IMG/VR virus record: IMGVR_UViG_3300042868_005761
Location: 32,001-96,000 of that record
Origin: a virus
Length of the DNA stretch: 64,000 nucleotides
Strand: one strand, 5' to 3'
In this document: in pieces, positions 1-64,000 of the stretch
Numbering within the stretch: the stretch's first letter is position 1
How the letters are laid out: each line of letters starts with the position of its first letter
The notes under the pieces: model-generated
Database searches by the model: none
The model's input: the letters and a program-made list of their open reading frames with translations, nothing else
What the model was told of the DNA's origin: nothing
Program-made: the position numbers and the translations under genes

Positions 1-23
1 ACCTTATAACCAAGGATAAATAA

Positions 24-1217
24 ATGTCTCAAATTAAGATCGATGATAGTCTCATTCTCAACTCTCGTGAAATTGTTACGTTTCTCGAGCACGTAATTCG
101 TACCAATAGGGGTCTTCAGGACCGTGGCATGATGCCTACGGCTGTTAACATCGAGGGCCACGCTGGTCTCGGTAAGACTTCTACTGTCCTTCAGGTTGCT
201 CAGCGCAATGATCTGCACATGGTCAAGATTAATCTTGCACAGTGCGAAGAGCTTGGCGATATTGTAGGTTTTCCTGTTAAGGAATATAAGCTTGAAGATG
301 GCACTTGGATTACCAGTGACCATCTAAACGTTGTTAGCACTGACCGTCTTGACGCCAATAACTTGACTGGCGAAGTCCGCATGGGCTATGCCGTTCCTGC
401 CTGGATTCAGGGTCGCACTGACAAGGGCGGTATCCTTCTCTTGGATGACTACACTCGTGCAGACCCCCGTTATATGCAGGCTGTCATGGAGCTTATTGAC
501 CGTCAGGAATACATTAGCTTCAAGCTTCCGAAGGGCTGGACGATTATCCTGACTAGTAACCCTGCTAATGATAATTACATGGTCCAGGAGATCGACAATG
601 CCATGAAGACTCGTTTCATTACAATTCAGTATGGCTTCGATGCAGAGACCTGGGCTACCTGGGCAGAGCAGAATGCGCTAGACCAGCGTTGTATCAACTT
701 TGTTCTTAAGCATCCTGAGATTATGTCTCCTGAGAAGATTAATCCACGTTCAATCGTGCATTTCTTTAATCAGATTAGCGACTTCAAGGACTTCAAGAAG
801 CAGCTTAAGTTCATTCGACTTGTCGGTGATGCCAGCTGTGGTCCTGAGACTACCAGCCTCTTTATCAACTTCATTAACGATGAGTTGGATAAGCTTCCTG
901 ATATTCGTGCTGCTTATGATCACAAGGATGTCGATTTCCTTGGCAATCAGATCCGTAGCGCTACGAATACTGACGGTACCTATAAGGCCGCTATCGCAAG
1001 CATTCTTGCTACTCGTCTCGTGATCTTCCTTAATCAGCTTCATTCTAAGAAGCCTGTTGATAAGGGAACCAAGGATCGGCTTACGCATATTGTGAAGGAA
1101 AAGATCTTTATGGAAGATCTGACCCGTCATATTTGTCAGTCTCTTATTGCAAACAATGATAAGTTTGCAAGTCTTGCAATGCAGCAAGAGTTTTCTAGCT
1201 ACGTCCTTGGGGCGTAA
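24..1217 (+). CDS. MoxR-like AAA+ ATPase
   Basis: Walker A GHAGLGKT, Walker B ILLLDD, sensor LTSNP, R-finger AMKTRF, NPRS; AAGGA RBS upstream. Confidence 0.85.
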   Translation: MSQIKIDDSLILNSREIVTFLEHVIRTNRGLQDRGMMPTAVNIEGHAGLGKTSTVLQVAQRNDLHMVKINLAQCEELGDIVGFPVKEYKLEDGTWITSDHLNVVSTDRLDANNLTGEVRMGYAVPAWIQGRTDKGGILLLDDYTRADPRYMQAVMELIDRQEYISFKLPKGWTIILTSNPANDNYMVQEIDNAMKTRFITIQYGFDAETWATWAEQNALDQRCINFVLKHPEIMSPEKINPRSIVHFFNQISDFKDFKKQLKFIRLVGDASCGPETTSLFINFINDELDKLPDIRAAYDHKDVDFLGNQIRSATNTDGTYKAAIASILATRLVIFLNQLHSKKPVDKGTKDRLTHIVKEKIFMEDLTRHICQSLIANNDKFASLAMQQEFSSYVLGA

Positions 1218-1231
1218 GGATAAGGATAACA

Positions 1232-3511
1232 ATGATTGGGAGAAAGTCTAATTCAAAGTCTATTATTCTCGATATTGTTGCAACTAAACCAAATGATTCT
1301 AGTACTTATCTTCTTAAGAATATTAAGAATAATCTAGATAACATTTTGGTCTCCGAGTGGGATGCAGTTTGTGCTATTCCCAACATGCCTGCCCGGAATC
1401 ATTATCATGGTCGTGGCAAATTGCCTATTCCTTTCTATGATGAAAGCTCATCTTGTGATCTTGTTGTTACTCAGGAAGAAGCAGTGCGTCGTCTTGGAAT
1501 GCAGTATGTTGATATCTCAACTAAGCCAATTCCTAATGACTCTACAATTGCTTTTGGCTCTGGCTATTACTCCAATGACGAGCAAAAGGCTTTTGCTTTA
1601 AAGTATGATTGTAGCATTGCAAAGGCTCCTAGCAAGACACAGTATTATGTTTTGTCTAGCAATGAAGAGCGTTCTCTTAATCATATTGTAAAGTATCCTC
1701 AGGGTATGATGAAGGCTGCTCCTATTAAGGCAGTTATTGCAACACCACATGCTATTAAGAATGCTCTTGAGCGGCATTTCCTGAGCAATCAAGCAGCAAT
1801 TAAGGATAACATTGTTAAGTTACTTGTTGGTACTCGTTCAATGGATTCTAGCGGTGCTGTTAGTCGCGGCAATTATCAACATAGTCCTTATGAAGCAATA
1901 CTTGAAACTATTAAGTATGGCTATCTTGGCCCTGCTTATACTAGTCCTTACTCTGATTTGAAGATAGAGGAAATTACAGGTAGGGGCCGCGTACTGAACT
2001 CTCCTCATTTTGTCTTTGATTGGGGATGGTCAAATCGCATTCTCAGAGGAGTAGATGTTCCAAAATCTAACACTCCAACTGGATATGCATATAATGTTCT
2101 ATATAATGTTCCCATGCTTTATATGTCCTTTATGTCTGATGCAGAGATCCTAGACTTTAAGAATGGCTCTAAGCTTGAAATGCCTTTTCCTCAATGGAAT
2201 GAGTGGCAGGCCAGGTGGGAAAGAAAAAGTGCTGGACAATACTATGGCAATAGCTATGGTCTTAACAGTGGATCATTTTCTTCTGAGGTTACTCCTGCCA
2301 AGCTGGAGATTGATCTTCTAGATACTGAGCACTACGAAGTTATAAATACTGATAAATATATTGCACTGGGAACTTATTTTGATTCACTAGACCGTTTGTT
2401 TGGATTTCTTTCTGAGAATCCTGATATCACGGTTGTTAGTGAAAGTGCTTTTGTTGCTCAGCTAAAGCAAAGTAATCCTACGTTGAATCTTACAACATAT
2501 GATTCCTTGTATGGAATGTTCCGAAGCGAAGATCAGAACACCAGAAAGACTGCAAGTAAAATGCTTCAGTCTTTTGACTTGCCTGAACTTGCTCCAGATC
2601 AAAACTATAATGGATCTATTTGGCAAAATTCCGAAGAGCCTAAGTCTTATGCTCTTCATATGGCTATGGATCTTGTGGCTAACTCTAATGTTACAGGCGC
2701 AAGCCTCAACAAGTGGGTTCAAAAGAAGGTTGGCGAGACTCTTACTAGTCTGGTCAATAGTCGTAGCAGAACCAGACATGGATATGCATCGACTCCTTAT
2801 CAGTATGGCGTAAATAATTATAGACGCACATTCTGTGGTTTCAATGAGAAAGATGCTCATCCAGCAATGCCCTATGATGATAGGGCTAAGTGGCACGAGA
2901 TCGTAAATGCTATTAATGAACTTGTTCCTGCTTACTTTGACGAGCAGACAAAGCATATGCCTAAGTACTTTAATACTTTTACAATTTCTATTGTAAAGAA
3001 TAAGACCTTTGAAGCATACACTGCAATGTATGTGGATCTTACTAGCAGGGAAGACAGTCTCACCCAAGAGGAAAAGATTAATCTTGGATATCTTCAATTG
3101 TTTATGAGACATTACGTCGAGTATACATTTACAAGATACTATCTTGGTCAGAGCAATAATATTGGCTATGACTTGAATGTTAAGTGTGGGGCCGATATCC
3201 CAGCTGCTGCCGATGCTAAGCTTATGAACTCAATTTTTGGTGAGTATAAGAAGAAGTTTATTCAAGCTAAGGCTAAGGCTCTTGCCAATCCTGTTAAGTA
3301 TATGGAAATTCTAATCAAGAACGAGACAGACTATCGAGTAAAGTATATTCATAGTCTTTCTGGCTATAGATCTGAGTTAATTGCTGATTATGCTAATCAG
3401 TCATTCCTTCTAGGATTTCCTAAGAATATCATTACTCAAGGTCGTCCTGATGTTACAGTACAATGTACTGAAATTCTAGACGTATTTGACTACTATATCG
3501 CTAATCTTTAA
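1232..3511 (+). CDS. Large hypothetical phage protein (759 aa)
   Basis: Long ORF with RBS, directly downstream of the AAA ATPase; no motif recognised. Confidence 0.75.
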   Translation: MIGRKSNSKSIILDIVATKPNDSSTYLLKNIKNNLDNILVSEWDAVCAIPNMPARNHYHGRGKLPIPFYDESSSCDLVVTQEEAVRRLGMQYVDISTKPIPNDSTIAFGSGYYSNDEQKAFALKYDCSIAKAPSKTQYYVLSSNEERSLNHIVKYPQGMMKAAPIKAVIATPHAIKNALERHFLSNQAAIKDNIVKLLVGTRSMDSSGAVSRGNYQHSPYEAILETIKYGYLGPAYTSPYSDLKIEEITGRGRVLNSPHFVFDWGWSNRILRGVDVPKSNTPTGYAYNVLYNVPMLYMSFMSDAEILDFKNGSKLEMPFPQWNEWQARWERKSAGQYYGNSYGLNSGSFSSEVTPAKLEIDLLDTEHYEVINTDKYIALGTYFDSLDRLFGFLSENPDITVVSESAFVAQLKQSNPTLNLTTYDSLYGMFRSEDQNTRKTASKMLQSFDLPELAPDQNYNGSIWQNSEEPKSYALHMAMDLVANSNVTGASLNKWVQKKVGETLTSLVNSRSRTRHGYASTPYQYGVNNYRRTFCGFNEKDAHPAMPYDDRAKWHEIVNAINELVPAYFDEQTKHMPKYFNTFTISIVKNKTFEAYTAMYVDLTSREDSLTQEEKINLGYLQLFMRHYVEYTFTRYYLGQSNNIGYDLNVKCGADIPAAADAKLMNSIFGEYKKKFIQAKAKALANPVKYMEILIKNETDYRVKYIHSLSGYRSELIADYANQSFLLGFPKNIITQGRPDVTVQCTEILDVFDYYIANL

Positions 3512-3519
3512 AGGAAAGT

Positions 3520-4194
3520 ATGTATCTTAAGTACGACAAAAGATTACTCTCAAAAGACAAACCATTTATTTTTGCTTGCTCAGGTGGGCCGGATAGTATG
3601 GCTTGCTTGCACTTCTTAACAAAGGGTAAGCATAGTCAGCATGGCATGGTGGTATTTATCCATCATGGCACAATAACCTCTGATCTTTCTGAAAAGATTG
3701 TTAGAGATTATTGTAAGGCTCATTCTTGGCAATTTAAGTCCTTGGCTATTAATCCAGATAGACCAATGGCTTCTAGTCAAGAAGAGTACTGGCGCGACGA
3801 GAGATACAGACTTTTTGGTCAAGTAGCAGCGAGTTTTAGCGCTTGTAAAATTATTACAGCTCATCACTTAGATGACGCTGTCGAAACATACCTTTTTAAT
3901 ACGTTGAATGGCAAAGCTTATACTATGCCAGTCAGTCGTCGTTTAAAAGAAGATTCAAATGTCTTTGTAGTTAGACCTTTCATTAGAAACAAAAAAGAAT
4001 CTTTACTAATGTATTGCAAAGAAAATAATCTTTGCTATTATGTTGATCCAACTAATTTTGATGGCTCAAACATGAGATCCTACATTAGGAAGAACATTGT
4101 GCCTCACGCACTATTCGTAAATGCTGGTCTATATACTGTAGTGGAAAAGATTCTTTATCCACCAAATAATAAAGTACTATTTGAATACATTTAG
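3520..4194 (+). CDS. tilS: tRNA(Ile)-lysidine synthetase, catalytic domain only
   Basis: PP-loop ACSGGPDS, RDERY, TAHHLDDAVETYL, VRPF, DPTN and RSYIR motifs; adjacent to a CAT-anticodon tRNA. Confidence 0.9.
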   Translation: MYLKYDKRLLSKDKPFIFACSGGPDSMACLHFLTKGKHSQHGMVVFIHHGTITSDLSEKIVRDYCKAHSWQFKSLAINPDRPMASSQEEYWRDERYRLFGQVAASFSACKIITAHHLDDAVETYLFNTLNGKAYTMPVSRRLKEDSNVFVVRPFIRNKKESLLMYCKENNLCYYVDPTNFDGSNMRSYIRKNIVPHALFVNAGLYTVVEKILYPPNNKVLFEYI

Positions 4195-4229
4195 AAAAGT
4201 AAATGTGCTATGGTGCAATTTGCTTTTCT
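4193..4229 (+). promoter_or_regulatory. Long inverted repeat with an extended -10-like element (TGcTATGGT) at its apex, upstream of the tRNA cluster
   Basis: AGAAAAGTAAAT..TGC-TATGGT-GCA-ATTTGCTTTTCT pairs over about 15 bp. Confidence 0.45.
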
Positions 4230-4253
4230 TGGGGATGGGATATCCCCTCTTTT

Positions 4254-4327
4254 GGACTCATATCTCAATTGGTCAGAGAAGACGGCTCATAACCGTTTGG
4301 TTCTAGGTTCAAGTCCTAGTGGGTCCA
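4254..4327 (+). tRNA. tRNA-Ile2 (CAT anticodon, lysidine-modified, reads AUA)
   Basis: Acceptor GGACTCA/TGGGTCC with C4-G69; anticodon arm GACGG-CT-CAT-AA-CCGTT closely resembles Bacillus-type tRNA-Ile2; T-loop TTCAAGT; next to tilS. Confidence 0.85.
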
Positions 4328-4348
4328 CTTAATTTTGTCTGCTATTTT

Positions 4349-4421
4349 GCGACGGTAACTCAGTTGGTAGAGTAGCGGACTTTTAATCCGTCAGTCGAGG
4401 GTTCGAGCCCCTCCCGTCGTA
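4349..4421 (+). tRNA. tRNA-Lys(TTT)
   Basis: Acceptor GCGACGG/CCGTCGT; anticodon arm GCGGA-CT-TTT-AA-TCCGT; GTTCGA T-loop. Confidence 0.93.
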
Positions 4422-4440
4422 CTGGTATCTTATTGTTAAT

Positions 4441-4515
4441 CGGGATGTAGCGCAGTGGTAGCGCGCTTGCTTTGGGAGCAAGATGTCGCAGGTTCGATCC
4501 CTGTCATCCCGACCA
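4441..4515 (+). tRNA. tRNA-Pro(TGG), CCA encoded
   Basis: Acceptor CGGGATG/CATCCCG; anticodon arm CTTGC-TT-TGG-GA-GCAAG; ends ACCA. Confidence 0.95.
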
Positions 4516-4516
4516 T

Positions 4517-4589
4517 GCTTCAATAGCTCAGTTGGTAGAGCCCTGGTTTTGTAAACCAGTGGTCGTAGGTTCGAGTCCTACTTGAAGCA
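4517..4589 (+). tRNA. tRNA-Thr(TGT)
   Basis: Acceptor GCTTCAA/TTGAAGC; anticodon arm CTGGT-TT-TGT-AA-ACCAG. Confidence 0.93.
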
Positions 4590-4637
4590 CTTATAATTAG
4601 TTATTTGAAAATTAATCTGTAACAAAGGAGATATATT

Positions 4638-4952
4638 ATGTTGTATCCTCATACTGATACTTTTTGGATGCCTAGTCTTGATGGTGAATACCACACCGTT
4701 ACGACTCCAAGAGGTCCACTTACGGCTTATATTGTTCATGAGACTGATGAGATTAGACTTATTCGTAAGGATCCCTTTAGTAGGGCTTACTACGTTCTCT
4801 ATCCTGAGATGAGTAGTAGTGAATTTATGTTGTGTCTGTCTGCTTGGAATCAGGGAAAGATGATTCAGGAAGCATTTCCTAGACTGGACTCAACAGATCG
4901 TGAATTTCTAATTACTGGTATGGTAGATAGTTGGCCTAGTAAGGAACTATGA
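4638..4952 (+). CDS. Hypothetical protein (C-terminal IQEAFPxL...REFLITG motif)
   Basis: Strong AAGGAG RBS; stop overlaps the start of uvsE. Confidence 0.75.
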   Translation: MLYPHTDTFWMPSLDGEYHTVTTPRGPLTAYIVHETDEIRLIRKDPFSRAYYVLYPEMSSSEFMLCLSAWNQGKMIQEAFPRLDSTDREFLITGMVDSWPSKEL

Positions 4953-6118
4953 TTACACTTGGTTACTGCTGTAATAGCCTAGGAACACATAAAACTAACT
5001 TTAAAACTATTACTCTTAAGAAGATCAAGACTCTTAACTTTGAGCCAGTTCCGTTTGATGGCAGTTGGCGTCATCTTGATGACTGGTATGCGCACTATGA
5101 CCATATGGAAGTTGGCGCTAAAGTTCTCTTTAATATCTATGTTCATAATATTAAGGAATTGATTGCTGTTCTAGACTATAACATTCAGAACAATATCAAG
5201 TTGTATCGCATTAGCAGTAATTTATTTCCACTCTGGAGCTATGGACAGAGTCTAGAATTTACCTATAAAAATTTTAATTATTGGATTAGACCATCTAAAG
5301 TCTTTAACTCTATGATCAAAGGTAGATTTGATGGAGCTTTTAATGGCCTTGAGCTTCAACTAAGAAAGACTGTTCAGAAATATCTGGATGGAGGCGGTCG
5401 CTTGACTATGCATCCTCCAGAGTTTGTTAGTCTTGGTGGATCACCTGTAGTCCAGAACTCATCTAAAGCAGAACTTATTGCCCATGCAATGTTTCTTGAC
5501 TGGATTGGTGCCCCAGCTGATTACTCTTGTCCACTTAACATTCACGTTAGTAGAGGCGCTGATAATCCAGCTATAACTGCAAATAATGTTAATGTCATGC
5601 TTTTGCAGGTACTAAAGCACTATCCTAATGCTTTTAAGCGTATTGTTTTTGAGACTGAGGACAAGGGTTGCTGGACATGGCAAGAACTTATTAAACATTT
5701 TCCTGGTATGCCAATCACCCTAGATGTGCATCATTGGAAAATTAATAATGAAGGCGAGCCATTAAGTGAAGCGCTTGAAGCATGCCATGAAACATGGAAA
5801 ACTCGTACTAATTATAGTAAGCATATTCAGTTTGTAATTGATCATCCTTCAGAAATTAATAATGCTAATTATCAAATGTCTATTAAGCCTGTAAGTTCAT
5901 TTGATTTTTATTGGTGGCGCTCTAAAGCATACAAACCATTACTGCATATTTCAAAAGGTCGAGATCATGAATATGACAGATCTCATCATGATTATGTAGA
6001 TGAGATTTCTGACAATTTACTTTATGCACCTTTTGATCTCGATCTTGAGGTTGAGGCTAAGGCTAAAGACTTGGCTTATTTTGCATTGCGTGACAAGTAT
6101 AAAGAACTTGTGGCGTAA
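4949..6118 (+). CDS. uvsE: UV DNA damage endonuclease (UvsE/UvdE)
   Basis: LGYCC, YRISSNLFP, RLTMHP, NIHV, ETED, LDVHH, LHIS, SHHDYV and EVEAKAKDLA motifs. Confidence 0.9.
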   Translation: MITLGYCCNSLGTHKTNFKTITLKKIKTLNFEPVPFDGSWRHLDDWYAHYDHMEVGAKVLFNIYVHNIKELIAVLDYNIQNNIKLYRISSNLFPLWSYGQSLEFTYKNFNYWIRPSKVFNSMIKGRFDGAFNGLELQLRKTVQKYLDGGGRLTMHPPEFVSLGGSPVVQNSSKAELIAHAMFLDWIGAPADYSCPLNIHVSRGADNPAITANNVNVMLLQVLKHYPNAFKRIVFETEDKGCWTWQELIKHFPGMPITLDVHHWKINNEGEPLSEALEACHETWKTRTNYSKHIQFVIDHPSEINNANYQMSIKPVSSFDFYWWRSKAYKPLLHISKGRDHEYDRSHHDYVDEISDNLLYAPFDLDLEVEAKAKDLAYFALRDKYKELVA

Positions 6119-6298
6119 TGCCTTTGCTCAGGTGGCGAAATCGGCATACGCAGCAGACTTATAGAAAATTTGAGCCCTATAGGGGAAACCTTATAGGTGA
6201 AGACAATCAAATTCGGTGAAGGCTAAACTAGTTTACTAGCATGCTAATACCGAGCTAAGCCTTAAATGGCAAACACACAGTTTATTCTCCATTACCTA

Positions 6299-6307
6299 TG
6301 CTATAAT
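6299..6307 (+). promoter_or_regulatory. Extended -10 promoter (TGcTATAAT) inside the intron, probably driving a leaderless HNH mRNA
   Basis: Perfect TGnTATAAT followed by 6 nt and then ATG at 6314; no SD sequence. Confidence 0.55.
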
Positions 6308-6313
6308 ATTACT

Positions 6314-6751
6314 ATGAGAAAATATAAAGATTATACAGATCAGCAAATAATAGATGCTGTTAAGGCTAGTAAAAGCATTTCCCAAGTACTTAAAGTTCTT
6401 GGGCTAAAGCAAGCTGGAGGTAATTACGCAAATGTCCAACGGAACATCCAAAGACTATTGTGTGACACCTCTCACTTTACTGGCAAAGGTTGGAATAAAG
6501 ATCAACAGTTGAAAGACTGGAGTTCTTATTCTAAAGCTGCTAATCTAAAACCTCATTTAATAAAAAAGCGTACTCATCAATGCGAACAATGTAATCTTTC
6601 AGAATGGCTTTCTGAGCAGATAAAATTGGAAATACATCACATTGATGGAGATAGGACAAATAATGTAGAAGAAAACTTGCAGTTGCTTTGTCCAAACTGT
6701 CATTCTATGACAGACTCTTGGAGAAAAGCAAACCATTTAAGGAAAGTGTAG
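6314..6751 (+). CDS. Intron-encoded HNH homing endonuclease (ORF open from 6266; likely start 6314)
   Basis: CEQC...LEIHHIDGDRTNNVEENLQLLCPNCH; N-terminal helical DNA-binding-like segment; stop codon falls within the intron core element GTGTAG. Confidence 0.88.
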   Translation: MRKYKDYTDQQIIDAVKASKSISQVLKVLGLKQAGGNYANVQRNIQRLLCDTSHFTGKGWNKDQQLKDWSSYSKAANLKPHLIKKRTHQCEQCNLSEWLSEQIKLEIHHIDGDRTNNVEENLQLLCPNCHSMTDSWRKANHLRKV

Positions 6752-6902
6752 AGACTAGACGGTTGTTACCTAATGTAGAAATACTATGGTAAAGGTATAG
6801 TCCAGACCACAAACGGCATATGCTGGTAGTGAAAACTATAGTGGTAAGAAAATCTGCCTTCCTTGGAATTACGGGTTCAAGTCCCGTCCTGAGCACTTAT
6901 TT

Positions 6903-6984
6903 GGGAGTATCGCATAGTGGCAATTGCAGGGGACTGTAAATCCCCCGACTTCGGTCTACGTTGGTTCGAGTCCATCTACTCCCA
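6903..6984 (+). tRNA. tRNA-Tyr(GTA)
   Basis: Acceptor GGGAGTA/TACTCCC; anticodon arm GGGGA-CT-GTA-AA-TCCCC; long variable arm GAC-TTCG-GTC. Confidence 0.92.
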
Positions 6985-7030
6985 CTTTATATTAATTCTA
7001 TTTAAACTTTAATAGATTATAGGTTTTACT

Positions 7031-7405
7031 ATGGTAATAGACTTTGAAATGCTTGCTCGTCGCGCAGTAGCGTGCAAGCGGTGGAGCTGGGCCCCAGGCA
7101 TGTTTACGGACAGCAACCAGCGGATTGTTCGCATGTATAAAGGCGTCTGGCTTGGCTACCAGAGTTATCACAATGAGGTTACCGAGGTAGCCCCAGACGC
7201 AATCCCCGACCTCTCAGACCCTGCAACGCTCGGCTGCCTTCTGGCGCTGGTGCGTGAACAGTGGGGAGATGGCGTCCATCTGATTCCAGATGGCGGCTGG
7301 TATGTGAAAGGCGCTCGTCTGAAGAACGGGTCCACCATCAACCTTGGCATCTGCACTAAAACTGAAGCCGAAGCCCTTGTCGCCGCACTGGAATGCGCTC
7401 TATAA
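7031..7405 (+). CDS. Hypothetical phage protein with atypically high GC
   Basis: ORF with PDLSDPATLGCLLALVRE motif; sampled lines are 55-63% GC. Confidence 0.75.
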   Translation: MVIDFEMLARRAVACKRWSWAPGMFTDSNQRIVRMYKGVWLGYQSYHNEVTEVAPDAIPDLSDPATLGCLLALVREQWGDGVHLIPDGGWYVKGARLKNGSTINLGICTKTEAEALVAALECAL

Positions 7406-7454
7406 ATATTTATTACTCTATATTAAATATCTAAACAATAAACTGGAGATTAAT

Positions 7455-7568
7455 ATGGAAGATTCTAATCTAGAAGAGAGTGAGGCTTATTGGGAAACAG
7501 CAATGCTTCATGGCATTGATGGTGTTAATGATTGTTATGATCTTGAACCGCCCGAGGATAAAACTTGA
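7455..7568 (+). CDS. Small acidic hypothetical protein
   Basis: GGAG RBS before ATG 7455; stop overlaps the TTG start of the next gene. Confidence 0.55.
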   Translation: MEDSNLEESEAYWETAMLHGIDGVNDCYDLEPPEDKT

Positions 7569-8623
7569 AACTAAACTTTAAGACAATTTATGTAGAAAAT
7601 AATATTTATTCTCAGAATGAGTCAAGAAGATTGACAGATATTATTGGGGCATTTCCTGAGGCTACTGTCAAAAAAGTTGCGAGCCATTGGAAGATTCCTG
7701 ATCTTGTAGATATGGATCCTGTTGATTGGATTAAGGCCAAGAAACATATCTTGGTTCTTGGTAAACTTAAGATTCTTGCAAGCACAGTTAATGGTAGAAG
7801 CTCTGATTTTATTGCTCCATCTCATAGTAATGGTTGCTTAAGTGCATGTCAGTATTGCTATGTTGCTCGACGGAAGGGCGGCAGTAATCCTTTGACAGTA
7901 TTTCTTAATAGTGAGAAGATTGCTGAAAGCATTGTAGATCATTGTAACGAGCTTGGTCCTAAGCCCGAAGCTAATCAGTGTGATCCAGAATACTGGATCT
8001 ATGATATTGGCAACAACAATGATGTCAGCATTGACGCAATGATTAGTGATAATCCATTTGTACTAATGGAAGCTATTAAAAGTACTAAGCATGGTAAGTT
8101 GACTTTTGCAACTAAAACTGTTAATATTGAGCCATTCTTGATGTTCAATCCTGAAAAACGTACTCGTATTAGATACAGTCTTATGCCTCAGGCTGTCTCT
8201 AAGTATGTTGATATTCGAACTTCACCTATCGAAGATCGTATTGACGCAATGAATGTACTTGTTGACGCTGGCTATGAAGTTCATGCTAACTTTTCTCCTG
8301 TAATTATGTACGGAGATAAGCAGTGGAAAAAAGATTGGGTTGAGCTTTGGAAGCTTATGGATTCTAAGCTAACAGATAAAGCTAAGCTTCAGATGAAGTC
8401 TGAGGTTATTTTTCTAACTCATAGCTCTGACTTGCATGATCTTAACATGCAATGGAATCCCAAGGGTGAAGAGTTTCTCTGGACTCCTGAGAATCAGCAA
8501 GTCAAAGCTAATAAAGCCGACGTGCTTTGCTATAAGTATGGACTTAAGGGCGAGAATGTCAAAGCTTTTTGCTCTGGCATTAAGAAATTTATTCCCTGGT
8601 GCCAAGTTCGTTATGCCTTTTAA
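7565..8623 (+). CDS. splB: Spore photoproduct lyase-family radical SAM protein
   Basis: GCLSACQYCY (CxxxCxxC), TFATK, RIRYSL, RIDAMNxLVDAGYEVHANFSPVI. Confidence 0.8.
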   Translation: MKLNFKTIYVENNIYSQNESRRLTDIIGAFPEATVKKVASHWKIPDLVDMDPVDWIKAKKHILVLGKLKILASTVNGRSSDFIAPSHSNGCLSACQYCYVARRKGGSNPLTVFLNSEKIAESIVDHCNELGPKPEANQCDPEYWIYDIGNNNDVSIDAMISDNPFVLMEAIKSTKHGKLTFATKTVNIEPFLMFNPEKRTRIRYSLMPQAVSKYVDIRTSPIEDRIDAMNVLVDAGYEVHANFSPVIMYGDKQWKKDWVELWKLMDSKLTDKAKLQMKSEVIFLTHSSDLHDLNMQWNPKGEEFLWTPENQQVKANKADVLCYKYGLKGENVKAFCSGIKKFIPWCQVRYAF

Positions 8624-8631
8624 GGAGATTC

Positions 8632-9702
8632 ATGGAATCTAATAATTACTCTGCTTCTCGAGAAGTGGAATTCGTTGATATTGTTGTTGGGCTTGCTTGG
8701 GGTGATGAAGGCAAAGGCAAGGTTGTTAGCTCACTTGTTGACTACCAGCATTATGACTTTGTCTGTCGCTTTAACGGCGGCCCTAATGCAGGTCATACTG
8801 TTTACTTGGATGGTAAGCAGTACAAGACCCACCTTATCCCTAGCGGAGTATTCCACGGTGTTCCCAGCATCATTGGTCCTGCTTGCGTAATCAATGTTAG
8901 CAAGTTCATGGCAGAGATTGCCTATCTAGAAGCTAATGGGTTTGATACGAGTCTTGTTAAGGTTTCACCTAAGGCTCATGTAATTACTCAGGATCACATT
9001 AGCTATGACACTAATTATCTTTCACATCTTGGTACTACCGGACAAGGTATTGCTCCGTGTTATTCAGACAAGATGTTGCGTAAAGGAATTCGTGCGGCTG
9101 AAATGCTTGATCCTAAGTGGATCTGGGATGAGCAACTTTTTGGTTGCATTCTTGCAGAAGGTGCACAGAGCGTTTGGTTAGATATTGATCATGGATCATA
9201 CCCATACGTTACTAGCAGCTCTACTCTGCCATATAATGCTTGTTCTCTTGGCTTTTCGCCTAGAGACATCTATAAAATTATTGGCGTTGGTAAGATGTAC
9301 GATACTAAGAGTGGTGCTGATCCTATGTTTCCTGTTAGCCTAATGACTGATCCAGTTCTTGCTGAGATTGGCAGGCTTGGAAAGGAGCAAGGTACAACTA
9401 CTGGACGTCAAAGAATTGTTAATTATCTTAATCTTGATAAGATGATTGCTGCAATTCGTTTGTCTGGTGTAACTAATGTTGTAATTAACAAGGGCGATAT
9501 TCTTAATAAGATTGAGGATGGGAATCCATTCAAGTTTTATTATCAGAATGAGCTTGTTGTCTGCCGAGCGCTTAAGCAAATGCAGGATACTATTGCAGGA
9601 ATTATTGAAAGAGAATGTCCTAATCTTCTACAGGAAGAGGTGATTTTCTCTGATCATCCAGAAATTGTTAATTGGGAGGAATATTTTCCATGGAACAAGT
9701 AG
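8632..9702 (+). CDS. purA: Adenylosuccinate synthetase (canonical PurA, short form)
   Basis: WGDEGKGK with catalytic Asp retained, GGPNAGHT, GTTGQGIAP, EGAQ, YPYVTSS, GTTTGRQR, NKGD; RBS before ATG 8632. Confidence 0.9.
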   Translation: MESNNYSASREVEFVDIVVGLAWGDEGKGKVVSSLVDYQHYDFVCRFNGGPNAGHTVYLDGKQYKTHLIPSGVFHGVPSIIGPACVINVSKFMAEIAYLEANGFDTSLVKVSPKAHVITQDHISYDTNYLSHLGTTGQGIAPCYSDKMLRKGIRAAEMLDPKWIWDEQLFGCILAEGAQSVWLDIDHGSYPYVTSSSTLPYNACSLGFSPRDIYKIIGVGKMYDTKSGADPMFPVSLMTDPVLAEIGRLGKEQGTTTGRQRIVNYLNLDKMIAAIRLSGVTNVVINKGDILNKIEDGNPFKFYYQNELVVCRALKQMQDTIAGIIERECPNLLQEEVIFSDHPEIVNWEEYFPWNK

Positions 9703-10838
9703 AAACTACTGATGATGCTGTAACTAATTACTTTTTGCCTACCCTTTATAAGAAAGTAAATGGCAATAAGATTGAGGAATGGACTATTGCCGTCTTAGGT
9801 AATGGTTCATTCTACACAACAAGTGGGCATATTGATGGTGTTAAAACTACCAGTAAGCCTACTCTTTGTGAGCCAATGAATGTTGGCAAGAAAAATGCGA
9901 CTACTGCTGCTGATCAAGCTGCAAAGGAAGCAAAGGCTAAATGGGATAAGCAGATCAAGAAAGGCTACACTGAGACTGTCGAGAACGTAGATGAGGCTCT
10001 ACCTTACCAGGTAATGCTCGCTAAGAACTACGATGACTACGCAGATGACATTACTTGGCCTGCTTATACTCAGCCTAAGCTAGATGGCATTCGGTGCCGG
10101 ATCAATAAGGATGGTATGTGGACTAGAAACAATGAAAAGATTGTATCATGTCCTCATATTAATACAGCACTTGCTTCATTCTTTGAGAAGTGTCCGGATG
10201 TCCAGCTAGATGGCGAGCTTTACAATCATGAATTTAAGGATAACTTTAATAAGATTGTAGAACTTGTTAAGCGCCAGAAGATTGACGATGCTCAACTTGC
10301 TGAAAGCAAGAAGTATATTCAATTCTGGTGTTACGACAATATGGTAAGTGGTAACTTCATTGACCGCCTTAAGTTCTTTAAGCAATACAATACGTTTGGT
10401 ATGAAACTGATCGACATGAAATATGTCACAACAGTTGAAACACACACTGTAAATAGCCAGGAAGAAGTCCAGGCTAAGCTTACTGCATATCTTAAGGAAG
10501 GATATGAAGGTCTTATGCTTAGAAGAAATACTGCTTATGAGAATAAGCGAAGTAAGAATCTTCTAAAGCTTAAGAAGTTTATCGATAGCGAGTATGAGAT
10601 TGTTAACGTTGTTGAGGGCGAGGGGAACAAGTCTGGCATGGCTGGGGCATTTACCCTGGTCATGTCAGACGGTCGCCACTTTAATAGTAATATTATGGGT
10701 CCTCATGACTATCTTGTGAGACTATGGGAGAACAAAGATTCACTTATAGGTAAGCAGGTAACTATTCAATATTTCAATCTCACCCCTGATGGGGTACCTA
10801 GGTTTCCATATGCGAAAGCATTAAGAGACTACGAATAA
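9690..10838 (+). CDS. ATP-dependent DNA ligase with N-terminal extension
   Basis: Motif I KLDGIR, LDGELY, EGLMLR, LLKLKK, PRFP. Confidence 0.92.
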   Translation: MEQVETTDDAVTNYFLPTLYKKVNGNKIEEWTIAVLGNGSFYTTSGHIDGVKTTSKPTLCEPMNVGKKNATTAADQAAKEAKAKWDKQIKKGYTETVENVDEALPYQVMLAKNYDDYADDITWPAYTQPKLDGIRCRINKDGMWTRNNEKIVSCPHINTALASFFEKCPDVQLDGELYNHEFKDNFNKIVELVKRQKIDDAQLAESKKYIQFWCYDNMVSGNFIDRLKFFKQYNTFGMKLIDMKYVTTVETHTVNSQEEVQAKLTAYLKEGYEGLMLRRNTAYENKRSKNLLKLKKFIDSEYEIVNVVEGEGNKSGMAGAFTLVMSDGRHFNSNIMGPHDYLVRLWENKDSLIGKQVTIQYFNLTPDGVPRFPYAKALRDYE

Positions 10839-10850
10839 AGGAAATAATTT

Positions 10851-11246
10851 ATGGAGTATAACCTCAGTAAGAAAGAACTAGGATATATTCGAGTTGCTAT
10901 TAAACAAGCTAGACGATCCAGTTATGAAAGGTTCTGCCATGGCGCAGTCCTCATTAAGGGTGGTACAATCATTAGTACCGGTTTTAACACGGTCAAAGGT
11001 TCCCCATTCCTAAAGCATAACTTCCCGAATAGCTTGAGAGATACAATGCACGCTGAGATGACATGTCTACATGGATTCCCTACTAGCGACCTTAGTGGTG
11101 CTAGCTTGTATGTAGTTAGGGTTCAACCTAACACTCTTGAGCTTAAGAATAGTAAGCCTTGTGCGCTCTGCGAAGAGCTCATTAGCTGGTATCCTTTGAA
11201 AAAGGTAATCTATTCTAATGGAGGAGGGTTGTTTAGCGCATTGTAA
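10851..11246 (+). CDS. Zn-dependent cytidine/dCMP deaminase-fold protein
   Basis: HGAVL...GFN, HAE and PCALC motifs. Confidence 0.85.
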   Translation: MEYNLSKKELGYIRVAIKQARRSSYERFCHGAVLIKGGTIISTGFNTVKGSPFLKHNFPNSLRDTMHAEMTCLHGFPTSDLSGASLYVVRVQPNTLELKNSKPCALCEELISWYPLKKVIYSNGGGLFSAL

Positions 11247-11258
11247 TACAAGGAGAAA

Positions 11259-11804
11259 ATGCTTACGAAAATACTAATGTTGCTGTCATTCTGGATTGTG
11301 CCAATGAGAAATCTCATTGAGTACGATGCGATTAAGGCAACAGACACATATCGGATCTTGGATAAATATGAATACATCTCTGATTCAGATAAATACTTAA
11401 TCTCTGATGCAATTGAAAAAACTTCAATTGACAAGAAGTTATCCAAGCAAGAAAAAGCAATTGTTCTGGCCGTCGCATTTCAAGAAAGCAGATTTACTAA
11501 AGAGGCAATCGGCTCTTCTGGTGAGTGCGGCCTGTATCAACAGATACCTAAATGGCTACCTAATAAAGAATTGCGTAAAATGAAATACAATGATGCTTGT
11601 GATCTTCTTAAGAATCCATATAGTGGAACTAGAGAGTTCATAAATACTTATAGGCACCTTGAGACACGCTACAAAGAAGATTGGCCTTGTCATTATAACC
11701 AAGGCATTATATGCGGAGCTAGAGGCTATGCTTATTTAAAGAATCATTATCGACTTAGGAGACAGTTTGAGCGTCAACAAGATAAATACGCTAAACTTAA
11801 CTAA
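11259..11804 (+). CDS. Lytic transglycosylase (SLT-like) with N-terminal hydrophobic segment
   Basis: AVAFQESRF (catalytic Glu), GLYQQ, HYNQG. Confidence 0.75.
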   Translation: MLTKILMLLSFWIVPMRNLIEYDAIKATDTYRILDKYEYISDSDKYLISDAIEKTSIDKKLSKQEKAIVLAVAFQESRFTKEAIGSSGECGLYQQIPKWLPNKELRKMKYNDACDLLKNPYSGTREFINTYRHLETRYKEDWPCHYNQGIICGARGYAYLKNHYRLRRQFERQQDKYAKLN

Positions 11805-12348
11805 TGATCAGGTTATCTGGCAAATAGTAATATGGTTCTATACTAAAGTATTAAATATTACTGATTACTTCAGTGATACACTCTTAGTTGACATGAAAGA
11901 TATTGCTTTTCCAGATACTCTAAATACTTTAGACTTAGATAAATACTATTATGATCTGAATAGCTATGCGGCTATAGAAAACTATATACAAAAAGCTCTC
12001 ATCCAACGCCAATTAACGCCACAGACACAAGAGCTAGCTATATTTTTTTATCTGCATGCTAAGTTAGGTCATAACGTAGTGTTCTATCCTGGTGAAAGTT
12101 TTAGGAAAAAGAACGTATTCCTTATAGAGGAGGAAAACACCGTCTACTATATTAAGTATGGAAACGATGCAACCTATGATTCGATAAGGAATATTGTTCT
12201 TGATCTTAGTAAAAAACATAAAATATGTCACTACAAAATATTAACTTTAGACAAAAACTTTAAGAAGACTAAAATGTTTAAACATTTTGTTTTTGATTTT
12301 TCTTGTTTGTCTGATTTGAATGACAAAACAAGACATCTAGAGGAGTAG
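11767..12348 (+). CDS. Hypothetical protein
   Basis: ORF fills the gap in the operon; start uncertain. Confidence 0.6.
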   Translation: MSVNKINTLNLTNDQVIWQIVIWFYTKVLNITDYFSDTLLVDMKDIAFPDTLNTLDLDKYYYDLNSYAAIENYIQKALIQRQLTPQTQELAIFFYLHAKLGHNVVFYPGESFRKKNVFLIEEENTVYYIKYGNDATYDSIRNIVLDLSKKHKICHYKILTLDKNFKKTKMFKHFVFDFSCLSDLNDKTRHLEE

Positions 12349-12349
12349 A

Positions 12350-12985
12350 ATGGATATAGAAAAGTTGATTGCAAGGATTAGACAAGAAAATTTGTCTAGT
12401 CTTTTGTATGGAACTAGACTTGTTGGTAATTACATTGGAATTTTTGGTCTCAAAAAGCGCCCAGATGATATTGACTTTAAAGAAACTGGTACACTTGAAG
12501 ATCTTGATATTAAAGCAAGTGTTGATAAGACTACAAAACTTATAAGGAAATCTATTCCTGGTGATTTTTGTGTTATAGCTTATCCCAGTAATTTCGCTCC
12601 TCTTGGAGATGAGAGATACGCAATTCAATATAATTATCAAATTATTGATTGTGATATATATGCCTATTTAATGTGCGCACAAGCAATTAAAGCTAATAAA
12701 CTTAAAGTTGTAGACAGCTCGTATTCTGATATTTTCTACTTTGATGGAAGATTTGTAGATCTATCTCATTACCTGCTAGACCATATACATGAGCACACAT
12801 TTTTCTTAAGTGAAAGATCGTGTCTCATTCCGTATATGTACTCTCGCAGGACTAAAGGTATTTACTCAGGAGACAATGTTGAAGACCTTTTGTTCAATTT
12901 GCCCAAGGTTGTTGGTGCTGAAAACATAAAAGATATTTTTTCGCTTATGACTATATTGTCTAATATTAACTCTAATCAAAACTAA
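12350..12985 (+). CDS. Hypothetical protein
   Basis: GAGGAG RBS, 211 aa ORF. Confidence 0.7.
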   Translation: MDIEKLIARIRQENLSSLLYGTRLVGNYIGIFGLKKRPDDIDFKETGTLEDLDIKASVDKTTKLIRKSIPGDFCVIAYPSNFAPLGDERYAIQYNYQIIDCDIYAYLMCAQAIKANKLKVVDSSYSDIFYFDGRFVDLSHYLLDHIHEHTFFLSERSCLIPYMYSRRTKGIYSGDNVEDLLFNLPKVVGAENIKDIFSLMTILSNINSNQN

Positions 12986-12999
12986 TCAAAGGATACAGA

Positions 13000-13515
13000 A
13001 TGTCAGACACAACTAATTCAAATCCCTCAGCTAATATCCGTTCTACCTCTGAGTACAATGTTACTGCTTACTGGCGCAACATTGACACTTACACCACGAC
13101 TGGCAATGATATCTTTGCTGTTCGTGCCCGTGATATTGGTCATTCATGTGGGATTTCCACTGCTCAAGTGAGCCGTGATCTTAAGATTACGACGACTGCT
13201 CTTACTAATCTTGTTCGTAATCGTAACAAGACTGATGGTAAGTTTGACAATGTCATTACGACGCTTGTGCGGGCCCGTGAGTACCGTACTCGTACTGGTA
13301 AAGTGCATCCTATGCATCGCTCACTAGTCCATGCCGTATCCACCAAGTATTCAACTCGTGTGGCTGCTGCTCTAGGTGGTATCTCACCTAGCACTGCGAG
13401 TGTCTGGACCCAGCATGAGCGTAAGGAGATCTCTCGTCGTTACGCCGAGTCTTTTCTCACTGACCTTTCTAGCATTAATCCAAACACTTTCAATACCAAA
13501 GACATTTCTAAGTAA
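13000..13515 (+). CDS. Putative DNA-binding protein with two HTH-like segments
   Basis: ARDIGHSCGISTAQVSRDL and STRVAAALGGISPSTASVW resemble HTH motifs; Arg-rich. Confidence 0.55.
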   Translation: MSDTTNSNPSANIRSTSEYNVTAYWRNIDTYTTTGNDIFAVRARDIGHSCGISTAQVSRDLKITTTALTNLVRNRNKTDGKFDNVITTLVRAREYRTRTGKVHPMHRSLVHAVSTKYSTRVAAALGGISPSTASVWTQHERKEISRRYAESFLTDLSSINPNTFNTKDISK

Positions 13516-13528
13516 TAAGGTTTGAATT

Positions 13529-13792
13529 ATGAGCCTTATACTAGCCGCTGTATTTTTTGGACTATTACTAGGTTACTCAACCTATCATACATTCACAAAA
13601 TTGCCAATGGGAGTTCAGTTCTTTTTATTTAGACATGAATTCCTATTTGACGCTGCGGTTACATTTGCAAATCTATTGTTCATAACTGGCATTTCAATGT
13701 CATTTATGGCAATAGCTGCAGGCGTAATTAGTGAATTTACTTGTTTATTCCTATTTGGTTTAAGAAAGAAACAACTATATAACACTATATAA
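13529..13792 (+). CDS. Small membrane protein
   Basis: Two or three hydrophobic stretches and a basic C-terminus. Confidence 0.7.
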   Translation: MSLILAAVFFGLLLGYSTYHTFTKLPMGVQFFLFRHEFLFDAAVTFANLLFITGISMSFMAIAAGVISEFTCLFLFGLRKKQLYNTI

Positions 13793-13800
13793 GGAGCATT

Positions 13801-14430
13801 ATGACTACTAATGTTTTTAAGTCAGATGAGAGAGTTACTTTTGCGAGCGCTCTTTTCGTTCGCAAGCACGATTACAGTGAGCATTCTTGTCAAGTCTATC
13901 AGATTTCAGAGCTAAAGAATGCTAATATGTATGACAATGCAAGCTATCTTGCTACTCTATACAATCGTAATAGAGGAATTTTTTCAAAGAAGAATCGCAT
14001 AGAGACTGGCTTGTCAGTTAGATATGTAACTACTGCGGCCTTTCGTCTTGGTGATTCTGAGTTTGCTTTTGCTTTGTCTGTCCATAATCCTGTAGATGCT
14101 TATGATAAGCATGAGGGCAGAAAGGTTGCTTTGTCTAGACTTAAGCGAGCTTTTCTTGGTCGACCGAATACCGATAAGTTTGTTTGGATTGCTGACTATT
14201 CAGTCACTGATTCTACAACAAAAATTCGCATTCATCCTTTGACTGCACAGGCAAGAATGGAGTATCCTATATATGAAGAGGTTATAGATTCTTGTGATCT
14301 ACAATTCGGTACTCCAGACAGACCTGACTTTAGAGCTCTTGCGAAAGTTGCTTATAAGCTTATCTCTGATAAGGTTTCACAAGCAAATCCGAAATACGAT
14401 CTATCAGACTATCGCACTATATTGAAGTAA
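13801..14430 (+). CDS. Hypothetical protein
   Basis: AAGGAG RBS, 209 aa. Confidence 0.7.
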   Translation: MTTNVFKSDERVTFASALFVRKHDYSEHSCQVYQISELKNANMYDNASYLATLYNRNRGIFSKKNRIETGLSVRYVTTAAFRLGDSEFAFALSVHNPVDAYDKHEGRKVALSRLKRAFLGRPNTDKFVWIADYSVTDSTTKIRIHPLTAQARMEYPIYEEVIDSCDLQFGTPDRPDFRALAKVAYKLISDKVSQANPKYDLSDYRTILK

Positions 14431-14443
14431 ATAAAGGATATTA

Positions 14444-14530
14444 ATGGATATTAATCAAAAGAAATTGTCATTTGCGTTGAAGAATTATCTAACCGACAAT
14501 CAATACGTCTTTACAGTTACTTATCATTAG
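14444..14530 (+). CDS. Putative 28-aa microprotein (MDINQKKLSFALKNYLTDNQYVFTVTYH), not in the ORF track
   Basis: AAGGA RBS, ATG 14444, TAG ending 14530; fills an intergenic gap. Confidence 0.45.
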   Translation: MDINQKKLSFALKNYLTDNQYVFTVTYH

Positions 14531-14548
14531 GAAATAAATAAATTAATT

Positions 14549-14758
14549 ATGTCAAAGAATTATAGAGAAGATTTCTCAGATCATGAGATTAAAGGCTTTA
14601 AGGCTCAGAAGAATGAGCGTAAACCTAGGGATTTTAATCCTGCCGAAGAAGAGGACGGAGTATCTTGTCCGAAATGTAGGCGGTTTTTAACTTATACTTA
14701 TTTAGCTAGAAATTCTAAGTGCTATAGCTGCGAGAGCCTTGTGACTCTCACAGACTAG
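14549..14758 (+). CDS. Small zinc-ribbon protein
   Basis: CPKC...CYSC. Confidence 0.65.
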   Translation: MSKNYREDFSDHEIKGFKAQKNERKPRDFNPAEEEDGVSCPKCRRFLTYTYLARNSKCYSCESLVTLTD

Positions 14759-14769
14759 AGGAGTAAAAT

Positions 14770-15039
14770 ATGGCAACTATCTTAGAATCTAATAAGAAAG
14801 TTGCTGATTTTATTTCATACTTACAAAGTATTGAAATAGCTCCTGGATTTTCTATCTTAGATTCTTTTGAAGATTTTGAAGATTATCTATTTCTTTATTT
14901 TCAAAAGCAAATCTGGAATCGAGAAATTTTTGACATAACTATTAAAGTAGGAGACGTTCTAGGATATAGGACCTCCTACTTTTTTTATGACAAGAAAACA
15001 AATAAAATGGCTGTCTGCTATGTAAGGGACACAGAATGA
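14770..15039 (+). CDS. Hypothetical protein
   Basis: GAGGAG RBS. Confidence 0.65.
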   Translation: MATILESNKKVADFISYLQSIEIAPGFSILDSFEDFEDYLFLYFQKQIWNREIFDITIKVGDVLGYRTSYFFYDKKTNKMAVCYVRDTE

Positions 15040-15338
15040 GAAATATAAATTCAGACTCAATTACCAATACTGCAGATGCTATTGGCGATCTTGTTGCTGA
15101 GAAAAATCTTGCCTATGGTGATGCTTTTTCAAAAGCTGGTGAAGTATTAAAAATTTTATATCCGAATGGTGTTTCCACGGATAAGTATCTTGATATCTTA
15201 GTTACAGTTCGAATTCTTGATAAGTTATTTCGAATTGCTAATAGTAAAGATGCTTTTGGCGAAAGCCCATGGCAAGATATTGCAGGTTATGGAATTCTTA
15301 TGAGTGCTTACTCAAATACAGAGATAGAGGAGAAATAA
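15036..15338 (+). CDS. Nucleotide modification-associated domain (Nmad1/DUF1599-like)
   Basis: KNLAYGDAF, RILDKLFRI and WQDIAGYGIL pattern. Confidence 0.7.
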   Translation: MRNINSDSITNTADAIGDLVAEKNLAYGDAFSKAGEVLKILYPNGVSTDKYLDILVTVRILDKLFRIANSKDAFGESPWQDIAGYGILMSAYSNTEIEEK

Positions 15339-15340
15339 CA

Positions 15341-16240
15341 ATGACTTGTATCCTAGGATATTCAAATACAGGCATCGACACTACTACCGGCATGCCTACC
15401 AATATGGATCTTGATCCATTGCTTAAATCTGTTTTACTGAAAGCCGATAGCCGTGTTAGCTATGCTGATTATGGCTTTATGCTTAAGCAACCTAAGATCT
15501 TCATTCGTGATGATATTATGTTTGGTTATGCTGGTGTTCTTAAGGATGCCCAGCTATTTCAGCATACTTACTACGAGCTCATTCGCCCTGATGATGTAAG
15601 CGATATTGCTTATATTCATAATGTGCTTAACGAGATTATTCCTGCAAGTATGCAGAGTAAGATAGTTACTAAGGGTCGTGGCATGGACGATATGGATCCA
15701 CTACCAGCTAGCAATCTTAATTTGCTTGTTGGTTATCGTGGCAATCTTTATCATGTAGACGCGTTCCTTTGCGTGACCCTTCTAGCTGAGCCATTTCAGG
15801 CCACAGGTAGTGGGCAACCTACAGCTCTTGGCGCATACTCTCTAGCTAGACGCTTGGGCCTTCTTGACCCAGCTGACGACGATGAGACGCATGTCATGTT
15901 TGACGGCGAACAACTACTAGATACGGTTATGGATTCAGTTTGTGATATCCATATGGGAGTAGCTGGTCCATTCTGTATGGTCGAACAAGTATATAATACT
16001 GAAACGAAAGAAACAATCTATGTTGTAAAGGAAACTTACAGTGAAGTAGATACTATTTTCACTAAGCCCTTTCCTCATAAGCTATCAATCATTTATGATA
16101 CTGATGACCAATTTGTACAGTATGGCAAGTCTCATACTCCTAAAGTAAAATCAACTCCAAAGACAGCTTCAAATAAGAAGACTAAGGGTAAATCAAAAAA
16201 GAATTCTACAACCGATAAGAAAAAGAAAGGATCCGATTAA
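15341..16240 (+). CDS. Ntn-hydrolase protease (HslV/proteasome beta-like) with Lys-rich tail
   Basis: Starts M-T-C-I (Thr1 nucleophile), ADSRVS, conserved Lys (PKIF), GYAG, ATGSG; GAGGAG RBS before ATG 15341. Confidence 0.75.
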   Translation: MTCILGYSNTGIDTTTGMPTNMDLDPLLKSVLLKADSRVSYADYGFMLKQPKIFIRDDIMFGYAGVLKDAQLFQHTYYELIRPDDVSDIAYIHNVLNEIIPASMQSKIVTKGRGMDDMDPLPASNLNLLVGYRGNLYHVDAFLCVTLLAEPFQATGSGQPTALGAYSLARRLGLLDPADDDETHVMFDGEQLLDTVMDSVCDIHMGVAGPFCMVEQVYNTETKETIYVVKETYSEVDTIFTKPFPHKLSIIYDTDDQFVQYGKSHTPKVKSTPKTASNKKTKGKSKKNSTTDKKKKGSD

Positions 16241-16242
16241 CT

Positions 16243-16758
16243 ATGTCTGACTACAAATACAATGGTTTACATTTAATTTATGATGCTGGCGCTAAGTCAG
16301 TGCCTTCAACTGATAGATTAAATCCTCTTAATGATCCAAGTATGGGTCATAAAGTTGTATCAGCCCTTGTAGATGCAATTGATATGACATTAATTGTTCC
16401 TCCACTTACTATAGAATTCCCACATAATAAGTGTGAACTAGAGCGAGTCCTTCAGCGCTTAAATGCTGAAGGGCTTGCTAATTCTACTACTGCCCAGTTT
16501 ATTGCTGGTGCCCTGAAAGAGCGTGCTGAGCAAACATATGGTTATAGTACGATTGCAATGATTGCAGAATCGCATATTGCATTTCATACATTTCCCGAAC
16601 AGGGATTTGTAACCGCTGATGTTTATTCATGCAAAGATTTTGATGCAAAGCTTGTTGAAGAAATATTTGACAGGATGTTCTTTCCTGGTTCAAAAGATAT
16701 TGAGAAAAGTGTTCATATGGTCCGTAGAACTTTGGACCTGTCTCGTTTCGCGGAGTAA
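16243..16758 (+). CDS. speD: S-adenosylmethionine decarboxylase-family pyruvoyl enzyme
   Basis: GLHLIYD; IAESHIAFHTFPE (E-S autocleavage site); DVYSC. Confidence 0.85.
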   Translation: MSDYKYNGLHLIYDAGAKSVPSTDRLNPLNDPSMGHKVVSALVDAIDMTLIVPPLTIEFPHNKCELERVLQRLNAEGLANSTTAQFIAGALKERAEQTYGYSTIAMIAESHIAFHTFPEQGFVTADVYSCKDFDAKLVEEIFDRMFFPGSKDIEKSVHMVRRTLDLSRFAE

Positions 16759-16760
16759 AA

Positions 16761-17834
16761 ATGTTTTTTAAATTTGAGGATGCGGTAGCTGCAAATTATC
16801 AGCTTGCCTATGATGATATTTTGCTTAATCAGGCTCCAGTGTCTGATATCAATAGTAGATATGGATCAAATATTAGTCCTTACCACAGGAATGAAAATGG
16901 GTATTATCAAAAGCCTTTTGATGCTTTGCCAATTGTTGCTAGTCCTATGCCAGGGATTGCCGGCCATAATTTTATGGACGCAATCACTGACTCCAGCTAT
17001 AAGCCTTTTGCAGTGTTTGCTGACAGGTTTCGCCCAGAACATGAGCTAGACGAAATGTATATGAGAGGCTGTGGCATTAGCATTGGCCTTGACTATTCAA
17101 TTGACAAGTTGCTCCATAAGGTCAGTGAGTATGAGATTGCTCACGTTCTAGTTGACATTGCTAATGGTAATCTAGACAGCATGTATGACTATCTGGTAAA
17201 GCTCCAGAACCTTCGCTTTGATGAGGGTGTCTTTATCTGGGCCGGAAACGTAACCAACGAGCTAGCTTATAGTCGCATTGCTAGTCTTTGCGATTATATT
17301 CGTGTAGGCATTGGTGGCGGTAGCGCTTGCACTACTCGTCTCAATACTGGTGTTGGCGCTGGTAATGTTACTGCACTTGCACGTTGTCATGCTGAGCGTA
17401 AGCGACTAGTCTATACATATCCTAAGGACGCCGCCGCTCCAGCTTATATTGTGGCTGACGGTGGCATCCGGAATAATGGCGATATCTGCAAGGCTCTTGC
17501 TTCAGGGGCAGATCTTGTAATGCTTGGAAAGATGTTTACTGCTACATCTGAGAGTGCCGCAGGCGCAGTACTAGACGAAAAGACTGGTATCTGGTACAAG
17601 GAATACGCAGGACTTGCTAGCTCTTTCTATAATAAGAAGAGCAGCATTGAAGGCCAGTCTGGGCTTATTCCTATGACAGAATCTGTTGTAGAGATGCTTA
17701 AAGGTATTGAAGGGAATCTTCGTAGCGCTATGAGCTATACTAATAGTCATAGCCTTATTGAGCTTCAAAACTGTACTAAACTTATTTGTTCTCCTAATAT
17801 TACCGTTGAAAATAACACTTCACTAGTGAGATAA
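16761..17834 (+). CDS. guaC: GMP reductase (IMPDH/GMPR family, GuaC-like)
   Basis: YDDILL, ASPM, VDIANG, GIGGGSACTTR, ADGGI, MLG; short flap KEYAGLAS...SIEG lacks the IMPDH Arg-Tyr dyad; no CBS domains. Confidence 0.72.
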   Translation: MFFKFEDAVAANYQLAYDDILLNQAPVSDINSRYGSNISPYHRNENGYYQKPFDALPIVASPMPGIAGHNFMDAITDSSYKPFAVFADRFRPEHELDEMYMRGCGISIGLDYSIDKLLHKVSEYEIAHVLVDIANGNLDSMYDYLVKLQNLRFDEGVFIWAGNVTNELAYSRIASLCDYIRVGIGGGSACTTRLNTGVGAGNVTALARCHAERKRLVYTYPKDAAAPAYIVADGGIRNNGDICKALASGADLVMLGKMFTATSESAAGAVLDEKTGIWYKEYAGLASSFYNKKSSIEGQSGLIPMTESVVEMLKGIEGNLRSAMSYTNSHSLIELQNCTKLICSPNITVENNTSLVR

Positions 17835-17835
17835 A

Positions 17836-18288
17836 ATGGAAGAATTTGACATTAATGCCTTTATTGACGATCACGCCGATGAAGATCTAGACACACTTAC
17901 AGTCTTTATTCCTGATGAACTTAAGATTGACAGTGATGAAGAAGAAGATTTTGGTAAGTATGAACACGAAGAGCTACACAATTCTACTTTAGATCTTGTA
18001 GCAGCTGTTCATCCTACTGGCGATACTATTACTAGAGATGCAGCTATCAGCATTTATCCTACAAACAATTCAGATGTACAGACCTTGTCTTACGTTAGTA
18101 GTTGGTTTGATTACTATACTGATAGTGGCAAGAAGTACTGCAATCAGGTTAATCTTTATCTAGAGATTGCCGATTTGTCTGACTCGTCTTTTGGTCAAAC
18201 CCAGGTTATGGACTTTGACTCACTTAGAACCTCGACTCAAAGGAATGATCGTAAGATCTACTCAAGCCTAGTCAATAGAATTCTATAG
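17836..18288 (+). CDS. Acidic hypothetical protein
   Basis: ORF within the operon. Confidence 0.65.
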   Translation: MEEFDINAFIDDHADEDLDTLTVFIPDELKIDSDEEEDFGKYEHEELHNSTLDLVAAVHPTGDTITRDAAISIYPTNNSDVQTLSYVSSWFDYYTDSGKKYCNQVNLYLEIADLSDSSFGQTQVMDFDSLRTSTQRNDRKIYSSLVNRIL

Positions 18289-18830
18289 TGATTGCTAAAC
18301 ATTTTTGGCAGCTATTCCAGCCTGCCGATAGGTTTGGCACACCAATTAGTAAAACATCTATCTCAGCTTCAAGCAAGGCTAAACAGCCAGGTCTTACTGG
18401 GGTAGATTGTTTTAATTTCTTGCTTAGCAAATATAGCGCAAATCAAATCCTTAATAAGAATTCAGATTTAGATATATATATTTCTAAGGTTCTAAAGACT
18501 GATCAAATATATAGTGCTCTTGATGACTTCGGGATTGTAGGTGTATTTACACTAAGCACACTCCCTGGTCATTATAACTATGTATGGCGAGATGAACTTC
18601 ACAAGAAACCTAGTCAGAAATTCTTAATTTTTACACTAGATAGTAATATCTATTTTGTTTGGCTTTCTTTTTTACTTAGAAAACCAAAGACTTGTCCTAT
18701 TGTTACTTCTGTTCTTTTTGACAAAATTAAATCTGATTATTCAGATTTGATTACGAAGCCAGAACTAACTGATATAGATAAATTATTTATTAAAGATTTT
18801 GAACTAATCATTCCTCATGTGAATCTATGA
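18288..18830 (+). CDS. Hypothetical protein
   Basis: GTG start overlapping the previous stop. Confidence 0.6.
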   Translation: MIAKHFWQLFQPADRFGTPISKTSISASSKAKQPGLTGVDCFNFLLSKYSANQILNKNSDLDIYISKVLKTDQIYSALDDFGIVGVFTLSTLPGHYNYVWRDELHKKPSQKFLIFTLDSNIYFVWLSFLLRKPKTCPIVTSVLFDKIKSDYSDLITKPELTDIDKLFIKDFELIIPHVNL

Positions 18831-19489
18831 TCTTTGACAAAGAAAGTTTTTATTCAGCTATTGGTAGGCAAGAAATTAAAGACTGCACCAAGTGCAAGGA
18901 TTTATGTGCTTCAAGAAGCCGTGTCGTAATTGATAAGTTTACCAAAAATACAGTAGCTCCATGGGACCATAAGACTTTACCTATTCTAGTAATTGGTGAA
19001 GCTCCTGGCGAGACGGAAGATCAAGTTGGTCTTCCATTCATGGGTGTGAGTGGTAGAGTTCTTGATACTTATCTAAGGCAATATGATTTAATTGATTTGA
19101 CATATGTAACTAACATTGTTAAATGCCGACCTCATAAGAACCGAACTCCTACTCCTGAAGAGCTTTCTAATTGCAGTCCATATCTTGCTAAGCAGATTAG
19201 CAATCTAAAGCCCAAGGTAATTGTTACACTTGGTAAAAGTGCAATGGCTGGTTTAGAGATTACCGGAACAATTAAAGATCCAAAGTCTGTTGATTGGAAA
19301 AAGCCGGATGCTGTATCTTCTTTTACTCTGGATGGCCAAGACTATCCTGTTATTCCAATCTACCATCCTAGTTACTATCTTCGTCAGAAGAATGCTCTAA
19401 CAGAACAAGATTGGGAACTTTTTCAATTTAATTACTCTCATAAGTTTAAATATATTAATAATTTTATTAATGAAATCAATGACATGTAA
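18827..19489 (+). CDS. Uracil-DNA glycosylase, family 4 (Fe-S)
   Basis: CTKC, IGEAPG, KCRPHKNRTP, HPSY. Confidence 0.88.
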   Translation: MIFDKESFYSAIGRQEIKDCTKCKDLCASRSRVVIDKFTKNTVAPWDHKTLPILVIGEAPGETEDQVGLPFMGVSGRVLDTYLRQYDLIDLTYVTNIVKCRPHKNRTPTPEELSNCSPYLAKQISNLKPKVIVTLGKSAMAGLEITGTIKDPKSVDWKKPDAVSSFTLDGQDYPVIPIYHPSYYLRQKNALTEQDWELFQFNYSHKFKYINNFINEINDM

Positions 19490-19499
19490 AGATAATCCT

Positions 19500-19520
19500 G
19501 TGCGCTAACGCGCATTTTTT
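19500..19520 (+). terminator. Rho-independent terminator
   Basis: GTGCGC-TAAC-GCGCAT hairpin followed by a T-run. Confidence 0.6.
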
Positions 19521-19560
19521 GTTTGGATTTTTCTTCCAATTACTCACCAAAGGGGTACAA

Positions 19561-21507
19561 ATGTCAAAGTCAAACTCTATTGACTTTTCTGATATTAGTG
19601 AAAATGAAGTTATTGAAAAGTATTGGACACCTCCAACTCTTAATTACGGTGGTCAATATGGCGCATATGAGACAATCTATGCAACTGCAAACTACCTTAG
19701 TATCGGAGATGTAGGCGATCCGGACTGGAGAGAAGCTCGAAGACTACCTTTCGGAGATGAAGCACTTGAAGCTCTTTACCCTGGTAACAGAGCTCTTAGT
19801 TTTATTCAATATCCATGGGAGCATCCTGATGCTGACACTGACACAGGCAATCCTGTAAAAAGTTATCTTGAGAAGGACTCTGGTATTGAATGGGTTATCT
19901 TGGAGATGAACAAGACTGAAGTTGGCTCCGAACGATACAATCATTTGTCTGAGTTTCTTGCTGAAGCAAGAGATTACAACAATCGACAAGTCGAGGAGGA
20001 AGGCTTTATTCACGCGCCTTCTTGGGCAATGGATGCTATTATCTACTCTCAAGAGCATTCATACAATGAAGAGCATACAAAGCTAATTGAAGAATTCCTA
20101 CCTAAGGGATCTCAAGCTGCAAGAGTTATTTCCTCTGCTCCTTACGCGGATGGCAATACTATTGAGACAATGAGAGATATTCATCATGAATATACTATTT
20201 CATTTCAGGAGAAGGGTAGGCTTTATACTTTTGCCTTAAAAGATGGCAAGAAGACTTATGGACCTTACGGCGGGAAAATTAACTCTATTAAATTTTACAG
20301 GGGTAAAAATACTTGGGAGCCAAAGGCTCAAGAGTTTAGACTTGAGGAGATGTATAAGCTTTTACACTCTGCCTCAATTACTCCTATCTTTAATAGTAAG
20401 ATGGAACTAGAGCGAATCCAGCATCCTGATATTACTTTAGACAACCTTAAGTATGCCAAAGAGAATTACTCCTTGCTTGCTAATGCAATTCATGAGGCTA
20501 ATTTTATTACTGGCAGCATTGTTGGTCATATTAGAAAGCTAGAAGAAGACATCTTTTGGGAAACCTTAGATAAAAAGCTTCGCAAGGATAGAATTTATTC
20601 TGGGATTAGAGACGCAGCACGCGAGCTTAATCTATCAGGGATTACGCCTAGGCAGATTGGCAAAGACGGCATGTCTAAAATTTTAGAAGACTTTCCTAAG
20701 ATTCAAGCAGAGATTGAAACTAGAATTCAAACTCCATACTATGTTCTTAACGTGGGCCGGAATACAACTGTAGCTGTAACCCCTGATAAGACTTTAGCTG
20801 ATATGTTTAAAACTGGCAGTGCTGAAGATCTTCTTTACTTTATGCTCCCTGATAAGATGCGCATAAAGCTTGGTTCGCTTGAGGATACTATTACACAGTA
20901 CGGATACGACAGTGAAGAATATAGACGCTGGAAGATTGCAGCAACTAAATTCCTTACTTCTGACAAATCCAAATACACAACAAAGTCATTGCAAGAGATG
21001 GTTTGTCTTTATAACATAAACCATAAGGTTAAAGTTATTCGGCCAAAGACTCTAAGAGAATATGGTTGGCTTCTTGCCGAGATTCCATTTACTCGTACTC
21101 AAATCAATTTGATGAGTAGCTGTCTTGATTTGTATGGCAAGGCTATCATTGCTACTCAACAAAATAGTCCGTCAATCAAACCACTATATGCTAGAATCAA
21201 AAACTTTCTTGAATATCAGATTCAGAATAATAAGATTCCCAAGCATATTCTTTTGGAAATTGCGAACATGCGCAATATTTCTTTTGTATATAACTTAGAG
21301 AAAACCGAAATTACTAATAAAGCCGAAGCTAAGAAACTTTTTGAGGCTGGTCTTGCTAGTGATACTGAGATTAAAGTTGGAAATTATTTAAAGATTGAAT
21401 TAATGTTTGATTATGTTTTCGATAATCCAAGCGATGTCTTTCGATATATTTCTAATTTTGGTCCCAGCATTAAGGCTGTGCAACTTGCACAGTCAAGTTT
21501 AATTTGA
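19561..21507 (+). CDS. Large hypothetical protein (~648 aa)
   Basis: AAGGGG RBS before ATG 19561; no motif recognised. Confidence 0.75.
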   Translation: MSKSNSIDFSDISENEVIEKYWTPPTLNYGGQYGAYETIYATANYLSIGDVGDPDWREARRLPFGDEALEALYPGNRALSFIQYPWEHPDADTDTGNPVKSYLEKDSGIEWVILEMNKTEVGSERYNHLSEFLAEARDYNNRQVEEEGFIHAPSWAMDAIIYSQEHSYNEEHTKLIEEFLPKGSQAARVISSAPYADGNTIETMRDIHHEYTISFQEKGRLYTFALKDGKKTYGPYGGKINSIKFYRGKNTWEPKAQEFRLEEMYKLLHSASITPIFNSKMELERIQHPDITLDNLKYAKENYSLLANAIHEANFITGSIVGHIRKLEEDIFWETLDKKLRKDRIYSGIRDAARELNLSGITPRQIGKDGMSKILEDFPKIQAEIETRIQTPYYVLNVGRNTTVAVTPDKTLADMFKTGSAEDLLYFMLPDKMRIKLGSLEDTITQYGYDSEEYRRWKIAATKFLTSDKSKYTTKSLQEMVCLYNINHKVKVIRPKTLREYGWLLAEIPFTRTQINLMSSCLDLYGKAIIATQQNSPSIKPLYARIKNFLEYQIQNNKIPKHILLEIANMRNISFVYNLEKTEITNKAEAKKLFEAGLASDTEIKVGNYLKIELMFDYVFDNPSDVFRYISNFGPSIKAVQLAQSSLI

Positions 21508-21518
21508 TATCTTAATAT

Positions 21519-21542
21519 TAAGCCCGAAAGGGTTTATTTTTT
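21519..21542 (+). terminator. Rho-independent terminator
   Basis: TAAGCCC-GAAA-GGGTTTA followed by a T-run. Confidence 0.75.
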
Positions 21543-21562
21543 ACCTAATACATAGTGAATAC

Positions 21563-22105
21563 ATGACTAAAAGAATTGATTTTGCAAATCTTTTTGACAA
21601 TTTTGAAATTAAGTTTGATCCAAAGAGCATCCTAGTAGATACGAAAGATAATCGTTGGCATTATAACAATGAAACAATTACTACACCTGAGAAGGAACCA
21701 CTTGGTTCTATGGCAGTAGTAGCAGAATGGCAAGAAGGAAGACTTCTGTCTTTCCCTGACTTTACCATGCGCGTTTCTCTTACGAGCATTAGCGATCCTG
21801 ATAGGGTTGTTATTGCTACTCTTCCTTTCTCAAGCGCTGTGTACGAGAAAGGGACGTATGAGACCAATGCGGAAGCTGAATATGCTTACTATGCATGGGA
21901 GTGGGGCCTTCAACTTTGGCAGTTTGTATACAACACGGTGAAGAAGACGCCTGCAGCTGCTGAGTGCGCTTTCCTTTATCGTAAGTATAACAACGTTTGT
22001 CATGCATGTTACGGAGAAGGAATCGATCCTAATGTTACTCCTGAGTCGACAACTCTTTGTTACATCTGTAATGGATCAGGGTACTTCGAGCATGTGAAGA
22101 AGTAA
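21563..22105 (+). CDS. Hypothetical protein with a C-terminal DnaJ-type zinc finger
   Basis: CHACYGEG and CYICNGSG (two CxxCxGxG repeats). Confidence 0.7.
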   Translation: MTKRIDFANLFDNFEIKFDPKSILVDTKDNRWHYNNETITTPEKEPLGSMAVVAEWQEGRLLSFPDFTMRVSLTSISDPDRVVIATLPFSSAVYEKGTYETNAEAEYAYYAWEWGLQLWQFVYNTVKKTPAAAECAFLYRKYNNVCHACYGEGIDPNVTPESTTLCYICNGSGYFEHVKK

Positions 22106-22836
22106 TGGCTTTGCTAACACTAATAATTGCACTACTAGGTGTTGCTGGTGTTACATATACTCTTCTATCTACTCTTAATAAGATAATTAAAACAATCTAT
22201 TACTGGGAGCGAGAGATTATCTTTGTTGATTATGTCAATCCTAAGGAAATTTATATTCAATTTCCCAACGAAGCATTGACTAGCGATACTCTTTCAAAAG
22301 ATATCGAAGTAGATGATCTACATGAGAGGTTTCAATTTGCATCTAGTGAAAATGAAACTGTTTATGTTCCATATGCAAGCTTGCTAGCGGGAATTGTTGA
22401 TATCTTCTTGGGTTATAGAAATGTGATTGGAGCGCTGCAGAATGCAGAAGAAGAGTACAAGGAAGATCCAGAGGAGCTAGAGCTTTTCAAAGCTCCTAAG
22501 AAGTTTGACTTCCCTAGTCTCATGAATGGCCTCGATACCTATAACATATATACAAAATATACTTTATGGGACCTGCAAGAAGATAAAGAAATTCGCATTT
22601 CATCTGCCAGTGATTACTCTGCTTTTGTTAAGCTAGTAATTGAAAACAAGTCTAATCTTTCCTATAGAACACATTATATGGTCTATAAGAAGGTTGGTAC
22701 GAAAGAAACTGGTGAGCTTATAAGTGAATTGACTACTATCTTTAATATTGGCCAAGCTTATAATGATTTATCAAATAAAACCCCAGTAATGGATGTTACC
22801 CATTTGTCGGAGAAAAAGGATGCTGGAAAGAACTAA
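22105..22836 (+). CDS. Hypothetical protein with N-terminal membrane anchor
   Basis: Hydrophobic residues 2-24; TAATG coupling. Confidence 0.7.
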   Translation: MALLTLIIALLGVAGVTYTLLSTLNKIIKTIYYWEREIIFVDYVNPKEIYIQFPNEALTSDTLSKDIEVDDLHERFQFASSENETVYVPYASLLAGIVDIFLGYRNVIGALQNAEEEYKEDPEELELFKAPKKFDFPSLMNGLDTYNIYTKYTLWDLQEDKEIRISSASDYSAFVKLVIENKSNLSYRTHYMVYKKVGTKETGELISELTTIFNIGQAYNDLSNKTPVMDVTHLSEKKDAGKN

Positions 22837-23707
22837 TGATTTAATTCCATGTCTTGATCATGGCTATGTTAAGTTAATTGATGTTATGCCTCATGCTGAT
22901 GCAGAGGATCTTTCATTTAATACTAACATTGCTGACTATGCAATTATTGATGCTGCTAGAGTTAGTTACCAGTCAGGTACTACTCGTAAACAGTCAGACA
23001 AGCAATTGCTACGTTATCTTATGCGTCATTGGCATACTAGTCCATTTGAGATGGTAGAGTTTAAGTTCGAGATGCGCTTGCCTATCTTTGTTATGCGCCA
23101 GCTAGTTCGTCATAGGACTGCTAGCCTTAACGAGGAGAGCGCACGTTACAGTGTCATGGAAGATGTATTCTATGAACCTGATAGTCTTAGAGCTCAAAGT
23201 ACTACCAACAAGCAAGGCAGCGCTGAAGGAGAATTTAATCCCTTCATTGGTCCTAGAGAGAAAGCAACAGCAGTTATGAATCATCAGACTGATGAAGCCT
23301 ATAAGCTTTATCAACAGTTGATTGAGGCTGGTGTCAGTCGTGAACAGGCCCGCATGGTACTTCCTGTTAATCTCTATACACGTGTTGTATGGAAGTGTGA
23401 CTTGCTTAATCTTCTTAAGATGCTTAGGCTGCGCTTAGATCCTCATGCTCAGTATGAGATTCGAGTATTTGCAGAAGCAATTGCCGAATTTGTAAAGCTA
23501 CATTGTCCTTGGACTTGGGAAGCTTTCGAAGATTACTGGCAAGGTGGAGTTTCTTTTAGTAAGGTGGAACTAGATGCTTTACGCTATCTTATTCCCTTTA
23601 CTGGCAAAGAAGCTTTCAATGCAGCTATTCAAGGGACTAACTTTAGCAAAGGCGAGTTGCTAGAGTTTGAAGAGAAATTTAATAGGATTGCCAATGGGGA
23701 AAGTTAA
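22820..23707 (+). CDS. thyX: FAD-dependent thymidylate synthase
   Basis: AARVSY, HTSPFE, RHRTASLNEESARY, REQARMVLP, HAQYEIR. Confidence 0.95.
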   Translation: MLERTNDLIPCLDHGYVKLIDVMPHADAEDLSFNTNIADYAIIDAARVSYQSGTTRKQSDKQLLRYLMRHWHTSPFEMVEFKFEMRLPIFVMRQLVRHRTASLNEESARYSVMEDVFYEPDSLRAQSTTNKQGSAEGEFNPFIGPREKATAVMNHQTDEAYKLYQQLIEAGVSREQARMVLPVNLYTRVVWKCDLLNLLKMLRLRLDPHAQYEIRVFAEAIAEFVKLHCPWTWEAFEDYWQGGVSFSKVELDALRYLIPFTGKEAFNAAIQGTNFSKGELLEFEEKFNRIANGES

Positions 23708-24170
23708 GAACTTGTTACTTAATTTTCTTAATAATTTGGAAGAACGTCTAAGTGACAAAGTTAAAACACTCCAAGATAAAGTGGATTCTTTTCCTCAGGA
23801 GGAAGAGAAGATACCTTCTGAACTTTCTGAGGAGGAATGTCTTTTAATCAATACATTGTCTCAGGAATCTAATTCAAAAATTCTTAAATCTTTAGACTAT
23901 AAGACTTATCTTTTACTATCTATACTTCCAGAAATAAAGATAGAGGAAGATGAACCTAAGGCCTCACTGGATATTTTTATTACTGAGCCAGTACTTATGG
24001 AAAATTGGTTAGAGCATTTTTCAAATTTAAATCGTATTAAACAATTCCAAGCTCTTATTAAACACCCGAAAATACTTTCTGGTAGATATTTATCTGAAAG
24101 TAATGGAACTAATAGAAGGAATATTAAATGCCTCAGAGATTTACCGCTACTAAAGCAGACTTTGAACTAA
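23694..24170 (+). CDS. Hypothetical protein
   Basis: ORF overlapping the thyX stop. Confidence 0.6.
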   Translation: MGKVKNLLLNFLNNLEERLSDKVKTLQDKVDSFPQEEEKIPSELSEEECLLINTLSQESNSKILKSLDYKTYLLLSILPEIKIEEDEPKASLDIFITEPVLMENWLEHFSNLNRIKQFQALIKHPKILSGRYLSESNGTNRRNIKCLRDLPLLKQTLN

Positions 24171-24598
24171 AGAGTATCTCAGAATTACAAACATTGGAAA
24201 CTCCCATTCTTGTTAAAGCCGACAATGATTTTAAAGCAATAGGTTTTAATGTTATTTGGGAGCGAGAAGATCTTGACAAATTCAAATTGACTTGCTACTG
24301 TAAGGGAGTATTCACAGCAAACTCAAAAGAGTTTAAATCCTTAGCCAAGGATGAACCTCTGCTTGTTGTTAATAGTACGTTATATAAAGAATTATTTACT
24401 TTTGTCTATAACAGTCAAAAGGATGCTTCTGACAAGGATGTAGTTTCTACAGAGGAATTGCAATTCGTTTATACTGATTTCTTTGAAGATGAGGAAGTTT
24501 TATTCTTCTATCTACAAAAGTTATCTGAAGCATTTAATTGGAAATTGGAAAACAAGAATTTAATACTAGACAAGTGGGAATTATTTCCTCAAGAATAA
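24128..24598 (+). CDS. Hypothetical protein
   Basis: AAGGA RBS. Confidence 0.65.
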   Translation: MPQRFTATKADFELKSISELQTLETPILVKADNDFKAIGFNVIWEREDLDKFKLTCYCKGVFTANSKEFKSLAKDEPLLVVNSTLYKELFTFVYNSQKDASDKDVVSTEELQFVYTDFFEDEEVLFFYLQKLSEAFNWKLENKNLILDKWELFPQE

Positions 24599-24619
24599 AC
24601 AATACAATAAGGTGAAGTA

Positions 24620-25147
24620 ATGTCAAAGCAGTTTCAGATTGTTAAAAAGAGTAGTGCCCTTCAGATCTCTTACATTCCTGTAACCACTAAAGATAGTGAG
24701 TACGGTAAGCAAGTAGAGAAGGAGGGCGCAGTGTATCTCCAGTTTGCTCGTGCAACTGGTGGTAAAAATGAAGGTGGTCATAATACTTTTGACTGGGGTA
24801 ATAAGATTGTTTTTGCCGTAGGCATTAACGATGTCTACCAGATTCTTAGTTTCTATAATGGTGTAATGAACGGTTGGGTTGATACTTCACAGCGTCAAAC
24901 TCTAAACCTTATTCATGTGCCGCCTGGTGCTAGCGAGGATAACGTCAAGAAGCTTACGTTCCAGAGTGGCGTAGACAAGTATCTAGGTACTTACATGCTT
25001 ACGATGCGCAATGAGGCTGGCGATAGTATCTCTACCTCAATGACCTCAGGTGAGATGGATATCTTCATTAACCTGTGCCGTACAGCTAGTATCTATATGA
25101 CTGGCTTGCATCTTGATCTTCAGCGCGAGCGAGACCCTAAGAAGTAA
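24620..25147 (+). CDS. Whirly-family ssDNA-binding protein
   Basis: Colinear match to the recalled plant Whirly domain: FQIVKKSSAL~YSIYKGKAAL, KEGAVYLQFA~REGMVMLQFA, FDWGNKIVFAV~YDWSRKQVFSL, GEMDIF...YMTGLH~AEFAVL...YLLGWH. Confidence 0.75.
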   Translation: MSKQFQIVKKSSALQISYIPVTTKDSEYGKQVEKEGAVYLQFARATGGKNEGGHNTFDWGNKIVFAVGINDVYQILSFYNGVMNGWVDTSQRQTLNLIHVPPGASEDNVKKLTFQSGVDKYLGTYMLTMRNEAGDSISTSMTSGEMDIFINLCRTASIYMTGLHLDLQRERDPKK

Positions 25148-25155
25148 GAACACCT

Positions 25156-25704
25156 ATGAAGAATTTTTATTATAAACTATTAGATAAAATTCGAACTTAT
25201 ATGTGGACTGCGGCTTTTTCCTTTGGGTATGGCTTTAATCCTATACCTGGATTCCCATATAGGCACGGCCTCTGGACCCATATTGGTCTATTCTTTGATG
25301 ACGTAGAGCAAATGGTTATCTATAGATACGGGTCGACCGAAGGTCCAGACATAGACATGGACAAGACAGATTTCTTTGTTTATAAGTATAAAGAGTTGCT
25401 GCCTGAAGGTTACGATATCTACACTAAAACTACTTTTTTGCTTGCAAGTCTTGCACTAAAGCAGTATACTAGTGGCTTAGGATTCAATAGCCTAATGACT
25501 GGTACAAAGCTTCGAATCTATACGAATAGTCCATATGTGGCTGGAGAGCTTCGAAATCACTTAAGCAGATTCAAAGATCCTTACGGGTACAATCCGTATT
25601 TCTTCCAAGCAATGGGAATGAAATCAATGGATCAACATGGAATTCCTTATAACTTTAAACATGCAAACGGTAATTTATTCATAACTTACAGAAAAGAGGG
25701 CTAA
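25156..25704 (+). CDS. Hypothetical protein
   Basis: 182 aa ORF in the operon. Confidence 0.65.
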   Translation: MKNFYYKLLDKIRTYMWTAAFSFGYGFNPIPGFPYRHGLWTHIGLFFDDVEQMVIYRYGSTEGPDIDMDKTDFFVYKYKELLPEGYDIYTKTTFLLASLALKQYTSGLGFNSLMTGTKLRIYTNSPYVAGELRNHLSRFKDPYGYNPYFFQAMGMKSMDQHGIPYNFKHANGNLFITYRKEG

Positions 25705-26042
25705 TGGAACGCGAAACAGAAGTTAAGATTAAGATTTTAAACAAAGAATCAGAAGAAATTCCTTTTGCTTCTTTGCTCCAGGCGATTGTCAGTAAGATTA
25801 ATCAGCCTGAGGGTATTGAAAACACTAAAGGTAAGAAGGCAATCATGCTTATGATTGAGACTTTGCTTGCTCAGAATGATCCTATGCTTACTGCATTGGG
25901 TGTTCTTGGTGGCGAGAAAACTCTTAATGCGGCAGGTCTTCTACTTTTTGTTGCTTTTCAAGTCGGTAGCCTTGTGGGCTCAGGTGACTTTACTGTAGTC
26001 AGTGAAGATGAGTTGCTTACTCCAGATCCTGTAGCTGAGTAA
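25704..26042 (+). CDS. Hypothetical protein
   Basis: TAATG coupling, GAGG RBS. Confidence 0.65.
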   Translation: MERETEVKIKILNKESEEIPFASLLQAIVSKINQPEGIENTKGKKAIMLMIETLLAQNDPMLTALGVLGGEKTLNAAGLLLFVAFQVGSLVGSGDFTVVSEDELLTPDPVAE

Positions 26043-26066
26043 CTAATTATTATTTAAGAGTATTAC

Positions 26067-26216
26067 ATGTATTATTATTTATTAAAAAACAAATATGCCA
26101 TTAAACAGGCTATTGTAATCGCAGCGCCAGTCATTTTTGAGATTGGCCTAAACTTGCTCGCCAAGCACAATGAACGAAAGCTTGGCAAAACCAAAGAGGT
26201 AAATTATGGAAATTAG
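26067..26216 (+). CDS. Possible 49-aa protein (MYYYLLKNK...), not in the ORF track
   Basis: ATG 26067 to TAG 26216, overlapping the start of spoVG; weak GAG RBS. Confidence 0.35.
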   Translation: MYYYLLKNKYAIKQAIVIAAPVIFEIGLNLLAKHNERKLGKTKEVNYGN

Positions 26217-26625
26217 AGTTCGTGTGAATCCCCTTAGCAATCCTACTGGTCCCGTTGTCGCTATGGCTGACGTGACGCTTGTCACCGATGATGGCGATCT
26301 AATCCTTAAGGGATGGAAGGTTGTCAAGGGTAAGAACGGTCTATTTGCTGGTGCTCCTAGCGCCAAGCGTGGTGAGGCTTATGAGGATACTATTATTGCT
26401 CCCAAGGAGAGCGGCCAGTTCTTGCTTGACATTAAGCAGGCACTTGTTGATGAGTATGAGAGCCAGACGGGTGGCCAGACGCGCTCGTCATCTTCAGCTG
26501 CTAAGCCTGCTGCAAGTAAGCCAGCTACGAAGAGCAGTGTTCCTGACGCATATCTTGCAAAGAAGCCCGCTCCTGCTAAGGTTACAGCCAAGGCTAGCAC
26601 TTCAGATGAGTGGGAAACTGACTAA
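26206..26625 (+). CDS. spoVG: SpoVG-family nucleic-acid-binding protein with SSB-like disordered, acidic tail
   Basis: AMADVTL...LILKGWKVVKGKNGLFAGAPS.KRGEAYED; Ala/Lys/Pro linker ending SDEWETD. Confidence 0.8.
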   Translation: MEIRVRVNPLSNPTGPVVAMADVTLVTDDGDLILKGWKVVKGKNGLFAGAPSAKRGEAYEDTIIAPKESGQFLLDIKQALVDEYESQTGGQTRSSSSAAKPAASKPATKSSVPDAYLAKKPAPAKVTAKASTSDEWETD

Positions 26626-26632
26626 GGAGTAA

Positions 26633-27148
26633 ATGATGGAAATAGATAAAGATAAAGTTGAGTCTGCAAAGAAAAGCTGCGTAACCGATATCAACCTAGT
26701 CAATACTATTTCTTTCAACAAGAAGACTCTGACAGAATGGGCTGAGTATTATCGGGTAAGTTTGCCCGATGATATGACTGTTAAGGACGTCTATAGGCAA
26801 TTTAGACGTATTGCGGACTTACTTAGTGATGTAAATCACAAGCACAGTCAAGCCGTTCTGGCCAGAGATCTTCATCACTCTGCTACCAAGTCTTATAAGG
26901 CTGCAAAGCTTTTGCAACTTAAGAAAGATAATCCTAAGTTTACTGTAGATCAGCTACAGGCAAGTCTTGACGTGGAGTTTGATGACGATAATACAAAGGA
27001 AGTTTTACATAGCTTTCTAGTAGATTTCTTTGAAAGAATTCAGGGCCAACTTATAGGTATGAGAAGGGTGCTGGAAAGTGTAGCTTACTCAGTCAATAGT
27101 GAGTTAAAAGCTTTCGGTAAAGGATCAGAGGGCTTTGAAACCCAGTGA
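26633..27148 (+). CDS. Helical/coiled-coil protein, possibly a UvsY-like recombination mediator
   Basis: AAGGAG RBS; helical composition; lies between SSB-like genes and recA (function is inference). Confidence 0.5.
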   Translation: MMEIDKDKVESAKKSCVTDINLVNTISFNKKTLTEWAEYYRVSLPDDMTVKDVYRQFRRIADLLSDVNHKHSQAVLARDLHHSATKSYKAAKLLQLKKDNPKFTVDQLQASLDVEFDDDNTKEVLHSFLVDFFERIQGQLIGMRRVLESVAYSVNSELKAFGKGSEGFETQ

Positions 27149-27199
27149 TAAGATAATCCTTACCCGCTTCTATTCCCGTTTATTTTAAGAGAGTTTAAA

Positions 27200-29128
27200 A
27201 TGCCAGATATTGATAATTTTACAAAAGATATAGTGACACCTTGGAGCACTGTAGGCTATCTAACTTACAAGAGAACCTATGCTAGAAGGCTTACTGAAAC
27301 TGATCTTAATGGCCCAACAGAGGAATGGACTGACACCGTAGATCGTGTCCTTAATGCTAGTGATAAGCAGCTTAAGGTGGGTTTTACGGCCTATGAGAAA
27401 GCTAGGCTTAGGACTTATATGCTTGAACTTAAGGGTACCGTTGCTGGCCGCTTTCTGTGGCAGCTAGGCACTAGAACTGTTAAGGACCTAGGTCTTCCTA
27501 GCTTACAGAACTGTGCCTTTACTGTCGTCGACGGACCTGTTCGTCCATTCACTTGGACAATGGATATGCTTATGCTTGGTTGTGGCGTTGGCTACAATAT
27601 TCAGCGTGAGCACATTAATAAACTTCCTAAAGTTCGTAAGAACTTTAAAAGCCCAACAAGAAGAGACCAGGGAGACTCTGACTTCATTGTGTCTGACACA
27701 AGAGAAGGTTGGGTTGCACTATTAGCTAAGACTCTTAAGGCTGCATTCCTCGCAGACAAGAAGAATACATTTACATTTAGCACTCAGCTAATCCGTGGTA
27801 AGGGCGCGCCAATCAAAGGCTTTGGTGGTGTAGCTAGCGGTCCTGAGATTTTATGTGAAGGTATAGCTAATATTGGTAAGGTTTTAGAGAAGCGCGCTGG
27901 TAAGCAATTACGCAGTGTTGATTGTCTAGATATCATGAACATTATTGGCAGCATTGTAGTTGCTGGTAACGTACGACGTAGCGCGCAGATTGCCATTGGC
28001 GACTGTGACGACATCGAGTTCTTACTTGCTAAACGTTGGGATTTGGGCACCATTCCCAGCTGGCGTGCAATGTCTAATAACAGTGTTGCTTGCGATGACA
28101 TCAATGATCTTCCAGATATGTTTTGGGATGGATATGAAGGCAAGGGAGAGCCTTATGGTCTAATCAACCTTAAGCTTTCACGCGCTATGGGCCGCCTTGG
28201 TGAAACAGAGTATCCTGATCCTGCTGTCATGGGTTACAACCCTTGTGCAGAACAGAGCCTTGCTAACTTTGAGACTTGCTGTCTTGCAGAAGTATTCCTT
28301 CCGAATATAACAAGTGCCGCTGAATTGGCTGATGTATGTAAACTACTTTACCGTATTAACAAGCATAGCTTGGCTTTACATTGTCATCACTCAGAGACAG
28401 AAGAGATTGTTAATAAGCATATGCGTATGGGTATTGGTATCACTGGATATCTTCAAGCTACAGATGAACAAAAGTCTTGGCTCAGGGATGCTTATGGCGA
28501 GCTTCGGGCTTACGATGTTGAGTATAGCGCTGCAAAGGGATTCCCTGTTAGCGTTAAACTTACTACCGTAAAGCCTAGCGGTACACTTAGTTTGCTTCCT
28601 GGTGTTACACCAGGTGCACATCCTGCTTATGCTAGACATCTTATTCGTCGTATTCGTATTGCTGCTAATCATCCATTGATTGAAGTAGTGCGTTCACACA
28701 ATTATAAGATTGAGTATCAGGAAAACTTTGACGGTAGCCTCGACTATTCAACTATGGTAGCTGAGTTTCCATTCTCTTACCCAGAAGGTACACTTCTAGC
28801 TAGGGACATGACAGCTCTTGATCAGCTTGCAGTTGTTAAAAGACTACAGGAAGACTGGTCAGACAACAGTGTATCTTGCACTATCTACTATAGGAAAGAA
28901 GAACTTGATCAGGTTAAAGAATATCTTCGTGAGAACTATACTTTAAATCATAAGAGTCTTTCATTCTTATTACATTCTGAGCATGGTTTTAAGCAAGCCC
29001 CTCTTGAAGAAATCACAGAAGATGTCTATAATGAACTGGTTAGAACAACTAAGCTAATCGATGGTATTTCATTTGACGCGAGTGTTGACTCTAGCGATTG
29101 CGAAGGTGGATTCTGTCCTGTCAAGTAG
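27200..29128 (+). CDS. nrdJ: Class II (B12-dependent) ribonucleotide reductase, monomeric RTPR type
   Basis: TYKRTYAR, AGRFLW, LQNCAF, GNVRRSA, NPCAEQSL, TVKPSGT; C-terminal DCEGGFCPVK. Confidence 0.95.
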   Translation: MPDIDNFTKDIVTPWSTVGYLTYKRTYARRLTETDLNGPTEEWTDTVDRVLNASDKQLKVGFTAYEKARLRTYMLELKGTVAGRFLWQLGTRTVKDLGLPSLQNCAFTVVDGPVRPFTWTMDMLMLGCGVGYNIQREHINKLPKVRKNFKSPTRRDQGDSDFIVSDTREGWVALLAKTLKAAFLADKKNTFTFSTQLIRGKGAPIKGFGGVASGPEILCEGIANIGKVLEKRAGKQLRSVDCLDIMNIIGSIVVAGNVRRSAQIAIGDCDDIEFLLAKRWDLGTIPSWRAMSNNSVACDDINDLPDMFWDGYEGKGEPYGLINLKLSRAMGRLGETEYPDPAVMGYNPCAEQSLANFETCCLAEVFLPNITSAAELADVCKLLYRINKHSLALHCHHSETEEIVNKHMRMGIGITGYLQATDEQKSWLRDAYGELRAYDVEYSAAKGFPVSVKLTTVKPSGTLSLLPGVTPGAHPAYARHLIRRIRIAANHPLIEVVRSHNYKIEYQENFDGSLDYSTMVAEFPFSYPEGTLLARDMTALDQLAVVKRLQEDWSDNSVSCTIYYRKEELDQVKEYLRENYTLNHKSLSFLLHSEHGFKQAPLEEITEDVYNELVRTTKLIDGISFDASVDSSDCEGGFCPVK

Positions 29129-29135
29129 GGAACAC

Positions 29136-29333
29136 ATGTCAAACATTAAACTAGATGAAAAAATTCCAGATCCGCAGAGTTTTTTGCGCATCTTGAAAGA
29201 TGTTTTCTCTTTAGACTTAGAAGATGATCTTCAAAATAATCTAAAGGAATTTATGCAAGGAAACAGATCTATTGATCTTAACGGGCGTAAATATACTAAG
29301 CAGGATTTAAGAGATCTATTTTATACTGAATAG
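29136..29333 (+). CDS. Small hypothetical protein
   Basis: ATG 29136 shortly after the nrdJ stop. Confidence 0.55.
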   Translation: MSNIKLDEKIPDPQSFLRILKDVFSLDLEDDLQNNLKEFMQGNRSIDLNGRKYTKQDLRDLFYTE

Positions 29334-29349
29334 CAATACAACTTTCCTA

Positions 29350-29380
29350 TTGTTATAGATTTTTATTTTATTTAAAATAA
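29350..29380 (+). promoter_or_regulatory. Sigma70-like promoter for recA
   Basis: TTGTTA(29350)-17 nt-TAAAAT(29373); the -10 lies inside the inverted repeat TTATTTTA-TT-TAAAATAA. Confidence 0.5.
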
Positions 29381-29394
29381 TCATAAGGTGATAT

Positions 29395-30513
29395 ATGAGT
29401 TTAGAAGAAACAGAATGGGAAACAGAAGAAGAATCTTCTTTTGCTACGCCGGGAGCTGTAACCTGGAATCCTAAAACTTTTAATGCTTTTAAGATAAGCA
29501 AGATTAAGCAATATGGCGAAGAACTTGTTCTTGTCACTGGCAAGGACAGCTTACCTACATTCAGCTTTGTTCCGACAAGTGATCCTTGTCTGGATAGTTT
29601 GCTTGGTGGATTTGGTGAGAATGCAGGATGGCCTCGTGGCACCTTTATTGAGATTGCGGGTGAGGAGTCGTCTGGTAAGACTACTCTGATGTACGAAGCA
29701 TTAGCTAGCTTTGCTAAGGCTTTTCCAGAACGTGGTATTGCATTTATCGACATGGAAGGTAACTTCGATGCCGAGTATGCACGTCACCTTGGAGTACCTG
29801 TGGACGACGAAAGATTTGTCTATAGTCTTCCTCAGAATGGCAAGCAAGCTCTTACCCTTCTAGACCAACTGATTCGTAGTGGTATGTTTTCATGCATTGG
29901 ATTAGATAGCTGGGCTGCTCTTAGTCCTCCTGCGTCTGCAGATAATAATGCAGAGGCTGGTGACGGCGCAATTGGCTGGCATGCTTTGCTTAGCTCTAAG
30001 GTGCTTGGCAGGCTTGCTACTTCATACAAGACCTATGACTGTACTTTAATTACGAGTAACCAGATGAGAGTTAATATTACTCCAATGGGCGCTCGCGGTA
30101 CTATCACTACAGGTGGCCGGGCTATTCGCTACTATGCTAGACTTCGTCTTAAGATTCTTCCTATCCCTGGTGATGGCAAAGAGAATCTCAGAAAGGTCCA
30201 GATTGTTAAGGCGCAGGGTGCGGCTCGTGCAGAGGACGAGGTAGAGATTAGTATTAAGTGGGGTATCGGTCTTGACCGAGTTGACTCGCTTATTACTATG
30301 GGTCTAGCTCAGAAGCATATCGTTGCTGCTGGTGCCTGGCTACAGGTTCCTGCTATTGCTCTTAAGGTTCAAGGCAGGAATAATCTTGCAGAACTACTTA
30401 GAAGTGATGGAGCTGCAAGAGCTTCTCTTTGTGATCTACTTGGAGTTAACCACTTTGAAGCTCGTTATCCGCTAACACGTAAGCGCAAAATCGCATACGA
30501 AACCAAGGACTAG
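29395..30513 (+). CDS. recA: RecA/UvsX recombinase
   Basis: GWPRG, EIAGEESSGKTT, FIDME, LDSWAAL, NQMR, TTGGRAIRYYA. Confidence 0.93.
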   Translation: MSLEETEWETEEESSFATPGAVTWNPKTFNAFKISKIKQYGEELVLVTGKDSLPTFSFVPTSDPCLDSLLGGFGENAGWPRGTFIEIAGEESSGKTTLMYEALASFAKAFPERGIAFIDMEGNFDAEYARHLGVPVDDERFVYSLPQNGKQALTLLDQLIRSGMFSCIGLDSWAALSPPASADNNAEAGDGAIGWHALLSSKVLGRLATSYKTYDCTLITSNQMRVNITPMGARGTITTGGRAIRYYARLRLKILPIPGDGKENLRKVQIVKAQGAARAEDEVEISIKWGIGLDRVDSLITMGLAQKHIVAAGAWLQVPAIALKVQGRNNLAELLRSDGAARASLCDLLGVNHFEARYPLTRKRKIAYETKD

Positions 30514-30514
30514 A

Positions 30515-31618
30515 ATGGCGTCATTGACAATCTCCTCTAGTGAATTAGAAAAAGTCGCTAGAATAGCCCTGGACGCAGACATTCCTGTTTGCGTCTGGGG
30601 CGCTAGTGGTATTGGTAAAAGCACAATTATATCCAAGACAATAGACAATTTCTTTCGAGACCTAAAGCTTGAGACTCCTATGTTTTGTAAGAGTATCTTT
30701 GCTAAGCGTCAAGTATCTAGTGTGTTTAATCCTTCATCTTTCGATCTTAGATTAGCACATACAGATACTGCAGACTGGGGTATACCAGTTGTAGATGCTG
30801 AACGGATGGTCCATAGAAAAACAAAGCCTTCTTGGCTTCCCAACTCTGTAGACTCAGATTTCTTTGTTCTTTTTGTAGACGAATTAAATCGTGGCACGCA
30901 AGAAGGCATTAATGCAATGATGAGTATCACAGCAGAACGTCGGCTAGGTGAGTATCCTTTACCTCAGAATAGCCGCCTAATTAGTGCTTGTAATCCTCCT
31001 GTTGGCGAGTTTAATACCGATACACTAGACAAAGCTATGAAAAGCAGATGGGCTCATGTCCATTACAACTTAACAACTTCTGAATTCTTATCTCAATGCT
31101 CCGATATAATCGATCCGGCTATGTCGTATATCCTCTCTAATATGAATAATCCTATTGAGAATATACAGTCTGGTCAACTTGCAGGAGAATGGGATATCGA
31201 AAAAGAAATTAGCCCATGTCCTCGTACTATCGAGATGCTTAATCGTCTTGCTCTCTGGACTCTCTGGGCCAGAACTAATGGTATAGAGATTACTGGGGAA
31301 ACAAAGACGGCAGTCTTTGCACTTGCCAGTGGTTTAATTAAATCTAACATTGCTAATAAATGGCTTAACATTCTTCTTAACAAGGACTGGATTGCTAAAG
31401 AATCATTCTTTAACGATTCTATTCTTAATAGAATTAACTCAAAGACCATAGACTACTATGATAGTGTTCTTGTTTTCTCTGAGTATAAGAACTTAATTCC
31501 AACCTTGACAAAGGATCAACTAGCTAGCACTCAGTATATTTTGCAATATGCAAAAGAGTATCCTGAATTCTATGCTATGTTGTCTCAGACAAAATGGCAG
31601 GTCAATACCTTAGAATGA
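30515..31618 (+). CDS. Second MoxR-like AAA+ ATPase
   Basis: GASGIGKS, LFVDELNR, SACNP, AMKSRW, CPRT. Confidence 0.85.
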   Translation: MASLTISSSELEKVARIALDADIPVCVWGASGIGKSTIISKTIDNFFRDLKLETPMFCKSIFAKRQVSSVFNPSSFDLRLAHTDTADWGIPVVDAERMVHRKTKPSWLPNSVDSDFFVLFVDELNRGTQEGINAMMSITAERRLGEYPLPQNSRLISACNPPVGEFNTDTLDKAMKSRWAHVHYNLTTSEFLSQCSDIIDPAMSYILSNMNNPIENIQSGQLAGEWDIEKEISPCPRTIEMLNRLALWTLWARTNGIEITGETKTAVFALASGLIKSNIANKWLNILLNKDWIAKESFFNDSILNRINSKTIDYYDSVLVFSEYKNLIPTLTKDQLASTQYILQYAKEYPEFYAMLSQTKWQVNTLE

Positions 31619-32958
31619 GCAATATAAATAAATTAATAAAATACATTTCCGATTTATCCTTTAAATCATCTTCAAGTACTAAATCTTATGTATCTAATTA
31701 CAATTATTTATTTCGATACTTGCCATATATAAATAAGCATTATCTAAACGATACAACAGTAAAAGAACAAGGCTTTGGTGAGAAGTTCATTGCTGCTATA
31801 TCTTGGGATAAGGAGAGTAAAGAGTATTGTCTTTATCTGCATGCGGATAAGATGGCAAGTTACTCTGAGCATCAGAACGCTTTTATTATTCTTCACGAGC
31901 TAAAGCATTTTATATATGCTCATCCTGTGAAGATGTATAAGACTCCAAGACAATATCACTTATTACTTAACATTGCTCAAGACATAAAGTTAAACACCGA
32001 ACTCCTATTTGAAGATCAGTCTTACGATTGTCTACAGCCGGATTACGGGTTTACTAATGTTGTGGACGATGTCTTTTATACTGGAGTGAAAGAGTTAGGA
32101 AACATAAATCATCCTAGTCTATCTCTTCACTATCTTTCTCCATCTAGTCCTTTGTATCAGGGACTAGGAGGACTAAGAAGAAGTATTTTTAAGATAACTA
32201 CTGAGGAAATCTTTGAATGGCTTAAGCTTAATGTTACAGATGAAGACATCTTAAAAGCCGAATCAGATCTTTCTGATGATATGCTTGATGACTTTGAGCT
32301 GACAGATGAAGAGATTAAGGATAGAGAAGCTACATTAGAAAAACAGATAGCAAAAATTCCGGATATCTCCCAAGACCCATTTTTAAATGACACTAGTTTT
32401 GAGAAATATGATACTCAAAGGATTACAGTAAAAGAAACCTCTGATACTGCTTTGCGACTAATTGAACAGTTAAAAAGAGCAGGTAAGAAAAATAAATCTA
32501 ACCCTTCTTGGGCTAAGTATAACTGCGTACTTCCTGGAGTATTGCCTGGTCATGAGAAAACTACTCGCCCTCTAATTGCTTGTATTCTTGATACAAGTGG
32601 TAGCATTGACTTGTTGCTTGCTCAAAAATTTGTATCTTATATAAAGAAGTTATCAAGGCATGCAAACATACATTACCTGATGGGTGATACGGTTGTTAGA
32701 GAAGAATTAGTAAAGACAAAGAACAGAAGCTTTGCAGATAGTATTGATTGGAAAGGTGGTGGCGGAACAGATTTGAATCCTGCAATAAAAAGAATTAATC
32801 AACATAACGGTAGATACAAATATGACGCAATATTATGTTTCACTGATGGGATAATTCCAGAAATAAATAAAAGTAATATTACAAATAAATTTTATCTAGT
32901 TGTGCCGAAGGAGACAGTCAATCGTAAATTACCTAACTTGAACAAGATCTATTTGTAA
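31615..32958 (+). CDS. VWA-like domain protein with N-terminal HEXXH metallopeptidase-like domain (DUF2201-type)
   Basis: HELKH, NIAQD; MIDAS DTSGS, GGGGTD, FTDG. Confidence 0.85.
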   Translation: MSNINKLIKYISDLSFKSSSSTKSYVSNYNYLFRYLPYINKHYLNDTTVKEQGFGEKFIAAISWDKESKEYCLYLHADKMASYSEHQNAFIILHELKHFIYAHPVKMYKTPRQYHLLLNIAQDIKLNTELLFEDQSYDCLQPDYGFTNVVDDVFYTGVKELGNINHPSLSLHYLSPSSPLYQGLGGLRRSIFKITTEEIFEWLKLNVTDEDILKAESDLSDDMLDDFELTDEEIKDREATLEKQIAKIPDISQDPFLNDTSFEKYDTQRITVKETSDTALRLIEQLKRAGKKNKSNPSWAKYNCVLPGVLPGHEKTTRPLIACILDTSGSIDLLLAQKFVSYIKKLSRHANIHYLMGDTVVREELVKTKNRSFADSIDWKGGGGTDLNPAIKRINQHNGRYKYDAILCFTDGIIPEINKSNITNKFYLVVPKETVNRKLPNLNKIYL

Positions 32959-32966
32959 GGAACTCA

Positions 32967-33869
32967 ATGCAAGAGCCAAAGGAAGTATTTCATCCGTCAA
33001 TAATCGATGTGGAATATTCAGCAGATCTAGGGCCTTTATTCACGGACGACCCTGTTACTATTGATGATCTTGACTTTGATCCATGGTTTGAGATGACACC
33101 ACCACCAGTTAATAGCTATTGGTGCTTTAGACATGGAAGCTATAGTGCTCTTAAACGTTGGAATGGAGAAGCTTTAGTCAATATAAATCTACCTACAGTT
33201 AAGAAATTTGCGCCTAAGAACTTAGAGCAAAAATATTTACTGTCTGCTTTATATGATCAAAATATCCCAATGCTTACAGTTTTTGGTGGCGCTGGCTCAG
33301 GTAAAACCTATGTGACAATGGTTGCTGCCATTAATATGCTTGATGAAAAGAAATTCGAAAGAATTATTCTAACTAAGAGTAGAGCCCAAGCTACGACTGC
33401 TAGCGGTGGTAGAATTGGCGATGTTCCAGGCACGATCATAGATAAGATGAAACCTGTTTTTAGCTCTTACGAACGCGCTCTTGCAAAGATTTGGGGTAAA
33501 ACTTACCTAAAGATCTTTGAACAGAAGCTTGAAGAAGGCAAGATTGAATGCATTCCTTTGGAATATATGCGCGGTGAAGACTTTACAAATGCTTTAGTCA
33601 TTTGTGATGAAGCCCAGAACGTTGAGATCCATCAGTTTAAGACTCTAATAACTCGTTTAGGTGAGAAGAGTAAGTTAATACTTATGGCTGATACAGATCA
33701 GATTGACGAAAAAGAAAACCGTAAAGGTAAACTTTGCCCAGTCCTTCAAACAATCGGACTTGACATTTACCAAGAGAGTCCACTTACTAGCTTCGTAGAA
33801 CTTATTGAAATTGAGCGCAGTCCTTTGGCTGAGCTTGGAATACAGATCTGCAAGAAACTAGTCGCTTAA
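32967..33869 (+). CDS. phoH: PhoH-family ATPase
   Basis: GGAGSGKT, YMRG, DEAQN, TRLGE, DQID, ERS. Confidence 0.92.
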   Translation: MQEPKEVFHPSIIDVEYSADLGPLFTDDPVTIDDLDFDPWFEMTPPPVNSYWCFRHGSYSALKRWNGEALVNINLPTVKKFAPKNLEQKYLLSALYDQNIPMLTVFGGAGSGKTYVTMVAAINMLDEKKFERIILTKSRAQATTASGGRIGDVPGTIIDKMKPVFSSYERALAKIWGKTYLKIFEQKLEEGKIECIPLEYMRGEDFTNALVICDEAQNVEIHQFKTLITRLGEKSKLILMADTDQIDEKENRKGKLCPVLQTIGLDIYQESPLTSFVELIEIERSPLAELGIQICKKLVA

Positions 33870-33881
33870 TACTTTTTGCTA

Positions 33882-33935
33882 TTGCAAACCATGTGGTGAC
33901 GGGCTATACTTAGCCTTGTCACCTATTGGTGTTTG
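33882..33935 (+). promoter_or_regulatory. Sigma70-like promoter of dnaE embedded in a long inverted repeat
   Basis: TTGCAA(33882)-17 nt-TATACT(33905); hairpin GGTGACGGGCTA-TACT-TAGCCTTGTCACC. Confidence 0.6.
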
Positions 33936-33962
33936 TTCATTTTTAACATAAGAGAGAATGAT

Positions 33963-35243
33963 ATGGGAATGGTACATCTTCACGCACATAGTTATTATTC
34001 ATTGCTTGATGGCTTACAGCCAGCTGATCAAATGGGCAAGATTGTTGCGTCTAGAGGGATGAATGCAGTTGCTTTGACCGACCATGGATATATGGGTGGC
34101 ATTCCAGAGTTTGTAAAAGGTTGCCGGGCTGCTAATGTAAAGCCTATTATTGGCAATGAGACTTATCTTGCATTTAATGATGCTAAGACTAAGTCTGATT
34201 TTATGCCTGAGAACGGTGTTGCAGAGAAAGCAGTTAACAATGGTCATTTCTTATTGCTTGCTAAGAATGAAGAAGGTTATAAGAACCTAATGAAGCTTAC
34301 TAAGTATTCATATGAGGATGGCTTTTATCGTTATCCTCGCATTGACTTGGAGATGTTTAAGCAGCATGCTAAGGGCTTGATTGCTACTAGTACTTGTATC
34401 AGTAGTCAGTGCTTTAAGTACTGGCACTGGGGTGAACATGCAAAGATTGATAGATGGTGTGATGAAGTTAGAGAGGCAGTCGGCGACGACAGCTTCTTCC
34501 TTGAGCTTCAGCATAACAATGTTGAAAAGCAATATGGCTATAATCAATATCTAATTGATCTAAGTAAGCGCAAGAATATTCCCCTTGTCCTTACTGCAGA
34601 TGCACATCATCAGAACCAAGATCAGTATAAACTACGTAGCTATGTTATGTGTGTGAGTATGCATAAGACTCCAGATACAATGCCATATGAAGTCCAAGAT
34701 CACAATGCTTGGATGTATGATGCCGAATTTGCTAAGAGTTTATGCGACGATTGGCAATTGCCACACGAAGCAATTACTAATACTCAGCATGTAGCAGATC
34801 TTGTAGATGGTGACTACTTTGAAAGAGTCACTAGAGCTCCCAATCTTCAGCTTGAAGGTCTTACTCCGGAAGGCACAAGCTTAATGTTGCTTAAGAAGGC
34901 TAAGGCTGGACTTATAGCTAGACTTGGCGTAGCTACCTGGGCGGATGTTCCTAAGGCATATAAGGATAGAATTAAATACGAGTTCCAAGTCATTGACGAG
35001 GCTCGTTATAGTTCTTATTTCCTTGTCGTTCAGGACTATGTTAGTCTTGCTAAGGGTATGGGTATACCCGTTGGCCCAGCACGTGGTTCTGGTGGCGGAT
35101 CTTTGATCTCATGGTCACTTGGAATCACTGCCAAGCATCTTGATCCTGTTAAGCATGGCTTACTCTTTGAGCGCTTCCTGAATCCTGGTCGAGTAAGAAT
35201 ATCTTTAGACTTCTCAGAGGATATGAAGGAATTAAATGCTTAA
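33963..35243 (+). CDS. dnaE: DNA polymerase III alpha, N-terminal fragment (PHP domain plus start of the palm)
   Basis: HLHAHSYYSLLDG, ALTDHG, KPIIGNE, HFLLLAKN, TADAH, GPARGSGGGSL, LLFERFLNPGR, then stop 16 aa later. Confidence 0.92.
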   Translation: MGMVHLHAHSYYSLLDGLQPADQMGKIVASRGMNAVALTDHGYMGGIPEFVKGCRAANVKPIIGNETYLAFNDAKTKSDFMPENGVAEKAVNNGHFLLLAKNEEGYKNLMKLTKYSYEDGFYRYPRIDLEMFKQHAKGLIATSTCISSQCFKYWHWGEHAKIDRWCDEVREAVGDDSFFLELQHNNVEKQYGYNQYLIDLSKRKNIPLVLTADAHHQNQDQYKLRSYVMCVSMHKTPDTMPYEVQDHNAWMYDAEFAKSLCDDWQLPHEAITNTQHVADLVDGDYFERVTRAPNLQLEGLTPEGTSLMLLKKAKAGLIARLGVATWADVPKAYKDRIKYEFQVIDEARYSSYFLVVQDYVSLAKGMGIPVGPARGSGGGSLISWSLGITAKHLDPVKHGLLFERFLNPGRVRISLDFSEDMKELNA

Positions 35244-35526
35244 AAATATAAAGATAGATATGCCAGAGGTTCCTTATCGCAACACAATTGCAGAAGAATT
35301 TGTTTACAATACAGAAACTCAAAGCATAGAGTCTCTAAAGGAGTCTTTTATTCTTAAGTCTATATTTAACAAGAAGAACTTCTGGGCTATCAAGCATCCT
35401 TTTTTAATATTACTTGCTTTATTCTTTAGATACATTATGATTAATAACCAAGTATCTAATGCACATCATAAGCGTAAAGAAACTTTACACTTATTTAAAT
35501 CTATTGCCCGTCAATGCTGGAGTTAG
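35236..35526 (+). CDS. Small gene inserted between the two dnaE fragments
   Basis: GAAGGA RBS, ATG overlapping the dnaE-N stop; TAG ends 1 nt before the dnaE-C ATG; hydrophobic stretch FLILLALFF. Confidence 0.6.
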   Translation: MLKNIKIDMPEVPYRNTIAEEFVYNTETQSIESLKESFILKSIFNKKNFWAIKHPFLILLALFFRYIMINNQVSNAHHKRKETLHLFKSIARQCWS

Positions 35527-35527
35527 A

Positions 35528-37945
35528 ATGTCAATTACTATAGAAAACATACGATCTTTCTTTGACAAGGAAAGGTTGCCAGCTGTTAATAAAGACTATT
35601 TGGAGTTTGAGATTAAGTATCTTACTCCTGAAACTCTAGTATTTATAAACAATGCTTATGATTCACAGAAATCATTGTCTAATAAGTCTAATAGTGCAAT
35701 TCTATATTTGCTTAATTTGTCTGACAATTATAATTCCGATTCACGTATAACTTATAACGTAGACGGCGAAGGTCCAGACATTGACACTGACTTTTGTAAT
35801 GTCCGTGCTGATGATCTAATCAAAGCACTCCAAACTAAATATGGTCATGACCGTGTTCTTCGTGTCTCAACTTATAAGCCATGGTCTCTTAAGACCAGTG
35901 TTAAGGCTTTTACTAAGTTACTCAAGAACGCAGATGGATCATACAGAACTATTGCTGACGCAGAACGTCTTGCTGATAGTTTGCCTGAGAGTCACCGTGG
36001 TAAATACGTAACTTACAAAGAGCTTATCGAAGATAATAGTGAGCACATTAAGAAGATTGTAGAAGCTAATCAAGATATCTTTAGTCTTTGCGGACCAGTA
36101 GATGGCCAAGCTAAGGAAGTTAGCGTTCATGCTAGCGCAGTTCTAATTGGTACAAGTCCAGTAGACCAGATGATTCCAATTCGCAAAAGCAAGACTGAAG
36201 GCGCAGACTGGTTTAATCTTACGCAGTGGGAAGGTCCAACTCTAGAAAAGATGAACTTTATTAAGTTCGATATCCTTAGAATTGACTGTCTTACTATTAA
36301 TGATCTTACCTGTAAGCGTATTGGCAAGTCCCTTAAATGGCTAGAGGAAGAAGTTCCTACTGATGATCCAGCCGTGTTTGAGTTAATCAATAAGGGATTT
36401 ACAGCTGGACTATTCCAGATGGAAGAGACCTATCTCCTAAAGCTTGTAGCTGATCTTAAGCCACAGAGCGTTCAGGATCTTGCAGTTTTCTCAGCTCTTA
36501 ATCGTCCTGGTCCTCGTGACTCTGGTCTTCTCCAAGACTATATTGATTACAAGACAACTAAAGAGACTCAGAATAAATTACATCCCTTGCTTGATGGTAT
36601 ACTTGCTGAGACCGGAGGTGTTCTTATTTACCAAGAACAAATTATGGCAGCATGTCAAATTCTTGCAGGTGTAACCTTACAAGAAGCTGATAAGATTAGA
36701 AAAGCAATGGGCAAGAAGGACGCTATTCTAATGGAGGAGTATCGCACACTTTTTGTGGATGGCTGTGGACGTCTTCATCAGATTAATACTAGCGAAGCAA
36801 CTCGTATATGGAATATCATTGCAGCATTTGCTGAGTATGGATTTAATAAAAGTCATGCTCTTGCTTATGCTTTCATTACATATTTCAATGCATATCTTAA
36901 AACTTACTACCCTACAGACTTTATGCTTACGCTAATGACTGTTAGGAGTGGTAAGCCAGAGAAACTGGTTCGTTATATCAACGAGTATCGGCAGATGGGA
37001 TACAATATTCTTCCACCTAGCATTAACAATAGTGATATTGGTTTTACTAAGTTGGATGATAACACTATCCTATTTGGCCTTGGCATGATCAATGGCATTG
37101 GTAACAAAGCTAGCGATCTTATACTCAAGGCTCGTGGCCGGAAGTCCTTTACAAGCATGGCTGATTTCTTTACTAGAATTAATCGAACAAAGATTAATGC
37201 TGGCGTTGTTAGCATACTTGCAAAGGTTGGTGCCTTTGATAGCTTTGGATATGACAGAGTTAAGCTTGTAGAGAAACTTTCTGATATCTTTGATTACTAT
37301 ACAAAGGTTGAAAACTATCAAACAAGAATAGTTCAAGCTTTTGAACGTAACAAAGAGCTAGATGCTTATCCTGCATTGCTCGATGACTGGACTACCAAAG
37401 TAAAAGCTGGTGTCATTACAGTACAACTAGATTCTGACAGTAAGAAGGTTTACTCTGAACTAAGACCTAAGAAGCCATTGGTACTCAAAGTTCCAGAACA
37501 GCCTGTCTTTCCTGACCTAGAGTCTATCAAGAAAAGTCTGGGATACAAAGTCCCACTTCAAATTGTCAAATGGGAATCTGAATATTGTAAGTTCTTTATT
37601 AGCCGCCATCCTCTGTCCTATATCACTAAGACGCCTCCTGGCATTTTAATTAGTCAAATAGAGGATATAGATGAAACAAATAGTAACGAAGGCAATCTGC
37701 TCGTTGCGGTATCTCATATTAAAGAACAGCAAATTAAAAGTGGTAAATCGAAAGGAAAATTAATGGCAACATTGACAATCGAAGATTTATCTTCTATATC
37801 AGAAGTCACATTGTTCTCAGATCAATATGAAGAATTGAAAGACAAACTTGACTATTGTTCCCTATTATTTTTCCCCTACAAAGCAACTAAGAAAGATGAC
37901 TTCTTACGGATTCGCCCAGTAGGAAAAATTACTTTAATAAAGTAA
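35528..37945 (+). CDS. dnaE: DNA polymerase III alpha, C-terminal fragment (catalytic Asps, fingers, HhH, OB)
   Basis: GPDIDTDF, SVHASAV, KFDIL, GLFQME, ALNRPGP, LIYQEQIM, YGFNKSHA, PPSINNS, GAFDSF, TIEDLS; GGAG RBS before ATG 35528. Confidence 0.92.
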   Translation: MSITIENIRSFFDKERLPAVNKDYLEFEIKYLTPETLVFINNAYDSQKSLSNKSNSAILYLLNLSDNYNSDSRITYNVDGEGPDIDTDFCNVRADDLIKALQTKYGHDRVLRVSTYKPWSLKTSVKAFTKLLKNADGSYRTIADAERLADSLPESHRGKYVTYKELIEDNSEHIKKIVEANQDIFSLCGPVDGQAKEVSVHASAVLIGTSPVDQMIPIRKSKTEGADWFNLTQWEGPTLEKMNFIKFDILRIDCLTINDLTCKRIGKSLKWLEEEVPTDDPAVFELINKGFTAGLFQMEETYLLKLVADLKPQSVQDLAVFSALNRPGPRDSGLLQDYIDYKTTKETQNKLHPLLDGILAETGGVLIYQEQIMAACQILAGVTLQEADKIRKAMGKKDAILMEEYRTLFVDGCGRLHQINTSEATRIWNIIAAFAEYGFNKSHALAYAFITYFNAYLKTYYPTDFMLTLMTVRSGKPEKLVRYINEYRQMGYNILPPSINNSDIGFTKLDDNTILFGLGMINGIGNKASDLILKARGRKSFTSMADFFTRINRTKINAGVVSILAKVGAFDSFGYDRVKLVEKLSDIFDYYTKVENYQTRIVQAFERNKELDAYPALLDDWTTKVKAGVITVQLDSDSKKVYSELRPKKPLVLKVPEQPVFPDLESIKKSLGYKVPLQIVKWESEYCKFFISRHPLSYITKTPPGILISQIEDIDETNSNEGNLLVAVSHIKEQQIKSGKSKGKLMATLTIEDLSSISEVTLFSDQYEELKDKLDYCSLLFFPYKATKKDDFLRIRPVGKITLIK

Positions 37946-37952
37946 GGTTTCC

Positions 37953-39113
37953 ATGAATACAGTTATTTGGCAGAAAGAGGATCTTGATACTTGGATCCCA
38001 GGTACTTTACTTTGTATTAAGTACAATATATCTCGACATACGCTAGAGCGCCTTGCCAAGAGGGGAGCCATAGAAGTACAGAAGGGTGAAAATCCTAAAG
38101 CTACTTCTACCTTGAATAAGATTATTAATTACTATAAGATCCCAAGTAGTAAGAACATCAAGACTAAGAAGATTGGCCCTACTAAGCCAACTGTTATCCA
38201 AGCTCTAGCAAGCGCAGAAGACCCCAAGGATGTCACAAAGGATGTTGAGAAGGCAGGTAGTATACAAGCTTATCTCGATGCCGTTAAGGACGCGAAGGAC
38301 AAGGTCTTCTTAACAAAGAAGGCTAGCACTGCAGAAGCAGCAATTAAGATTCTTAGTTTAAGTGATATTCACTTTCCATTCCAGAACCAAGAAATAATTG
38401 ATGAAGTTATTGAGTTACATAAGGATGCAGACATTCTTGTACTTAATGGCGACTTACTAGATGGTTACGCCGCTAGTAGCTTTGCCAAGGATAAGAATAT
38501 TCCTATGCATCTAGAGTATACAATGGCTTTAGAGTTTGTTCGTAAAGTTTCTGGAATCTTTCCTCAAGTTTATATCGTACGTGGCAACCACGAGCATAGA
38601 CTTGAAAAATACTTTGCTAATAAGATTGATCCGACCATGCAGATGTTTGCATGCAAGGACACTCTGTATTACCTAGCAAAGGGTTATATCCTAGATGAGG
38701 ATGGTGCTCATATTGGCACTGTAGAACTACCAAACGTTATATACAATCCACAGGGTAATCCTTGGATCCTTCAACTAAACAAGACCGTATTTTTACACCC
38801 AAGCACTTATCTTAGCGCTCCTCTCGGCACTGTAGTTAAAGCTTGCGATTATTTGCAAAACTTCCTAGAATGGGATAGTTATGATTGCGTTGTTATGGGA
38901 CATACACATAAGCTGGGTAAGCTTGTCTACAAGGGTAAACTTGTAATGGAACAAGGTTGCTTAGTTAAGTTGATGGACTATCAGCGCAGTGCTAAGTTCA
39001 CAAAGGAAGCAGTTACATTAGGATATGCAGTCGTTTACCAAGACCAAGATGGCAATACATTATTTAACGAGACTGACGTTAAGTATTGCGGAACATTAAA
39101 CTATTTAAAGTAA
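37953..39113 (+). CDS. Calcineurin-like metallophosphoesterase with N-terminal extension
   Basis: LSDIH, NGDLLD, GNHE, GHTH. Confidence 0.85.
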   Translation: MNTVIWQKEDLDTWIPGTLLCIKYNISRHTLERLAKRGAIEVQKGENPKATSTLNKIINYYKIPSSKNIKTKKIGPTKPTVIQALASAEDPKDVTKDVEKAGSIQAYLDAVKDAKDKVFLTKKASTAEAAIKILSLSDIHFPFQNQEIIDEVIELHKDADILVLNGDLLDGYAASSFAKDKNIPMHLEYTMALEFVRKVSGIFPQVYIVRGNHEHRLEKYFANKIDPTMQMFACKDTLYYLAKGYILDEDGAHIGTVELPNVIYNPQGNPWILQLNKTVFLHPSTYLSAPLGTVVKACDYLQNFLEWDSYDCVVMGHTHKLGKLVYKGKLVMEQGCLVKLMDYQRSAKFTKEAVTLGYAVVYQDQDGNTLFNETDVKYCGTLNYLK

Positions 39114-39123
39114 GAGGTACAAG

Positions 39124-39498
39124 ATGATTGAACAAGATAACCTACAAGACAATACCGCAGAGCCCGAGTACAGCGAAGACTTTCTTAAGGGTTCACCTAC
39201 CCGTGAAGAAGTCAATCAATACATGAATAATGTATATATGGCTGTTAACAATAGCGTTGGCCTCTATCAGGGATACATGGTTTCAGCACTAGTTGATACT
39301 CTGGTTGACACTCTTGCTGCTAATGGTATAGCCATTGAGAAGGACAAGTTTATGGCAGAATTCCTTAGACGGAATGGCGAGTTTGCAAAGATTGCAAATG
39401 AAAAGATGAGAGAGATGTCAGACGAAGATCTAGCGTCCCCAGACGCTCAGCCTATGCCTGCTCCTTCTGTTCCTGCACCTGAGATTAAGCTGATTTAA
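39124..39498 (+). CDS. Hypothetical protein
   Basis: GAGG RBS. Confidence 0.65.
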   Translation: MIEQDNLQDNTAEPEYSEDFLKGSPTREEVNQYMNNVYMAVNNSVGLYQGYMVSALVDTLVDTLAANGIAIEKDKFMAEFLRRNGEFAKIANEKMREMSDEDLASPDAQPMPAPSVPAPEIKLI

Positions 39499-39502
39499 TC
39501 TG

Positions 39503-39536
39503 TTGACATTGTTTTAAAATAGTCTATTATTATAAT
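39503..39536 (+). promoter_or_regulatory. Sigma70-like promoter upstream of tRNA-Asn
   Basis: TTGACA(39503)-16 nt-TATTAT(39525), plus TATAAT at 39531. Confidence 0.65.
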
Positions 39537-39540
39537 CAAT

Positions 39541-39613
39541 TCTGGCTTAGCTCAGTAGGTAGAGCAAGGGACTGTTAATCCCTGGGTCACAGGTTCGAAT
39601 CCTGTAGCCAGAG
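39541..39613 (+). tRNA. tRNA-Asn(GTT)
   Basis: Acceptor TCTGGCT/AGCCAGA; anticodon arm AGGGA-CT-GTT-AA-TCCCT; G73 discriminator. Confidence 0.93.
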
Positions 39614-39640
39614 CTGATTATCTATATTTTAAGGAAAACA

Positions 39641-40822
39641 ATGGCGAAGAAACCAAAGAAAGATACAAAGGTTTCATTCCCAAGCTTAGAACATAAATTT
39701 TCCTTTTGGGGCACACTAGATCGAAGTATTGCTAATCAACCTAGCAGAATTCGTCCAGATATTAATCTGTATCCCAGTGAGGCAAGCGCTAAAATTAAAA
39801 ACGAGCACAACGAAGATATAATTATCGGCGGTTGTGTTCGCAAGTCATGGTTCAGAGCTATGATTCAGCGCATGGAAGCTACCAGCATCAAGCCTAATCT
39901 TGATCATGTGCTAGCTGCTGAACCTTTTACCCCGAAGGAACTTTGGAAGTTTTCATTAAGTAAGTACGCAGAAATAGCAATTACTGATGAAAGCAAAAGA
40001 GCTTGTGTATATGAAACAAATAGTCTTAGATTTAAATGGGAACTTCCATTCCCGTATAAATTATTGAAACCAGTAATTAGTGGTGAATTAGATCTTGCAG
40101 TTACAATACCTGACAAAGAAGACTATGAACTCCCAACCTTTGATCGAGACGGCAATCCTTCAATAACTTCTAGTGATATTAAGACTAATAACATTGTTGG
40201 CATTGAGATTAAAAGTATCTCAGGATACAAAGGACCTCGACAAGTATTTGGAGTAAAGAGCAAGAAAGGCCACTGGATTAGTTTACCTGAGCCAAAGCCT
40301 GAGCATTTACTTCAGTCAATCCTTTACCATATGTATTTCTGTATTCTTAAAAAGGAATATAGATACTGGAAGCTTGCATATATCAACCGTGAAAACGGTG
40401 AGCGAAAAGAATTTGATATTGATCTTATAAAAGAGAAAGTCGCAAATGGTAAGTTCTTACATAGAGTTTACGTAGACAGAGAGCCATACAAGCATGTCTT
40501 GTATGCCGAACATATACTTCAACGCTATCAGGAACTTCATACTCACTTAGAGAATGAAACACTTCCAAACAGAGACTTCGAACTTTTCTATGATCAAACT
40601 AAAATAGCGATCTTAGCTAGCAGAAAAGAATTATCTAAGATGGACACAGAGCTTTTTGACAAAGGCAAGAAAGTCAAGAAAGGTGATTGGAATTGCAGCT
40701 ATTGTCCATTCAAGAATATATGCTATGAAGCCAATGGTACTCCTAGAGATTTAACGAAATTGGATGTTACTGACATAGAAAGAATTAGCACAATGGAGGG
40801 TTCCGATGAAGAAGACGAATAG
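39641..40822 (+). CDS. Cas4/AddB-like PD-(D/E)XK exonuclease with Fe-S cysteines
   Basis: YPSE...GCVRK, SGELD, EIKS, QSILY, CSYCPFKNIC. Confidence 0.8.
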   Translation: MAKKPKKDTKVSFPSLEHKFSFWGTLDRSIANQPSRIRPDINLYPSEASAKIKNEHNEDIIIGGCVRKSWFRAMIQRMEATSIKPNLDHVLAAEPFTPKELWKFSLSKYAEIAITDESKRACVYETNSLRFKWELPFPYKLLKPVISGELDLAVTIPDKEDYELPTFDRDGNPSITSSDIKTNNIVGIEIKSISGYKGPRQVFGVKSKKGHWISLPEPKPEHLLQSILYHMYFCILKKEYRYWKLAYINRENGERKEFDIDLIKEKVANGKFLHRVYVDREPYKHVLYAEHILQRYQELHTHLENETLPNRDFELFYDQTKIAILASRKELSKMDTELFDKGKKVKKGDWNCSYCPFKNICYEANGTPRDLTKLDVTDIERISTMEGSDEEDE

Positions 40823-41903
40823 CAACTCGGTAGTTAGTCTGAATACATTAGTTCCTAAGAAAACAAGGAACTATACACTCAGTCTTGAGCCTCGAATCTC
40901 TGACTCTTCTTCTGTAATCTATGGAATGGAAAAGGATAGTATTGCTTATCTTAGCGACTACATTAAAAACCATCCTAGAATGAAAGATGCCGAGATGCAT
41001 CGTCTTGCTTGTAAATACTTCTACTTGAAGCAGCAGTATACACATTTAAAAGACCGCTTAGGTGCTGTTGAACTTAAACTAGAATCACCCAATGACGCTA
41101 TAACAACTAGTCTTTTAGTTGCCGAGAAAGAAGAGTTATCTTATCTTCTAGAATTAATTCCATACAAGGAAGTTTTTCTAGAACTAGAAGAGACTCTAGT
41201 CGCACATAATCTTCGTTTGATAGTGAAAATTGCAAGTAGCTATGGCGGTAAAGGATTATCTGTCGATGACCTAATACAAGAAGGTGTCTTTGGGTTTATG
41301 TATGCAATAGATAGATATGACCCAAACAAAAACGTTAAACTCGGAACATATGCGACTTGGTGGATTAAGCAGAAGATTACTCGTGCTTTGTCTAATAAAG
41401 CTAGATTAATTCGCTTGCCAGTCCATCTAACAATTGATATAACTAAAGTCCTTGGAGCAATACGGAAACATAATATTCCTTACTCTAGTAAGAATATTGG
41501 TAAACTTTCTAACCTTACCAGGATGAAAGAGTCAAGTGTTTCTCATGCCTTTGGTTATATTTATAGCTATACACCATACAATCAGATTGCCTTATACAAT
41601 AATGATCAGGCATTTTCTGAAGATCCGATGACACTTATAGTGGACAAGGAAAAGAAAGATGAACAAATCGAAGATGTAAATTTGAACTTAGATCAAAAAA
41701 CTTTTTGTTCTAATTTCTCTTCGGTAATTGACAAATTGAATACTCTTGAACAAGAGTTCATCTATAGAAAATATGGTATTCAAGGCTACAATGAGCATAC
41801 TCCAATTGAAATAAGAGAATGGCTTAAGAGTGTTAATATTAAACAACCTATCTTTTTTAAGAAAACTGTTCTTATAAAGATAGCTACTGAAATACTAAAA
41901 TAG
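40806..41903 (+). CDS. RNA polymerase sigma-70-family factor
   Basis: HNLRLIVKIA, DLIQEG, TYATWWIKQKITRAL, RLIRLPVH; degenerate region 4. Confidence 0.88.
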   Translation: MKKTNSNSVVSLNTLVPKKTRNYTLSLEPRISDSSSVIYGMEKDSIAYLSDYIKNHPRMKDAEMHRLACKYFYLKQQYTHLKDRLGAVELKLESPNDAITTSLLVAEKEELSYLLELIPYKEVFLELEETLVAHNLRLIVKIASSYGGKGLSVDDLIQEGVFGFMYAIDRYDPNKNVKLGTYATWWIKQKITRALSNKARLIRLPVHLTIDITKVLGAIRKHNIPYSSKNIGKLSNLTRMKESSVSHAFGYIYSYTPYNQIALYNNDQAFSEDPMTLIVDKEKKDEQIEDVNLNLDQKTFCSNFSSVIDKLNTLEQEFIYRKYGIQGYNEHTPIEIREWLKSVNIKQPIFFKKTVLIKIATEILK

Positions 41904-41911
41904 AGGAATGT

Positions 41912-44461
41912 ATGATTACGAATCTGAGTGAGTTAGTAGAAACAATTGATAGAATCCCAGTCTCTCAGTACCTTGAGAAGATTGGTGTTGAGGTTACAAA
42001 GAATAAGAAAGTTGTCTGTGTCAATCCAGACCATGACGACCATAATCCTAGTATGCATGTTTACGATGACCGTGGATATGTAAAGTGTTTTAGTTGCGGC
42101 TTTTATGGTAGTTCTTTGAACGTCCACGCAATTAGAACTGGCCGGCAACTTGCTGGTGATGAGTTTGTTGATGTTGCTAAGGAAGTAGCAGATCTATTTG
42201 CTATTGACTATAACTTTGGCAAGCCAAGCCCAGAGGAAATCGAGCGTCAAAAGTATTTTCAAGTATATCATGAGGTCTCCTCATCTATTACCAAGATTAC
42301 TGATACTGCTCACCCAGATTTGTATAAGTACATTGCAGAGCGCTCATGGAATGCAGATAAGCTGCTTGAAATGGGCGTTGGCTATGTAGAGATTGGAGAT
42401 GGGCTTACTGTACTAGATAAGCTAAGAGAAGAGCGTCCTGACCAGGGATTCGGCATTTATGACACAAGTATGTTTGCCGATCCTCAGAACAAACTAGTAA
42501 CCACATTCTATGACGAGAAGGGCAGAACCGTTGGCTTTGCAGCTCGTAAGATTACTTGGCAAAAAGGCGACAAGGATAAGTGGGTAAACACTAGTGGCAT
42601 TGTTCCAATCTTTGATAAGAGCAACCTGCTTTATAATCATAAGATTGCCAAGCAAGCTATTAAGGCAGGAGCTGATACTCTGTATGTCTTTGAAGGTCAG
42701 AGTAGTGCAATTACTTGTTACCATAACGGCCTTAAAGCTGCTGTGGCAGCAGGTGGTTCTAGTCTAACTCCCGGTCAAGCTAGACTTCTTAAGAATCTTA
42801 ATCCTAGTAAGTATGTACTTTGCTTTGACCCTGATGATGCAGGTATTAAATGCACCATCAATGCCATTAGAGAACATGCTAGCACTCTAGGCGGCCATAA
42901 GCTTTATGTTAAAGATCTTCGTGTTAACGGCGATCTTGACCCAGATGAGTTTATCAGAGCTAATGACATTGAAGTATTCAAGACTGTTGAGAATGTTCCT
43001 GCTTTTGACTGGCTTTTCGGTGAGCTAACTAGAGAGAATGGATCCCGCGAGGTTATGCTTGATCTTATTAAGCTTATCTCTAGCTTCCATAGTCCTCTGG
43101 AGCGAGAAGATCTAGCTCGTAGTCTTAGTATGAAGACTGGTTACAGCTTCAATACTATTACTGAAGAGATTGATAATATTGTAAATGAGAAGGAACTTAC
43201 TCAGAAGCAGAAGGTAAAAGACCTTACTGATCAGGCTATGCTTGATATCCGTAAGAATCCTACCAGTGCTATCTCAGTTCTTGATGGTCTTAGAACCAGG
43301 ATTGAGAGCATTCAGGCTGATACTAATACCAGTGTTAGCAGCGGTGACTTCTATCTTCAAGAGATGCTTCGTTTTCAAGATGAGGCAGAAGCTTTCGAGG
43401 CTGTGTTCCCTGGCTTCCAAATGCCACTCATGCCCGGATTTGCCAGCGCATTTAACAATGACTGGTCAAGAGGTCGCATGATTTGTATTGGCGGCGAAGA
43501 GAATGCAGGTAAGAGTTCATTCAGTAGTTTTACATGTTACAACTTAGCACTACCAGAAGCTGACAACAATCTTCATGTTCTTTACATGACTATTGACGAT
43601 AGCGTTCCTGAGTTGTTTCCTAAGTTTGTAGCTATGGCTGGTCGTCATCGTACTCGTGGTTATCGCGGATATGAGGATGGCTTTCCTTTAGAGATCAACC
43701 ATATCGTTCGTCCTAAGTATTGGGGCAAGATCCTTAGGGATATTGATCCCCAGCTAGAGCAAGATATGCTTTATGCTTACAAGGTTGGCTATCAAGAGAT
43801 TATGAAGATGGCCCGCGAAGAACGTCTAGTGCTTTTCGGCATTCCACATGCCCAGAACCTAGAAGACTTTGAGCGTGCTATTGCTAGCTTCCGCAAGAAG
43901 TATCCTAGCGATAACATCTTTGCTTACTTGGATAATATCCATAAGCTTCCACTTGGTAACGCTGATGCACGTCTTGCATTCAAGGATATCTCTAATCGCG
44001 TTAAGATGGCTTCAGTCCGTCACAACATTGCTATTGGCGGTACCCTAGAATACAACAGCGACTCGAATAAGAGGCAGAAGGATCAGCGCCCGACTAACTC
44101 TAGCCTAGCAGAGTCTCGTGCCTTTAGATACGACGCTAGCGCCATTGTACACGTTTATAATCATAAGCATGTATTTGGTGATAAGAGTAACTGGTACCAT
44201 GAGACTAAGAGCGTTAGCCGTCCTGGTGTAGTCCAGAAGTTCCCAGTCATCGAAGCAATCATTGGCAAGAACAAGATCTCAGGTGACAAAGACACTCACT
44301 GTTTCCTATTTCATCCTACGAGTTCTTGGTTCGAAGAAGTTGACACCTATGAGATTGCTCAGGTTGTCAATGCCAGAGACCAGGCTGATGATAAGAACAA
44401 CAAAGACTATGCCAAGAAAGAAGATGTTGACGTCTGGGCTTTAGAGGATGACGATGCCTAG
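41912..44461 (+). CDS. Fused DNA primase-helicase (CHC2 zinc finger, TOPRIM, DnaB-like)
   Basis: CVNPDH...CFSC, GFAAR, FEG, FDPDDAG, DPDE; GGEENAGKS, LDNIH, KNK. Confidence 0.9.
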   Translation: MITNLSELVETIDRIPVSQYLEKIGVEVTKNKKVVCVNPDHDDHNPSMHVYDDRGYVKCFSCGFYGSSLNVHAIRTGRQLAGDEFVDVAKEVADLFAIDYNFGKPSPEEIERQKYFQVYHEVSSSITKITDTAHPDLYKYIAERSWNADKLLEMGVGYVEIGDGLTVLDKLREERPDQGFGIYDTSMFADPQNKLVTTFYDEKGRTVGFAARKITWQKGDKDKWVNTSGIVPIFDKSNLLYNHKIAKQAIKAGADTLYVFEGQSSAITCYHNGLKAAVAAGGSSLTPGQARLLKNLNPSKYVLCFDPDDAGIKCTINAIREHASTLGGHKLYVKDLRVNGDLDPDEFIRANDIEVFKTVENVPAFDWLFGELTRENGSREVMLDLIKLISSFHSPLEREDLARSLSMKTGYSFNTITEEIDNIVNEKELTQKQKVKDLTDQAMLDIRKNPTSAISVLDGLRTRIESIQADTNTSVSSGDFYLQEMLRFQDEAEAFEAVFPGFQMPLMPGFASAFNNDWSRGRMICIGGEENAGKSSFSSFTCYNLALPEADNNLHVLYMTIDDSVPELFPKFVAMAGRHRTRGYRGYEDGFPLEINHIVRPKYWGKILRDIDPQLEQDMLYAYKVGYQEIMKMAREERLVLFGIPHAQNLEDFERAIASFRKKYPSDNIFAYLDNIHKLPLGNADARLAFKDISNRVKMASVRHNIAIGGTLEYNSDSNKRQKDQRPTNSSLAESRAFRYDASAIVHVYNHKHVFGDKSNWYHETKSVSRPGVVQKFPVIEAIIGKNKISGDKDTHCFLFHPTSSWFEEVDTYEIAQVVNARDQADDKNNKDYAKKEDVDVWALEDDDA

Positions 44462-45203
44462 AATCTCTGCACCCATTGATGATCTAGTTGATACAGGTAA
44501 AAAACTTCGTGCTCTTAACGTGAATCAATTAGTTAGCTTTATGAGGTGCGGAGAGTATTTTAGGAATGAGATACTCGATCGTGTTGTTGCTTGGGATTTC
44601 TCTAAGGATCCATATAGTTTACTACTACACCATTTAATGGTATATGTTTTAAATTATTATGGAAAGAAAGGAGATTTCCCAAGTGACACCGACATAGTCC
44701 TAAGATTTTCGATAGCTCAAAATCTTTTGAAGAAAGCAGGGAATAGTTTTATTTTTCATAATAAAAATAATGATATTCTTTTCTCTATATTCAAATGGAG
44801 ATCTTACTTAAAAGAACTTTCAATTACTGATGTCAATCATATTGAGTTCTATGAAAGCTCAGGGGTAACAGTTAATTTTGCTATTCCTTTAATTACTGAA
44901 AAAGCTATCTATTTATTTAGTTTTTTCCCTAAAAAGGAATTCATTAAAACACCTTACTTCCACTTACCATTGCTAAAGCATTGGAATAAGAAAATATATA
45001 TTGTATATTTGAGTGGATCTAATTATAATATAGAGAATTTCACAGATAAAGATATTGATCTGAGGAAATTAAATAGCGTATACGCGAGTACACTTTTTGC
45101 TTACAAGAAAAATGTTTACTTGCCAATTTTTAATTGTAAATTACAAACATGTCCATTGTATACAAAATGCAATAGCATGTATTCAGATAGCAAGGAGAGC
45201 TAA
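44448..45203 (+). CDS. Hypothetical protein, possibly a degenerate Cas4-like Fe-S protein
   Basis: N-terminal SFMRC and C-terminal CKLQTCPLYTKC; no D..ExK motif seen. Confidence 0.5.
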   Translation: MTMPRISAPIDDLVDTGKKLRALNVNQLVSFMRCGEYFRNEILDRVVAWDFSKDPYSLLLHHLMVYVLNYYGKKGDFPSDTDIVLRFSIAQNLLKKAGNSFIFHNKNNDILFSIFKWRSYLKELSITDVNHIEFYESSGVTVNFAIPLITEKAIYLFSFFPKKEFIKTPYFHLPLLKHWNKKIYIVYLSGSNYNIENFTDKDIDLRKLNSVYASTLFAYKKNVYLPIFNCKLQTCPLYTKCNSMYSDSKES

Positions 45204-45577
45204 TGGAACCCATTGACTTTGATAATCCTGTTACTGCTATTCAACCAGCAACAGATAGCCTAGACGCCCCCAGAACAAGACGCATATACGGCGATGAAGC
45301 TAATATGCTAAGAATGCATAATGCATATAGACCTAATCCAGGTGGCAAGTACGATATTGACCGTCTCTATCGCAAGAGAGCAGAGTACGAACTAAGACAA
45401 TTGCAAAACGCAATTTTCAAAGAGAGGACTCTATACTGCGAAGAGAATGGAATTTCATTTATGGATTTCCAAAGTCAAGCTGCCGAAGACCCTTCAGTTA
45501 TGGAGACTTTATACGCAAGAGCAATAGTCAAGATCCCAAGAACCTGCAAGACAATTCTTGGAAACAATTATAAGTAA
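45203..45577 (+). CDS. Hypothetical protein
   Basis: AAGGAG RBS, TAATG coupling. Confidence 0.7.
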   Translation: MEPIDFDNPVTAIQPATDSLDAPRTRRIYGDEANMLRMHNAYRPNPGGKYDIDRLYRKRAEYELRQLQNAIFKERTLYCEENGISFMDFQSQAAEDPSVMETLYARAIVKIPRTCKTILGNNYK

Positions 45578-45599
45578 TATTTAATTTATTGAGGTAAAG

Positions 45600-46160
45600 A
45601 TGTCAGATTATATTTATGTTTTAGCAACAAACAGAGACACTGCTAATTTGATGACAGCTAAGATGTCTTCTAATTACGAAGCTAAAACACTTGATTTATT
45701 TTTCAATATTCCAGATAATTTTCTTCTGCTTGGCAGACAGAATAGCGAAGATCAATTAACTTATATGATTCCACTTGGATTCAAGACTTACGCTCCACAT
45801 GGTGCGGATATGCTTCTACTTCCTAGGAGTAGCTCTGGTAATCTACGTAAGCTTGCTCCGACTATAGATGACCCTCCTTACCTTGAGGCTTGTAAAAATG
45901 CTAATATTAAAGTCTTTGATGCAGATGCAATTCATCTATCCAACACAATGGGCTACATTGATTGGGATTATAGAAACGAATGGCAGTCTTTAGTCTATGT
46001 AGATAGAGACTTCAGGGTTGACTCTAATAGGGCCTATCTTCAAGCTATTCCGATGGAGCCTACTAAGTTTTCATTTAAACTTGTAGATGATATTAGTCAG
46101 ATCCCTAAAGAGTATCTTAATACTCAAAGAGGAGAGAATGGATTTGGTAGTTCAGGCTAA
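45600..46160 (+). CDS. dut: Trimeric dUTPase
   Basis: PRSS, GYIDWDYR, C-terminal RGENGFGSSG. Confidence 0.85.
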   Translation: MSDYIYVLATNRDTANLMTAKMSSNYEAKTLDLFFNIPDNFLLLGRQNSEDQLTYMIPLGFKTYAPHGADMLLLPRSSSGNLRKLAPTIDDPPYLEACKNANIKVFDADAIHLSNTMGYIDWDYRNEWQSLVYVDRDFRVDSNRAYLQAIPMEPTKFSFKLVDDISQIPKEYLNTQRGENGFGSSG

Positions 46161-46168
46161 GGATATAC

Positions 46169-46474
46169 ATGGCAACTTTTAATAAATACTTTGGATCACT
46201 TCAAGTAACAGACGGTAATCAATATGAGCTAACGAATGCAATGCCGAATCCAACTGGCAAAACTATTGTTAAACATATTTGTACTGTCACAAAAGGATTT
46301 CGAACATTCTGTATGGTTACGATTGAAACAGGGCCAGATCAGAAGTGGTACCTGAACGAGACAACTAGTGGGCAGTTCGAAGTAATCCAGGATGACGAAG
46401 AGTATAAAGAAATAGCCAAGTTTGTTGATGATTGGCTTAGTGATATAAGTGGCATTAAATTTGGTAAAGAATGA
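46169..46474 (+). CDS. Hypothetical protein
   Basis: AAGGA RBS. Confidence 0.65.
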   Translation: MATFNKYFGSLQVTDGNQYELTNAMPNPTGKTIVKHICTVTKGFRTFCMVTIETGPDQKWYLNETTSGQFEVIQDDEEYKEIAKFVDDWLSDISGIKFGKE

Positions 46475-47031
46475 TTTATCAAGATAGTGCTAGTCAATAT
46501 CATAAAGCAATGGGCGCTCTCCTTGAAGAGTTAAATTTAACTGGCCTTGGTATTTACCAGGAACAGAATGTTAAGGAGATTTGCCCAGATCATCCTAATC
46601 CTTTAGATAGATTTGATTTTTATATACCTGCTCTTAGCCTTGTTGTTGAGGTGCATGGCGAGCAACACTATAAAGCTGTTAGATTTGGTGGTATCTCAGA
46701 AGAGAAGGCATCTTTTAACTTTGCAAAAGGTTCTTTACGTGATGTAGAGAAAGCCCTGTCTGCCAAAAGATCGGGGCTTATCTACATTGCTTTTAGTTAT
46801 AAAGATAACTTTACGCAGGAAGTGTTTGACAACAAACACAAAGAAGCTATACTTGAACTTGGGAATCATGGCTTTACAAAAATTGCCGTGGAACCTAATC
46901 AAGATATCCTTGATCATAAAAAACTTGTATCTTCTATGAGTAAAGAATATACAAAGCGTATATACCAAGAACAGAAAGAGAACGGGAATACCGGATTCAA
47001 ATCGAATACAGGATTCTTCAAAAAGAAATAA
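46471..47031 (+). CDS. Vsr/DUF559-like PD-(D/E)XK endonuclease
   Basis: RFDFYIP, EVHGEQHY, RDVEK. Confidence 0.75.
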   Translation: MIYQDSASQYHKAMGALLEELNLTGLGIYQEQNVKEICPDHPNPLDRFDFYIPALSLVVEVHGEQHYKAVRFGGISEEKASFNFAKGSLRDVEKALSAKRSGLIYIAFSYKDNFTQEVFDNKHKEAILELGNHGFTKIAVEPNQDILDHKKLVSSMSKEYTKRIYQEQKENGNTGFKSNTGFFKKK

Positions 47032-47039
47032 GGAATTGC

Positions 47040-47582
47040 TTGAGTCAAGTTAGCCTATTTAGAATTGTTATTGATGGCGAACCTATTAGCAAAAGCAATG
47101 CTACTATGAGTAGGTTTAATTGGAAGACAAAGAAAAGTGAAGTTTACGTACCTGAAAAGTTTCTAGACTATGAGAAGCTTATTACTCATCAGATAGATCA
47201 ATATCTTAATGAGTTCCCAGGTGTTGAACGGCCGCTTTTCAAAGTTGGTCCAGTTCAGATGAACATACATTACTTCCTAGGCACTAAGCGACGCAAAGAC
47301 TTACCTAATCTTCCAAAGACAACCTGTGACGCTTTGACTGGTCAAGTCTATGGAGACGATTGTCAGATTGTTTCCATGACCTTATTCAAGCATTATGATC
47401 CACTCAACCCTAGGGTAGTAATCGAAGTCTTACCTATCCTAGATGGAGTAGAGTATCCCATTCCCAATACTTTATTGGCGACTGAGGATCAGAAGAAAAC
47501 CAAGCCAAAGAAAAAGTCTACAGATGCAAAACCTACCAAAAGTAAAAATACTCGTAAACCTAGAAAAAAATCTAATAAATAA
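47040..47582 (+). CDS. rusA: RusA-family Holliday junction resolvase
   Basis: GEPISK, DLPNLPKTTCDAL, DDCQI, PRVVIEV; Lys-rich tail. Confidence 0.85.
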   Translation: MSQVSLFRIVIDGEPISKSNATMSRFNWKTKKSEVYVPEKFLDYEKLITHQIDQYLNEFPGVERPLFKVGPVQMNIHYFLGTKRRKDLPNLPKTTCDALTGQVYGDDCQIVSMTLFKHYDPLNPRVVIEVLPILDGVEYPIPNTLLATEDQKKTKPKKKSTDAKPTKSKNTRKPRKKSNK

Positions 47583-47610
47583 GTTAGATATAATAAAAAA
47601 ATATGATAAA

Positions 47611-47748
47611 ATGCCACCCACTCTTCGTTCATTTGTGAGATCTTACTTTTTAGGAATGACTCAAATTGAAATACAAGACATTATGTCTATTACAGTAAAT
47701 GAGTATAAACAACTAAAACAAGAAATGATAAATATATTAAATGATTAA
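47611..47748 (+). CDS. Small sigma-region-4/LuxR-like HTH protein
   Basis: MPPTLRSFVRSYFLGMTQIEIQDIMSIT pattern; start uncertain (ORF open from 47524). Confidence 0.45.
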   Translation: MPPTLRSFVRSYFLGMTQIEIQDIMSITVNEYKQLKQEMINILND

Positions 47749-47757
47749 GGAGATAAA

Positions 47758-48477
47758 ATGGCAAAAGCAAAAGGCATGTTACCTGTTGTAAGTGGAAGAC
47801 CAAATGGTGAAGAGCTATTGACAGAAGAACTAAGGCGCGAGCTACAAGATCAGCCTGAGATTAAAAACATTATTGTTAACGCAACTTCACAAACAGACAT
47901 TGTAAACAAGATGAAAGAGTTTGCACCTGTAAGTTCAAACATTCATGTTTTTACAAATCCTGCTCTTCTAGTGCCAAGCGGAGAAGTATTCTTAAAGCAA
48001 GAACTACTTACTACCAGTATCCATACTGCAATTAGTTCCTATGGTAGCCTTACTGAGTTGCGCCTAGTTTGTGGCCCAAGTTATGATTATATTCCCGTTA
48101 AGCATGAGATTGCTAACCCTACCAGGATTAGTAAGATTGATGCTGCTGAACTAATTAGTAAATTAGTTTATACTAATCCAAAAGCAATTGGGTTTAGTTA
48201 CCGTCAAGACTCTAAAGTTGTAGATGGTAATACCCGCTGGTTTTGGACCTTAGATATTTTTATTAGCAGAGACAAGACAAGACAAGACCTTCTAAGCGAA
48301 CACCTTATTAAGGAGCCTGAACTTAAGGCTAAGCTTGATAAGGAATGGATTGCGAGAAAGGAAGAGCTTGCTACCTTTGGTAATCCTGAAAAAGTTTATA
48401 ATGCTTTAAAGAAAGATATTTATAAGAATGTTGCCTGGAACCCTGCATATTACGCAGTTGTTCTTCCCACTAATTAA
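47758..48477 (+). CDS. Hypothetical protein
   Basis: AAGGAG RBS, 239 aa. Confidence 0.7.
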   Translation: MAKAKGMLPVVSGRPNGEELLTEELRRELQDQPEIKNIIVNATSQTDIVNKMKEFAPVSSNIHVFTNPALLVPSGEVFLKQELLTTSIHTAISSYGSLTELRLVCGPSYDYIPVKHEIANPTRISKIDAAELISKLVYTNPKAIGFSYRQDSKVVDGNTRWFWTLDIFISRDKTRQDLLSEHLIKEPELKAKLDKEWIARKEELATFGNPEKVYNALKKDIYKNVAWNPAYYAVVLPTN

Positions 48478-48491
48478 GAATGGAGATTAAA

Positions 48492-49025
48492 ATGAATAAG
48501 ATTAAGTTTACCCTAGTTTCGTTTCTTGCTACCCTACTTGTAGCTTCAACTGCTTACGCTACTGAGTGCGTCACCACTGCAGATTGCGCTACCGGCGAAG
48601 TCTGTGCTGCTGTTGCTAGTGCAGAGTGTCCTCCTTGTGCCGAAGGCTCAGCCTGTGACTCTTGTGCTACCGAGCTACTTGCTTGTGTCCCAGAGGAAGT
48701 TCCTGCTCCTTGCGATACCGCTACTTCAGGTTCCGGTTCAGGTTCTGAGGGCTCAGCTGCCGTTGATCCTGATTGTGGATCTGGAGAAGCTGATGCTGGT
48801 GGTTCAGGTTCAGGTGAAGTCACTCCCGTAGATGGTAGTGGTGCTGACGCTGGTGCTGACACTGCTCTTACTGAGACTGATGGTAGCGGCTCAGGAGCGG
48901 CCGCCACTGCCGATAAAAGCAAGGACCAGTCTGGGTGTTCAGTGGTTTCTAATACTGCTGGCGTCTTCGGTCTTTTTGCTATAATTGGCGCTGTGGTTTT
49001 CTTCCGCAGACGTAACAATATCTAA
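48492..49025 (+). CDS. Secreted Cys-rich surface protein with a MYXO-CTERM-like C-terminal sorting signal
   Basis: Sec signal peptide ending AYA; 10 Cys in the ectodomain; G/S/D linker; SGCSV, TM helix, then RRR. Confidence 0.8.
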   Translation: MNKIKFTLVSFLATLLVASTAYATECVTTADCATGEVCAAVASAECPPCAEGSACDSCATELLACVPEEVPAPCDTATSGSGSGSEGSAAVDPDCGSGEADAGGSGSGEVTPVDGSGADAGADTALTETDGSGSGAAATADKSKDQSGCSVVSNTAGVFGLFAIIGAVVFFRRRNNI

Positions 49026-49107
49026 TGAATGGCGATAAAAACGCCTTCTTACATGGTGTTGTAGCCATACTCATTTTTATTATTTTTCGTTATTGTTAAG
49101 GTGAAAT

Positions 49108-49572
49108 ATGGAATCAGATATTAAATTAGTAGATCTACGTACGCAGTCTTTAAGAGTAGTAAAGGAGTGCATTAAGATTGCAGAGTCTCTTGGCGCTACA
49201 TCTTTTCGTTTTTATGTTAATCCAACATATATTCGCAATGGTTTAGTAGTCACTAGCATTGTAAAACTAATTGGCGAAGCTCCTCCTGATACTCAGTATC
49301 TAATTGACTTGGCTGGTCTAAAGAATCTTAAGGCTACTGTTGACTTTGCCAAGAAGGTTCTTATCGACGATGGCGAGGCAAACGTAGAAGAGCGTGAAGA
49401 GCTTTTTGTTCCAGCTGTTACTGAAGCTGCTATTGAGTCAGAGAAGGAAGAAGATTCAACATCTATGCCAACACAGAAGTCTGCTTCTAAGAAGCGTGGC
49501 CGTAAGAAAGTTGCCGTAGAAAGCGATGAGCCTTCTGATTCTGATGATCTAGAAACTGAGGAGTCTGAATAA
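49108..49572 (+). CDS. Hypothetical protein with acidic/basic disordered tail
   Basis: AAGGTG RBS. Confidence 0.7.
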   Translation: MESDIKLVDLRTQSLRVVKECIKIAESLGATSFRFYVNPTYIRNGLVVTSIVKLIGEAPPDTQYLIDLAGLKNLKATVDFAKKVLIDDGEANVEEREELFVPAVTEAAIESEKEEDSTSMPTQKSASKKRGRKKVAVESDEPSDSDDLETEESE

Positions 49573-49988
49573 TGCCTGGTTTAACTTATGGTGAAAAAGT
49601 TAATACGGAAATGCTGACTTACAATCACAGCGAGTTTTTTGGACTTGCTGAACTTCCATTTATTACAAATGGAGCAGGAGATGGTAGTCAAGCTACTATA
49701 ATTAATTGCAGTAGCCTTAGTGCATCTCAGGGTCGCTCAAAAAGCATAAGAGTCCAAGCTTCCGATAGTGGAAACCTACCTATTGTTTTTAATCTTTGGT
49801 TTGGTTGCAATCTACCTGAGATTGAACAAGCAATACTTACTGGTACTCCTGCTCAAATACTTTCTATAGGAAGCGTTGATATGACATTTCCAATTGGAAC
49901 AGAATACTTTGCTATTGATTACGATGCTGCTTTAAGTGGTGTATCAATAGCACCTGAGACATTAACAATGTCGATTACAATCGTCTAA
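49572..49988 (+). CDS. Hypothetical protein
   Basis: GAGGAG RBS, TAATG coupling. Confidence 0.7.
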   Translation: MPGLTYGEKVNTEMLTYNHSEFFGLAELPFITNGAGDGSQATIINCSSLSASQGRSKSIRVQASDSGNLPIVFNLWFGCNLPEIEQAILTGTPAQILSIGSVDMTFPIGTEYFAIDYDAALSGVSIAPETLTMSITIV

Positions 49989-50000
49989 ATTGAAATAGAC

Positions 50001-50045
50001 AAAAGAAAACCCCAGTCATTGATTTGGCTGGGGTTTTTTATTTCT
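50001..50045. terminator. Bidirectional rho-independent terminator between the convergent arms
   Basis: AAAACCCCAGTCA-TTGATT-TGGCTGGGGTTTT flanked by A-runs and T-runs. Confidence 0.88.
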
Positions 50046-50057
50046 ATCTAATCTAGT

Positions 50058-50258
50058 CTACTTATTTTCAAGTTTCTCAACTCTAGCAGTTAGATCAAAT
50101 AGCTTGCTGTTCATATCTTTTTGTTCTTGCTCTAGCACTGCTTTCAGAGCTCCTACTTGGCGCAGTTTAGGAATACCTTCAATAATCTTTTGAAGATCAT
50201 TGATACGTTTTTCAATAGCACCAATTCTTTCTAGAATATAGTTATTATCAATAGCCAT
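50058..50258 (-). CDS. Small coiled-coil protein at the end of the lysis region
   Basis: Heptad pattern; GGAGGAG RBS. Confidence 0.7.
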   Translation of the reverse strand: MAIDNNYILERIGAIEKRINDLQKIIEGIPKLRQVGALKAVLEQEQKDMNSKLFDLTARVEKLENK

Positions 50259-50557
50259 TACTCCTCCACCTTATCTTCTTTTATTTTTGTATCCGTGCCT
50301 CTTGTTCTATCTATAACATTAGCACCCATATATAATCCTACAAGTCCTACAAAAGCAGTAGTAAATACATCGTCGCCCATTAGCTGAGGAATGATGTAAA
50401 GACCAGTAGCTTGTCCCACTGGACTCATAAGATATAAAAATGTTAACGTATGCAAGGCCCAGTATACCAGGCCAAGCTTACGACTAATATAGCTACTCTT
50501 GTCCCCAAGAAAAGCTCCACTAAATCTTTTGAAGAGTATAGCGGAAAGATTAAACAT
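50258..50557 (-). CDS. Putative holin
   Basis: Two hydrophobic segments, SRKL motif, charged C-terminus; follows the endolysin. Confidence 0.6.
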   Translation of the reverse strand: MFNLSAILFKRFSGAFLGDKSSYISRKLGLVYWALHTLTFLYLMSPVGQATGLYIIPQLMGDDVFTTAFVGLVGLYMGANVIDRTRGTDTKIKEDKVEE

Positions 50558-51102
50558 TATTTCTTACCTAGGTAACGCACAAATCCCACAAGCTTAGCTT
50601 CGTCAAGGTTACGCGAGCGATGATAGACACCGCCACCTTCACGGCTACCGGCCTCATTAGTGTTGCCTTCTATTGTGCCAAACTTAGTAGCGCTAAACAT
50701 AATGCCATCACATATACCAACATGGCCAGTATGTCCTTTAATAAGTCCAGACTGCACTCTTGGTACTTTGACCGGATCACTGCATAGAACAAAAAGATCA
50801 CCTGGCTCAATCTTGAACTTACCAGCTTTTACATCAGCTGGAAGAAAACGTACAAAGTCTTCACGAGTTCTATTACGCGCCCAAAAGCCCATTATAGCTG
50901 AGCTTTGCTTGCCAGCAGGGTTAGCACCAGGATAGGCTTGTCCAAAGACCCAAGCAACAAATGCAGCGCACCAGGCACCACCTACAAGCCAAGCACCAAC
51001 GTACTTCTGAAACTCTTCAACACGAGGTCCGCGGTTACTGTTAGTTGGAATTTCACGCACACCAACTTCTTTTAAAGCAATATCTACAAGATTTTGATTC
51101 AT
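50557..51102 (-). CDS. CHAP-domain endolysin/amidase
   Basis: AWCAAFVAW, PGDL, GHVGI, TIEGNT. Confidence 0.88.
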   Translation of the reverse strand: MNQNLVDIALKEVGVREIPTNSNRGPRVEEFQKYVGAWLVGGAWCAAFVAWVFGQAYPGANPAGKQSSAIMGFWARNRTREDFVRFLPADVKAGKFKIEPGDLFVLCSDPVKVPRVQSGLIKGHTGHVGICDGIMFSATKFGTIEGNTNEAGSREGGGVYHRSRNLDEAKLVGFVRYLGKK

Positions 51103-51121
51103 AACAATCCTTTTTTAAACG

Positions 51122-52720
51122 CTAGGTCGGCTGTCCTGCCGGTGGTGTAGGTACTGCACAGGGTTGTTCAGTTCCCATAAATCTTAAAATAACATTAAAT
51201 TTATGTTTATCAGAATTAATTTTATGCTGTTGTGAGGTTAGTCCTCTACCGTCTGTTGCACCAATAGATTTAAGATCAGCACTTCTCATTTTGCTATATC
51301 TTGCAGGCCAACTTCCATCAGGTCCTGGATCTGTCCATTCAGGTATATTATGATAATACCAAGCAGCATTCTCTGCTGTTTGATTTTGCCATCCATAAAC
51401 ATTTCTTCCATTACTATCTTGTACTCTTGCTGAGTAGTTCTCAACATTTGAGTACCAACCTGGAACAGTTGTTCCACCATTTCCTTCTATTGAGTAGAAA
51501 ACAAAGTTTTTACCAGTTGCTTCAAACGGGATAACACCTCCGCTTGTTGAAACTAAACTCCTAACCATAGCAATATGACTAAGGCTTAGACTTGATCCTT
51601 TCCCATAAAGGCCATTGTAGTATTTCAATGCTAGCTCTGAGGTAAGCTGCGATGGATCAGTAATTTCTCTATTCATAACGCGAAGACATTGAACAAAATC
51701 AGGACTTCCAATTTTAGGTTTATTGTCCATAAAGAAGTATAAGTCTCCTTGTTGAAGATGTTCTCTTCCATTCAATACATCTTGGACTGTAATCTGTTTC
51801 CATCTTTTGTCTTTGAAAGATCCACCCCATATACCACTGCAACTTCCAAAGTTTCCAGTACCTCGAACTGGAGACGTAAAAGTGGGCTCTCCTTTACTAA
51901 CTGACAAATAGTCTGCCCAATAGTCTGACAGTGCAGTCTGCAAAAAAGCACACCACATACCTAATGAAGGAGTAGGGGCTGGCCCTTGTAAGTCATCATT
52001 GCCTACTCTCCGGGCTCCACTTAAAGCCTGGGCTAAGTTGCTAGTAGAACTATTCATTGTTGTGGAAACTAATGTAATTGGCGGAGTATTAGGTGGCAAA
52101 TCTAGTCCGTCATCAGGATATTGTCCACTTTCACTTGGATTTGATTTTGATAGACATTCTATATATATAGGAGAAGAAATAGCTACATTAGGAATTAGTA
52201 AACCATTTTGCTCATCGCTTTCATCTTCTGGATAATTAAATTTTATTTTAAAAACAAAAGCAAAAGATCCTGCATATGGAGAGTCTATATATTCTTGTTT
52301 ATCTGCCTTTACTAGTCCACCTTTATTCCTTAAAGAGCCAATTTTTTGCGAGGCTGAGCCTGCTCCTAAAAGCGTAAAATGCCCACCTCGCAAATATCCA
52401 CTTCCAATATTTGGATATCTTTCTCCGATCGGATCACTAACATAATTTCCAGAAATATAAGGAGGGGCCCATGCATTTTTTGTTGCTTCTGAGTCTACCT
52501 TTAAGGTGTATAGCTTATGAGATGGGCTAGACCCATCTTCTCCATTTATATAAATACCTGACTCAGAAGGGTTAAACCCATATGGGGAATACACATAAAA
52601 AGATAAAGGAATACCTACGTCATCTATAACTTGGCTATTATGCTTAACAAGAACAGAAAAAATTTCCTCACTAAAGGAAAACTGATCAACTAATGTTCCG
52701 TCTGTAGGATTTGGTAACAT
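51122..52720 (-). CDS. Protein with C-terminal expanded CHAP-like domain
   Basis: MWCAFL, QGDLYFF, SHIAMV and YSIEGN in the correct order. Confidence 0.65.
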   Translation of the reverse strand: MLPNPTDGTLVDQFSFSEEIFSVLVKHNSQVIDDVGIPLSFYVYSPYGFNPSESGIYINGEDGSSPSHKLYTLKVDSEATKNAWAPPYISGNYVSDPIGERYPNIGSGYLRGGHFTLLGAGSASQKIGSLRNKGGLVKADKQEYIDSPYAGSFAFVFKIKFNYPEDESDEQNGLLIPNVAISSPIYIECLSKSNPSESGQYPDDGLDLPPNTPPITLVSTTMNSSTSNLAQALSGARRVGNDDLQGPAPTPSLGMWCAFLQTALSDYWADYLSVSKGEPTFTSPVRGTGNFGSCSGIWGGSFKDKRWKQITVQDVLNGREHLQQGDLYFFMDNKPKIGSPDFVQCLRVMNREITDPSQLTSELALKYYNGLYGKGSSLSLSHIAMVRSLVSTSGGVIPFEATGKNFVFYSIEGNGGTTVPGWYSNVENYSARVQDSNGRNVYGWQNQTAENAAWYYHNIPEWTDPGPDGSWPARYSKMRSADLKSIGATDGRGLTSQQHKINSDKHKFNVILRFMGTEQPCAVPTPPAGQPT

Positions 52721-52721
52721 C

Positions 52722-53102
52722 TTATATGTTTCCTTTTAGTCGTTTTTCCGCATATACTCTTCTTGTATTTGCACCACCACTATTAAGCATACTTATATCT
52801 TTTAGAATTGGTTCTATATTCTTTACATTTACTTTTCTATAATAATGGTACCAGTAAGGAACTGCTGTAGTTGGAAGACTTCCCCCTGGACCTGGATTAA
52901 TTCCTATTCCAGTTTCAAGATCTACAAATCTAAAACCCTCAGGTGACTTAAAACTTAAATCTTCCCATGGTCCAAAAACGCCACTTCGTCTACTAAGTGA
53001 CGTATCATGGTTAAATTTTTCATCTGGTCCAAGGAATATTTCACCTATTTCTACTAGTTTTTCATAGTCAGCTTGAGTTAATGTTATGTTTACATTTGCC
53101 AT
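52722..53102 (-). CDS. Hypothetical protein
   Basis: AAGGAG RBS. Confidence 0.65.
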   Translation of the reverse strand: MANVNITLTQADYEKLVEIGEIFLGPDEKFNHDTSLSRRSGVFGPWEDLSFKSPEGFRFVDLETGIGINPGPGGSLPTTAVPYWYHYYRKVNVKNIEPILKDISMLNSGGANTRRVYAEKRLKGNI

Positions 53103-53111
53103 AATATCTCC

Positions 53112-55058
53112 TTAAACTCTAGGAATTCCAATCTGACAGGCACCAGGCTTGCTTCCATCCATATTACCAACATACGTAACAAAGGCTACACAATTATTGT
53201 TATCTTCGATATCAGTGTGTAAAGATCTTGTAAACTTACAAAACATAGACCCTCCATTAGCACTTTGAGCCATATTAGTATTACCTTCTATTGTCTCATA
53301 GCATGTTGGAACTCCAACAGTACCTCCTAAAACTGTATATGTTAATACTGAATTTTGAACAGTCTTTGCCTCTCCAGTCGTAACACCTGCTGCTGCTTTA
53401 TAAGTATTAGGCCCAACCGAATTAACTTGTAGTCTGAAATTTGCTACTGCATGTAAATCATATCTAGACAAGTCATAATTAGCACCTCTACTTGTTCTTG
53501 GGCCTGCGTAGTCAAATCCTACTTCATTACCAAAGTCTTTTGGTACTAGGATGTCACCTTGAGCATATCCACTTCCTCTAAATTCTTTTATATAAGACCA
53601 AGGAGTCAATGCAACATAATATTTATTACCCCATTCTGGATAGCTAGAGTTTATTAGTGGATTCTGTCCAGCTGTAGGAAGAATATGTCCATGTGTTCTA
53701 GACTGTCCACTGTCCTCGCCGTTAGGGCCTAAAAAGTTATTACCTTTTGGACCAAATAAAGGTCTTTTTCTATCAAGATATTTCCATGGTCTAACCATAT
53801 CTGTTTTAATTGTATAAGGAAAGAGTGAATGATTTAGTTTTTCTTTCCAAGGCTCCACTGTTAACTCAAGTATTAAGGCTTCACCATTGAATGCTGCTCT
53901 TTTTGCAGGATCCTCATGATGCATCTTAATAAGAAGTTTATGTGCTCCTGTTACAAATCCTGTATGTGTACAACGTGGACTGCCTTTTCCGATTTTACTT
54001 GCTTGAGTTTCTGCAACAGTAGGAGTACCATTGGTCCAAACAGCTATATCACCAGGTGATAGGTGGTAAGGCTGAATAGGACTTAAACTAAATGGATCTA
54101 TCATTTTTGAACCATCAGGCATTATTTGCTCTTTCATTAGAACATCTTCTGGAAAATAAAAAGCCCATCTATGATCTTTGCTTCCCCCATTTGCAAAATT
54201 ACCTGGGCCTATAGCCGTATAGATACCACTGCTACTTCCCCAATTAACCTTACTGGTTGCATGTACATTAATGTTATCAGACGGTCTTATTGGAGGACTA
54301 TAAAAATCTGGAATACCATTTTCAAGTAACTTTTCTCTTACTTCCAGAATTCGATTCCAATAACTCCATAAATAATAATCTACAGTATCTCCACACCAAT
54401 ATCTATACCCAAAACAAAGCCTATTTGGTTCTGGTTTCCAAGGAGCTCCTCCAGCTCCAAGCAACGTAACACTACTGGGAATTCCAGTATTGTTTGGGTT
54501 ATAAGCATTTGTAGTCCATACTACATCTTTTGCAAAACGAGTAATCCTATCTATACCCTGATAGTACATAAAATCGCCTTTTGGCCCGCTTTTACCTCTT
54601 ATTGCAGCTGGAATACTATTAGGATTAGGTATTGCCCAATTAGGACCAAAGCTTATAGGGCCACACCATCCATCTCTTGTTACTCTAGATATTCCAGCTA
54701 TACCTCTATTACCATCAAGTCTTAACTCAGAACCTTCATCGCAGATGTACATTAATGGTCGACCATTTCCTATATATTTAAAACCCATTACATCATTGAA
54801 GAATATATCGAATGAATTAAATTGAGGACCATACTCTAGAGTAACAAGCTGAGGCAAGTAACGCGAGGGTAAACAATATTGATTTACTACCTTCTGACCA
54901 TTTTTAACTTCTTCAAGAGATTCAATCCTATGATTAAAAACATCTGAATTTGTAACATTTTTATGTGCACTTTCAAAAGCCCCAGGATACCAATTAGAAC
55001 CATCGGTTTTTTTAATTGCAGGTAAGAATCGAAATGTATGTATAGGATCTCTTGCCAT
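53112..55058 (-). CDS. Large protein with CHAP-like motifs dispersed by long insertions
   Basis: YWCGDTV, PGDIAVW, THTGFV, ETIEGNT...VAFV. Confidence 0.65.
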   Translation of the reverse strand: MARDPIHTFRFLPAIKKTDGSNWYPGAFESAHKNVTNSDVFNHRIESLEEVKNGQKVVNQYCLPSRYLPQLVTLEYGPQFNSFDIFFNDVMGFKYIGNGRPLMYICDEGSELRLDGNRGIAGISRVTRDGWCGPISFGPNWAIPNPNSIPAAIRGKSGPKGDFMYYQGIDRITRFAKDVVWTTNAYNPNNTGIPSSVTLLGAGGAPWKPEPNRLCFGYRYWCGDTVDYYLWSYWNRILEVREKLLENGIPDFYSPPIRPSDNINVHATSKVNWGSSSGIYTAIGPGNFANGGSKDHRWAFYFPEDVLMKEQIMPDGSKMIDPFSLSPIQPYHLSPGDIAVWTNGTPTVAETQASKIGKGSPRCTHTGFVTGAHKLLIKMHHEDPAKRAAFNGEALILELTVEPWKEKLNHSLFPYTIKTDMVRPWKYLDRKRPLFGPKGNNFLGPNGEDSGQSRTHGHILPTAGQNPLINSSYPEWGNKYYVALTPWSYIKEFRGSGYAQGDILVPKDFGNEVGFDYAGPRTSRGANYDLSRYDLHAVANFRLQVNSVGPNTYKAAAGVTTGEAKTVQNSVLTYTVLGGTVGVPTCYETIEGNTNMAQSANGGSMFCKFTRSLHTDIEDNNNCVAFVTYVGNMDGSKPGACQIGIPRV

Positions 55059-55062
55059 CTTA

Positions 55063-55596
55063 CTAAAGTCTCCATACGGTCAATATAACACTTGGTACGG
55101 CCGGTCTTTCAAGACCTGGGGTTGTCACTGCTGCTGCAGAAACAATATGAATATTATGATCAGTCGGACTCCACATTAACTGAAAGTAATCGCCCGCCTC
55201 TGCACTGACTACGAAATTCCATGCTGCTACAACTTTAGCTGCGTTTATATTTCCAGTTAATGTAACTTTAGTATCAGTTCTTGGTACATCGTAAGCAGAT
55301 GTTTCCCCATTCTTTCTAAGCCAAATATTCACTTCAGCATGGCCAGAACTTGCAACTCTATCTAACTGAGCAGAGAATGCAATGTTATATACTCCAGTTC
55401 TATTGACTGTAATCTTTGTAGGCTTAGGAGTAGGGCTTTGACTATCAGGCTCAACAGTAATGTTATGACCTTCCTCAAACGTATCGAATTGCATAACATA
55501 CTTTGCATTATTTACTGTTGCTTCTTGAGTACTCATGTCACTGTACACACAGTAATCAACGCTGTTATACTTATTTACTTCACTTGTATATTTCAT
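55063..55596 (-). CDS. C1q/TNF-like beta-sandwich virion protein
   Basis: KITVNRTGVYNIAFSAQL, IWLRKNG, AGDYFQLMW. Confidence 0.7.
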   Translation of the reverse strand: MKYTSEVNKYNSVDYCVYSDMSTQEATVNNAKYVMQFDTFEEGHNITVEPDSQSPTPKPTKITVNRTGVYNIAFSAQLDRVASSGHAEVNIWLRKNGETSAYDVPRTDTKVTLTGNINAAKVVAAWNFVVSAEAGDYFQLMWSPTDHNIHIVSAAAVTTPGLERPAVPSVILTVWRL

Positions 55597-55618
55597 ATGC
55601 CCCCAGAATTTCTATTCT

Positions 55619-56662
55619 TTAAGTATATCTAATAGCTTGAGCATATGCAACCTTTAAGGTTGAACTATAAGTTCCACTTGCTGATGGCTGAACAACAGCA
55701 AACAAGCCAAAAGCTTTTGCAGCTGTAGCTCTTTGGAGCCCCGAAAAAACTCTTACATTCTTCCAAGGATTATTACCAACTTTAACAAATGCTCTTTCTC
55801 CTTCTACGTAAAGCTGTACGAGTGTTTCTGATGTCATAACATCTTCAGTATTTGTTCCGCCCGCAGCTGTTGTATAAGTAGTACAATTCTGAGCATTAAA
55901 GAATAGACCATCTTTAGTACCGCCACTTCCCGAGCTGTCATATCCTCCAAAATCAACACTTGAAGATCCATTTTCATATTGCAATCTTATATTAACAGAT
56001 CCACTTATGCCACCGCCCCCGCGCACTAATGATTGGCTAACCAATCCTTTAAAATAAAATTTTGTTGTAGTGGATATATTAGTATCTGTAAAAGTATATG
56101 CTGTATATGCTCCGGTGCTAAGATTCTGAGTTGCAGTTGCTCCTAACGTTAAAGCAGTAGGCCCGCCTACACTAATAGCTGAAGTTGTTGCAGTTGCAAC
56201 ACCGAGAGTACCAGTTCCAGAGCCATTTGATAGTGTCTGAGTCCACCCAGTTGGACTAGTTGAGTCGCCTTTTATAGATTTAATATTATCAATAGTTTTA
56301 CCTACAAGACGAGTCGGTAAGAACACATTATTACTAGTATTCCAAACCCAAGACTCATTATAAGTAGTGTCTATAATTTCGCATTTGCTACTTGTATTAA
56401 GACTCAGACCAGTGCCAACCCACACACCACTACCAAATTCTGCTGCTCCTAAGTTTACGTAGGTACATCTTGCATTTTCTAATTTCCATTGCTCGTCTTC
56501 CCAAACACAGACAACAGGATAACTACTACTAAAAAGACTTGTTTCTCCTGTTACTAATATTCTTTGGTCTACATCACCAGACACAGGTAGGTCTCCAAAT
56601 GTAGCAACAGAAACGGCCGGAGCTCCTCCAAAAACATCACTTGTATATACTAGTCCTGCCAT
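55619..56662 (-). CDS. Putative tail fibre/virion protein
   Basis: T/S/G-rich, beta-strand-like composition; ATFGDLPVSG motif. Confidence 0.6.
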   Translation of the reverse strand: MAGLVYTSDVFGGAPAVSVATFGDLPVSGDVDQRILVTGETSLFSSSYPVVCVWEDEQWKLENARCTYVNLGAAEFGSGVWVGTGLSLNTSSKCEIIDTTYNESWVWNTSNNVFLPTRLVGKTIDNIKSIKGDSTSPTGWTQTLSNGSGTGTLGVATATTSAISVGGPTALTLGATATQNLSTGAYTAYTFTDTNISTTTKFYFKGLVSQSLVRGGGGISGSVNIRLQYENGSSSVDFGGYDSSGSGGTKDGLFFNAQNCTTYTTAAGGTNTEDVMTSETLVQLYVEGERAFVKVGNNPWKNVRVFSGLQRATAAKAFGLFAVVQPSASGTYSSTLKVAYAQAIRYT

Positions 56663-56663
56663 A

Positions 56664-58454
56664 TTATCTTCCGTACATCATTAGCCACATTTGGTTGCCT
56701 ACATATTTAAGATTAAGTAAGCCATAGTCTGTATCTATGGCTATACCACTTGATGCACCTACAATACCATCTGATGCTCCAGCAAGGATTGTAATATTAT
56801 TAGCGGCTGCTCCACCAGTTATATCTGCAACAGTAATTTCATAGCCTACCTTTAACCAAGTTTCTGTAGAGTCTGGAAGTGTTATCTGAGGAGAGTCTGG
56901 AGAAACACTAAAGTCAACTAAGATTATATTAGAAACGTTGGTTAAGGTATACGGCCCATCTGAGCTTGCTACTGTACTAACACGGTTACCACCACCAGTC
57001 AAAGAAGACCCATCTCCTGCATCCAATAAGTCTTTTGTTGCCGGAACAGTCATATATCCGAGACTGTTGAATTGCCATTCATTGGTTCCGACTGCAGTTT
57101 GATTAGTCTTTATAGAAACTTTTCCATCAGCAAAGCTCCCATAATTTGATTCGATTGTTACATCTCCCCCAGTACCATCAAAACTTTGACCACCTAAGAT
57201 ATGGACTAATCCACCATCTCCTACTCCATTAGCATTACCACCGTAGACGTGGACATAACCACCGGTACCAGATCCTTCTGCTGTTCCACCTTCAAGATTT
57301 ACATATCCACCATTACCACTTCCAGCTCCTTTTGCATCACCACCTTGAATATTTGCATATCCACCATATCCAGTACCATATGCAAATCCTCCTCGGACTT
57401 TTACGTCACCTCCTTGGGCGCTTTCTGTATTGTCTGCAAGGCCTAGATAGTCTCCGCAACCTCCCCAGATATAAACATCACCACCTTCGCCAGTTCCGTA
57501 TCCTTGTTGCCCTTGAATAATAAGACGCTGGGCATTTGGATAGTCACTATTTGCAGCTGGTCCAGTGATAATAGTTTCAACATTAGGGCTACCTAATTGT
57601 AGCGTATTTCCTTCTAGGATGTAATCGTAGTCATATCCAATAGTTTGTTTTGTAGGAAGAGTAACTTTTCCATCATTCCCGAATACCCAATCATAAAATA
57701 ACTCATCTGCATCATTATAGGTCCGAATAGAAACTGTATTGTCTCTTGTGTTACCTAAGTCATTATCATTATTTGATACTCGAACATGGGTATTTTCTCC
57801 TCCTAAAAAGAGTACCCCGTTTGATTCATCTTGTTCTCCTCCTGCGCGAATATGGATATGACTAGGAGTAGTAGGGTCAATAATTAAATATTGATCATAG
57901 ATATATCTATTAGCAGATGGAACAAGTTCCATTGTGCCATAGCCACCAAGGTCACCGCTAGCTGTTCCTGCACCAATAATTTTTACATTATCAAATGTAA
58001 TCAATCCAGTATTTGCAGCTCCGCCATTGTTAGTCGCACTAAGTACCGCTTGATATCTAGTAGCTATTTGTGTATCTATATATTCCATCATCTTTAGGAA
58101 AGACTCATATATAGTAGCTGGTCTTACCTCTGTTGTAACTAGGTTATTAGTTACTAGAAATAATGGACTCTTTAGTAGGTAATCGGTGCCGGCATAGGTA
58201 TAGATAGTAGTACCATCTAGTCCGTTTGCGCTGTCGTTTATACTGCCATTTGTAGTCAAAGTAGAGGGCACAGGAAATGTCCATCTAGTGTCAGATATGC
58301 GAACAGGAGATCTTTGACCGGACGTAAAGATAGTTGAAAGCAAGTTAATTCTATTGCCAACAATTTCATAGGACTTAGCAATTTGACGAGTAAAGGTATT
58401 TGGATTTATAAAAATACCAACATCAACTGTTCCTACTGGAGTTATCTGCGCCAT
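56664..58454 (-). CDS. Tail fibre protein with Gly-rich beta-solenoid repeats
   Basis: GG-[DY]-V-x-I-x-GG repeats; WxFxxxG fibre motifs; C-terminal ITLP...ITVAD module. Confidence 0.75.
   Translation of the reverse strand: MAQITPVGTVDVGIFINPNTFTRQIAKSYEIVGNRINLLSTIFTSGQRSPVRISDTRWTFPVPSTLTTNGSINDSANGLDGTTIYTYAGTDYLLKSPLFLVTNNLVTTEVRPATIYESFLKMMEYIDTQIATRYQAVLSATNNGGAANTGLITFDNVKIIGAGTASGDLGGYGTMELVPSANRYIYDQYLIIDPTTPSHIHIRAGGEQDESNGVLFLGGENTHVRVSNNDNDLGNTRDNTVSIRTYNDADELFYDWVFGNDGKVTLPTKQTIGYDYDYILEGNTLQLGSPNVETIITGPAANSDYPNAQRLIIQGQQGYGTGEGGDVYIWGGCGDYLGLADNTESAQGGDVKVRGGFAYGTGYGGYANIQGGDAKGAGSGNGGYVNLEGGTAEGSGTGGYVHVYGGNANGVGDGGLVHILGGQSFDGTGGDVTIESNYGSFADGKVSIKTNQTAVGTNEWQFNSLGYMTVPATKDLLDAGDGSSLTGGGNRVSTVASSDGPYTLTNVSNIILVDFSVSPDSPQITLPDSTETWLKVGYEITVADITGGAAANNITILAGASDGIVGASSGIAIDTDYGLLNLKYVGNQMWLMMYGR
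57130..57520 (-). repeat. About 7 tandem ~16-aa Gly-rich protein repeats (approximate bounds)
   Basis: GGDVYIWGG, GGDVKVRGG, GGYANIQGG, GGYVNLEGG, GGYVHVYGG, GGLVHILGG, GGDVTIES. Confidence 0.75.
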
Positions 58455-58455
58455 A

Positions 58456-60621
58456 CTATTCTCCTAACTTTATTTTATAACTACCTAAGATAGGTGTTTT
58501 TGATGTGTTTGTTGTTTTAAGTTTAGCAATCAAAGACACTTCTTTGTTTTGTGTTGCAAATCCAGTTTGTCTGGGAAATTCAACATAAGCATCTTTTATA
58601 TCTACTTGATTATGTAATACTAGAATGTATTGAGTCGGGTCTACTGCCATAAGATAAAAGTTTTCCTTTCCAAGATTTGCTAGACTATGACAACGCGTAA
58701 ACTTTTTCTTTGCTCTTATCTTGAAACCTCTATATGGATCAAGATTAAGATTAGTTCCTTCTATTAGATATTTTCCATTATATGGATATTTAGTATCTAG
58801 ATTTTTTAAACTTTCATTGTCTGTAAAAAAATCTTCTCCTACATCTGTATAAGATGTAATAGGAATTTTAACTTTAAACCATCCATTCTTCGTGAATTTA
58901 TATGTTCTATTCGTAGGGTTCAATCCTTCAAATATAACTCCAGAATCTCCTACATTGATCTCAGAATTAATTGTTCCATCAACGTATACCCAAGTTATAT
59001 AATATCCGTCTTTAGATTCAAGTAAATCTTCTGCAGAATTTTTTGAAACATAATTACCAAAAAGATTAATTGAATCAAGGGAGTTTATAGTTGGGCTTAG
59101 TATTTGGTTTACATAGTGATAGTTGTATTCTTGTAAGAAACCATAAGATCCAAGTGATGTTAATATTTCTGAACTACCTTTACTGCTTTCTAAAGTATTA
59201 GGAGTAATATAATTATTTGTTATATTGTTTTCATTTAAACTAAAGAAATAAGGAGCAGAACCAGGAGGCTTATTAAGAGGAGTGATCTCGGCAACTTGAC
59301 CTAATGAATAAGTTCCACTTACAATCTCAAAGTCTACAAGACCACCAGATCCGTCTACGTCTAATACTCTAATATAAAGATCATTATCAGGAGACTGACT
59401 TCCAAGTTCGTCTCCACGAAACATAAGAAGGTCGTTTACTTCATAGTTGGTGCCAGCTTCATTAACCGTAAAGTAGGAAAGTACATCAGAGTAGTAGCCG
59501 GCTTCATCGCCAGGATCAGATATTGAAAGACTTGAATAGTCAAATGCTAAACGTGCATTAAGTCCAATGCTACCCCCAACTACATTAGCAACTGCAGAGT
59601 CAACTAATCCAGGTAAGTTTTTTGAAACAATATAATAATGAATTGCTGTCTCATCATCTTCAAAGTCACAAACTTCTATTGCAAACTTAGACGCTTGTAC
59701 GCTTTCTCCTACAGATCTGAATTTGCCTTCTGTCTTGTATCCATCTGTAGAAACTTTTATAGCAAGTCGTTTGATATGGAAAATATATCTATACTTTCCA
59801 CTATCATACTTCTCATCATAATTAGATTTTGTAATTTGTATATTAATCTTCTTTACCGCTCTATTTACTAGAACAGTATTCGTATTAGTAATAGCTTGCG
59901 CCTGAACAATTGGCGTCGCAACGTTTTCACTATCTATTGATATTGCGTCTATCGACCCACTCAATGAAGAGTCAATAACTGATATTGCTAGCTCGCCAAC
60001 TTCTCTTGTTTCAGGAAAAACAATTTCAAGAATTATTGAAACTTTTTTAGGTTCGTCTGTTACAACTTGCCCAGTCCAGCTAGACATACTACTTGCAAAA
60101 AGATTAGTTAAGTTACTTCCATATACTGGAACAATTCTGTCATTACCAGAACCTGGAGCCATATACATATTAATTGAATACGCGCCCGCCGGTAAAGTTA
60201 ACTTTGCAGGCTCTGTAGAGTGTTCTAGAGATACACTATGTAAAGCTTCATCAAGTACAACTTGACTGCTTAAAGCCTGATCAAACTTAGAAGACGTAGT
60301 AAAGTTGTCTCCTATTACTCTGAAGAAGCCGTCGCTGTCGCTTCTAAGAAACAACTGGTCATTGATATGTTTCTCATATTCCTCTAGCTGTACAAGCATT
60401 TTAGGATATGTAAGATTCCAATCAATTATTTGTCTCTCTAGACTAACAGCTTTTCTATAAATTAGATCTTGTAACTGATCACTTCTTTGTCTTAGTTCTG
60501 TTATTTTCCCTGACAAAGCAGAAGGATTATTAAACAGATTCTTATCAACAGGAATAAGTGATTCCGTTAATGAGTCTTCTATCTTTCCATGAAAGAGTTT
60601 ATTTTCAAATGTTATATTCAT
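58456..60621 (-). CDS. Putative virion structural (baseplate/tail-associated) protein
   Basis: N-terminal coiled coil, beta-rich body, C-terminal TPILGSYKIK motif; structural-gene context. Confidence 0.6.
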   Translation of the reverse strand: MNITFENKLFHGKIEDSLTESLIPVDKNLFNNPSALSGKITELRQRSDQLQDLIYRKAVSLERQIIDWNLTYPKMLVQLEEYEKHINDQLFLRSDSDGFFRVIGDNFTTSSKFDQALSSQVVLDEALHSVSLEHSTEPAKLTLPAGAYSINMYMAPGSGNDRIVPVYGSNLTNLFASSMSSWTGQVVTDEPKKVSIILEIVFPETREVGELAISVIDSSLSGSIDAISIDSENVATPIVQAQAITNTNTVLVNRAVKKINIQITKSNYDEKYDSGKYRYIFHIKRLAIKVSTDGYKTEGKFRSVGESVQASKFAIEVCDFEDDETAIHYYIVSKNLPGLVDSAVANVVGGSIGLNARLAFDYSSLSISDPGDEAGYYSDVLSYFTVNEAGTNYEVNDLLMFRGDELGSQSPDNDLYIRVLDVDGSGGLVDFEIVSGTYSLGQVAEITPLNKPPGSAPYFFSLNENNITNNYITPNTLESSKGSSEILTSLGSYGFLQEYNYHYVNQILSPTINSLDSINLFGNYVSKNSAEDLLESKDGYYITWVYVDGTINSEINVGDSGVIFEGLNPTNRTYKFTKNGWFKVKIPITSYTDVGEDFFTDNESLKNLDTKYPYNGKYLIEGTNLNLDPYRGFKIRAKKKFTRCHSLANLGKENFYLMAVDPTQYILVLHNQVDIKDAYVEFPRQTGFATQNKEVSLIAKLKTTNTSKTPILGSYKIKLGE

Positions 60622-63218
60622 TAGCCAATGATTCCTATAGAAAAAGACTTTATTACTGGACTAAAGTAAGGTAGGAGTTCACTTAAATCCTTTTGATTTG
60701 AAGCAATAACTCCATATTCATTTGGATTCCAAATTTCTTTCTTATTAACTTCTATTGCAACTTCAAAGTCTTTCAGTAGTAGACTTGTATAAGAGAATTT
60801 TATATTTCCAGTAAACGTACTTAAACTATTTGTATAGATTCTATTATGTAAATAATCTACGCTAAAAGTATTCTCTGCTTCAGTGGTAGTAATTGTTACT
60901 GGAATACTAGAAGGCGGCTTTTGGTCTAGCTTTATAAAGAGAGATCCTCCTAGTAATGACACAACTGTGTCACTTTCAAAGTAGTAGTCTCCTTCATTTA
61001 AAATTTCATGTCTAAATGTTTTTCTATTCGAGAAATATACATCTTGAATTTCTATTTTTGAAGAAAACAAATTACCTGGGATTCGAGACTGGTGTCTTAT
61101 CTTGTATTGATGTAAAGAATTTGCTTGCCCAACATAATCATAATAAACAAAGACCTTGCTTTCATCATTTAGCTCATCAATACCATTGTAGAATAGCATC
61201 TCTTTTTTTGAAGAATCACCCACTAAAACAACAGAACCTCTAAGCAAAGACAATGCAGGCGGAAGTTGAATGTAGTTCAACTCAGTATTCACATTAACTT
61301 TTAATACGTTATCTTTATGATAGCTAGAGAAATTTACCTTACTTAGATTACCAATACTACTATTAACATTAAGAATAGAAATACCTGAGTTATCACGTCT
61401 TTCGCTTTGTTCTATCTTTGGAATCTTTATTGAGTAGGTATCATGCAGTAACTTTGTTGAATGCATTCTACTCTTAAAGTGCACTATTGAAGCTCTTCCA
61501 GTGATATTTGTTCCTCTGTATAGGAATCCATTAGCATAATCAACTGAGTAATTGTTAACTCCTAAAACAGCACCTAAAGGCTTTTCTGTAAAAGCTGCAT
61601 TGTTAATTGATAATTTAATAATATTTTTATAGTCTAAGTTCATAATTGATGAACTACTATCAATTACTTTAGAAGTCAGAACTTGAGTAGCAGGATAATC
61701 GAATGCAATTGTTGTTCCAAGACCTAGCCATGGAAAAACTATTTTGTAATCATTTTCTACTCTCTCAACATAAGATGGACATCCATTTAGATTTATAAGT
61801 ATTTCAGAGTTCTGTACAAGACTTTTGAACTTAAGAACGTAACCATCTCCGGTAAATATAACCTTGTAGGTCTTACCATCATAAGTGTCAGACTCTGCAA
61901 TCTGCGAGTATCTTTCACCGTTAACTTTAACAACAAAAAAACTTTCAAAGTTCTTAATATTTAATGGGAATAGCACTAAGTTTTCTTCCTCATTGCCTGG
62001 AATATTTCTTGTAATCTTATAAGCATCTTCAGTCATTATAGAGGAAAAAAGCCTATAAGAATCGTTGATCTGATCTATCCTACACTTCTCATACTCAAGA
62101 TCTCCCAAGTACTCTAAGAGAGTATTAGGGTCCTTTAAAGTACAAGTAAATTCAAAGTTAGGATCAATATATGGTCCACTTAATTGTTCTTCATCTTTTA
62201 GAGCAAATAGCTTTTCATTATTAGACTTAACTTCAAAATTGAGAAGAGACTTGTGAGAAGGATACTGTAACGTTACATCTTCAAGTGTAAGATACTTACC
62301 TGAGAACGATGGCATATTTACTGTAGTGGCTTTTAATCCATAGGTACTATTCCCCAAAGAATTTCGGAATGTCTTTCTATAGAAAGCTATCTCAATAATA
62401 TCTAGCTGGTTTCCTTGGATAGCAGTAGATGTAATAATCATTTCTAGTCCAGATGTTTTAACTGGCTTTTCAAAGACAATAGGTTCAGGACTATATAGAC
62501 CAGAGTAAACTAGCTCTTGACTTTCAATATCATAAAGAGCTATTTTAACTTCTTGGCCTGGCTTCTCAATAAGCTTAATAGCTAACTCATTAATAATTTC
62601 TTTTTTCTTTTTGAATTCAAAGAACATAATGAGACTTAGATTTGTTCCATCGCGTCGATGTACTGAGAAAAGATCGTTTTGATTTGAGCTAAAAATACTA
62701 TCAGCTATAGAGTTTAAGATTTTATTCCGAGAGTCTCCAACAACAATATTAGAGTCTGTGCTAATTCCAAAAGTCTTAGGACTAACTAATTCTATCTTTG
62801 TTGGCTTAGCAGTAATTCCTGAATTAACAAACTCATAAGTATTGCCTGCTACAAGTAACTTCTTATCATTTAACTGTATAGCCGCGCTCTTTACTCCTAG
62901 ACCTAGGCCAGTTAATCCTTGCTTTCTTAGTCTTAGGAGATCATATCTTTGCTTTAAATTCTTTAACTGATATTCTCTGCTATTGTAAAAAACAGTAGAG
63001 AGTCTAAGTAAGTCAGCATAACATAACTCTAAAGATTGCATTTCCGCATTTACTAGAGTAATAGGATCTGAGGTGTTAAGCTTAACAAGAGTACTATGTC
63101 TAAGGACGGTTGGGATAGCTAAAGTATCACCTGGGGCACTTATTTCGATTGGGGCAATGAAGTTTCCACTTACCTTTGACTCAATATCGTATAGTTTGTT
63201 TTTGATTTTCTTTATCAT
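60621..63218 (-). CDS. Putative virion structural protein
   Basis: 865 aa; YSVDYANG and FSVDYLHN motifs; C-terminal SPVIKSFSI similar to its neighbour. Confidence 0.6.
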   Translation of the reverse strand: MIKKIKNKLYDIESKVSGNFIAPIEISAPGDTLAIPTVLRHSTLVKLNTSDPITLVNAEMQSLELCYADLLRLSTVFYNSREYQLKNLKQRYDLLRLRKQGLTGLGLGVKSAAIQLNDKKLLVAGNTYEFVNSGITAKPTKIELVSPKTFGISTDSNIVVGDSRNKILNSIADSIFSSNQNDLFSVHRRDGTNLSLIMFFEFKKKKEIINELAIKLIEKPGQEVKIALYDIESQELVYSGLYSPEPIVFEKPVKTSGLEMIITSTAIQGNQLDIIEIAFYRKTFRNSLGNSTYGLKATTVNMPSFSGKYLTLEDVTLQYPSHKSLLNFEVKSNNEKLFALKDEEQLSGPYIDPNFEFTCTLKDPNTLLEYLGDLEYEKCRIDQINDSYRLFSSIMTEDAYKITRNIPGNEEENLVLFPLNIKNFESFFVVKVNGERYSQIAESDTYDGKTYKVIFTGDGYVLKFKSLVQNSEILINLNGCPSYVERVENDYKIVFPWLGLGTTIAFDYPATQVLTSKVIDSSSSIMNLDYKNIIKLSINNAAFTEKPLGAVLGVNNYSVDYANGFLYRGTNITGRASIVHFKSRMHSTKLLHDTYSIKIPKIEQSERRDNSGISILNVNSSIGNLSKVNFSSYHKDNVLKVNVNTELNYIQLPPALSLLRGSVVLVGDSSKKEMLFYNGIDELNDESKVFVYYDYVGQANSLHQYKIRHQSRIPGNLFSSKIEIQDVYFSNRKTFRHEILNEGDYYFESDTVVSLLGGSLFIKLDQKPPSSIPVTITTTEAENTFSVDYLHNRIYTNSLSTFTGNIKFSYTSLLLKDFEVAIEVNKKEIWNPNEYGVIASNQKDLSELLPYFSPVIKSFSIGIIG

Positions 63219-64000
63219 TTAACTAATTCCTATTTGTCCAAGTGGAAAAATAAAATTCAAAAGTTCACTATTCCAGTTGAACTGATTGTAACCAGATGTT
63301 ATTCTTGCAGTAATCTGCATAGGTCCAGTTACTTTGCACTCAATTTTTGCACCTGTCCATAAGAATTTTTTATCTTCACTAAGAGGCCAACTACAGTTTA
63401 AAGTTTGAGTTCCAGCATAGCTTGCATATCCACTATCGCAGAATGTATTTACTTTAATGTATAACTCTTTTTTAGTAGCTGTAAAATCTGTGACAGGGTA
63501 TACTTGTTCAAAATCACTAAGCTTTTCAGCCGGCTCCCAAGGCCCTGATGGACTAGTAAAACTATATTCCCAATTAAGTATTGGAACACCTGTATTCAAA
63601 TTTCTATAAATATTGATTGGCGACTGTATGTCCACAGGGAATGGAAACTTAAAGTAAGTTGTGTTTAGGTCAGGAGAATAGCGTAGAAGATCTAATCTAG
63701 AAAAATTATTACTAAATGCACTTCCACACTGCATCTTATAAACTTTACCTTCCGCAATAATAGTCAAATCACAGACATTGTGTTCGCCTAAACTCATTAG
63801 TGAAATATTAGATATCTCAGTGTCAGTTTTCCAAGTTTCCTCTCCAGTTATAATTTCATCTCTTAGAGCTTCTACTGGATAAGCTTTTACATATAGATAG
63901 TTTCTTTTATCTATAAGCGTGTTCTTATAGAAAACAATTAACTCAGAAACCATTGTTGGAACAATTAACTGGTCTTGGCTATCAGCTAAGCCTATAGCGC
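63219..64000 (-). CDS. Structural-region protein, 5' end truncated by the window
   Basis: The reading frame stays open from ATG 63953 to the window edge. Confidence 0.6.
   Translation of the reverse strand, partial: AIGLADSQDQLIVPTMVSELIVFYKNTLIDKRNYLYVKAYPVEALRDEIITGEETWKTDTEISNISLMSLGEHNVCDLTIIAEGKVYKMQCGSAFSNNFSRLDLLRYSPDLNTTYFKFPFPVDIQSPINIYRNLNTGVPILNWEYSFTSPSGPWEPAEKLSDFEQVYPVTDFTATKKELYIKVNTFCDSGYASYAGTQTLNCSWPLSEDKKFLWTGAKIECKVTGPMQITARITSGYNQFNWNSELLNFIFPLGQIGIS

Follow-up and report, generated by a model that had tools for sequence, protein, structure and literature searches.

What would an AT-rich phage do with two enzymes of purine interconversion, a GMP-reductase-like enzyme and an adenylosuccinate synthetase (PurA)? 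The window analysed here, a stretch of 64,000 nucleotides from an IMG/VR viral record, belongs to an uncultured lake phage with a 176 kb genome of 40% GC. A sequence-only reading had placed in it, at 8632-46160, a kit for converting G/C into A/T nucleotides in a GC-rich host. All of the genes on which that proposal drew were located with coordinates, confirming the observation (Table 1); the enzyme genes do lie in that range, whereas TilS and most tRNAs fall outside it.

Nucleotide-metabolism genes of the replication arm

The nucleotide-metabolism genes are scattered over a 38-kb replication arm, interspersed with genes for ligase, RecA, DnaE, PhoH, a sigma factor and primase, and PurA is separated from the reductase by 7 kb, with no operon. 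The enzyme families of the proposed kit and its GuaC-PurA link stand, but a single discrete system and a canonical PurA do not.

Table 1. Features located in the window
Feature	Position	Strand	Evidence
TilS short form, 224 aa, N-terminal catalytic domain only	3520..4194	+	TIGR02432 127.7 bits vs cutoff 93.6
tRNA, anticodon CAT	4254..4328	+	ARAGORN + Rfam
tRNA-Lys(TTT), tRNA-Pro(TGG), tRNA-Thr(TGT)	4349..4590	+	ARAGORN + Rfam
tRNA-Leu(TAA) with 688-nt intron	6126..6896	+	ARAGORN, only with introns allowed
HNH ORF inside tRNA-Leu(TAA) intron	6266-6751		HNH Pfam family match
tRNA-Tyr(GTA)	6903..6985	+	ARAGORN + Rfam
Short adenylosuccinate synthetase PurA, 356 aa	8632..9702	+	PF00709 264 bits
Small Zn deaminase, CDA fold, 131 aa	10851..11246	+	PF00383, HAE/PCxxC; phrog_174
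GMP-reductase-like enzyme (ORF16761), IMPDH/GMPR superfamily, 357 aa	16761..17834	+	PF00478 138.7 bits
Family-4 uracil-DNA glycosylase (UDG)	18827..19489	+	PF03167 105 bits; TIGR00758 121.9 vs cutoff 125.3
ThyX, flavin-dependent thymidylate synthase	22793..23707	+	TIGR02170 195.4 bits vs cutoff 87.9; RHRTAS motif
Class II (B12-dependent) RNR, triphosphate-reducing RTPR type	27200..29128	+	TIGR02505 328.8 bits vs cutoff 340.05; PF21995, PF17975
tRNA-Asn(GTT)	39541..39614	+	ARAGORN + Rfam
Divergent trimeric dUTPase	45600..46160	+	phrog_135 50.9 bits; motifs 2, 3, 5

ORF16761 has a barrel with the catalytic Cys loop GGGSACTTR (Cys-Thr-Thr), an EG motif and the ribose-hydroxyl-binding Asp, together with a DIANG motif as in type-1 GuaC. 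Its 49-aa flap (YKEY.G.AS...EG) resembles the Firmicute GuaC flap; by comparison, the flaps of five cellular IMPDHs span 63-72 aa, four of them with DRY. The IMPDH Arg-Tyr dyad is absent from the ORF16761 flap, as is a CBS domain from the protein, so that the call of a GuaC-like reductase without the IMPDH flap holds and an IMP dehydrogenase is not indicated. GuaC 1YPF is the top PDB sequence match, followed by human GMPRs.

PurA, which joins IMP and Asp at the expense of GTP to give adenylosuccinate, had been described as canonical. It is really a 356-aa short form, starting at the ATG at 8632 like its 356-aa relatives and scoring 257 against a cutoff of 402 with NCBIfam equivalog models, though every catalytic residue is kept (GDEGKGK with Asp13, His41, Gln224, TTTGRQR and NKGD) and these are invariant across 18 viral family members. 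Relative to E. coli PurA, the viral form (~330-356 aa) is without ~55 internal and ~30 C-terminal residues. The archaeal short PurA of Pyrococcus horikoshii (PDB 2D7U/5K7X) shares this compact architecture and aligns collinearly, without the large bacterial insert, but the viral enzymes are nearer to bacterial PurA (184 bits) than to the archaeal form (118 bits) and make up a clade of their own.

The small Zn deaminase is probably a dCMP deaminase: the first matches of its profile A1 are 4P9C, 1VQ2, 2HVV and 2W4L, and dCMP deaminases head the Foldseek matches of its AF2 model (pLDDT 95), in line with the proposed action on cytosine nucleotides. ThyX converts dUMP to dTMP, and dUTPase converts dUTP to dUMP. 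Both calls hold, as does that of the class II RNR with its near-cutoff TIGR02505 score; the dUTPase is recognized by phrog_135 and by its motifs 2 (PRSS), 3 (GYIDWDYRNE) and 5 (RGENGFGSS), its NCBIfam dut scores being under cutoff. The UDG is an accessory to this C-to-T branch that keeps DNA uracil-free. The T4 set of Cd, thymidylate synthase and dUTPase-dCTPase follows the same C-to-T logic, tilting pyrimidine dNTPs in favour of the AT-rich T4 genome. The two sets share homologues, T4 Cd (1VQ2) being among the top matches of the phage deaminase. Unlike T4, this phage has ThyX instead of ThyA, a very small deaminase and a putative G-to-A purine branch.

TilS, the tRNA-Ile lysidine synthetase, and the ARAGORN calls bear out the proposed reading of AUA, AAA, CCA, ACA, UUA, Tyr and Asn codons. 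The tRNA(CAT), 60 nt past TilS, carries C4-G69, lacks initiator features and is probably a tRNA-Ile2 that would read AUA after lysidine modification. The tRNA-Leu(TAA) intron matches Rfam Intron_gpI at only 25.3 bits, the gathering score being 50. At the level of sequence, the gene identities and conserved catalytic residues are shown.

Linkage of the reductase and PurA in viral contigs

Short PurA is encoded by 502 IMG/VR contigs. Among the best 80 loci, 50 carry a GMPR-family gene, with a median gap to PurA of 1.6 kb across all 50; in the non-kin loci of this set the gene lies upstream of PurA, on the same strand in 41 of 46. It is present in 37 of the 49 non-kin loci that have at least 6 kb of upstream sequence. 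When PurA clusters are defined at 85% PurA identity and only determinable ones (n=29) are counted, a GMPR-family gene adjoins short PurA in 22, leaving seven clusters without a nearby reductase. PurA is absent nearby in 69 other viral GMPR-like loci.

In each case the partner comes from one of three subfamilies: canonical GuaC, with 53-59% identity to the E. coli enzyme over full-length matches in many of the related contigs, an enzyme of P0037 type, or that of the window. Reductases that are not orthologous have thus entered the same pairing with PurA. This pairing is seen in several T4-like contigs as well as in the non-T4 lineage of the window, and in one contig (L091) deaminase, GMPR and PurA all fall within 3.6 kb. 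In relatives with 63% GuaC identity the order SPL-PurA-ligase-deaminase...GuaC...ThyX is kept; in kin at 42-44% identity the reductase is kept, with no PurA seen in its flanks. This repeated linkage, with its 22 clusters, three subfamilies and several T4-like contigs, is new here, and gives strong comparative support to the GuaC-PurA link.

A proposed route from G/C to A/T and the hosts of its carriers

How would these enzymes act together? The GMPR-like enzyme would convert GMP to IMP by reduction and deamination, the short PurA would use IMP, aspartate and GTP to form adenylosuccinate, and host PurB would release AMP. Kinases would then raise AMP to ATP and the phage RNR would reduce ATP to dATP, guanylates being drained at both phage steps. 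In parallel, dCMP deaminase and dUTPase would supply dUMP and ThyX dTMP, the UDG would guard phage DNA against uracil, and TilS and eight tRNAs would serve A-ending or AT-rich codons, which are heavily used in late genes. The purine branch is the unusual part, the pyrimidine branch being ordinary for large phages. The cellular GuaC-PurA-PurB branch (E. coli guaC, purA, purB) has the same first two reactions and catalytic residues. The branch differs here in being phage-encoded and in a reductase from a separate, virus-only clade; PurB was not found in this phage or in 17 sampled related contigs, and the route would therefore depend on the host.

From these genes we infer the substrates and the direction of net flux. 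Over the first 20 kb, third-position GC stands at 0.59; it is about 0.33 over 20-80 kb and 0.23-0.28 in the blocks at 80-140 kb and 160-176 kb, late genes having a GC3 of 23-26%. Usage of ATA, AAA, TTA and AGA climbs in step with its fall. The early-gene GC3 of 59%, against 23-35% later, suggests a host that prefers G/C-ending codons and, with the tRNA set, points to host GC above that of the phage. A myxobacterial host, as proposed earlier, is a weak lead with sub-threshold matches behind it. Phage and host GC are normally correlated (R = 0.90), and large phages tend toward AT-richness anyway (PMC5989581).

A survey of 50,697 phage records places canonical GuaC, as far as whole phage genomes are concerned, only in XacN1, Xoo-sp13, CM1, RAS14 and Cr30. 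These are AT-rich phages of hosts whose GC we take to be 64-67%, which would put the phage-host gap at 15-29 points; the restriction is new here and, on these assumed host values, agrees with the proposed link between GuaC in an AT-rich phage and a GC-rich host. Phage loci bearing a GuaC-like gene span 26.6-49.7% GC. In the AT-rich lytic phages Cr30 (Caulobacter), XacN1 and Xoo-sp13 (Xanthomonas), RAS14 and CM1 (Stenotrophomonas) and phiYS40 (Thermus), the annotated GMP-reductase gene sits amid genes for dCMP deaminase, thymidylate synthase and RNR, as here, and phiYS40 also shares AdoMetDC, ThyX and dUTPase. About four to five of the six carry canonical GuaC, the phiYS40 enzyme being a long branch. 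The window reductase belongs to another clade, and PurA occurs in none of the six and, counted over nine reference phages carrying a GuaC-like gene, in none of the nine.

Other readings of the purine pair

Could these genes be independent supply boosters, with PurA and the reductase raising adenylate and ATP and recovering guanylates freed as host RNA is degraded, the pyrimidine set being the standard large-phage kit, and nothing tuned to a GC gap? Their scatter among replication genes would fit, as would the reductase loci and PurA clusters that lack the other partner nearby. Phages of AT-rich hosts can carry GMPR-like genes too: examples are Mel-JY01 and phage G (29.8% GC, with a host presumably at ~38%), and such a gene has been documented in a pelagimyophage (PMC7029224). 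However, the chemistry runs one way, from G to A, regardless, and the carriers are consistently AT-rich. Canonical GuaC in cultured phages, moreover, appears only at the wide GC gap that we assume above, and we consider the supply reading unlikely.

Less probable again is a virus-specific IMPDH/GMPR-superfamily enzyme with a different reaction or substrate, which might be a deoxynucleotide, XMP or some modified purine. Such an enzyme may partner the AdoMetDC-like gene directly upstream of ORF16761, a gene that relatives retain down to 44% identity. ORF16761 scores 121 with NCBIfam GuaC against a cutoff of 397 and is under all equivalog cutoffs, it falls in an all-metagenomic clade apart from both canonical GuaC clades, and its predicted fold is as good a match to IMPDH as to GMPR and does not tell GuaB3 apart. 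Yet its flap, Cys loop and ribose-binding Asp fit a GMPR, and canonical GuaC itself adjoins PurA in many viral clusters.

It is very improbable that the pair depletes GTP, ppGpp and guanine-based signals for host shutdown or the blunting of defence, and not for DNA supply: both steps do consume guanylates, PurA burning GTP too, but the linked genes are deaminase, thymidylate synthase and RNR rather than anti-defence genes, and the AT-richness of carriers would be left unexplained. PurZ has the adenylosuccinate synthetase fold and a short length in common with the phage enzyme. A PurZ-type enzyme making 2-aminoadenine (Z) DNA, as the phrog_1211 name ('2-aminooxy adenylosuccinate synthetase') and weak matches to PurZ structures might suggest, is already refuted because the defining residue Asp13 is retained where all phage PurZ/PurZ0 have Ser (PMC12884076); the PurZ model reaches 95 bits, its cutoff being 300 (PurA models, 257), and the dGMP substrate and DatZ/MazZ or DutZ/DmtZ companions of Z-genome phages (S-2L, phiVC8, Archimedes) have no counterpart in this phage, DatZ, DUF550 and MazG not being found in its genome.

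The conversion route is preferred. Because a GMPR-like enzyme and PurA are present together, and are paired in most related contigs, it is very probable that the phage makes adenine from guanine nucleotides, next to its familiar C-to-T enzymes, and so feeds AT-rich DNA. On balance, the genes would seem to form an auxiliary kit moving nucleotide pools away from G/C and toward A/T, suiting a 40% GC genome with AT-rich late genes.

Gene set of the replication arm

The record carrying the window, which CheckV rates as complete, is 176,231 bp long and has a GC content of 40.3%. A megablast search of 22 kb against 50,697 GenBank phage records returned no close phage relatives; near-identical 174-kb contigs are present in IMG/VR. 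Profile, motif and tRNA searches recovered every gene that the sequence-only reading had named in the window. Its idea of a single discrete "kit" had to be given up, since the nucleotide genes are dispersed among replication genes, in an arm that also carries SPL, ligase, UDG, RecA, PhoH, a split DnaE, a sigma factor and a primase-helicase; they form a functional set, not a compact locus.

Genes and tRNAs of the window, with selected features of the viral loci (L-numbers) compared with it
Feature	Locus	Positions	Basis or detail
TilS	window	3520-4194	TIGR02432, above cutoff
tRNA-Leu(TAA)	window	6126-6896	split after position 35; 688-nt intron with HNH endonuclease ORF
tRNAs, anticodons CAT, TTT, TGG, TGT, GTA, GTT	window		ARAGORN and Rfam
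SPL-family radical SAM gene	window	7565-8623	TIGR03886, 410.6 bits (cutoff 437.55)
PurA (short form)	window	8632-9702	PF00709, 264 bits
Deaminase	window	10851-11246	PF00383
S-adenosylmethionine-decarboxylase-like (AdoMetDC-like) gene	window	16243-16758	PF02675 in relatives, phrog_3125; TIGR03330 49.9 bits, below cutoff
GMPR-like enzyme (ORF16761)	window	16761-17834	PF00478, 138.7 bits
Family-4 uracil-DNA glycosylase	window	18827-19489	
ThyX	window	22793-23707	TIGR02170, 195.4 (cutoff 87.9); motif RHRTAS (ThyX RHRxxS)
RNR	window	27200-29128	RTPR model, 328.8 bits (cutoff 340)
dUTPase	window	45600-46160	phrog_135; motifs 2, 3 and 5 (PRSS, GYIDWDYRNE, RGENGFGSS)
Secreted Cys-rich protein	window	48480-49025	ends in SGCSV, TM helix, RRR
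GMPR-like gene and DHFR	L012	9516-11062	4-nt overlap with DHFR end
GMPR-like gene and thymidylate synthase	L024 (crAss-like cr108_1)	6905-9005	8-nt overlap with thymidylate synthase end
Class II aminoacyl-tRNA synthetase, Asp/Asn/Lys type	L047	2858-4336	PF00152 and PF01336
IS605 OrfB / Cas12f-like TnpB gene	L049	12221-13540	

The dUTPase has the three motifs of the trimeric enzyme and scores 32.5 against a curated-model cutoff of 103. ARAGORN detects tRNA-Leu(TAA) only when introns are allowed, and the intron scores 25.3 bits with the Rfam group I model, below the gathering score of 50. The uracil-DNA glycosylase gene lies two genes downstream of the GMPR-like gene, a position kept in the relatives L014, L015, L047 and L048.

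The deaminase is a 131-aa member of the small-deaminase family in which H67, E69, P103, C104 and C107 are invariant. An 80-member profile ranks four dCMP deaminases first, namely 4P9C of cyanophage S-TIM5, 1VQ2 (T4 Cd), 2HVV of S. mutans and 2W4L of human, with TadA about 7 bits lower, and the ranking from Foldseek with the predicted model (pLDDT 95) agrees. The CDA fold, the H-A-E ... P-C-x-x-C ligands and the closest relatives thus all place it with the dCMP deaminases. Its substrate is likely to be a cytosine nucleotide, in line with what had been predicted for this Zn enzyme.

A GMP-reductase-like enzyme and a compact PurA

The 357-aa product of ORF16761 is predicted to be GMP-reductase-like by its architecture. 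Its best match among solved structures is the B. anthracis GuaC 1YPF (97 bits), with human GMPR2 and GMPR1 next; the top-scoring IMPDH in the same search reaches 84.7 bits. Aligned with E. coli GuaC, staphylococcal GuaC, five cellular IMPDHs and phage homologues, it has the barrel, the catalytic Cys loop and the Thr/Glu for deamination expected of a GuaC. The loop reads GGGSACTTR (GuaC pattern GxGxGSxCTTR) and, like the motif SIEGQ, is conserved across its clade. The protein retains the EG motif and, within DGGI, the ribose-binding Asp; DIANG stands as in type-1 GuaC where IMPDHs have AHGH. The flap, YKEYAGLASSFYNKKSSIEG, comprises 49 residues and is close to that of Firmicute GuaC, whereas the flaps of the five cellular IMPDHs span 63-72 aa, with a catalytic DRY in four of them.

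Could ORF16761 instead be an IMP dehydrogenase (GuaB)? Foldseek with its AlphaFold model (pLDDT 86.7) returns only IMPDH catalytic domains among the best 50 matches. The predicted fold is a poor discriminator, since VIA-align matches it about equally to IMPDH (Z 36.6), GMPR1 (35.0) and GuaB3 (34.3), all within 2.3 Z units. The GuaB reading is rejected on the lack of both the RY dyad and a CBS/Bateman subdomain, and the original remark that there is no IMPDH Arg-Tyr flap stands. Strict membership of the GuaC family is nonetheless not supported: ORF16761 scores 121.5, 120.0, 104.1 and 103.6 against the curated GuaC cutoffs of 397 (NF003470), 344 (NF003966), and 492 and 466 (TIGR01305/6). A quick IQ-TREE tree places it outside the E. 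coli-type GuaC, Staphylococcus-type GuaC and IMPDH clades, in a separate all-metagenomic clade of 18 members (SH-aLRT 99).

The end of the AdoMetDC-like gene lies 3 nt ahead of the GMPR-like gene. The two stay neighbors in L015, L047 and L048, relatives that reach down to 44% identity, and an AdoMetDC is likewise encoded near the GMPR-like gene of Thermus phage phiYS40.

The PurA had been called canonical, a description that does not fit: at 356 aa it is not the full-length enzyme of about 430 aa. It lacks some 60 residues found between residues 157 and 220 of bacterial PurA and has a shorter C-terminus; the equivalog model NF002223 matches it in two stretches separated by this gap, at 257 bits (cutoff 402). 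The catalytic residues are nonetheless all kept (the P-loop GDEGKGK with Asp13, His41, Gln224, TTTGRQR with Thr300/301 and Arg303/305, and the guanine-specificity motif NKGD) and are invariant in 18 family members. Active archaeal short enzymes (2D7U/5K7X) share this architecture and align collinearly with the viral protein. In a large protein collection all 8,000 scored candidates match the short-PurA family, and the best 120 members are mostly 328-337 aa long and 55-69% identical.

A role in a Z-genome, in which PurA would be a PurZ, can be set aside. All 147 phage PurZ/PurZ0 sequences examined have Ser at the Asp13 position (PMC12884076), unlike the window PurA, which keeps Asp and scores 95 bits with the PurZ model NF038379 (cutoff 300). 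The companions DatZ, DUF550 and MazG (PF12917, PF04447, PF03819) are absent from the whole genome.

Pairing of reductase and PurA across viruses

GMPR-family genes occur in phiYS40/TMA, Cr30, XacN1, Xoo-sp13, RAS14/CM1, phage G, Mel-JY01, Lak phages and the crAss-like cr108_1. None of the nine reference-phage records checked that carry such a gene encodes PurA, from which the combination appeared unique to the clade of the window. An IMG/VR scan with the short-PurA alignment overturned this view. It found 502 contigs encoding short PurA, and among the best 80, searched with 10-kb flanks, 50 loci carry a GMPR-family gene at 0.4-7.1 kb from PurA (median 1.6 kb). When the close kin of the window are left out, the GMPR-family gene lies upstream of PurA, on the same strand in 41 of 46 cases, and of the 49 such loci whose upstream sequence spans 6 kb or more, 37 have one. 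Clustering at 85% PurA identity leaves 22 of 29 determinable clusters with a GMPR-family gene.

The partners are not one enzyme. Canonical GuaC accounts for 15 clusters, with full-length hits 53-59% identical to E. coli GuaC; six have an enzyme of the P0037 type, which branches on the IMPDH side yet whose flap is likewise short and lacks RY; one has the window type. A long branch separates E. coli PurA from the viral PurAs, which all group together in one clade; the nearest PurA to that of the window has a canonical GuaC as neighbor. Several pair-bearing contigs carry a T4-type major capsid protein, which the lineage of the window does not. In L091, dCMP deaminase, reductase and PurA all lie within 3.6 kb. 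No PurB is encoded in this genome or in any of the 17 PurA contigs sampled.

Relatives of the window at 63% identity retain the SPL-PurA-ligase-deaminase block; those at 42-44% retain the reductase beside AdoMetDC or DHFR, with no PurA in their flanks. Judged by this gene order, the reductase is the older resident in the lineage. The strongest evidence so far that the window enzyme may supply IMP to PurA is that one viral PurA family is repeatedly paired with non-orthologous reductases.

In two unrelated lineages, L012 and cr108_1, the GMPR-like gene overlaps a thymidylate-cycle gene, and it has thymidylate synthase within 2-8 kb in phage G, XacN1, RAS14 and Xoo-sp13. The syntenic L047 (44% GuaC-like identity) has its aminoacyl-tRNA synthetase gene just downstream of the deaminase, with no SPL-PurA-ligase block seen in the flank, and the TnpB gene of L049 lies about 8 kb from the GMPR-like gene of that relative. 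GMPR-family relatives are encoded by 456 IMG/VR contigs; the 69 more distant loci (L131-L198), many from GVMAG giant-virus bins, are very AT-rich, with 21-41% GC (median 27.6%), and have no PurA in their flanks.

Base composition, host and a possible G-to-A route

In whole phage genomes among the 50,697 records, a search with canonical viral GuaC found the gene only in XacN1, Xoo-sp13, CM1, RAS14 and Cr30, the remaining matches being host contigs or fragments. The GC content of the GMPR-like locus is 49.7% in XacN1, 39.3% in Xoo-sp13, 42.3% in RAS14 and 38.0% in Cr30; it is 32.5% in phiYS40, 35.4% in Mel-JY01, 29.8% in phage G, 26.6% in Lak-C1 and 36.8% in cr108_1. Host values are about 69% for Thermus thermophilus, about 67% for Caulobacter crescentus and about 64-66% for Xanthomonas and Stenotrophomonas. 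Normally the GC content of a phage correlates strongly with that of its host (R = 0.90, slope 0.88; PMC5989581), which makes the GuaC-carrying phages outliers. The comparison is suggestive of a tie between GuaC carriage and the phage-host GC gap, and it is not a controlled one, given that the lineages are few (perhaps three for canonical GuaC) and large phages tend to be AT-rich.

For the phage of the window, a GC-rich, probably myxobacterial host had been proposed. The SPL gene gives no host signal: its nearest cellular homologues (50-56% identity) are scattered patchily over MAGs of Bdellovibrionia, Caldilineaceae, Acidobacteriota and Chlamydiales. The tRNA-Leu intron and split DnaE had prompted the idea of a cyanophage; 17 PurA-bearing contigs, a close relative included, showed no psbA. 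The three nearest ESM-Atlas clusters of the secreted Cys-rich protein are all from Myxococcota (MYXO-CTERM / MXAN_6627.5-like, 0.82-0.84). This similarity is below 0.9, the MYXO-CTERM sorting-domain and myxosortase models give only sub-threshold matches (15.2 and 12.5 bits), and no NCBIfam or Pfam model matches above cutoff; a myxobacterial host is a lead only.

Codon use along the genome offers a clue of its own. In the first 20 kb of the whole record GC3 is 0.59, and ATA, AAA, TTA and AGA make up 3-7%, 17-19%, 1% and about 10% of their own codon families. From 20 to 80 kb GC3 is 0.33-0.36 and the four shares are intermediate; in the structural blocks (80-140 and 160-176 kb) GC3 falls to 0.23-0.28 and the shares reach 29-38%, 49-72%, 29-34% and 59-76%. 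This climb parallels the phage tRNA set. It fits early genes written for a host that favors codons ending in G or C, with TilS and the phage tRNAs serving the late ones. The gradient suggests a host GC of at least about 50% and does not require a myxobacterium of 65-70% GC.

How might these genes act together? GMP, for instance from degraded host RNA, would be reduced to IMP by the GMPR-like enzyme, and short PurA would convert IMP to adenylosuccinate at the expense of GTP. Host PurB would then yield AMP and kinases ATP, and the RTPR-type RNR could reduce NTPs straight to dNTPs; in parallel, dCMP deaminase and dUTPase would feed ThyX. Every proposed step is one-way by established biochemistry; the substrates and fluxes in this phage are our inference.

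Phage auxiliary nucleotide metabolism is already known, and textbook purine interconversion underlies the set. Full-text searches of the literature found no description of a phage guaC-purA route. A Lake Baikal study reported viral-fraction transcripts resembling Pithovirus PurA (PMC9611531). What appears new is a version with two genes, a compact PurA and no PurB, in a lake phage, T4-like and other IMG/VR contigs. The same goes for the pairing with non-orthologous reductases and for the finding that canonical GuaC is confined to phages with large GC gaps. We tentatively propose, as a possibility still short of a favored conclusion, that GMP reductase and short PurA form a widespread, undescribed phage adaptation, the purine counterpart of the dCMP-deaminase/thymidylate-synthase route, which may let AT-rich lytic phages replicate in much GC-richer hosts. 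It would have been assembled several times with three reductase subfamilies, the window and P0037 types being virus-specific GMP reductases of predicted activity.

Phages are usually slightly more AT-rich than their hosts, some by 20-35 points. To our knowledge, how such phages supply dATP and dTTP in a GC-rich cell is understood for pyrimidines only, on the T4 model. The missing purine half would be supplied by a one-way G-to-A route that the phage itself encodes. If true, it would also offer a composition-based clue to the hosts of uncultured phages, and would define, by predicted function, two branches of the IMPDH/GMPR superfamily and a compact viral PurA.

Follow-up and report, generated by a model that had tools for sequence, protein, structure and literature searches.

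A Whirly-Family Protein Encoded by an Uncultured Freshwater Tailed Phage

Whirly proteins are called plant-specific or unique to plants in two recent plant papers (PMC11712025, PMC11359715), and elsewhere a "eukaryotic component" of organelle nucleoids found mainly in plants (PMC4758235). A gene in an environmental phage genome, described in an earlier note as encoding a full-length homologue of the plant proteins, raises the question whether the family extends to phages and what such a protein would do there. In plants, Whirly tetramers bind single-stranded DNA (ssDNA) by phosphate contacts and by base stacking between sheets of subunits that lie next to each other. They keep microhomology-mediated rearrangements in check and show partial redundancy with further organellar single-stranded DNA-binding proteins (SSBs), and K67 is needed for the assembly of 24-mers (PMC3245945). 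The window analysed here is a stretch of 64,000 nucleotides, bases 32001–96000 of a source record of 176,231 bp that CheckV rates as 100% complete. Unless marked otherwise, positions are those of the window. The gene and the element preceding it are:

24620..25147, plus strand: Whirly-domain gene, a 175-aa open reading frame (ORF) encoding a bare domain without transit peptide, acidic tail or SSB tip
24610..24615, plus strand: Shine–Dalgarno-like AGGTGA, 4 nt 5' of the Whirly ATG, read from the sequence

The Pfam comparison proposed in the earlier note gave a match to the Whirly model PF08536 that scores 32.8 bits, where the cut-off is 23, with an E value of 7e-8 and coverage of positions 2–131 of the 136 in the profile. 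The match was recovered in a whole-genome scan of the record, and no match to the OB-fold SSB family PF00436 was found at the gene. Since a phmmer search of the PDB with the single protein was borderline (1l3a, E 0.22), a family profile was needed. It was built around a profile search run exhaustively over 1.84 billion representatives, which returned 80 hits, nearly all of them 135–180 aa long. One hit of 953 aa (P0085) was rejected as a false positive, being an S8 peptidase, and was left out of the family alignment of 79 sequences. PF08536 is matched individually by 78 of these 79 relatives, and the part of the family that this one narrow profile reaches amounts to no fewer than 78 clusters at 50% identity. 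All solved plant Whirly proteins, PBF-2 p24, AtWHY1/2/3 and StWHY2 (1l3a, 4koo, 4kop, 4koq, 3n1h), are matched end to end by the family profile with E values of 1.6e-26 to 6.4e-24. A Whirly protein of the green alga Acetabularia was found by BLASTP with 27% identity over 168 aa (E 1e-13).

The motif matches listed in the earlier note are real and lie far beyond chance. The phmmer alignment pairs EGAVYLQFA...FDWGNKIVF with EGMVMLQFA...YDWSRKQVF of PBF-2 p24, and the family profile is colinear with p24 at YKGKAAL, YDWsrK, FFHDP, K.L, AEF and LGW. Two residues, W59 and H99, do not vary at all among the phage members, and A13, G36, K62, D71, K110 and E145 are each conserved in at least 90% of them. 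These columns pair with the same or similar residues of the plant chains. Common to both groups are the tryptophan of YDW and the lysine following it, the histidine of FHDP, K.L, the glutamate of AEF and a C-terminal G(W/L). One of the listed pairs stands only in part: the hallmark KGKAAL corresponds to K9-K-S-S-A13-L14 in the window protein (KKSSAL), identical at three of six positions. Its first and fifth columns are well kept across the family (K or R at position 9 in 75 of 79 sequences, A at position 13 in 72 of 79), whereas the second lysine, the one required for 24-mers in plants, is Ser11 in the window protein and Lys in only 24 of the 79 members.

Further differences to the plant proteins concern the overall build. 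The domain begins near residue 5, and the chain stops about eight residues past the last helix, without an organelle-targeting peptide and without the C-terminal variable tail. Identity to the plant chains is only 14–21%, and the phage protein is known from sequence and models. With a pI of 7.8 and 19 K+R against 18 D+E it is near neutral, while the family median pI is 8.6. No PHROGs family was found for the Whirly protein, and tblastn of the window protein and two relatives (P0016, P0013) against 50,697 GenBank phage records gave no match. A UniProt entry named 'Whirly transcription factor [uncultured Caudovirales phage]' (A0A6J5NR37) is likewise a bare Whirly domain from an environmental tailed phage, with 32% identity and a TM score of 0.82 normalised to the target. 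Its label is automatic, and it has 141 aa compared to 175 aa in the clade of the window protein, which has a conserved linkage to SpoVG.

The predicted fold is in line with this assignment. The AlphaFold2 model (pLDDT 94.8) exhibits a beta4-alpha-beta4-alpha layout with strand blocks at residues 5–67 and 94–141 and helices at 69–83 and 143–161; there is no segment with a pLDDT below 50 and no long tail. In a Foldseek search of the PDB the best 13 matches are all plant Whirly chains (TM 0.67–0.79, E ~1e-10), followed by the trypanosome proteins MRP1/2 (E ~5e-4, TM ~0.55) and then PUR-alpha. Modelling of four copies gave an ipSAE of 0.93, compared to 0.00 for the best of three controls. For calibration, 20 of 30 proteins whose solved structures are pairs of one chain attain this ipSAE mark, compared with 1 of 23 whose structures are single chains. 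At least 89% of the contacts are common to three runs, with a partner pLDDT of 90. The modelled interface is formed by two helices (residues 69–86 and 142–173), and each copy contacts two neighbours. A homotetrameric ring like that of the plant proteins is thus predicted by the model. As plant tetramers are solved, the prediction may simply reproduce them; it indicates likeness and not assembly of the window protein. Membership of PF08536 above the cut-off, a colinear whole domain and the same fold identify the phage protein, as judged from sequence and model, as a true Whirly member and a homologue of the plant organellar proteins, with which it also shares the predicted helix-mediated homotetramer.

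The order of the structural matches also bears on the substrate. Maize WHY1 functions in intron splicing, and the phage protein could similarly act mainly on RNA as an mRNA chaperone or regulator, perhaps together with SpoVG. Plant WHY1 also binds RNA (PMC3245945). The next-best structural matches, MRP1/2, are RNA-binding proteins that share a Whirly-type fold and a tetrameric whirligig arrangement (predicted for the window protein), but they are heterotetramers and match with only 12% identity. A phage case is ChmC of the Chimalliviridae (PhiPA3 gp61, PhiKZ gp67), a homotetramer of Whirly fold that binds single-stranded nucleic acid, as predicted for the window protein, and that prefers single-stranded RNA; it has a disordered tail rich in N and G, and its site of action is the phage nucleus (PMC11077065). 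ChmC has the fold without detectable Whirly sequence similarity, whereas the window protein has significant similarity and lacks such a disordered, condensate-forming tail. Moreover, in sequence and structure the window protein resembles the ssDNA-binding plant proteins (E 1e-10, TM ~0.7) much more than it does MRP1/2, and its neighbours are DNA-metabolism genes. Even with the recurrent SpoVG linkage counted in its favour, we consider a mainly RNA-directed role unlikely.

The source is an uncultured 176-kb tailed phage from freshwater (a lake). The assignment to the tailed phages follows from a large terminase subunit that passes the Pfam cut-off, together with portal-like and HK97-capsid-like matches, which are sub-threshold. 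No sequenced phage is close to it: megablast with 12 kb of the window gave no match, the identity of its DnaE to known phage DnaE is at most 31%, and PHROGs contain no family for six large minus-strand proteins. Compared with seven near-identical IMG/VR copies, the Whirly gene has a dN/dS of 0.007–0.043 at dS values of up to 1.16, which points to strong purifying selection on a working gene. The gene is part of a long array of co-oriented genes. As the gap to the upstream ORF amounts to only 21 nt, the two are probably co-transcribed. The genes of the window referred to below are:

19519-21507, plus strand: 662-aa ORF without a family match
22793..23707, plus strand: ThyX (PF02511, E 1.8e-54), the upstream neighbour, kept in synteny
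25156..26042, plus strand: two small ORFs (182 aa and 112 aa) that separate Whirly from SpoVG
26206..26625, plus strand: SpoVG-domain gene (PF04026, 29.8 bits against a cut-off of 29.6, which it barely passes)
29395..30513, plus strand: RecA recombinase (PF00154, E 1.8e-41), about 4 kb downstream of Whirly
40806-41903, plus strand: sigma-70 region-2 protein, adjoining the primase/helicase gene
41912-44461, plus strand: fused primase/DnaB-like helicase of 849 aa (PHROG primase and helicase families)

The Whirly gene is thus surrounded by ThyX, SpoVG, NrdJ, RecA, PhoH, a split DnaE and the primase-helicase. The position near spoVG, nrdJ and recA given in the earlier note is borne out: Pfam matches confirm SpoVG and RecA nearby, and the order including NrdJ is kept at the locus of a 46%-identical orthologue, where IMPDH-like, UDG, ThyX, Whirly, two ORFs, SpoVG, NrdJ and RecA follow each other. 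In a relative of this identity (L011) a 661-aa counterpart of the 662-aa ORF lies between UDG and ThyX. In a 35%-identical member, too, SpoVG follows downstream of Whirly at a distance of two to three genes, and the linkage is present at the loci of the relatives P0009 and P0092. Other members lie directly after PhoH and near RNR, dUTPase, rIIB, DnaE or RecA. Sequence, fold and genome context all support the claim of a full-length, phage-encoded homologue of plant Whirly.

Three of the seven phages have a Whirly protein that is 98–99% identical, but only 36–48% identity is left in the ORF directly before it and in the one two genes further on. The two ORFs concerned lie at 24128-24598 and 25704-26042; in the same phages (L001, L002, L006) Whirly, ThyX and NrdJ are 95–99% identical. 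On either side of the Whirly block, these ORFs have the look of small exchangeable cassettes within an otherwise conserved array, and on these comparisons Whirly appears as a conserved core gene in mosaic surroundings. The 182-aa and 112-aa ORFs have no Pfam, PHROG or Atlas match (for the 182-aa ORF the Atlas gave nothing usable), and counterparts with 30–33% identity occupy the same position in a phage with a 46–48%-identical Whirly.

Some features of the neighbours deserve separate mention. The SpoVG-domain protein carries a fused basic tail of about 55 aa that is rich in Ala, Pro, Lys and Ser and runs into an acidic end (...SDEWETD); the tail is reminiscent of those of histone H1 or HU type. 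DnaE is split into two ORFs in the window, and in another Whirly-carrying phage contig (L013:16220-18742) DnaE exhibits a faint LAGLIDADG match, possibly from an intein or a homing endonuclease insert.

The neighbourhood offers a further reading, in which the protein is an ssDNA-binding transcription cofactor of a phage RNA polymerase or sigma factor that stabilises melted or hairpin promoter DNA. Precedents exist in N4-like phages, where N4 SSB and Drc stabilise promoter DNA, and in plants, where PBF-2 acts at the elicitor response element. The window holds the sigma-70-type gene listed above, and in distant relatives, too, Whirly is linked to SpoVG, a regulator that binds nucleic acids. Whirly itself first came to light as a transcription activator that binds ssDNA (PMC3245945). 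Against this, the gene has no linked promoter element, and distant members adjoin PhoH, RNR or RecA and not polymerase genes. The repeated occurrence of SpoVG near Whirly agrees with a regulatory role no less than with that of an ssDNA guard, and it suits the transcriptional and the RNA-directed reading alike. On balance, a transcriptional function appears rather improbable to us.

The earlier note had inferred that the protein acts as the phage SSB or as a recombination guard. The first of these proposals is weakened by two further genes, 12–16 kb before the start of the window:

record 15840-16124: OB-fold SSB gene (PF00436, 63.4 bits)
record 20053-20355: second, separate OB-fold SSB gene (PF00436, 78.7 bits)

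Both encode intact OB-fold SSBs, one ending in ...DIDPF and one in ...PTDPF; an acidic tip ending in DPF is the usual partner-recruiting tip of SSBs. The frame overlapping the gene at 15840-16124 is very rich in Arg, Pro and Ala, suggesting that this locus is unusually GC-rich for a phage of 38% GC. Whirly and the OB-fold SSBs would have ssDNA as presumed substrate and tetramers in common (predicted for Whirly), but differ in fold. The window protein ends in ...RERDPKK without an acidic recruiting tip, and an SSB-like tip is found in none of the 79 aligned family members. As the principal replicative SSB, Whirly would coat lagging-strand ssDNA and recruit replisome partners; its place within a replication and nucleotide-metabolism array and the high affinity of Whirly proteins for ssDNA (PMC3245945) speak for such a role. 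Because two complete, tipped OB-fold SSBs are encoded in the same genome and Whirly has no tip, we regard it as very unlikely that Whirly is the main SSB.

Beside these two ordinary SSBs, Whirly is most likely an accessory binder of DNA (or RNA) and not the main one. The second proposal of the earlier note, the recombination guard, is plausible by analogy and from the gene neighbourhood, with RecA 4 kb downstream and a conserved linkage to the DNA-metabolism module. The proximity of RecA is also the reason why we prefer an accessory ssDNA guard. Overall, we lean slightly towards a minimal Whirly-domain tetramer that would serve as an accessory ssDNA guard working with RecA and would probably not be the replicative SSB. 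The protein would be expressed from the early or middle DNA-metabolism gene array of the phage, and four copies would assemble through the two helices into a ring with the beta-sheets pointing outward as blades. From the Whirly fold and the modelled tetramer we infer binding of single-stranded nucleic acid, presumably with little sequence preference and with bases stacked between the sheets of neighbouring subunits. High affinity and largely sequence-independent binding of ssDNA would be expected by extension from the plant proteins. Bound in this way, Whirly would coat resected or exposed ssDNA and suppress annealing at microhomologies, leaving repair to RecA. It may act as plain tetramers, which are likelier than 24-mer shells because Ser replaces the lysine of the plant 24-mer. 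The near-neutral charge of the protein and its only partly kept KGKAAL motif count against this overall reading.

The proposed division of labour between Whirly, a bacterial-type SSB and RecA is the one found in plant organelles, and the three occur side by side in the phage genome as well. The set of primase-helicase, RecA, bacterial-type SSBs and Whirly partly mirrors the replication and recombination toolkit of plant organelles. The polymerase of the phage, however, is a split DnaE and not of the PolA type.

Family members are phage-like in every context examined, usually beside PhoH, RNR, ThyX, SpoVG or RecA. A scan of 185,579 prokaryotic species genomes matched contigs of two metagenome-assembled genomes (MAGs), a number that cannot count cellular members in general since it rests on a single narrow motif (YDWx[NKQ]KIxFA). 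The contigs are CAYOWH010000001.1 (158 kb, 'Bacteriovoracaceae'; L016) and QMTU01000002.1 ('Thermoplasmata'; L017). Both carry phage-type arrays (PhoH–Whirly–RNR; a dATP/dGTP diphosphohydrolase), and L016 shares identical match coordinates and similar scores with the IMG/VR contig L019. Among 602 genomes in two phylum samples of 301 each, PF08536 was found in two, only the seed genome in each sample. An interpretation of the two hits as cellular Whirly genes was rejected in view of the phage-like arrays, the IMG/VR match and the single positive seed genome per 301 of each phylum; by their gene content they look like phage contigs binned into MAGs. A search of 14 model prokaryotes, a Synechococcus and an alphaproteobacterium among them, gave no PF08536 match.

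A divergent Whirly relative was observed in a cultured phage, the jumbo Acinetobacter phage vB_AbaM_ME3, as the 121-aa 'hypothetical protein' ME3_95 (KU935715.1 97413-97778; minus strand of locus L031:6414-6779). It was related to the family by hhalign (97.8% probability, E 7e-13), genome scan (E 1e-14) and Foldseek (TM 0.72), and the Pfam Whirly model did not detect it. ME3_95 is N-terminally shortened and does not keep the invariant His. It lies on the same strand as genes for a mismatch endonuclease, RecA, an exonuclease and RecQ.

In our literature search no paper was found on phage members of the Whirly sequence family; the sole phage Whirly case found there is ChmC with its fold-level resemblance (PMC11077065). 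Databases already contain phage members, namely A0A6J5NR37 in BFVD/UniProt and Atlas viral-protein clusters with PF08536. The window gene is hence a new, well-supported member of a known family whose host range is under-described; it does not represent a new kind of system. Particular to this copy are its coexistence with two tipped OB-fold SSBs, the conserved SpoVG link and Ser at the 24-mer position.

The phage branch also touches on the origin of the plant proteins. In a tree of 79 rows, in which the Acetabularia Whirly is the only eukaryotic sequence, the alga pairs with P0075, a sequence without known source. It is placed inside the phage diversity with no long separating branch, a placement of one algal sequence in a star-like tree with strong support on 6 of 76 branches. 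No direction of transfer is read from this tree. That phage genes were the evolutionary source of plant and algal organellar Whirly is a doubtful proposition at present. If true, Whirly would not be a plant invention and would join the phage-derived organellar replication proteins, of which the Twinkle-type primase-helicase is one.

Within the Whirly sequence family, the phage branch that includes the window gene is large, strongly conserved and unstudied, and its sequences are material for a phylogeny of plant Whirly origin. If binding follows the plant proteins, a non-OB ssDNA-binding fold would be common in the replication modules of uncultured phages. The phage proteins are small, have no transit peptide and are maybe easily expressed, which would make them useful for the biochemistry of Whirly–ssDNA interactions, and they include natural variants at the 24-mer lysine. 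The genome studied here also provides a test case for why Whirly is kept beside OB-fold SSBs and RecA, a combination that is found in plant organelles as well.

What the first reader, a model, noticed from the sequence alone, without database searches (positions are those of the whole stretch)
33963..37945. DnaE split through its active site with no intein, plus an intervening gene
Seen: the normally contiguous motif FERFLNPxR-xxx-PDIDxDF is broken. FERFLNPGR ends at 35192 in ORF1, followed by a 16-aa tail; PDIDTDF starts at 35774 in ORF3 after an 82-aa novel leader. The three ORFs are in three different frames, and ORF2 and ORF3 each have an RBS and tight stop/start coupling, which argues against a sequencing frameshift. 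No intein termini (Cys/Ser start, His-Asn end) or group I/II intron motifs are visible. Established: the RGS motif and the FERF..R arginines bind the incoming dNTP, while the PDxD and KxD aspartates bind metal; the well-known split cyanobacterial DnaE is rejoined by a split intein at a different site. Inference: the catalytic centre is assembled in trans from two polypeptides (a PHP proofreading subunit and a catalytic subunit), possibly with the 96-aa ORF as a third subunit or regulator.
Basis: partly seen in the sequence, partly recalled or inferred. Interest (0 to 1): 0.86.

Follow-up and report, generated by a model that had tools for sequence, protein, structure and literature searches.

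The report
Two-gene phage DnaE polymerase, no intein
This 176-kb uncultured lake phage, like a large clade of relatives, encodes its only recognisable DNA polymerase (bacterial DnaE type) as two separate proteins cut through the catalytic centre with no intein or intron to rejoin them, so the active site is most likely built from both chains.

Summary
dnaE is cut between FERFLNPGR (ends 35192) and PDIDTDF (starts 35774) into dnaE-N (33963-35243) and dnaE-C (35528-37945), with a 96-aa gene between them and all three in different frames.

It is not an assembly error. Contigs from four other lake and freshwater runs bridge the junction without indels, and six IMG/VR relatives share the layout.

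The split is old and selected:
- Stand-alone N halves run from 96% down to 38% identity, and all 23 sit on one side of a single tree branch.
- The 82-aa leader marks 73 clusters and is always N-terminal.
- dN/dS is 0.02-0.14 for every piece.

No intein, intron or bypass features are present. Modelling supports binding (score 0.81, best control 0.00), though a split gene can pass by likeness to solved DnaE.

The tail and leader are conserved. They look like degenerate copies of the sequence across the break, which suggests partial duplication followed by fission (about 65%).

ORF2 is a real gene but lineage-specific, so it is not a core subunit.

The closest published case is the split minimal Pol III alpha of jumbo phages (Iyer 2021). 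This scan has already found the same split on other DNA (133 findings in at least 118 genomes). Verdict: new variant of a known kind.

The parts
33963..35243 (+). dnaE-N (426 aa): PHP exonuclease domain plus the dNTP-binding half of the palm
   Evidence: Pfam PHP 9e-41 (residues 5-184) and PF07733 positions 5-109. Closest solved chain is M. tuberculosis DnaE1 5lew, 1e-58. Stand-alone homologues of 396-440 aa run from 96% to 38% identity.
33975..34514 (+). PHP domain; H5 H7 D16 H41 E66 H95 C145 D213 H215 are invariant in the family
   Evidence: These residues align with the same residues of M. tuberculosis DnaE1. That these are the metal ligands of an active proofreader is from established knowledge and was not tested here.
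35082..35192 (+). dNTP-binding elements: R374-G375-S376 (35082-35090) through FERFLNPGR (35166-35192)
   Evidence: R374 G375 S376 G379 R404 F405 N407 G409 R410 are invariant in 19 N halves.
35193..35240 (+). 16-aa C-terminal tail of dnaE-N, family motif V-[KR]-[IV]-x-L-D-[FY]-S-x-D-L; a degenerate copy of the catalytic strand
   Evidence: Conserved in P0006-P0025. phmmer aligns ISLDF with IDIDF of DnaE1. dN/dS is 0.04-0.09. Residues 413-416 pair with leader residues 75-77 in the model.
35226..35230 (+). Shine-Dalgarno-like AAGGA five bases before the ORF2 ATG
   Evidence: Direct reading.
35236..35526 (+). ORF2, a 96-aa protein with one hydrophobic stretch (residues about 49-69); a lineage-specific gene in the inter-half slot
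   Evidence: No Pfam or PHROG family. Homologues are all 96 aa at 70-99% identity, falling to 28-32% in the L002 clade. dN/dS is 0.11-0.14. The slot holds unrelated genes or none in other lineages.
35519..35522 (+). Shine-Dalgarno-like GGAG five bases before the dnaE-C ATG
   Evidence: Direct reading.
35528..37945 (+). dnaE-C (805 aa): leader, metal-binding half of the palm, thumb, fingers, HhH, OB
   Evidence: PF07733 positions 101-259, fingers 7e-43, HHH_6 3e-23, OB weak. The start at 35528 is supported by relatives.
35528..35773 (+). 82-aa helical leader; invariant R16 E28 N52 N55 S56; hallmark of the split family and probably a degenerate copy of the segment that ends dnaE-N
   Evidence: Profile search gave 73 hits, all N-terminal. 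Alignment A6. AF2 pLDDT 77.5, helical. hhalign matches ORF1 380-392 with P 0.007, reached by 1 of 150 shuffles. The top 7 of 48,161 chains are C-family polymerases at Z 5.0-2.9. dN/dS is 0.07-0.12.
35774..35794 (+). PDIDTDF catalytic strand (D84, D86)
   Evidence: D84 D86 D88 are invariant in 23 C halves.
36269..36271 (+). D248 in the KFD motif, the third catalytic carboxylate
   Evidence: K246 D248 are invariant. Equivalence to E. coli D555 is from established knowledge.

Best explanation
The phage's replicative DnaE is an obligate two-chain enzyme. dnaE-N and dnaE-C are probably made from one transcript by separate, coupled translation starts, and they associate non-covalently.

dnaE-N supplies the PHP proofreading domain and the triphosphate-binding elements (RGS loop, FERFLNPGR). 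dnaE-C supplies the three metal-binding aspartates, thumb, fingers, HhH and OB domains. The Pol-beta-like nucleotidyltransferase core is therefore rebuilt across the chain boundary.

Two family-specific add-ons lock the halves together. A short beta tail on dnaE-N pairs with the strand that ends the dnaE-C leader, and the helical leader packs on the palm part of dnaE-N.

The arrangement most likely arose once, by partial tandem duplication of about 90 residues of the palm, complementary degeneration of the two copies, and a stop/start between them. The gap has since become a slot for lineage-specific small genes such as ORF2.

Shown: the split, its conservation, purifying selection on every piece, and the absence of intein, intron and bypass features. 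Inferred: assembly, the composite active site, co-transcription, and the duplication origin (about 65%).
For: The split is real:
- Contigs of four independent runs bridge the junction with no indels.
- Six IMG/VR relatives share the three-ORF layout.

It is ancient:
- N halves from 96% to 38% identity all end 8-25 aa after FERFLNPGR.
- The distant relative L009 (30-35% identity) is split at the same site and has a homologous leader.
- All 23 split N halves lie on one side of a single branch (SH-aLRT 96), apart from 84 contiguous DnaEs.
- The leader profile finds 73 clusters, always at residues 1-99 and never inside a contiguous DnaE.

It is under selection:
- dN/dS is 0.02-0.03 for the bodies, 0.04-0.09 for the tail, 0.07-0.12 for the leader and 0.11-0.14 for ORF2.
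- The dNTP-binding residues in ORF1 and the aspartates in ORF3 are invariant.

Binding is supported by the model: score 0.81, best of 3 controls 0.00. That mark was reached by 58 of 80 solved complexes and 2 of 110 mismatched pairs. The three runs agree in at least 94% of contacts, and partner pLDDT is at least 78. ORF1 359-368 packs on ORF3 97-101 as in a native palm, and tail 413-416 pairs with leader 75-77.

No PolA, PolB or DnaQ-type domain was found in the complete 176-kb genome, so this is the only recognisable polymerase.

Duplication origin:
- phmmer aligns the tail with the catalytic strand of DnaE1.
- hhalign places leader 56-66 on ORF1 380-392 and leader 25-34 on ORF1 337-346, in the same order in both proteins; 1 of 150 shuffles reaches the observed score.
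- The only structural neighbours of the leader at Z 2.9 or above are C-family polymerases.
Against: No protein or RNA data exist. No RNA run holds the stretch, so expression, co-transcription and the absence of a joined product are untested.

The complex pass may only reflect the likeness of a split gene to solved single-chain DnaE structures. My own alignments were used, so the calibration counts hold only roughly.

Sequence evidence that the leader is a duplicate is weak: P 0.007-0.05, no HMM hit to PDB polymerases, and fold-match Z of 5 or below, which is within the range common for helical models.

The tree sample is biased, because only proteins of 234-746 aa were candidates.
Confidence: 0.8

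Rival explanations
1. The two halves do not rebuild one site. dnaE-C alone is the polymerase, using its own degenerate leader in place of the missing palm segment, and dnaE-N acts as a separate PHP exonuclease.
For: The leader resembles the missing segment and has invariant N52, N55 and S56. PHP domains can act as independent nucleases (established knowledge).
Against: The RGS loop and FERFLNPGR of dnaE-N are invariant from 96% to 38% identity, which is unexplained if they no longer bind dNTP next to the aspartates. The leader has lost the Arg and Gly of RGS and the whole FERF..R motif. In the model the dnaE-N segment, not the leader, takes the canonical position against the helix that follows the catalytic strand.
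Confidence: 0.1
2. The pieces are rejoined into one chain by protein splicing, RNA splicing, or ribosomal bypassing or frameshifting.
For: Inteins and introns favour polymerase active sites. The relative L009 has a true split intein further down the same gene. GTA codons at 35193 and 35759 match in this window.
Against: - There is no Cys or Ser after the N-extein (Val here; V/I/G/A across the family) and no His-Asn plus nucleophile before PDID.
- No intein Pfam hit appears at E up to 0.1, although the same tool detected the L009 intein.
- No Rfam intron hit appears at E up to 10.
- Every base between the halves is coding sequence under purifying selection.
- The gap is 0, about 290 or about 550 bases with unrelated content in different lineages.
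- The codon match is lost in L001-L004, and no stop follows the take-off codon.
Confidence: 0.03
3. ORF2 is a third, regulatory or membrane-tethering subunit of the split polymerase.
For: ORF2 is translationally coupled to both halves, is a real gene under purifying selection, and has a hydrophobic helix.
Against: It is confined to close relatives and diverges much faster than its neighbours (28-32% identity against 92-96%). The slot holds unrelated 185-aa and 181-aa proteins in L028 and L029, and nothing in L030. No family or feature match was found.
Confidence: 0.06
4. It is a broken gene or an assembly artefact.
For: Stop codons and frame changes inside a normally single gene.
Against: The layout is the same in independent assemblies and runs. 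There is strong purifying selection on every piece, family-wide conservation, and no other polymerase in the genome.
Confidence: 0.01

Closest known systems
Split 'minimal' DNA polymerase III alpha of group 2.2 (T4-like) jumbo phages (Iyer et al. 2021, Viruses 13:63, PMC7824862)
   Same: A C-family catalytic module divided into an N-terminal NTP-binding protein and a C-terminal Mg- and template-binding protein, predicted to reconstitute one enzyme. No intein was described. It was inferred from sequence only.
   Different: That version is minimal, with no PHP or other domains. Its genes are far apart, and it accompanies a family B polymerase. Here the enzyme is a full-length PHP-to-OB DnaE with adjacent, coupled genes and a conserved tail and leader, and it is the only recognisable polymerase in the genome.
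Single-chain DnaE with active PHP proofreader (M. tuberculosis DnaE1, PDB 5lew/7pu7; T. aquaticus 2hpi)
   Same: Same domain order and catalytic residues. It is the best solved match to dnaE-N (1e-58), and all nine PHP ligand positions are kept.
   Different: One polypeptide there, two here. There is also an extra degenerate palm copy (tail plus leader) that single-chain enzymes lack.
Fractured genes and cyanobacterial split dnaE rejoined by split inteins (Dassa et al. 2009, PMC2677866)
   Same: Phage or metagenomic dnaE encoded in pieces, with other genes lying between them. The relative L009 has such a split intein at a second site.
   Different: At this break there are no intein halves, no homing endonuclease, and no chemistry to rejoin the chains.
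Phage genes-in-pieces without inteins (Aeromonas phage Aeh1 nrdA split by mobE; split gp43 of T4-related phages). Recalled from memory, not read here.
   Same: Essential phage replication enzymes that work as non-covalent fragments after a gene was interrupted.
   Different: Those splits are recent, tied to a homing endonuclease, and fall between domains. This one is ancient and clade-wide, lies inside the catalytic core, and has no endonuclease in the gap.

Membership tests
C-family DNA polymerase, DnaE type (Pol III alpha) | N-terminal PHP domain | tested here: met
   PF02811 9e-41. The nine ligand positions are invariant and align with DnaE1.
C-family DNA polymerase, DnaE type (Pol III alpha) | Pol-beta-like palm with a GS loop, FERFLNPxR and three catalytic Asp residues | tested here: met
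   All are present and invariant, but they are shared between two chains: R374-S376 and R404-R410 in ORF1; D84, D86 and D248 in ORF3.
C-family DNA polymerase, DnaE type (Pol III alpha) | Fingers, HhH and OB domains | tested here: met
   PF17657 7e-43 and PF14579 3e-23. The OB match is weak (E 0.06) in the window but clear in L009.
C-family DNA polymerase, DnaE type (Pol III alpha) | Catalytic core on one polypeptide | tested here: not met
   A stop, a 285-base gap and a frame change lie between the halves, confirmed in independent contigs.
Split-intein fractured gene | N-intein starting with Cys or Ser directly after the N-extein | tested here: not met
   Val411 here; V, I, G or A across the family.
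Split-intein fractured gene | C-intein ending His-Asn, followed by Cys, Ser or Thr | tested here: not met
   The leader ends GEG (GGSP in the wider family) before Pro of PDID.
Split-intein fractured gene | HINT fold or domain detectable | tested here: not met
   No intein family at E up to 0.1. The leader model is all-helical. Positive control: the L009 intein was detected at 2.6e-7.
Split-intein fractured gene | Free-standing homing endonuclease between the halves | tested here: not met
   ORF2 and the L028 and L029 slot genes have no endonuclease family.
Group I or group II intron | Conserved ribozyme core; non-coding intervening RNA | tested here: not met
   No Rfam intron match at E up to 10. 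The gap is fully occupied by ORFs with dN/dS 0.07-0.14. Gap content is unrelated between lineages.
T4 gene 60-type translational bypass | Conserved matching take-off and landing codons, a stop after take-off, and a short non-coding gap | tested here: not met
   GTA/GTA occurs only in this window; L001 has GTA/GTT. AGA, not a stop, follows the take-off codon, and the gap is 566 coding bases.
Split minimal Pol III alpha of jumbo phages (Iyer 2021) | Break between the NTP-binding and Mg-binding subdomains | tested here: met
   The break lies between FERFLNPGR and PDID. The paper's description was read.
Split minimal Pol III alpha of jumbo phages (Iyer 2021) | Minimal architecture, distant genes, co-occurrence with a family B polymerase | tested here: not met
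   Full PHP-to-OB architecture and adjacent genes. No PF00136 match in the genome.

The most novel reading that the evidence does not exclude
The split is not neutral. The composite active site makes polymerase activity depend on assembly of two subunits, giving the phage a control point: the stoichiometry or timing of the PHP/dNTP-binding subunit, or escape from host factors that target single-chain DnaE. The coupled slot between the halves would then be a conserved landing site where lineage-specific small proteins such as the membrane-type ORF2 tune or localise the replisome.
Probability: 0.1. Interest if true: 0.8.

Novelty: new variant of a known kind. Interest (0 to 1): 0.6.

Why it matters
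C-family replicases are textbook single-chain catalytic subunits. Here a large natural clade builds the nucleotidyltransferase active site from two polypeptides. The dNTP-binding residues sit on one chain and the metal ligands on the other, and no intein joins them.

That gives a natural system for asking how far a polymerase core can be divided. It also gives a clear example of gene fission by partial duplication and complementary degeneration, and a ready-made split polymerase scaffold for engineering.

For annotation, it warns that these genes are not pseudogenes or frameshift errors.

Tried and rejected
- blastn of the locus against 50,697 phage records: no match. tblastn of the leader (window copy and a consensus-like copy) against the same records: no match. 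No cultured phage with this leader was found at BLAST sensitivity.
- Rfam at E up to 10: only chance snoRNA-like rows.
- Leader profile against PDB sequences: only chance RalGDS rows at E 0.6-0.8, and no polymerase.
- Foldseek of the leader model: a single row, DnaE1 7pu7, at E 8.
- ESM Atlas for ORF2: no usable hit.
- No RNA holder was listed for the stretch, so expression and splicing could not be examined.
- Beta-clamp idea for the tail (note e1-5645090): RISLDF loosely resembles a Q-x-x-L-x-F clamp motif, and no PF00712 clamp gene is in the genome. The tail aligns with the catalytic strand and pairs with the leader in the model, so I prefer a structural role. A host clamp was not tested.
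- Promoter and terminator scan: counts are at or below shuffle expectation and no terminator lies between the halves.
- The leader motif N-P-H-N-S was considered as an intein His-Asn/Ser junction. It was rejected because this window has N-K-S-N-S, the domain is helical and about 55 aa long, and the N half carries no intein part.
Full report
**What is there**

The window is part of a 176,231-base virus record rated 100% complete. Runs that hold the stretch are labelled lake-water and freshwater metagenomes, and four of them were laid and confirmed.

Three ORFs in three frames lie between 33963 and 37945:
- dnaE-N, 33963-35243, 426 aa.
- ORF2, 35236-35526, 96 aa. Its ATG overlaps the end of dnaE-N by 8 bases, and AAGGA lies five bases upstream.
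- dnaE-C, 35528-37945, 805 aa. Its ATG is two bases after the ORF2 stop, and GGAG lies five bases upstream.

Pfam cuts the polymerase domain PF07733 cleanly: profile positions 5-109 are in dnaE-N and 101-259 are in dnaE-C residues 82-250. PHP lies in front, with fingers, HhH and a weak OB match behind. PHROG 405 gives the same picture, with positions 42-440 and 443-1051.

**Not an artefact**

Contigs from four other lake or freshwater runs were laid on 34900-36100. They bridge the junction with substitutions only and no indels, and one contig covers the whole stretch.

Six IMG/VR contigs from other metagenomes share the three-ORF layout. Two are 99% identical. Four are 91-96% identical in the DnaE parts.

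**Old and selected**

A length-restricted protein search found a graded series of stand-alone N halves of 396-440 aa, from 96% down to 38% identity, several on contigs of 95-193 kb. All end 8-25 residues after FERFLNPGR. The main group shares a tail motif, V-[KR]-[IV]-x-L-D-[FY]-S-x-D-L.

A profile of the 82-aa leader was searched against 1.84 billion representatives. It found 73 clusters at E up to 0.001, apart from three very long proteins with repeated weak matches that I take to be spurious. The leader always lies within the first 99 residues, in C halves of about 800-850 aa or in fragments, and never inside a contiguous DnaE.

In loci fetched for three family members the gene order is RecA, unknown, DUF2201, PhoH, dnaE-N, slot, dnaE-C, metallophosphatase. 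The distant relative L009 (30-35% identity) is split at the same place and has a homologous leader.

In a maximum-likelihood tree of 107 N-terminal regions, the 23 split forms lie on one side of a single branch (SH-aLRT 96), apart from 84 contiguous DnaEs. This is compatible with one origin, although the sample is biased by the length filter.

Between the relatives L002, L003 and L004, dN/dS values are:

| Piece | dN/dS |
|---|---|
| dnaE-N and dnaE-C bodies | 0.02-0.03 |
| Tail | 0.04-0.09 |
| Leader | 0.07-0.12 |
| ORF2 | 0.11-0.14 |

Changes are concentrated at third codon positions in every piece. All of the DNA between the two conserved motifs is therefore translated sequence under selection.

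**No rejoining mechanism**

- Intein: the residue after the N-extein is Val (V, I, G or A across the family), and the leader ends GEG or GGSP before Pro. The Cys/Ser and His-Asn/nucleophile junctions are therefore absent. Pfam finds no intein domain. The same tool does detect the genuine split intein that cuts L009's gene a second time, at FADY|CLHGDT and ASN|CFNKSH.
- Intron: Rfam gives no intron match at E up to 10.
- Gap content: the gap between the halves is 0 bases (a TAATG overlap) in L030, about 290 bases here, and about 550 bases in L028 and L029, and its content is unrelated between lineages. No conserved RNA or bypass signal can therefore be common to the family.
- Bypass: the GTA/GTA codon match proposed for bypassing is absent even in the 99% relative L001.

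**How it most likely works**

The dNTP-binding residues of dnaE-N (R374, G375, S376, R404, F405, N407, G409, R410) are invariant across the family. So are the carboxylates of dnaE-C (D84, D86, D248). Conservation of the dnaE-N residues is most simply explained if they still face the aspartates.

A complex prediction of dnaE-N with dnaE-C residues 1-450 supports binding. The score was 0.81 and the best of 3 controls was 0.00. That mark was reached by 58 of 80 solved complexes and 2 of 110 mismatched pairs. The three runs agree in at least 94% of contacts, and partner pLDDT is at least 78.

Because these are halves of a split gene, the pass may reflect likeness to solved single-chain DnaE structures. 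My own alignments were used, so the calibration counts hold only roughly.

Within the model:
- ORF1 359-368 packs on ORF3 97-101, as in a native palm.
- Tail residues 413-416 pair with leader residues 75-77.
- Leader residues 27-59 also touch dnaE-N.

No PolA, PolB, DnaQ-type or beta-clamp domain was found in the genome. This two-chain enzyme, with its intact PHP ligand set, is therefore the only recognisable polymerase and proofreader.

**Origin**

phmmer aligns the tail (R-I-S-L-D-F) with the catalytic strand (D-I-D-I-D-F) of M. tuberculosis DnaE1. The tail thus looks like a copy of that strand that has lost both catalytic aspartates.

Profile-profile comparison puts the leader on the segment that ends dnaE-N, in the same order:
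- Leader 18-72 on ORF1 327-397, P 0.03-0.05.
- With a 121-sequence profile, leader 56-66 on ORF1 380-392 (P 0.007) and leader 25-34 on ORF1 337-346.
- Only 1 of 150 column shuffles reaches the observed score.

The leader alone folds as a small helical domain (pLDDT 77.5). In an exhaustive structural search of 48,161 chains, its seven best matches are all C-family polymerases, starting near residue 283-310 or PolC 826. The Z scores are only 5.0-2.9.

Taken together, I put about 65% on partial tandem duplication of the palm segment, complementary degeneration, and fission.

**ORF2**

ORF2 is a real gene. Its homologues are all 96 aa at 70-99% identity, and dN/dS is 0.11-0.14. It has one hydrophobic stretch.

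It is confined to close relatives. It is only 28-32% identical between this window and the L002 clade, while the flanking genes are 92-96% identical. Other lineages carry unrelated genes or nothing in the slot. It is therefore unlikely to be a core subunit. The slot behaves as a variable cassette site.

**Comparison with what is known**

Iyer et al. 2021 (PMC7824862, read) described a minimal Pol III alpha in T4-like jumbo phages. It is split into NTP-binding and Mg-binding proteins encoded by distant genes and sits beside a family B polymerase. That is the same subdomain boundary, but a different architecture and context.

Dassa et al. 2009 (PMC2677866) described fractured dnaE genes rejoined by split inteins.

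I found no paper describing a full-length PHP-containing DnaE split here without an intein. No cultured phage with the leader was found.

This scan has already reported the same arrangement on other DNA: 133 findings in at least 118 genomes, with follow-up agents reaching similar verdicts. Those notes are not independent evidence.

**Verdict**

Trans-assembly of the active site is the best explanation (0.8). The ORF2-subunit and bypass ideas are not supported. This is a new variant of a known kind.

Noticed in passing
L009:3499-10330: A distant relative has a three-piece dnaE. It carries the same intein-free break, plus a second break with a split intein (FADY|CLHGDT at about 6690-6987; ASN|CFNKSH in the ORF at 9077-10330). 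About 2.1 kb of other genes lie between the intein halves, including a 474-aa protein with AIAAVQADVDQNE-type repeats, and no recognisable homing endonuclease.
   Followed up: partly
window 35193-35773 versus L002-L006:5665-6240: There is a gradient of divergence centred on ORF2. ORF2 is 28-32% identical in protein, the leader 56-65%, and the flanking DnaE bodies 92-96%. dS is also higher in ORF2 and the leader (0.7-1.7 against 0.4-0.7). One run holds a contig in which this stretch has the same length but is diverged. This suggests a recombination or hypervariable cassette.
   Followed up: partly
proteins P0134, P0135, P0151, P0160, P0162: Several short family fragments end with GGSPPD followed by C-I, C-N or C-K instead of I-D-x-D-F. 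This may be an intein inserted exactly at PD^ID in some members, or just truncated contigs.
   Followed up: no
proteins P0030, P0084: Two N halves of 407-427 aa, one labelled Patescibacteria at source, end LLFERF followed by an unrelated tail (for example LAIQEKFYITKKDFGIHD). They may be a separate kind of dnaE split in bacteria.
   Followed up: no
L030:6293-8608: In this relative the C half is called as three consecutive genes (418 aa palm plus fingers, 197 aa HhH, 185 aa). These could be further fission, frameshifts or assembly errors.
   Followed up: no
L008:2091-7590 and L014-L024:6001-8405: Other phage dnaE genes carry insertions elsewhere: about 2.7 kb between the PHP domain and the palm in L008, and about 1 kb with a frame change between ORF3-equivalent residues 411 and 424 in L014-L024. 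These are probably inteins or introns.
   Followed up: no
window 31594-39113: There is a conserved replication-module synteny across the split family: RecA, an unknown gene, a DUF2201/VWA-like protein, a PhoH-like ATPase, dnaE-N, dnaE-C, and a metallophosphatase.
   Followed up: partly
PHROGs phrog_13169 (463 positions) and phrog_12219 (823 positions): Two PHROG families look like stand-alone N and C halves of DnaE. The second begins right at the PDxD strand without a leader. This hints at an independent split at the same site in catalogued phages.
   Followed up: no

Follow-up and report, generated by a model that had tools for sequence, protein, structure and literature searches.

A phage represented by a 176,231-bp IMG/VR virus record (40.3% GC) codes for a small exported protein whose C-terminal tail resembles the MYXO-CTERM sorting signal of Myxococcota and whose Cys-rich head begins with a motif resembling the Cys-rich repeats of TraA. 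The anatomy of the protein, its conservation in a family of phage proteins, and the motif-level likeness of both modules to those of Myxococcota are observed directly; processing, surface display, host identity, and function are what we infer from them. Display of the protein on the infected-cell surface by the sorting pathway of the host is the best overall explanation, and one that we hold with roughly even confidence. The anatomy described in a first-pass annotation of this DNA is confirmed, and its interpretation as a MYXO-CTERM protein of a phage with a myxobacterial host is partly supported.

Location of the gene in the phage genome

The window (the whole stretch of DNA analyzed, 64,000 nucleotides) corresponds to bases 32001-96000 of the virus record, and the sequencing runs that contain a large share of it are lake-water and freshwater metagenomes, with no RNA data set listed among them. 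The ORF list and the sequence place a gene for a 177-amino-acid (aa) exported protein in the right half of the window (Table 1), and the GGAG favors its start over an in-frame ATG at 48480. A 154-aa antisense ORF (48554-49018) opposite the gene is a by-product of the Ala/Gly-rich composition.

The gene is the third from the end of a rightward transcription block that includes the genes for replication and nucleotide metabolism, with a DnaE-type polymerase, a primase-helicase, a dUTPase, a homing endonuclease, and RusA encoded 5' of it on the + strand and two small genes without assigned function 3' of it, followed by a strong hairpin terminator. Past the terminator, the - strand carries a holin-like gene, a CHAP-type endolysin gene, and large genes with no PHROG family match, whose position suggests that they are structural. 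PHROGs gives no match for the exported protein. Its placement inside the replication-side block argues against a virion role and against membership in the lysis cassette; a virion component, the alternative that the first-pass annotation had named, is rejected on the position of the gene among replication genes together with a product that has a cleavable signal peptide and a membrane helix.

Two further searches of the phage genome concern the sorting pathway itself. No gene for a CPBP/Rce1-like protease (PF02517), the candidate type of sortase, is present in the phage, and no second hydrophobic-plus-basic C terminus preceded by G-C-S occurs among its other ORFs.

Anatomy of the exported protein

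Residue-level reading confirms the composition first proposed for the protein, i.e., a signal peptide, an acidic 10-Cys ectodomain, a Gly/Ser/Asp stalk, SGCSV, a transmembrane helix, and RRR. The signal peptide, judged by inspection, consists of a basic MNKIK, a hydrophobic core, and an AYA/TE cleavage site. The 10 cysteines lie between residues 26 and 95, the tenth (residue 95) being inside the stalk, and the ectodomain (residues 24-146, 123 aa) has 23 acidic versus 2 basic residues. The tail is ordered as S-G-C149-S, eight small residues, a hydrophobic segment (156-171), R172-R174, and a final NNI. Cys149 (codon 48936-48938) is 28 residues from the protein end, and the 16-residue hydrophobic segment is uncharged and proline-free, with the Arg cluster directly after it.

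An AlphaFold2 model built on the family alignment has low confidence overall (mean pLDDT 50), and its layout is a helix at residues 4-22, a small beta hairpin (pLDDT 50-77), disorder at 71-157, and a helix at 155-176. The model is too uncertain for a fold search to be meaningful.

Table 1. Features of the exported-protein gene and its surroundings (window coordinates)
Feature	Coordinates	Strand	Basis
Coding sequence, stop codon included	48492..49025	+	ORF list; 20 homologous clusters; dN/dS; GC3
Shine-Dalgarno GGAG, 6 nt 5' of the ATG at 48492	48482..48485	+	Direct sequence reading
Sec-type signal peptide, residues 1-23	48492..48560	+	Inspection; family-wide conservation; predicted helix 4-22
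Compact Cys-rich acidic head, residues 24-76, 9 Cys	48561..48719	+	Invariant Cys; low dN/dS; small beta hairpin
TraA-type Cys-repeat-like motif, C-x5-C-x2-GE-x-C	48564..48608	+	Aligns to TIGR04201 positions 4-18
Disordered acidic Gly/Ser/Asp/Ala stalk, residues 77-145	48720..48926	+	pLDDT <50; indels among homologues; dN/dS 0.16-0.35
Tripartite C-terminal tail, residues 146-177	48927..49022	+	Conserved G-C-S and RRR; sub-threshold TIGR hits; tail profile A3
Strong hairpin terminator	50004..50039	.	15-pair stem then T run; between the + block and the converging - block

Conservation and selection

The protein belongs to a family of 20 homologous protein clusters with 45-87% identity, found in a word-indexed search of 5.8 billion proteins. 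The contigs that carry homologues, where long, are phage contigs of 74-176 kb from lake metagenomes; the gene is present on four IMG/VR contigs of 112-174 kb, and on the one of these four whose ORFs were listed the gene has the same neighbors as in the window phage. In the alignment of the 20 clusters the signal peptide is conserved family-wide, the head cysteines are invariant or nearly so, and every one of the 19 members with a tail retains G148-C149-S150 and RRR. The stalk varies in length through indels, and the residues between Cys149 and the helix also vary. A lipobox is missing from the AYA/TEC cleavage region in 19 of 20 members, and one homologue has an ELLAC insertion.

A dN/dS of about 0.17 shows purifying selection on the gene. 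In codon-level comparison of four phage copies (six pairs), overall dN/dS is 0.16-0.20 for five pairs and reaches 0.38 in the sixth, which is the closest. Values for the head are 0.04-0.13 in five of six pairs, with 0.50 in the closest pair arising from five substitutions; those for the stalk are 0.16-0.35 and those for the tail 0.21-0.50. A chance ORF is excluded by the codon-level dN/dS and by the 20 clusters that keep the Cys, G-C-S, and RRR. The GC content of the gene (0.52) is above that of its neighbors because of its Ala/Gly/Cys-rich amino acid composition, and its GC3 (0.32) is like that of the neighbors and the rest of the phage. The GC3 value rules out recent capture from a GC-rich host, and the gene is an old resident of the phage rather than a recent import.

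One functional alternative is that the protein is a lysis accessory of the unimolecular-spanin type, which would link the inner membrane to the outer by way of its C-terminal helix and N-terminal head and help to break up the envelope at lysis. The holin-like and CHAP-type endolysin genes are only about 1.2-1.5 kb away, the long stalk could span the periplasm, and a lipobox-like LLAC occurs at the cleavage site of one homologue. However, the lysis genes are on the opposite strand with a strong terminator between, the other 19 members have no lipobox, and the disordered acidic stalk is, to our knowledge, unlike those of described spanins, so that we find such a role barely credible.

Relatives of the whole protein

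Searches with the complete protein return the phage family itself. An exhaustive phmmer search of 1.84 billion representatives finds the family only, with no cellular homologue over the full length, and a scan of 185,579 species genomes gives no homologue; a profile search of near-length proteins returns the same 20 proteins and no others, and a dedicated search for longer forms finds none. In 401 Myxococcota genomes the full-length profile yields two matches, which cover stalk or tail only. The head has no relatives in Pfam or the PDB, where a sequence search matched a GS linker only. A Pfam "Late nodulin" match (E 0.015) that covers the signal peptide and first cysteines was discarded as noise. 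Judged by protein-language features, its nearest neighbors are clusters of small MYXO-CTERM proteins from Myxococcota, with a score (0.84) that makes them a lead only, and the head alone has no usable match.

Comparison of the tail with C-terminal sorting signals

C-terminal sorting signals such as LPXTG, PEP-CTERM, GlyGly-CTERM, and MYXO-CTERM are treated as cellular housekeeping devices. Four Cys-containing tripartite signals have been defined by Haft (10.1101/2023.06.07.544157). MYXO-CTERM is marked by a Gly-Cys signature, a charge- and proline-free helix, and an Arg cluster at the extreme C terminus; JDVT-CTERM has an Asp-Pro nine residues past the Cys, usually with an adjacent protease gene; Synerg-CTERM has a Pro within a Leu-rich helix; and CGP-CTERM has a Gly-Pro directly past the Cys (10.1101/2023.06.07.544157). 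The phage tail has every qualitative feature of MYXO-CTERM, including the N-terminal signal peptide on the same protein. The other three were considered and rejected: the residues after C149 (SVVSNTAGVF) contain no DP and there is no CPBP gene, the helix lacks the proline of Synerg-CTERM, and Ser rather than Gly-Pro follows the Cys, with no HMM match in any of these cases.

The first-pass annotation had proposed a scan with MYXO-CTERM and Cys-repeat models against models of other C-terminal signals, and the outcome is mixed. The four models matched by most members in a scan of all 20 are all myxobacterial, and all score below cut-off. They are the C terminus of the MXAN_5453 family (18 of 20 members, best E 0.0016), the TIGR04201 Cys-rich repeat (16 of 20, 18.8-21.9 bits against a curated cut-off of 25 bits, best E 1.4e-4), the C terminus of a myxosortase-dependent phytase (10 of 20, best E 0.0044), and the MYXO-CTERM model TIGR03901.2 (8 of 20, 10.1-17.0 bits against a curated cut-off of 20 bits). 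The older TIGR03382 (GC_trans_RRR) model gives sub-threshold matches in three of 20 members, and none of the 20 matches the JDVT, Synerg, CGP, GlyGly, or PEP signal models. The best models are thus myxobacterial and no other Cys-type signal competes, but every match is below its cut-off.

At a threshold as lax as E<=10, TIGR03901.2 finds nothing in the window protein itself or in a six-frame translation of the phage genome. What the protein does give is weak hits at E 0.005 and 0.08 to two full-length families with MYXO-CTERM anchors, covering their C-terminal ends, together with weak partial matches to the LPXTG, PGF, and PVV anchors that are confined to the helix and basic residues. The general MYXO-CTERM model misses lineage-specific forms (10.1101/2023.06.07.544157), so a score below cut-off lowers the claim to membership without excluding it. 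The identification of the tail as MYXO-CTERM therefore stands on its qualitative features and on MYXO-CTERM being the best sorting-signal model family-wide, and falls short in the sub-cut-off scores and the absence of a TIGR03901.2 match in the window protein. To judge from sequence, the family is probably a divergent, AT-adapted form of MYXO-CTERM protein that fails the curated thresholds.

Searching in the reverse direction, a profile made from the tail-only alignment of the phage family (A3) was run on 401 Myxococcota genomes sampled across the phylum, with the published TraA tail peptide (PMC11980579) as the entry to these genomes. Matches at E<=0.05 per genome occur in 73 of the 401 genomes, and six are below 3.3e-4. 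Sixteen of the top 20 have the form GC[S/A]-helix-RRR, located either at the exact end of long ORFs or internally, and two of the matches are internal MYXO-CTERM motifs with a second signal peptide after each. In one example, the Myxococcota tail SSGCSAASNNAG corresponds to the phage tail QSGCSVVSNTAG, and the retrieved signatures SGCSA, TGCST, and GGCSA agree with the [S/T/A/D]-G-C-S-[V/A/T] of the phage family. Nothing better than E 0.2 is found in M. xanthus. Escherichia coli K-12, the sole non-Myxococcota control, has partial matches only (best E 0.38), and cross-phylum specificity is accordingly poorly measured.

A simpler alternative to host-mediated sorting is that, once its signal peptide has been cut off, the protein goes unprocessed and stays a type I inner membrane protein anchored by the C-terminal helix, with its head and stalk in the periplasm, or in the wall zone of a different kind of host, where it would exclude superinfecting phages or modulate the envelope. 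Dimerization or acylation would then be the task of the conserved Cys, without any myxosortase, and nothing would require a myxobacterial host. The sub-cut-off scores of every curated sorting-signal model fit such a protein, as do the 40% GC, the lack of a host link, and the lack of a phage sortase; basic residues after a helix make a generic stop-transfer anchor, and the LPXTG, PGF, and PVV hits cover just that part. A generic anchor does not, however, account for the invariance of a G-C-S placed eight residues ahead of the helix, with variable residues between, nor for the specific retrieval of GC[S/A] tails by the tail profile, nor for the independent match of the head to a second Myxococcota-typical model. 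We regard an unprocessed protein in a host from another phylum as the strongest competing account, possible though rather unlikely.

The Cys-rich head and TraA

The model TIGR04201 derives from Cys-rich repeats found in TraA and in other proteins of myxobacteria (PMC3325183). In the 176-kb phage genome its sole candidate is the motif at the start of the head (15.9 bits, E 0.0048), which spans model positions 4-18 of 22; neither the window copy nor its homologues reach the cut-off. Of 121 Myxococcota genomes sampled, 97 have matches to the model above its cut-off, and none of 14 control genomes has a match at E<=0.01. Its repeats have dozens of matches per Myxococcota genome, in many proteins besides TraA.

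By BLASTP, the phage head aligns to several repeats of M. xanthus TraA, as in ECNDDSQCTNGEVCA against ECVTTADCATGEVCA, and the best of these alignments (E 0.05) is not significant. Each family protein has one matching stretch and no tandem TIGR04201 repeats, and the remaining head cysteines (CPPC-x5-C-x2-C-x6-C) neither fit TIGR04201 nor match anything else. The N-terminal, lectin-like PA14 recognition domain of the TraA family, proposed as the ligand-binding receptor domain of TraA (PMC3325183), is absent, there being no Pfam domain hit in a protein that is too short to contain it. With one repeat-like motif and no PA14, the head is not a small TraA. The earlier comparison to a TraA-type Cys repeat thus holds for the start of the head, which resembles TIGR04201, but extends only to a single motif that scores below cut-off, with no PA14.

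These results weigh on the idea of a TraA stalk decoy that interferes with TraA/TraB kin recognition and outer membrane exchange, or is passed to neighboring cells by that route. The start of the head does resemble the TraA repeat, and TraA has the same kind of tail (PMC3325183, PMC11980579). Against this, TIGR04201 repeats are common in other myxobacterial proteins at dozens per genome, the phage protein has one motif and no PA14, and its pairwise similarity to TraA is not significant, making a decoy very doubtful.

Host

The proposal of a Myxococcota host draws its support from the motifs and is opposed by the 40% GC of the phage, unlike that of classical myxobacteria; in addition, neither CRISPR spacers, nor a prophage, nor cultured relatives supplied a host link. 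On the sequence evidence, we put the odds of a host from Myxococcota, or from a sister lineage that shares the pathway, at slightly better than even. No deposited phage reaches 31% identity in the DnaE-type polymerase, and the phages compared have mixed hosts.

Myxobacteria usually have 60-70% GC. The 40.3% GC of the phage and the phage-like GC3 of the gene are far from this and count against a Myxococcota host. Two of the sampled Myxococcota genomes have 49-51% GC over 14-20 kb stretches; one of them has GCS tails at E 7e-5 and 47 TIGR04201 matches, and in the other the best tail match failed the C-terminus check. CRISPR-linked myxophages with GC down to 45.9% have also been reported (10.64898/2026.09.14.751636), and together with the low-GC genomes they soften the GC argument against a myxobacterial host. 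The phage codes for seven tRNAs, four of which read the A-ending codons AGA, AAA, CCA, and ACA. GC-rich hosts seldom use these codons, and such tRNAs are to be expected when the genome of an AT-rich phage is translated in a host of higher GC, which softens the mismatch further.

Proposed route to the cell surface and possible functions

The phage probably uses the sorting pathway of its host, because the head and the tail of the protein both look like typical myxobacterial modules. Cleavage of MYXO-CTERM by MrtX depends on the Cys, and MrtX is required for TraA surface display (PMC11980579), and a corresponding route can be proposed for the phage protein. The protein would be made in the infected cell and exported via Sec, with signal peptidase I cutting off residues 1-23. 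In the periplasm, disulfide pairing of the 10 cysteines would tie the head into a small acidic knot, carried on a stalk that is long, flexible, and likewise acidic. The C-terminal helix would anchor the precursor transiently in the inner membrane, its RRR on the cytoplasmic side. Lying outside the membrane but close to it, the invariant G-C-S could then be handled like a host MYXO-CTERM signal, with Cys149 lipidated and the helix removed by a myxosortase-type CPBP protease of the host. The lipid-anchored protein would finally be moved to the cell surface, as is the case for TraA (PMC11980579). Treatment of G-C-S as a host signal would imply that the host belongs to Myxococcota or to a close lineage possessing the pathway, probably a lake lineage with a GC content above that of the phage.

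Once displayed, the protein would most likely alter how the infected cell appears from outside. Our first choice for such a surface role is that it may block adsorption of further phages. Competition with host MYXO-CTERM clients for the sortase is a second, less likely possibility, and interference with TraA-dependent exchange is also less likely. The most far-reaching version, which we consider quite unlikely, is that an AT-rich lineage of ~150-176 kb lake phages infects uncultured freshwater Myxococcota and that a miniature "TraA stalk plus anchor," assembled by these phages out of modules of the host type and displayed by the host myxosortase pathway, relabels the cell. The relabeling might block superinfection, or it might disturb kin recognition and outer membrane exchange and thereby cut the infected cell off from the toxins or shared goods of its neighbors. 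If this were true, a virus would be turning a C-terminal sorting system of bacteria to its own ends and manipulating their social behavior.

Implications

A literature search, in which co-mentioning papers were judged by title, found no report of a phage-encoded MYXO-CTERM protein. If the protein is processed by a host myxosortase, phages use the myxosortase pathway to place their own proteins on infected cells, and the motif becomes a usable host marker for a large group of uncultured lake phages. The protein would also provide a small and simple substrate for myxosortase recognition, with about 150 aa in its mature form and one signal Cys. If it is unprocessed, the family consists of phage membrane proteins of an ordinary kind, and their resemblance to myxobacterial modules warns against calling hosts from short motifs.

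Comparison with known systems

Unimolecular spanins of the phage T1 gp11 type have a lipobox and a C-terminal helix and are encoded in the lysis cassette, whereas the phage protein has no lipobox and its gene is outside the cassette. The JDVT-CTERM/MrtJ pairs of Pseudomonadota are similar in that a single Cys-containing tripartite tail occurs once per genome (10.1101/2023.06.07.544157), but the phage has neither the Asp-Pro motif nor an adjacent CPBP gene, and there is no match to the HMM. The MXAN_6627.5-like family (Pfam PF28081), comprising small exported Myxococcota proteins with a MYXO-CTERM tail, is the nearest by protein-language features, although its score is below the level that counts as more than a lead and the phage head alone is unmatched.

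TraA of M. xanthus (MXAN_6895) contains a PA14 domain, TIGR04201 Cys-rich repeats, and MYXO-CTERM (PMC3325183). The phage protein shares with it a signal peptide, a C-x5-C-x2-GE-x-C Cys module, a Cys-helix-Arg tail, and a predicted position on a stalk at the cell surface, but it is 177 aa in length compared to 714, with one repeat-like motif rather than nine and no PA14. The TraA stalk is a stack of repeats, whereas that of the phage protein is a disordered acidic Gly/Ser stretch.

MYXO-CTERM itself is restricted to Myxococcota, including Bradymonadales, and occurs in a setting of a myxosortase (MrtX/MrtC/MrtP) with many clients, whereas the phage has one tailed protein and no CPBP protease. 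The phage tail is further unlike curated MYXO-CTERM in being phage encoded, in scoring below cut-off, and in having a single Cys and never GCGC; its helix is Phe/Ile/Met-rich as opposed to the Leu/Ala of MYXO-CTERM, which fits an AT-rich genome. What the two have in common is the location at the extreme C terminus, an invariant Cys preceded by Gly, an uncharged and proline-free helix, the Arg cluster, and a signal peptide, and the signature [S/T/G]-G-C-S-[A/T/V] is common to the phage tail and many of the Myxococcota tails retrieved.

Gene organization around the 177-aa protein gene

The gene for the 177-aa exported protein with a MYXO-CTERM-like tail (positions 48492 to 49025, plus strand) has an antisense ORF within it; because the substitution pattern agrees with the plus frame, this ORF is rejected as an artefact of Ala/Gly-rich composition. 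The cleavage region of the 177-aa protein has the form AYA|TEC in every homologue except P0006, where a three-residue insertion at about residues 24 to 29 yields ELLAC, a lipobox-like motif.

A hairpin with A and T runs on its flanks lies at the exact junction of the converging plus- and minus-strand gene blocks and looks like a bidirectional terminator. The three minus-strand genes at 50058 to 51102 likely form a lysis cassette, in which the 99-aa protein looks like a holin; no spanin-like pair was recognised in this cassette.

Features of the phage by position in the window, except where genome base is stated
Feature	Position	Strand	Remark
tRNA genes	4254-4590, 6903-6985, 39541-39614; also genome base 20462		
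Antisense ORF, 154 aa	48554-49018	-	Inside 48492-49025 (+)
15-pair hairpin	50004-50039		Between + and - blocks
Coiled-coil protein, 66 aa	50058-50258	-	
Holin-like protein, 99 aa	50258-50557	-	Hydrophobic segments
CHAP-type endolysin	50557-51102	-	

Phage tRNAs and Myxococcota loci

Genes for seven tRNAs are present in the phage genome: Arg-TCT, Met, Lys-TTT, Pro-TGG, Thr-TGT, Tyr, and Asn. Codons ending in A are read by four of these tRNAs, which is consistent with an AT-rich phage whose host has a higher GC content. When the entire window was scanned with Rfam at gathering thresholds, only six tRNAs were reported, and group I introns were absent from the matches.

A TraA tail occurs on long contigs in two assemblies labelled 'Proteobacteria bacterium' (L014) and 'Comamonas sp. 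KCTC 72670' (L015), with 88% identity to the M. xanthus tail; both assemblies probably derive from Myxococcus, through wrong labelling or contamination. Two ORFs of about 1500 to 1660 aa (L057 and L062, in the Myxococcota genomes G298 and G329) have an internal GSGCSATGS-helix-RRR motif, and immediately after it comes another segment that resembles a signal peptide; these are polyprotein-like genes with MYXO-CTERM in mid-gene.

The GC content is only 49 to 51% in Myxococcota genomes G069 (L098 and L099) and G124 (L101), as read over stretches of 14 to 20 kb. G069 has 47 matches to TIGR04201, the TraA-type Cys-rich repeat model, and two tandem genes, each of about 430 aa, with a C-terminal TGCSTA-helix-RRR (WRRR and WKRR). 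Lower-GC myxobacteria of the G069 and G124 kind are candidate hosts of the phage.
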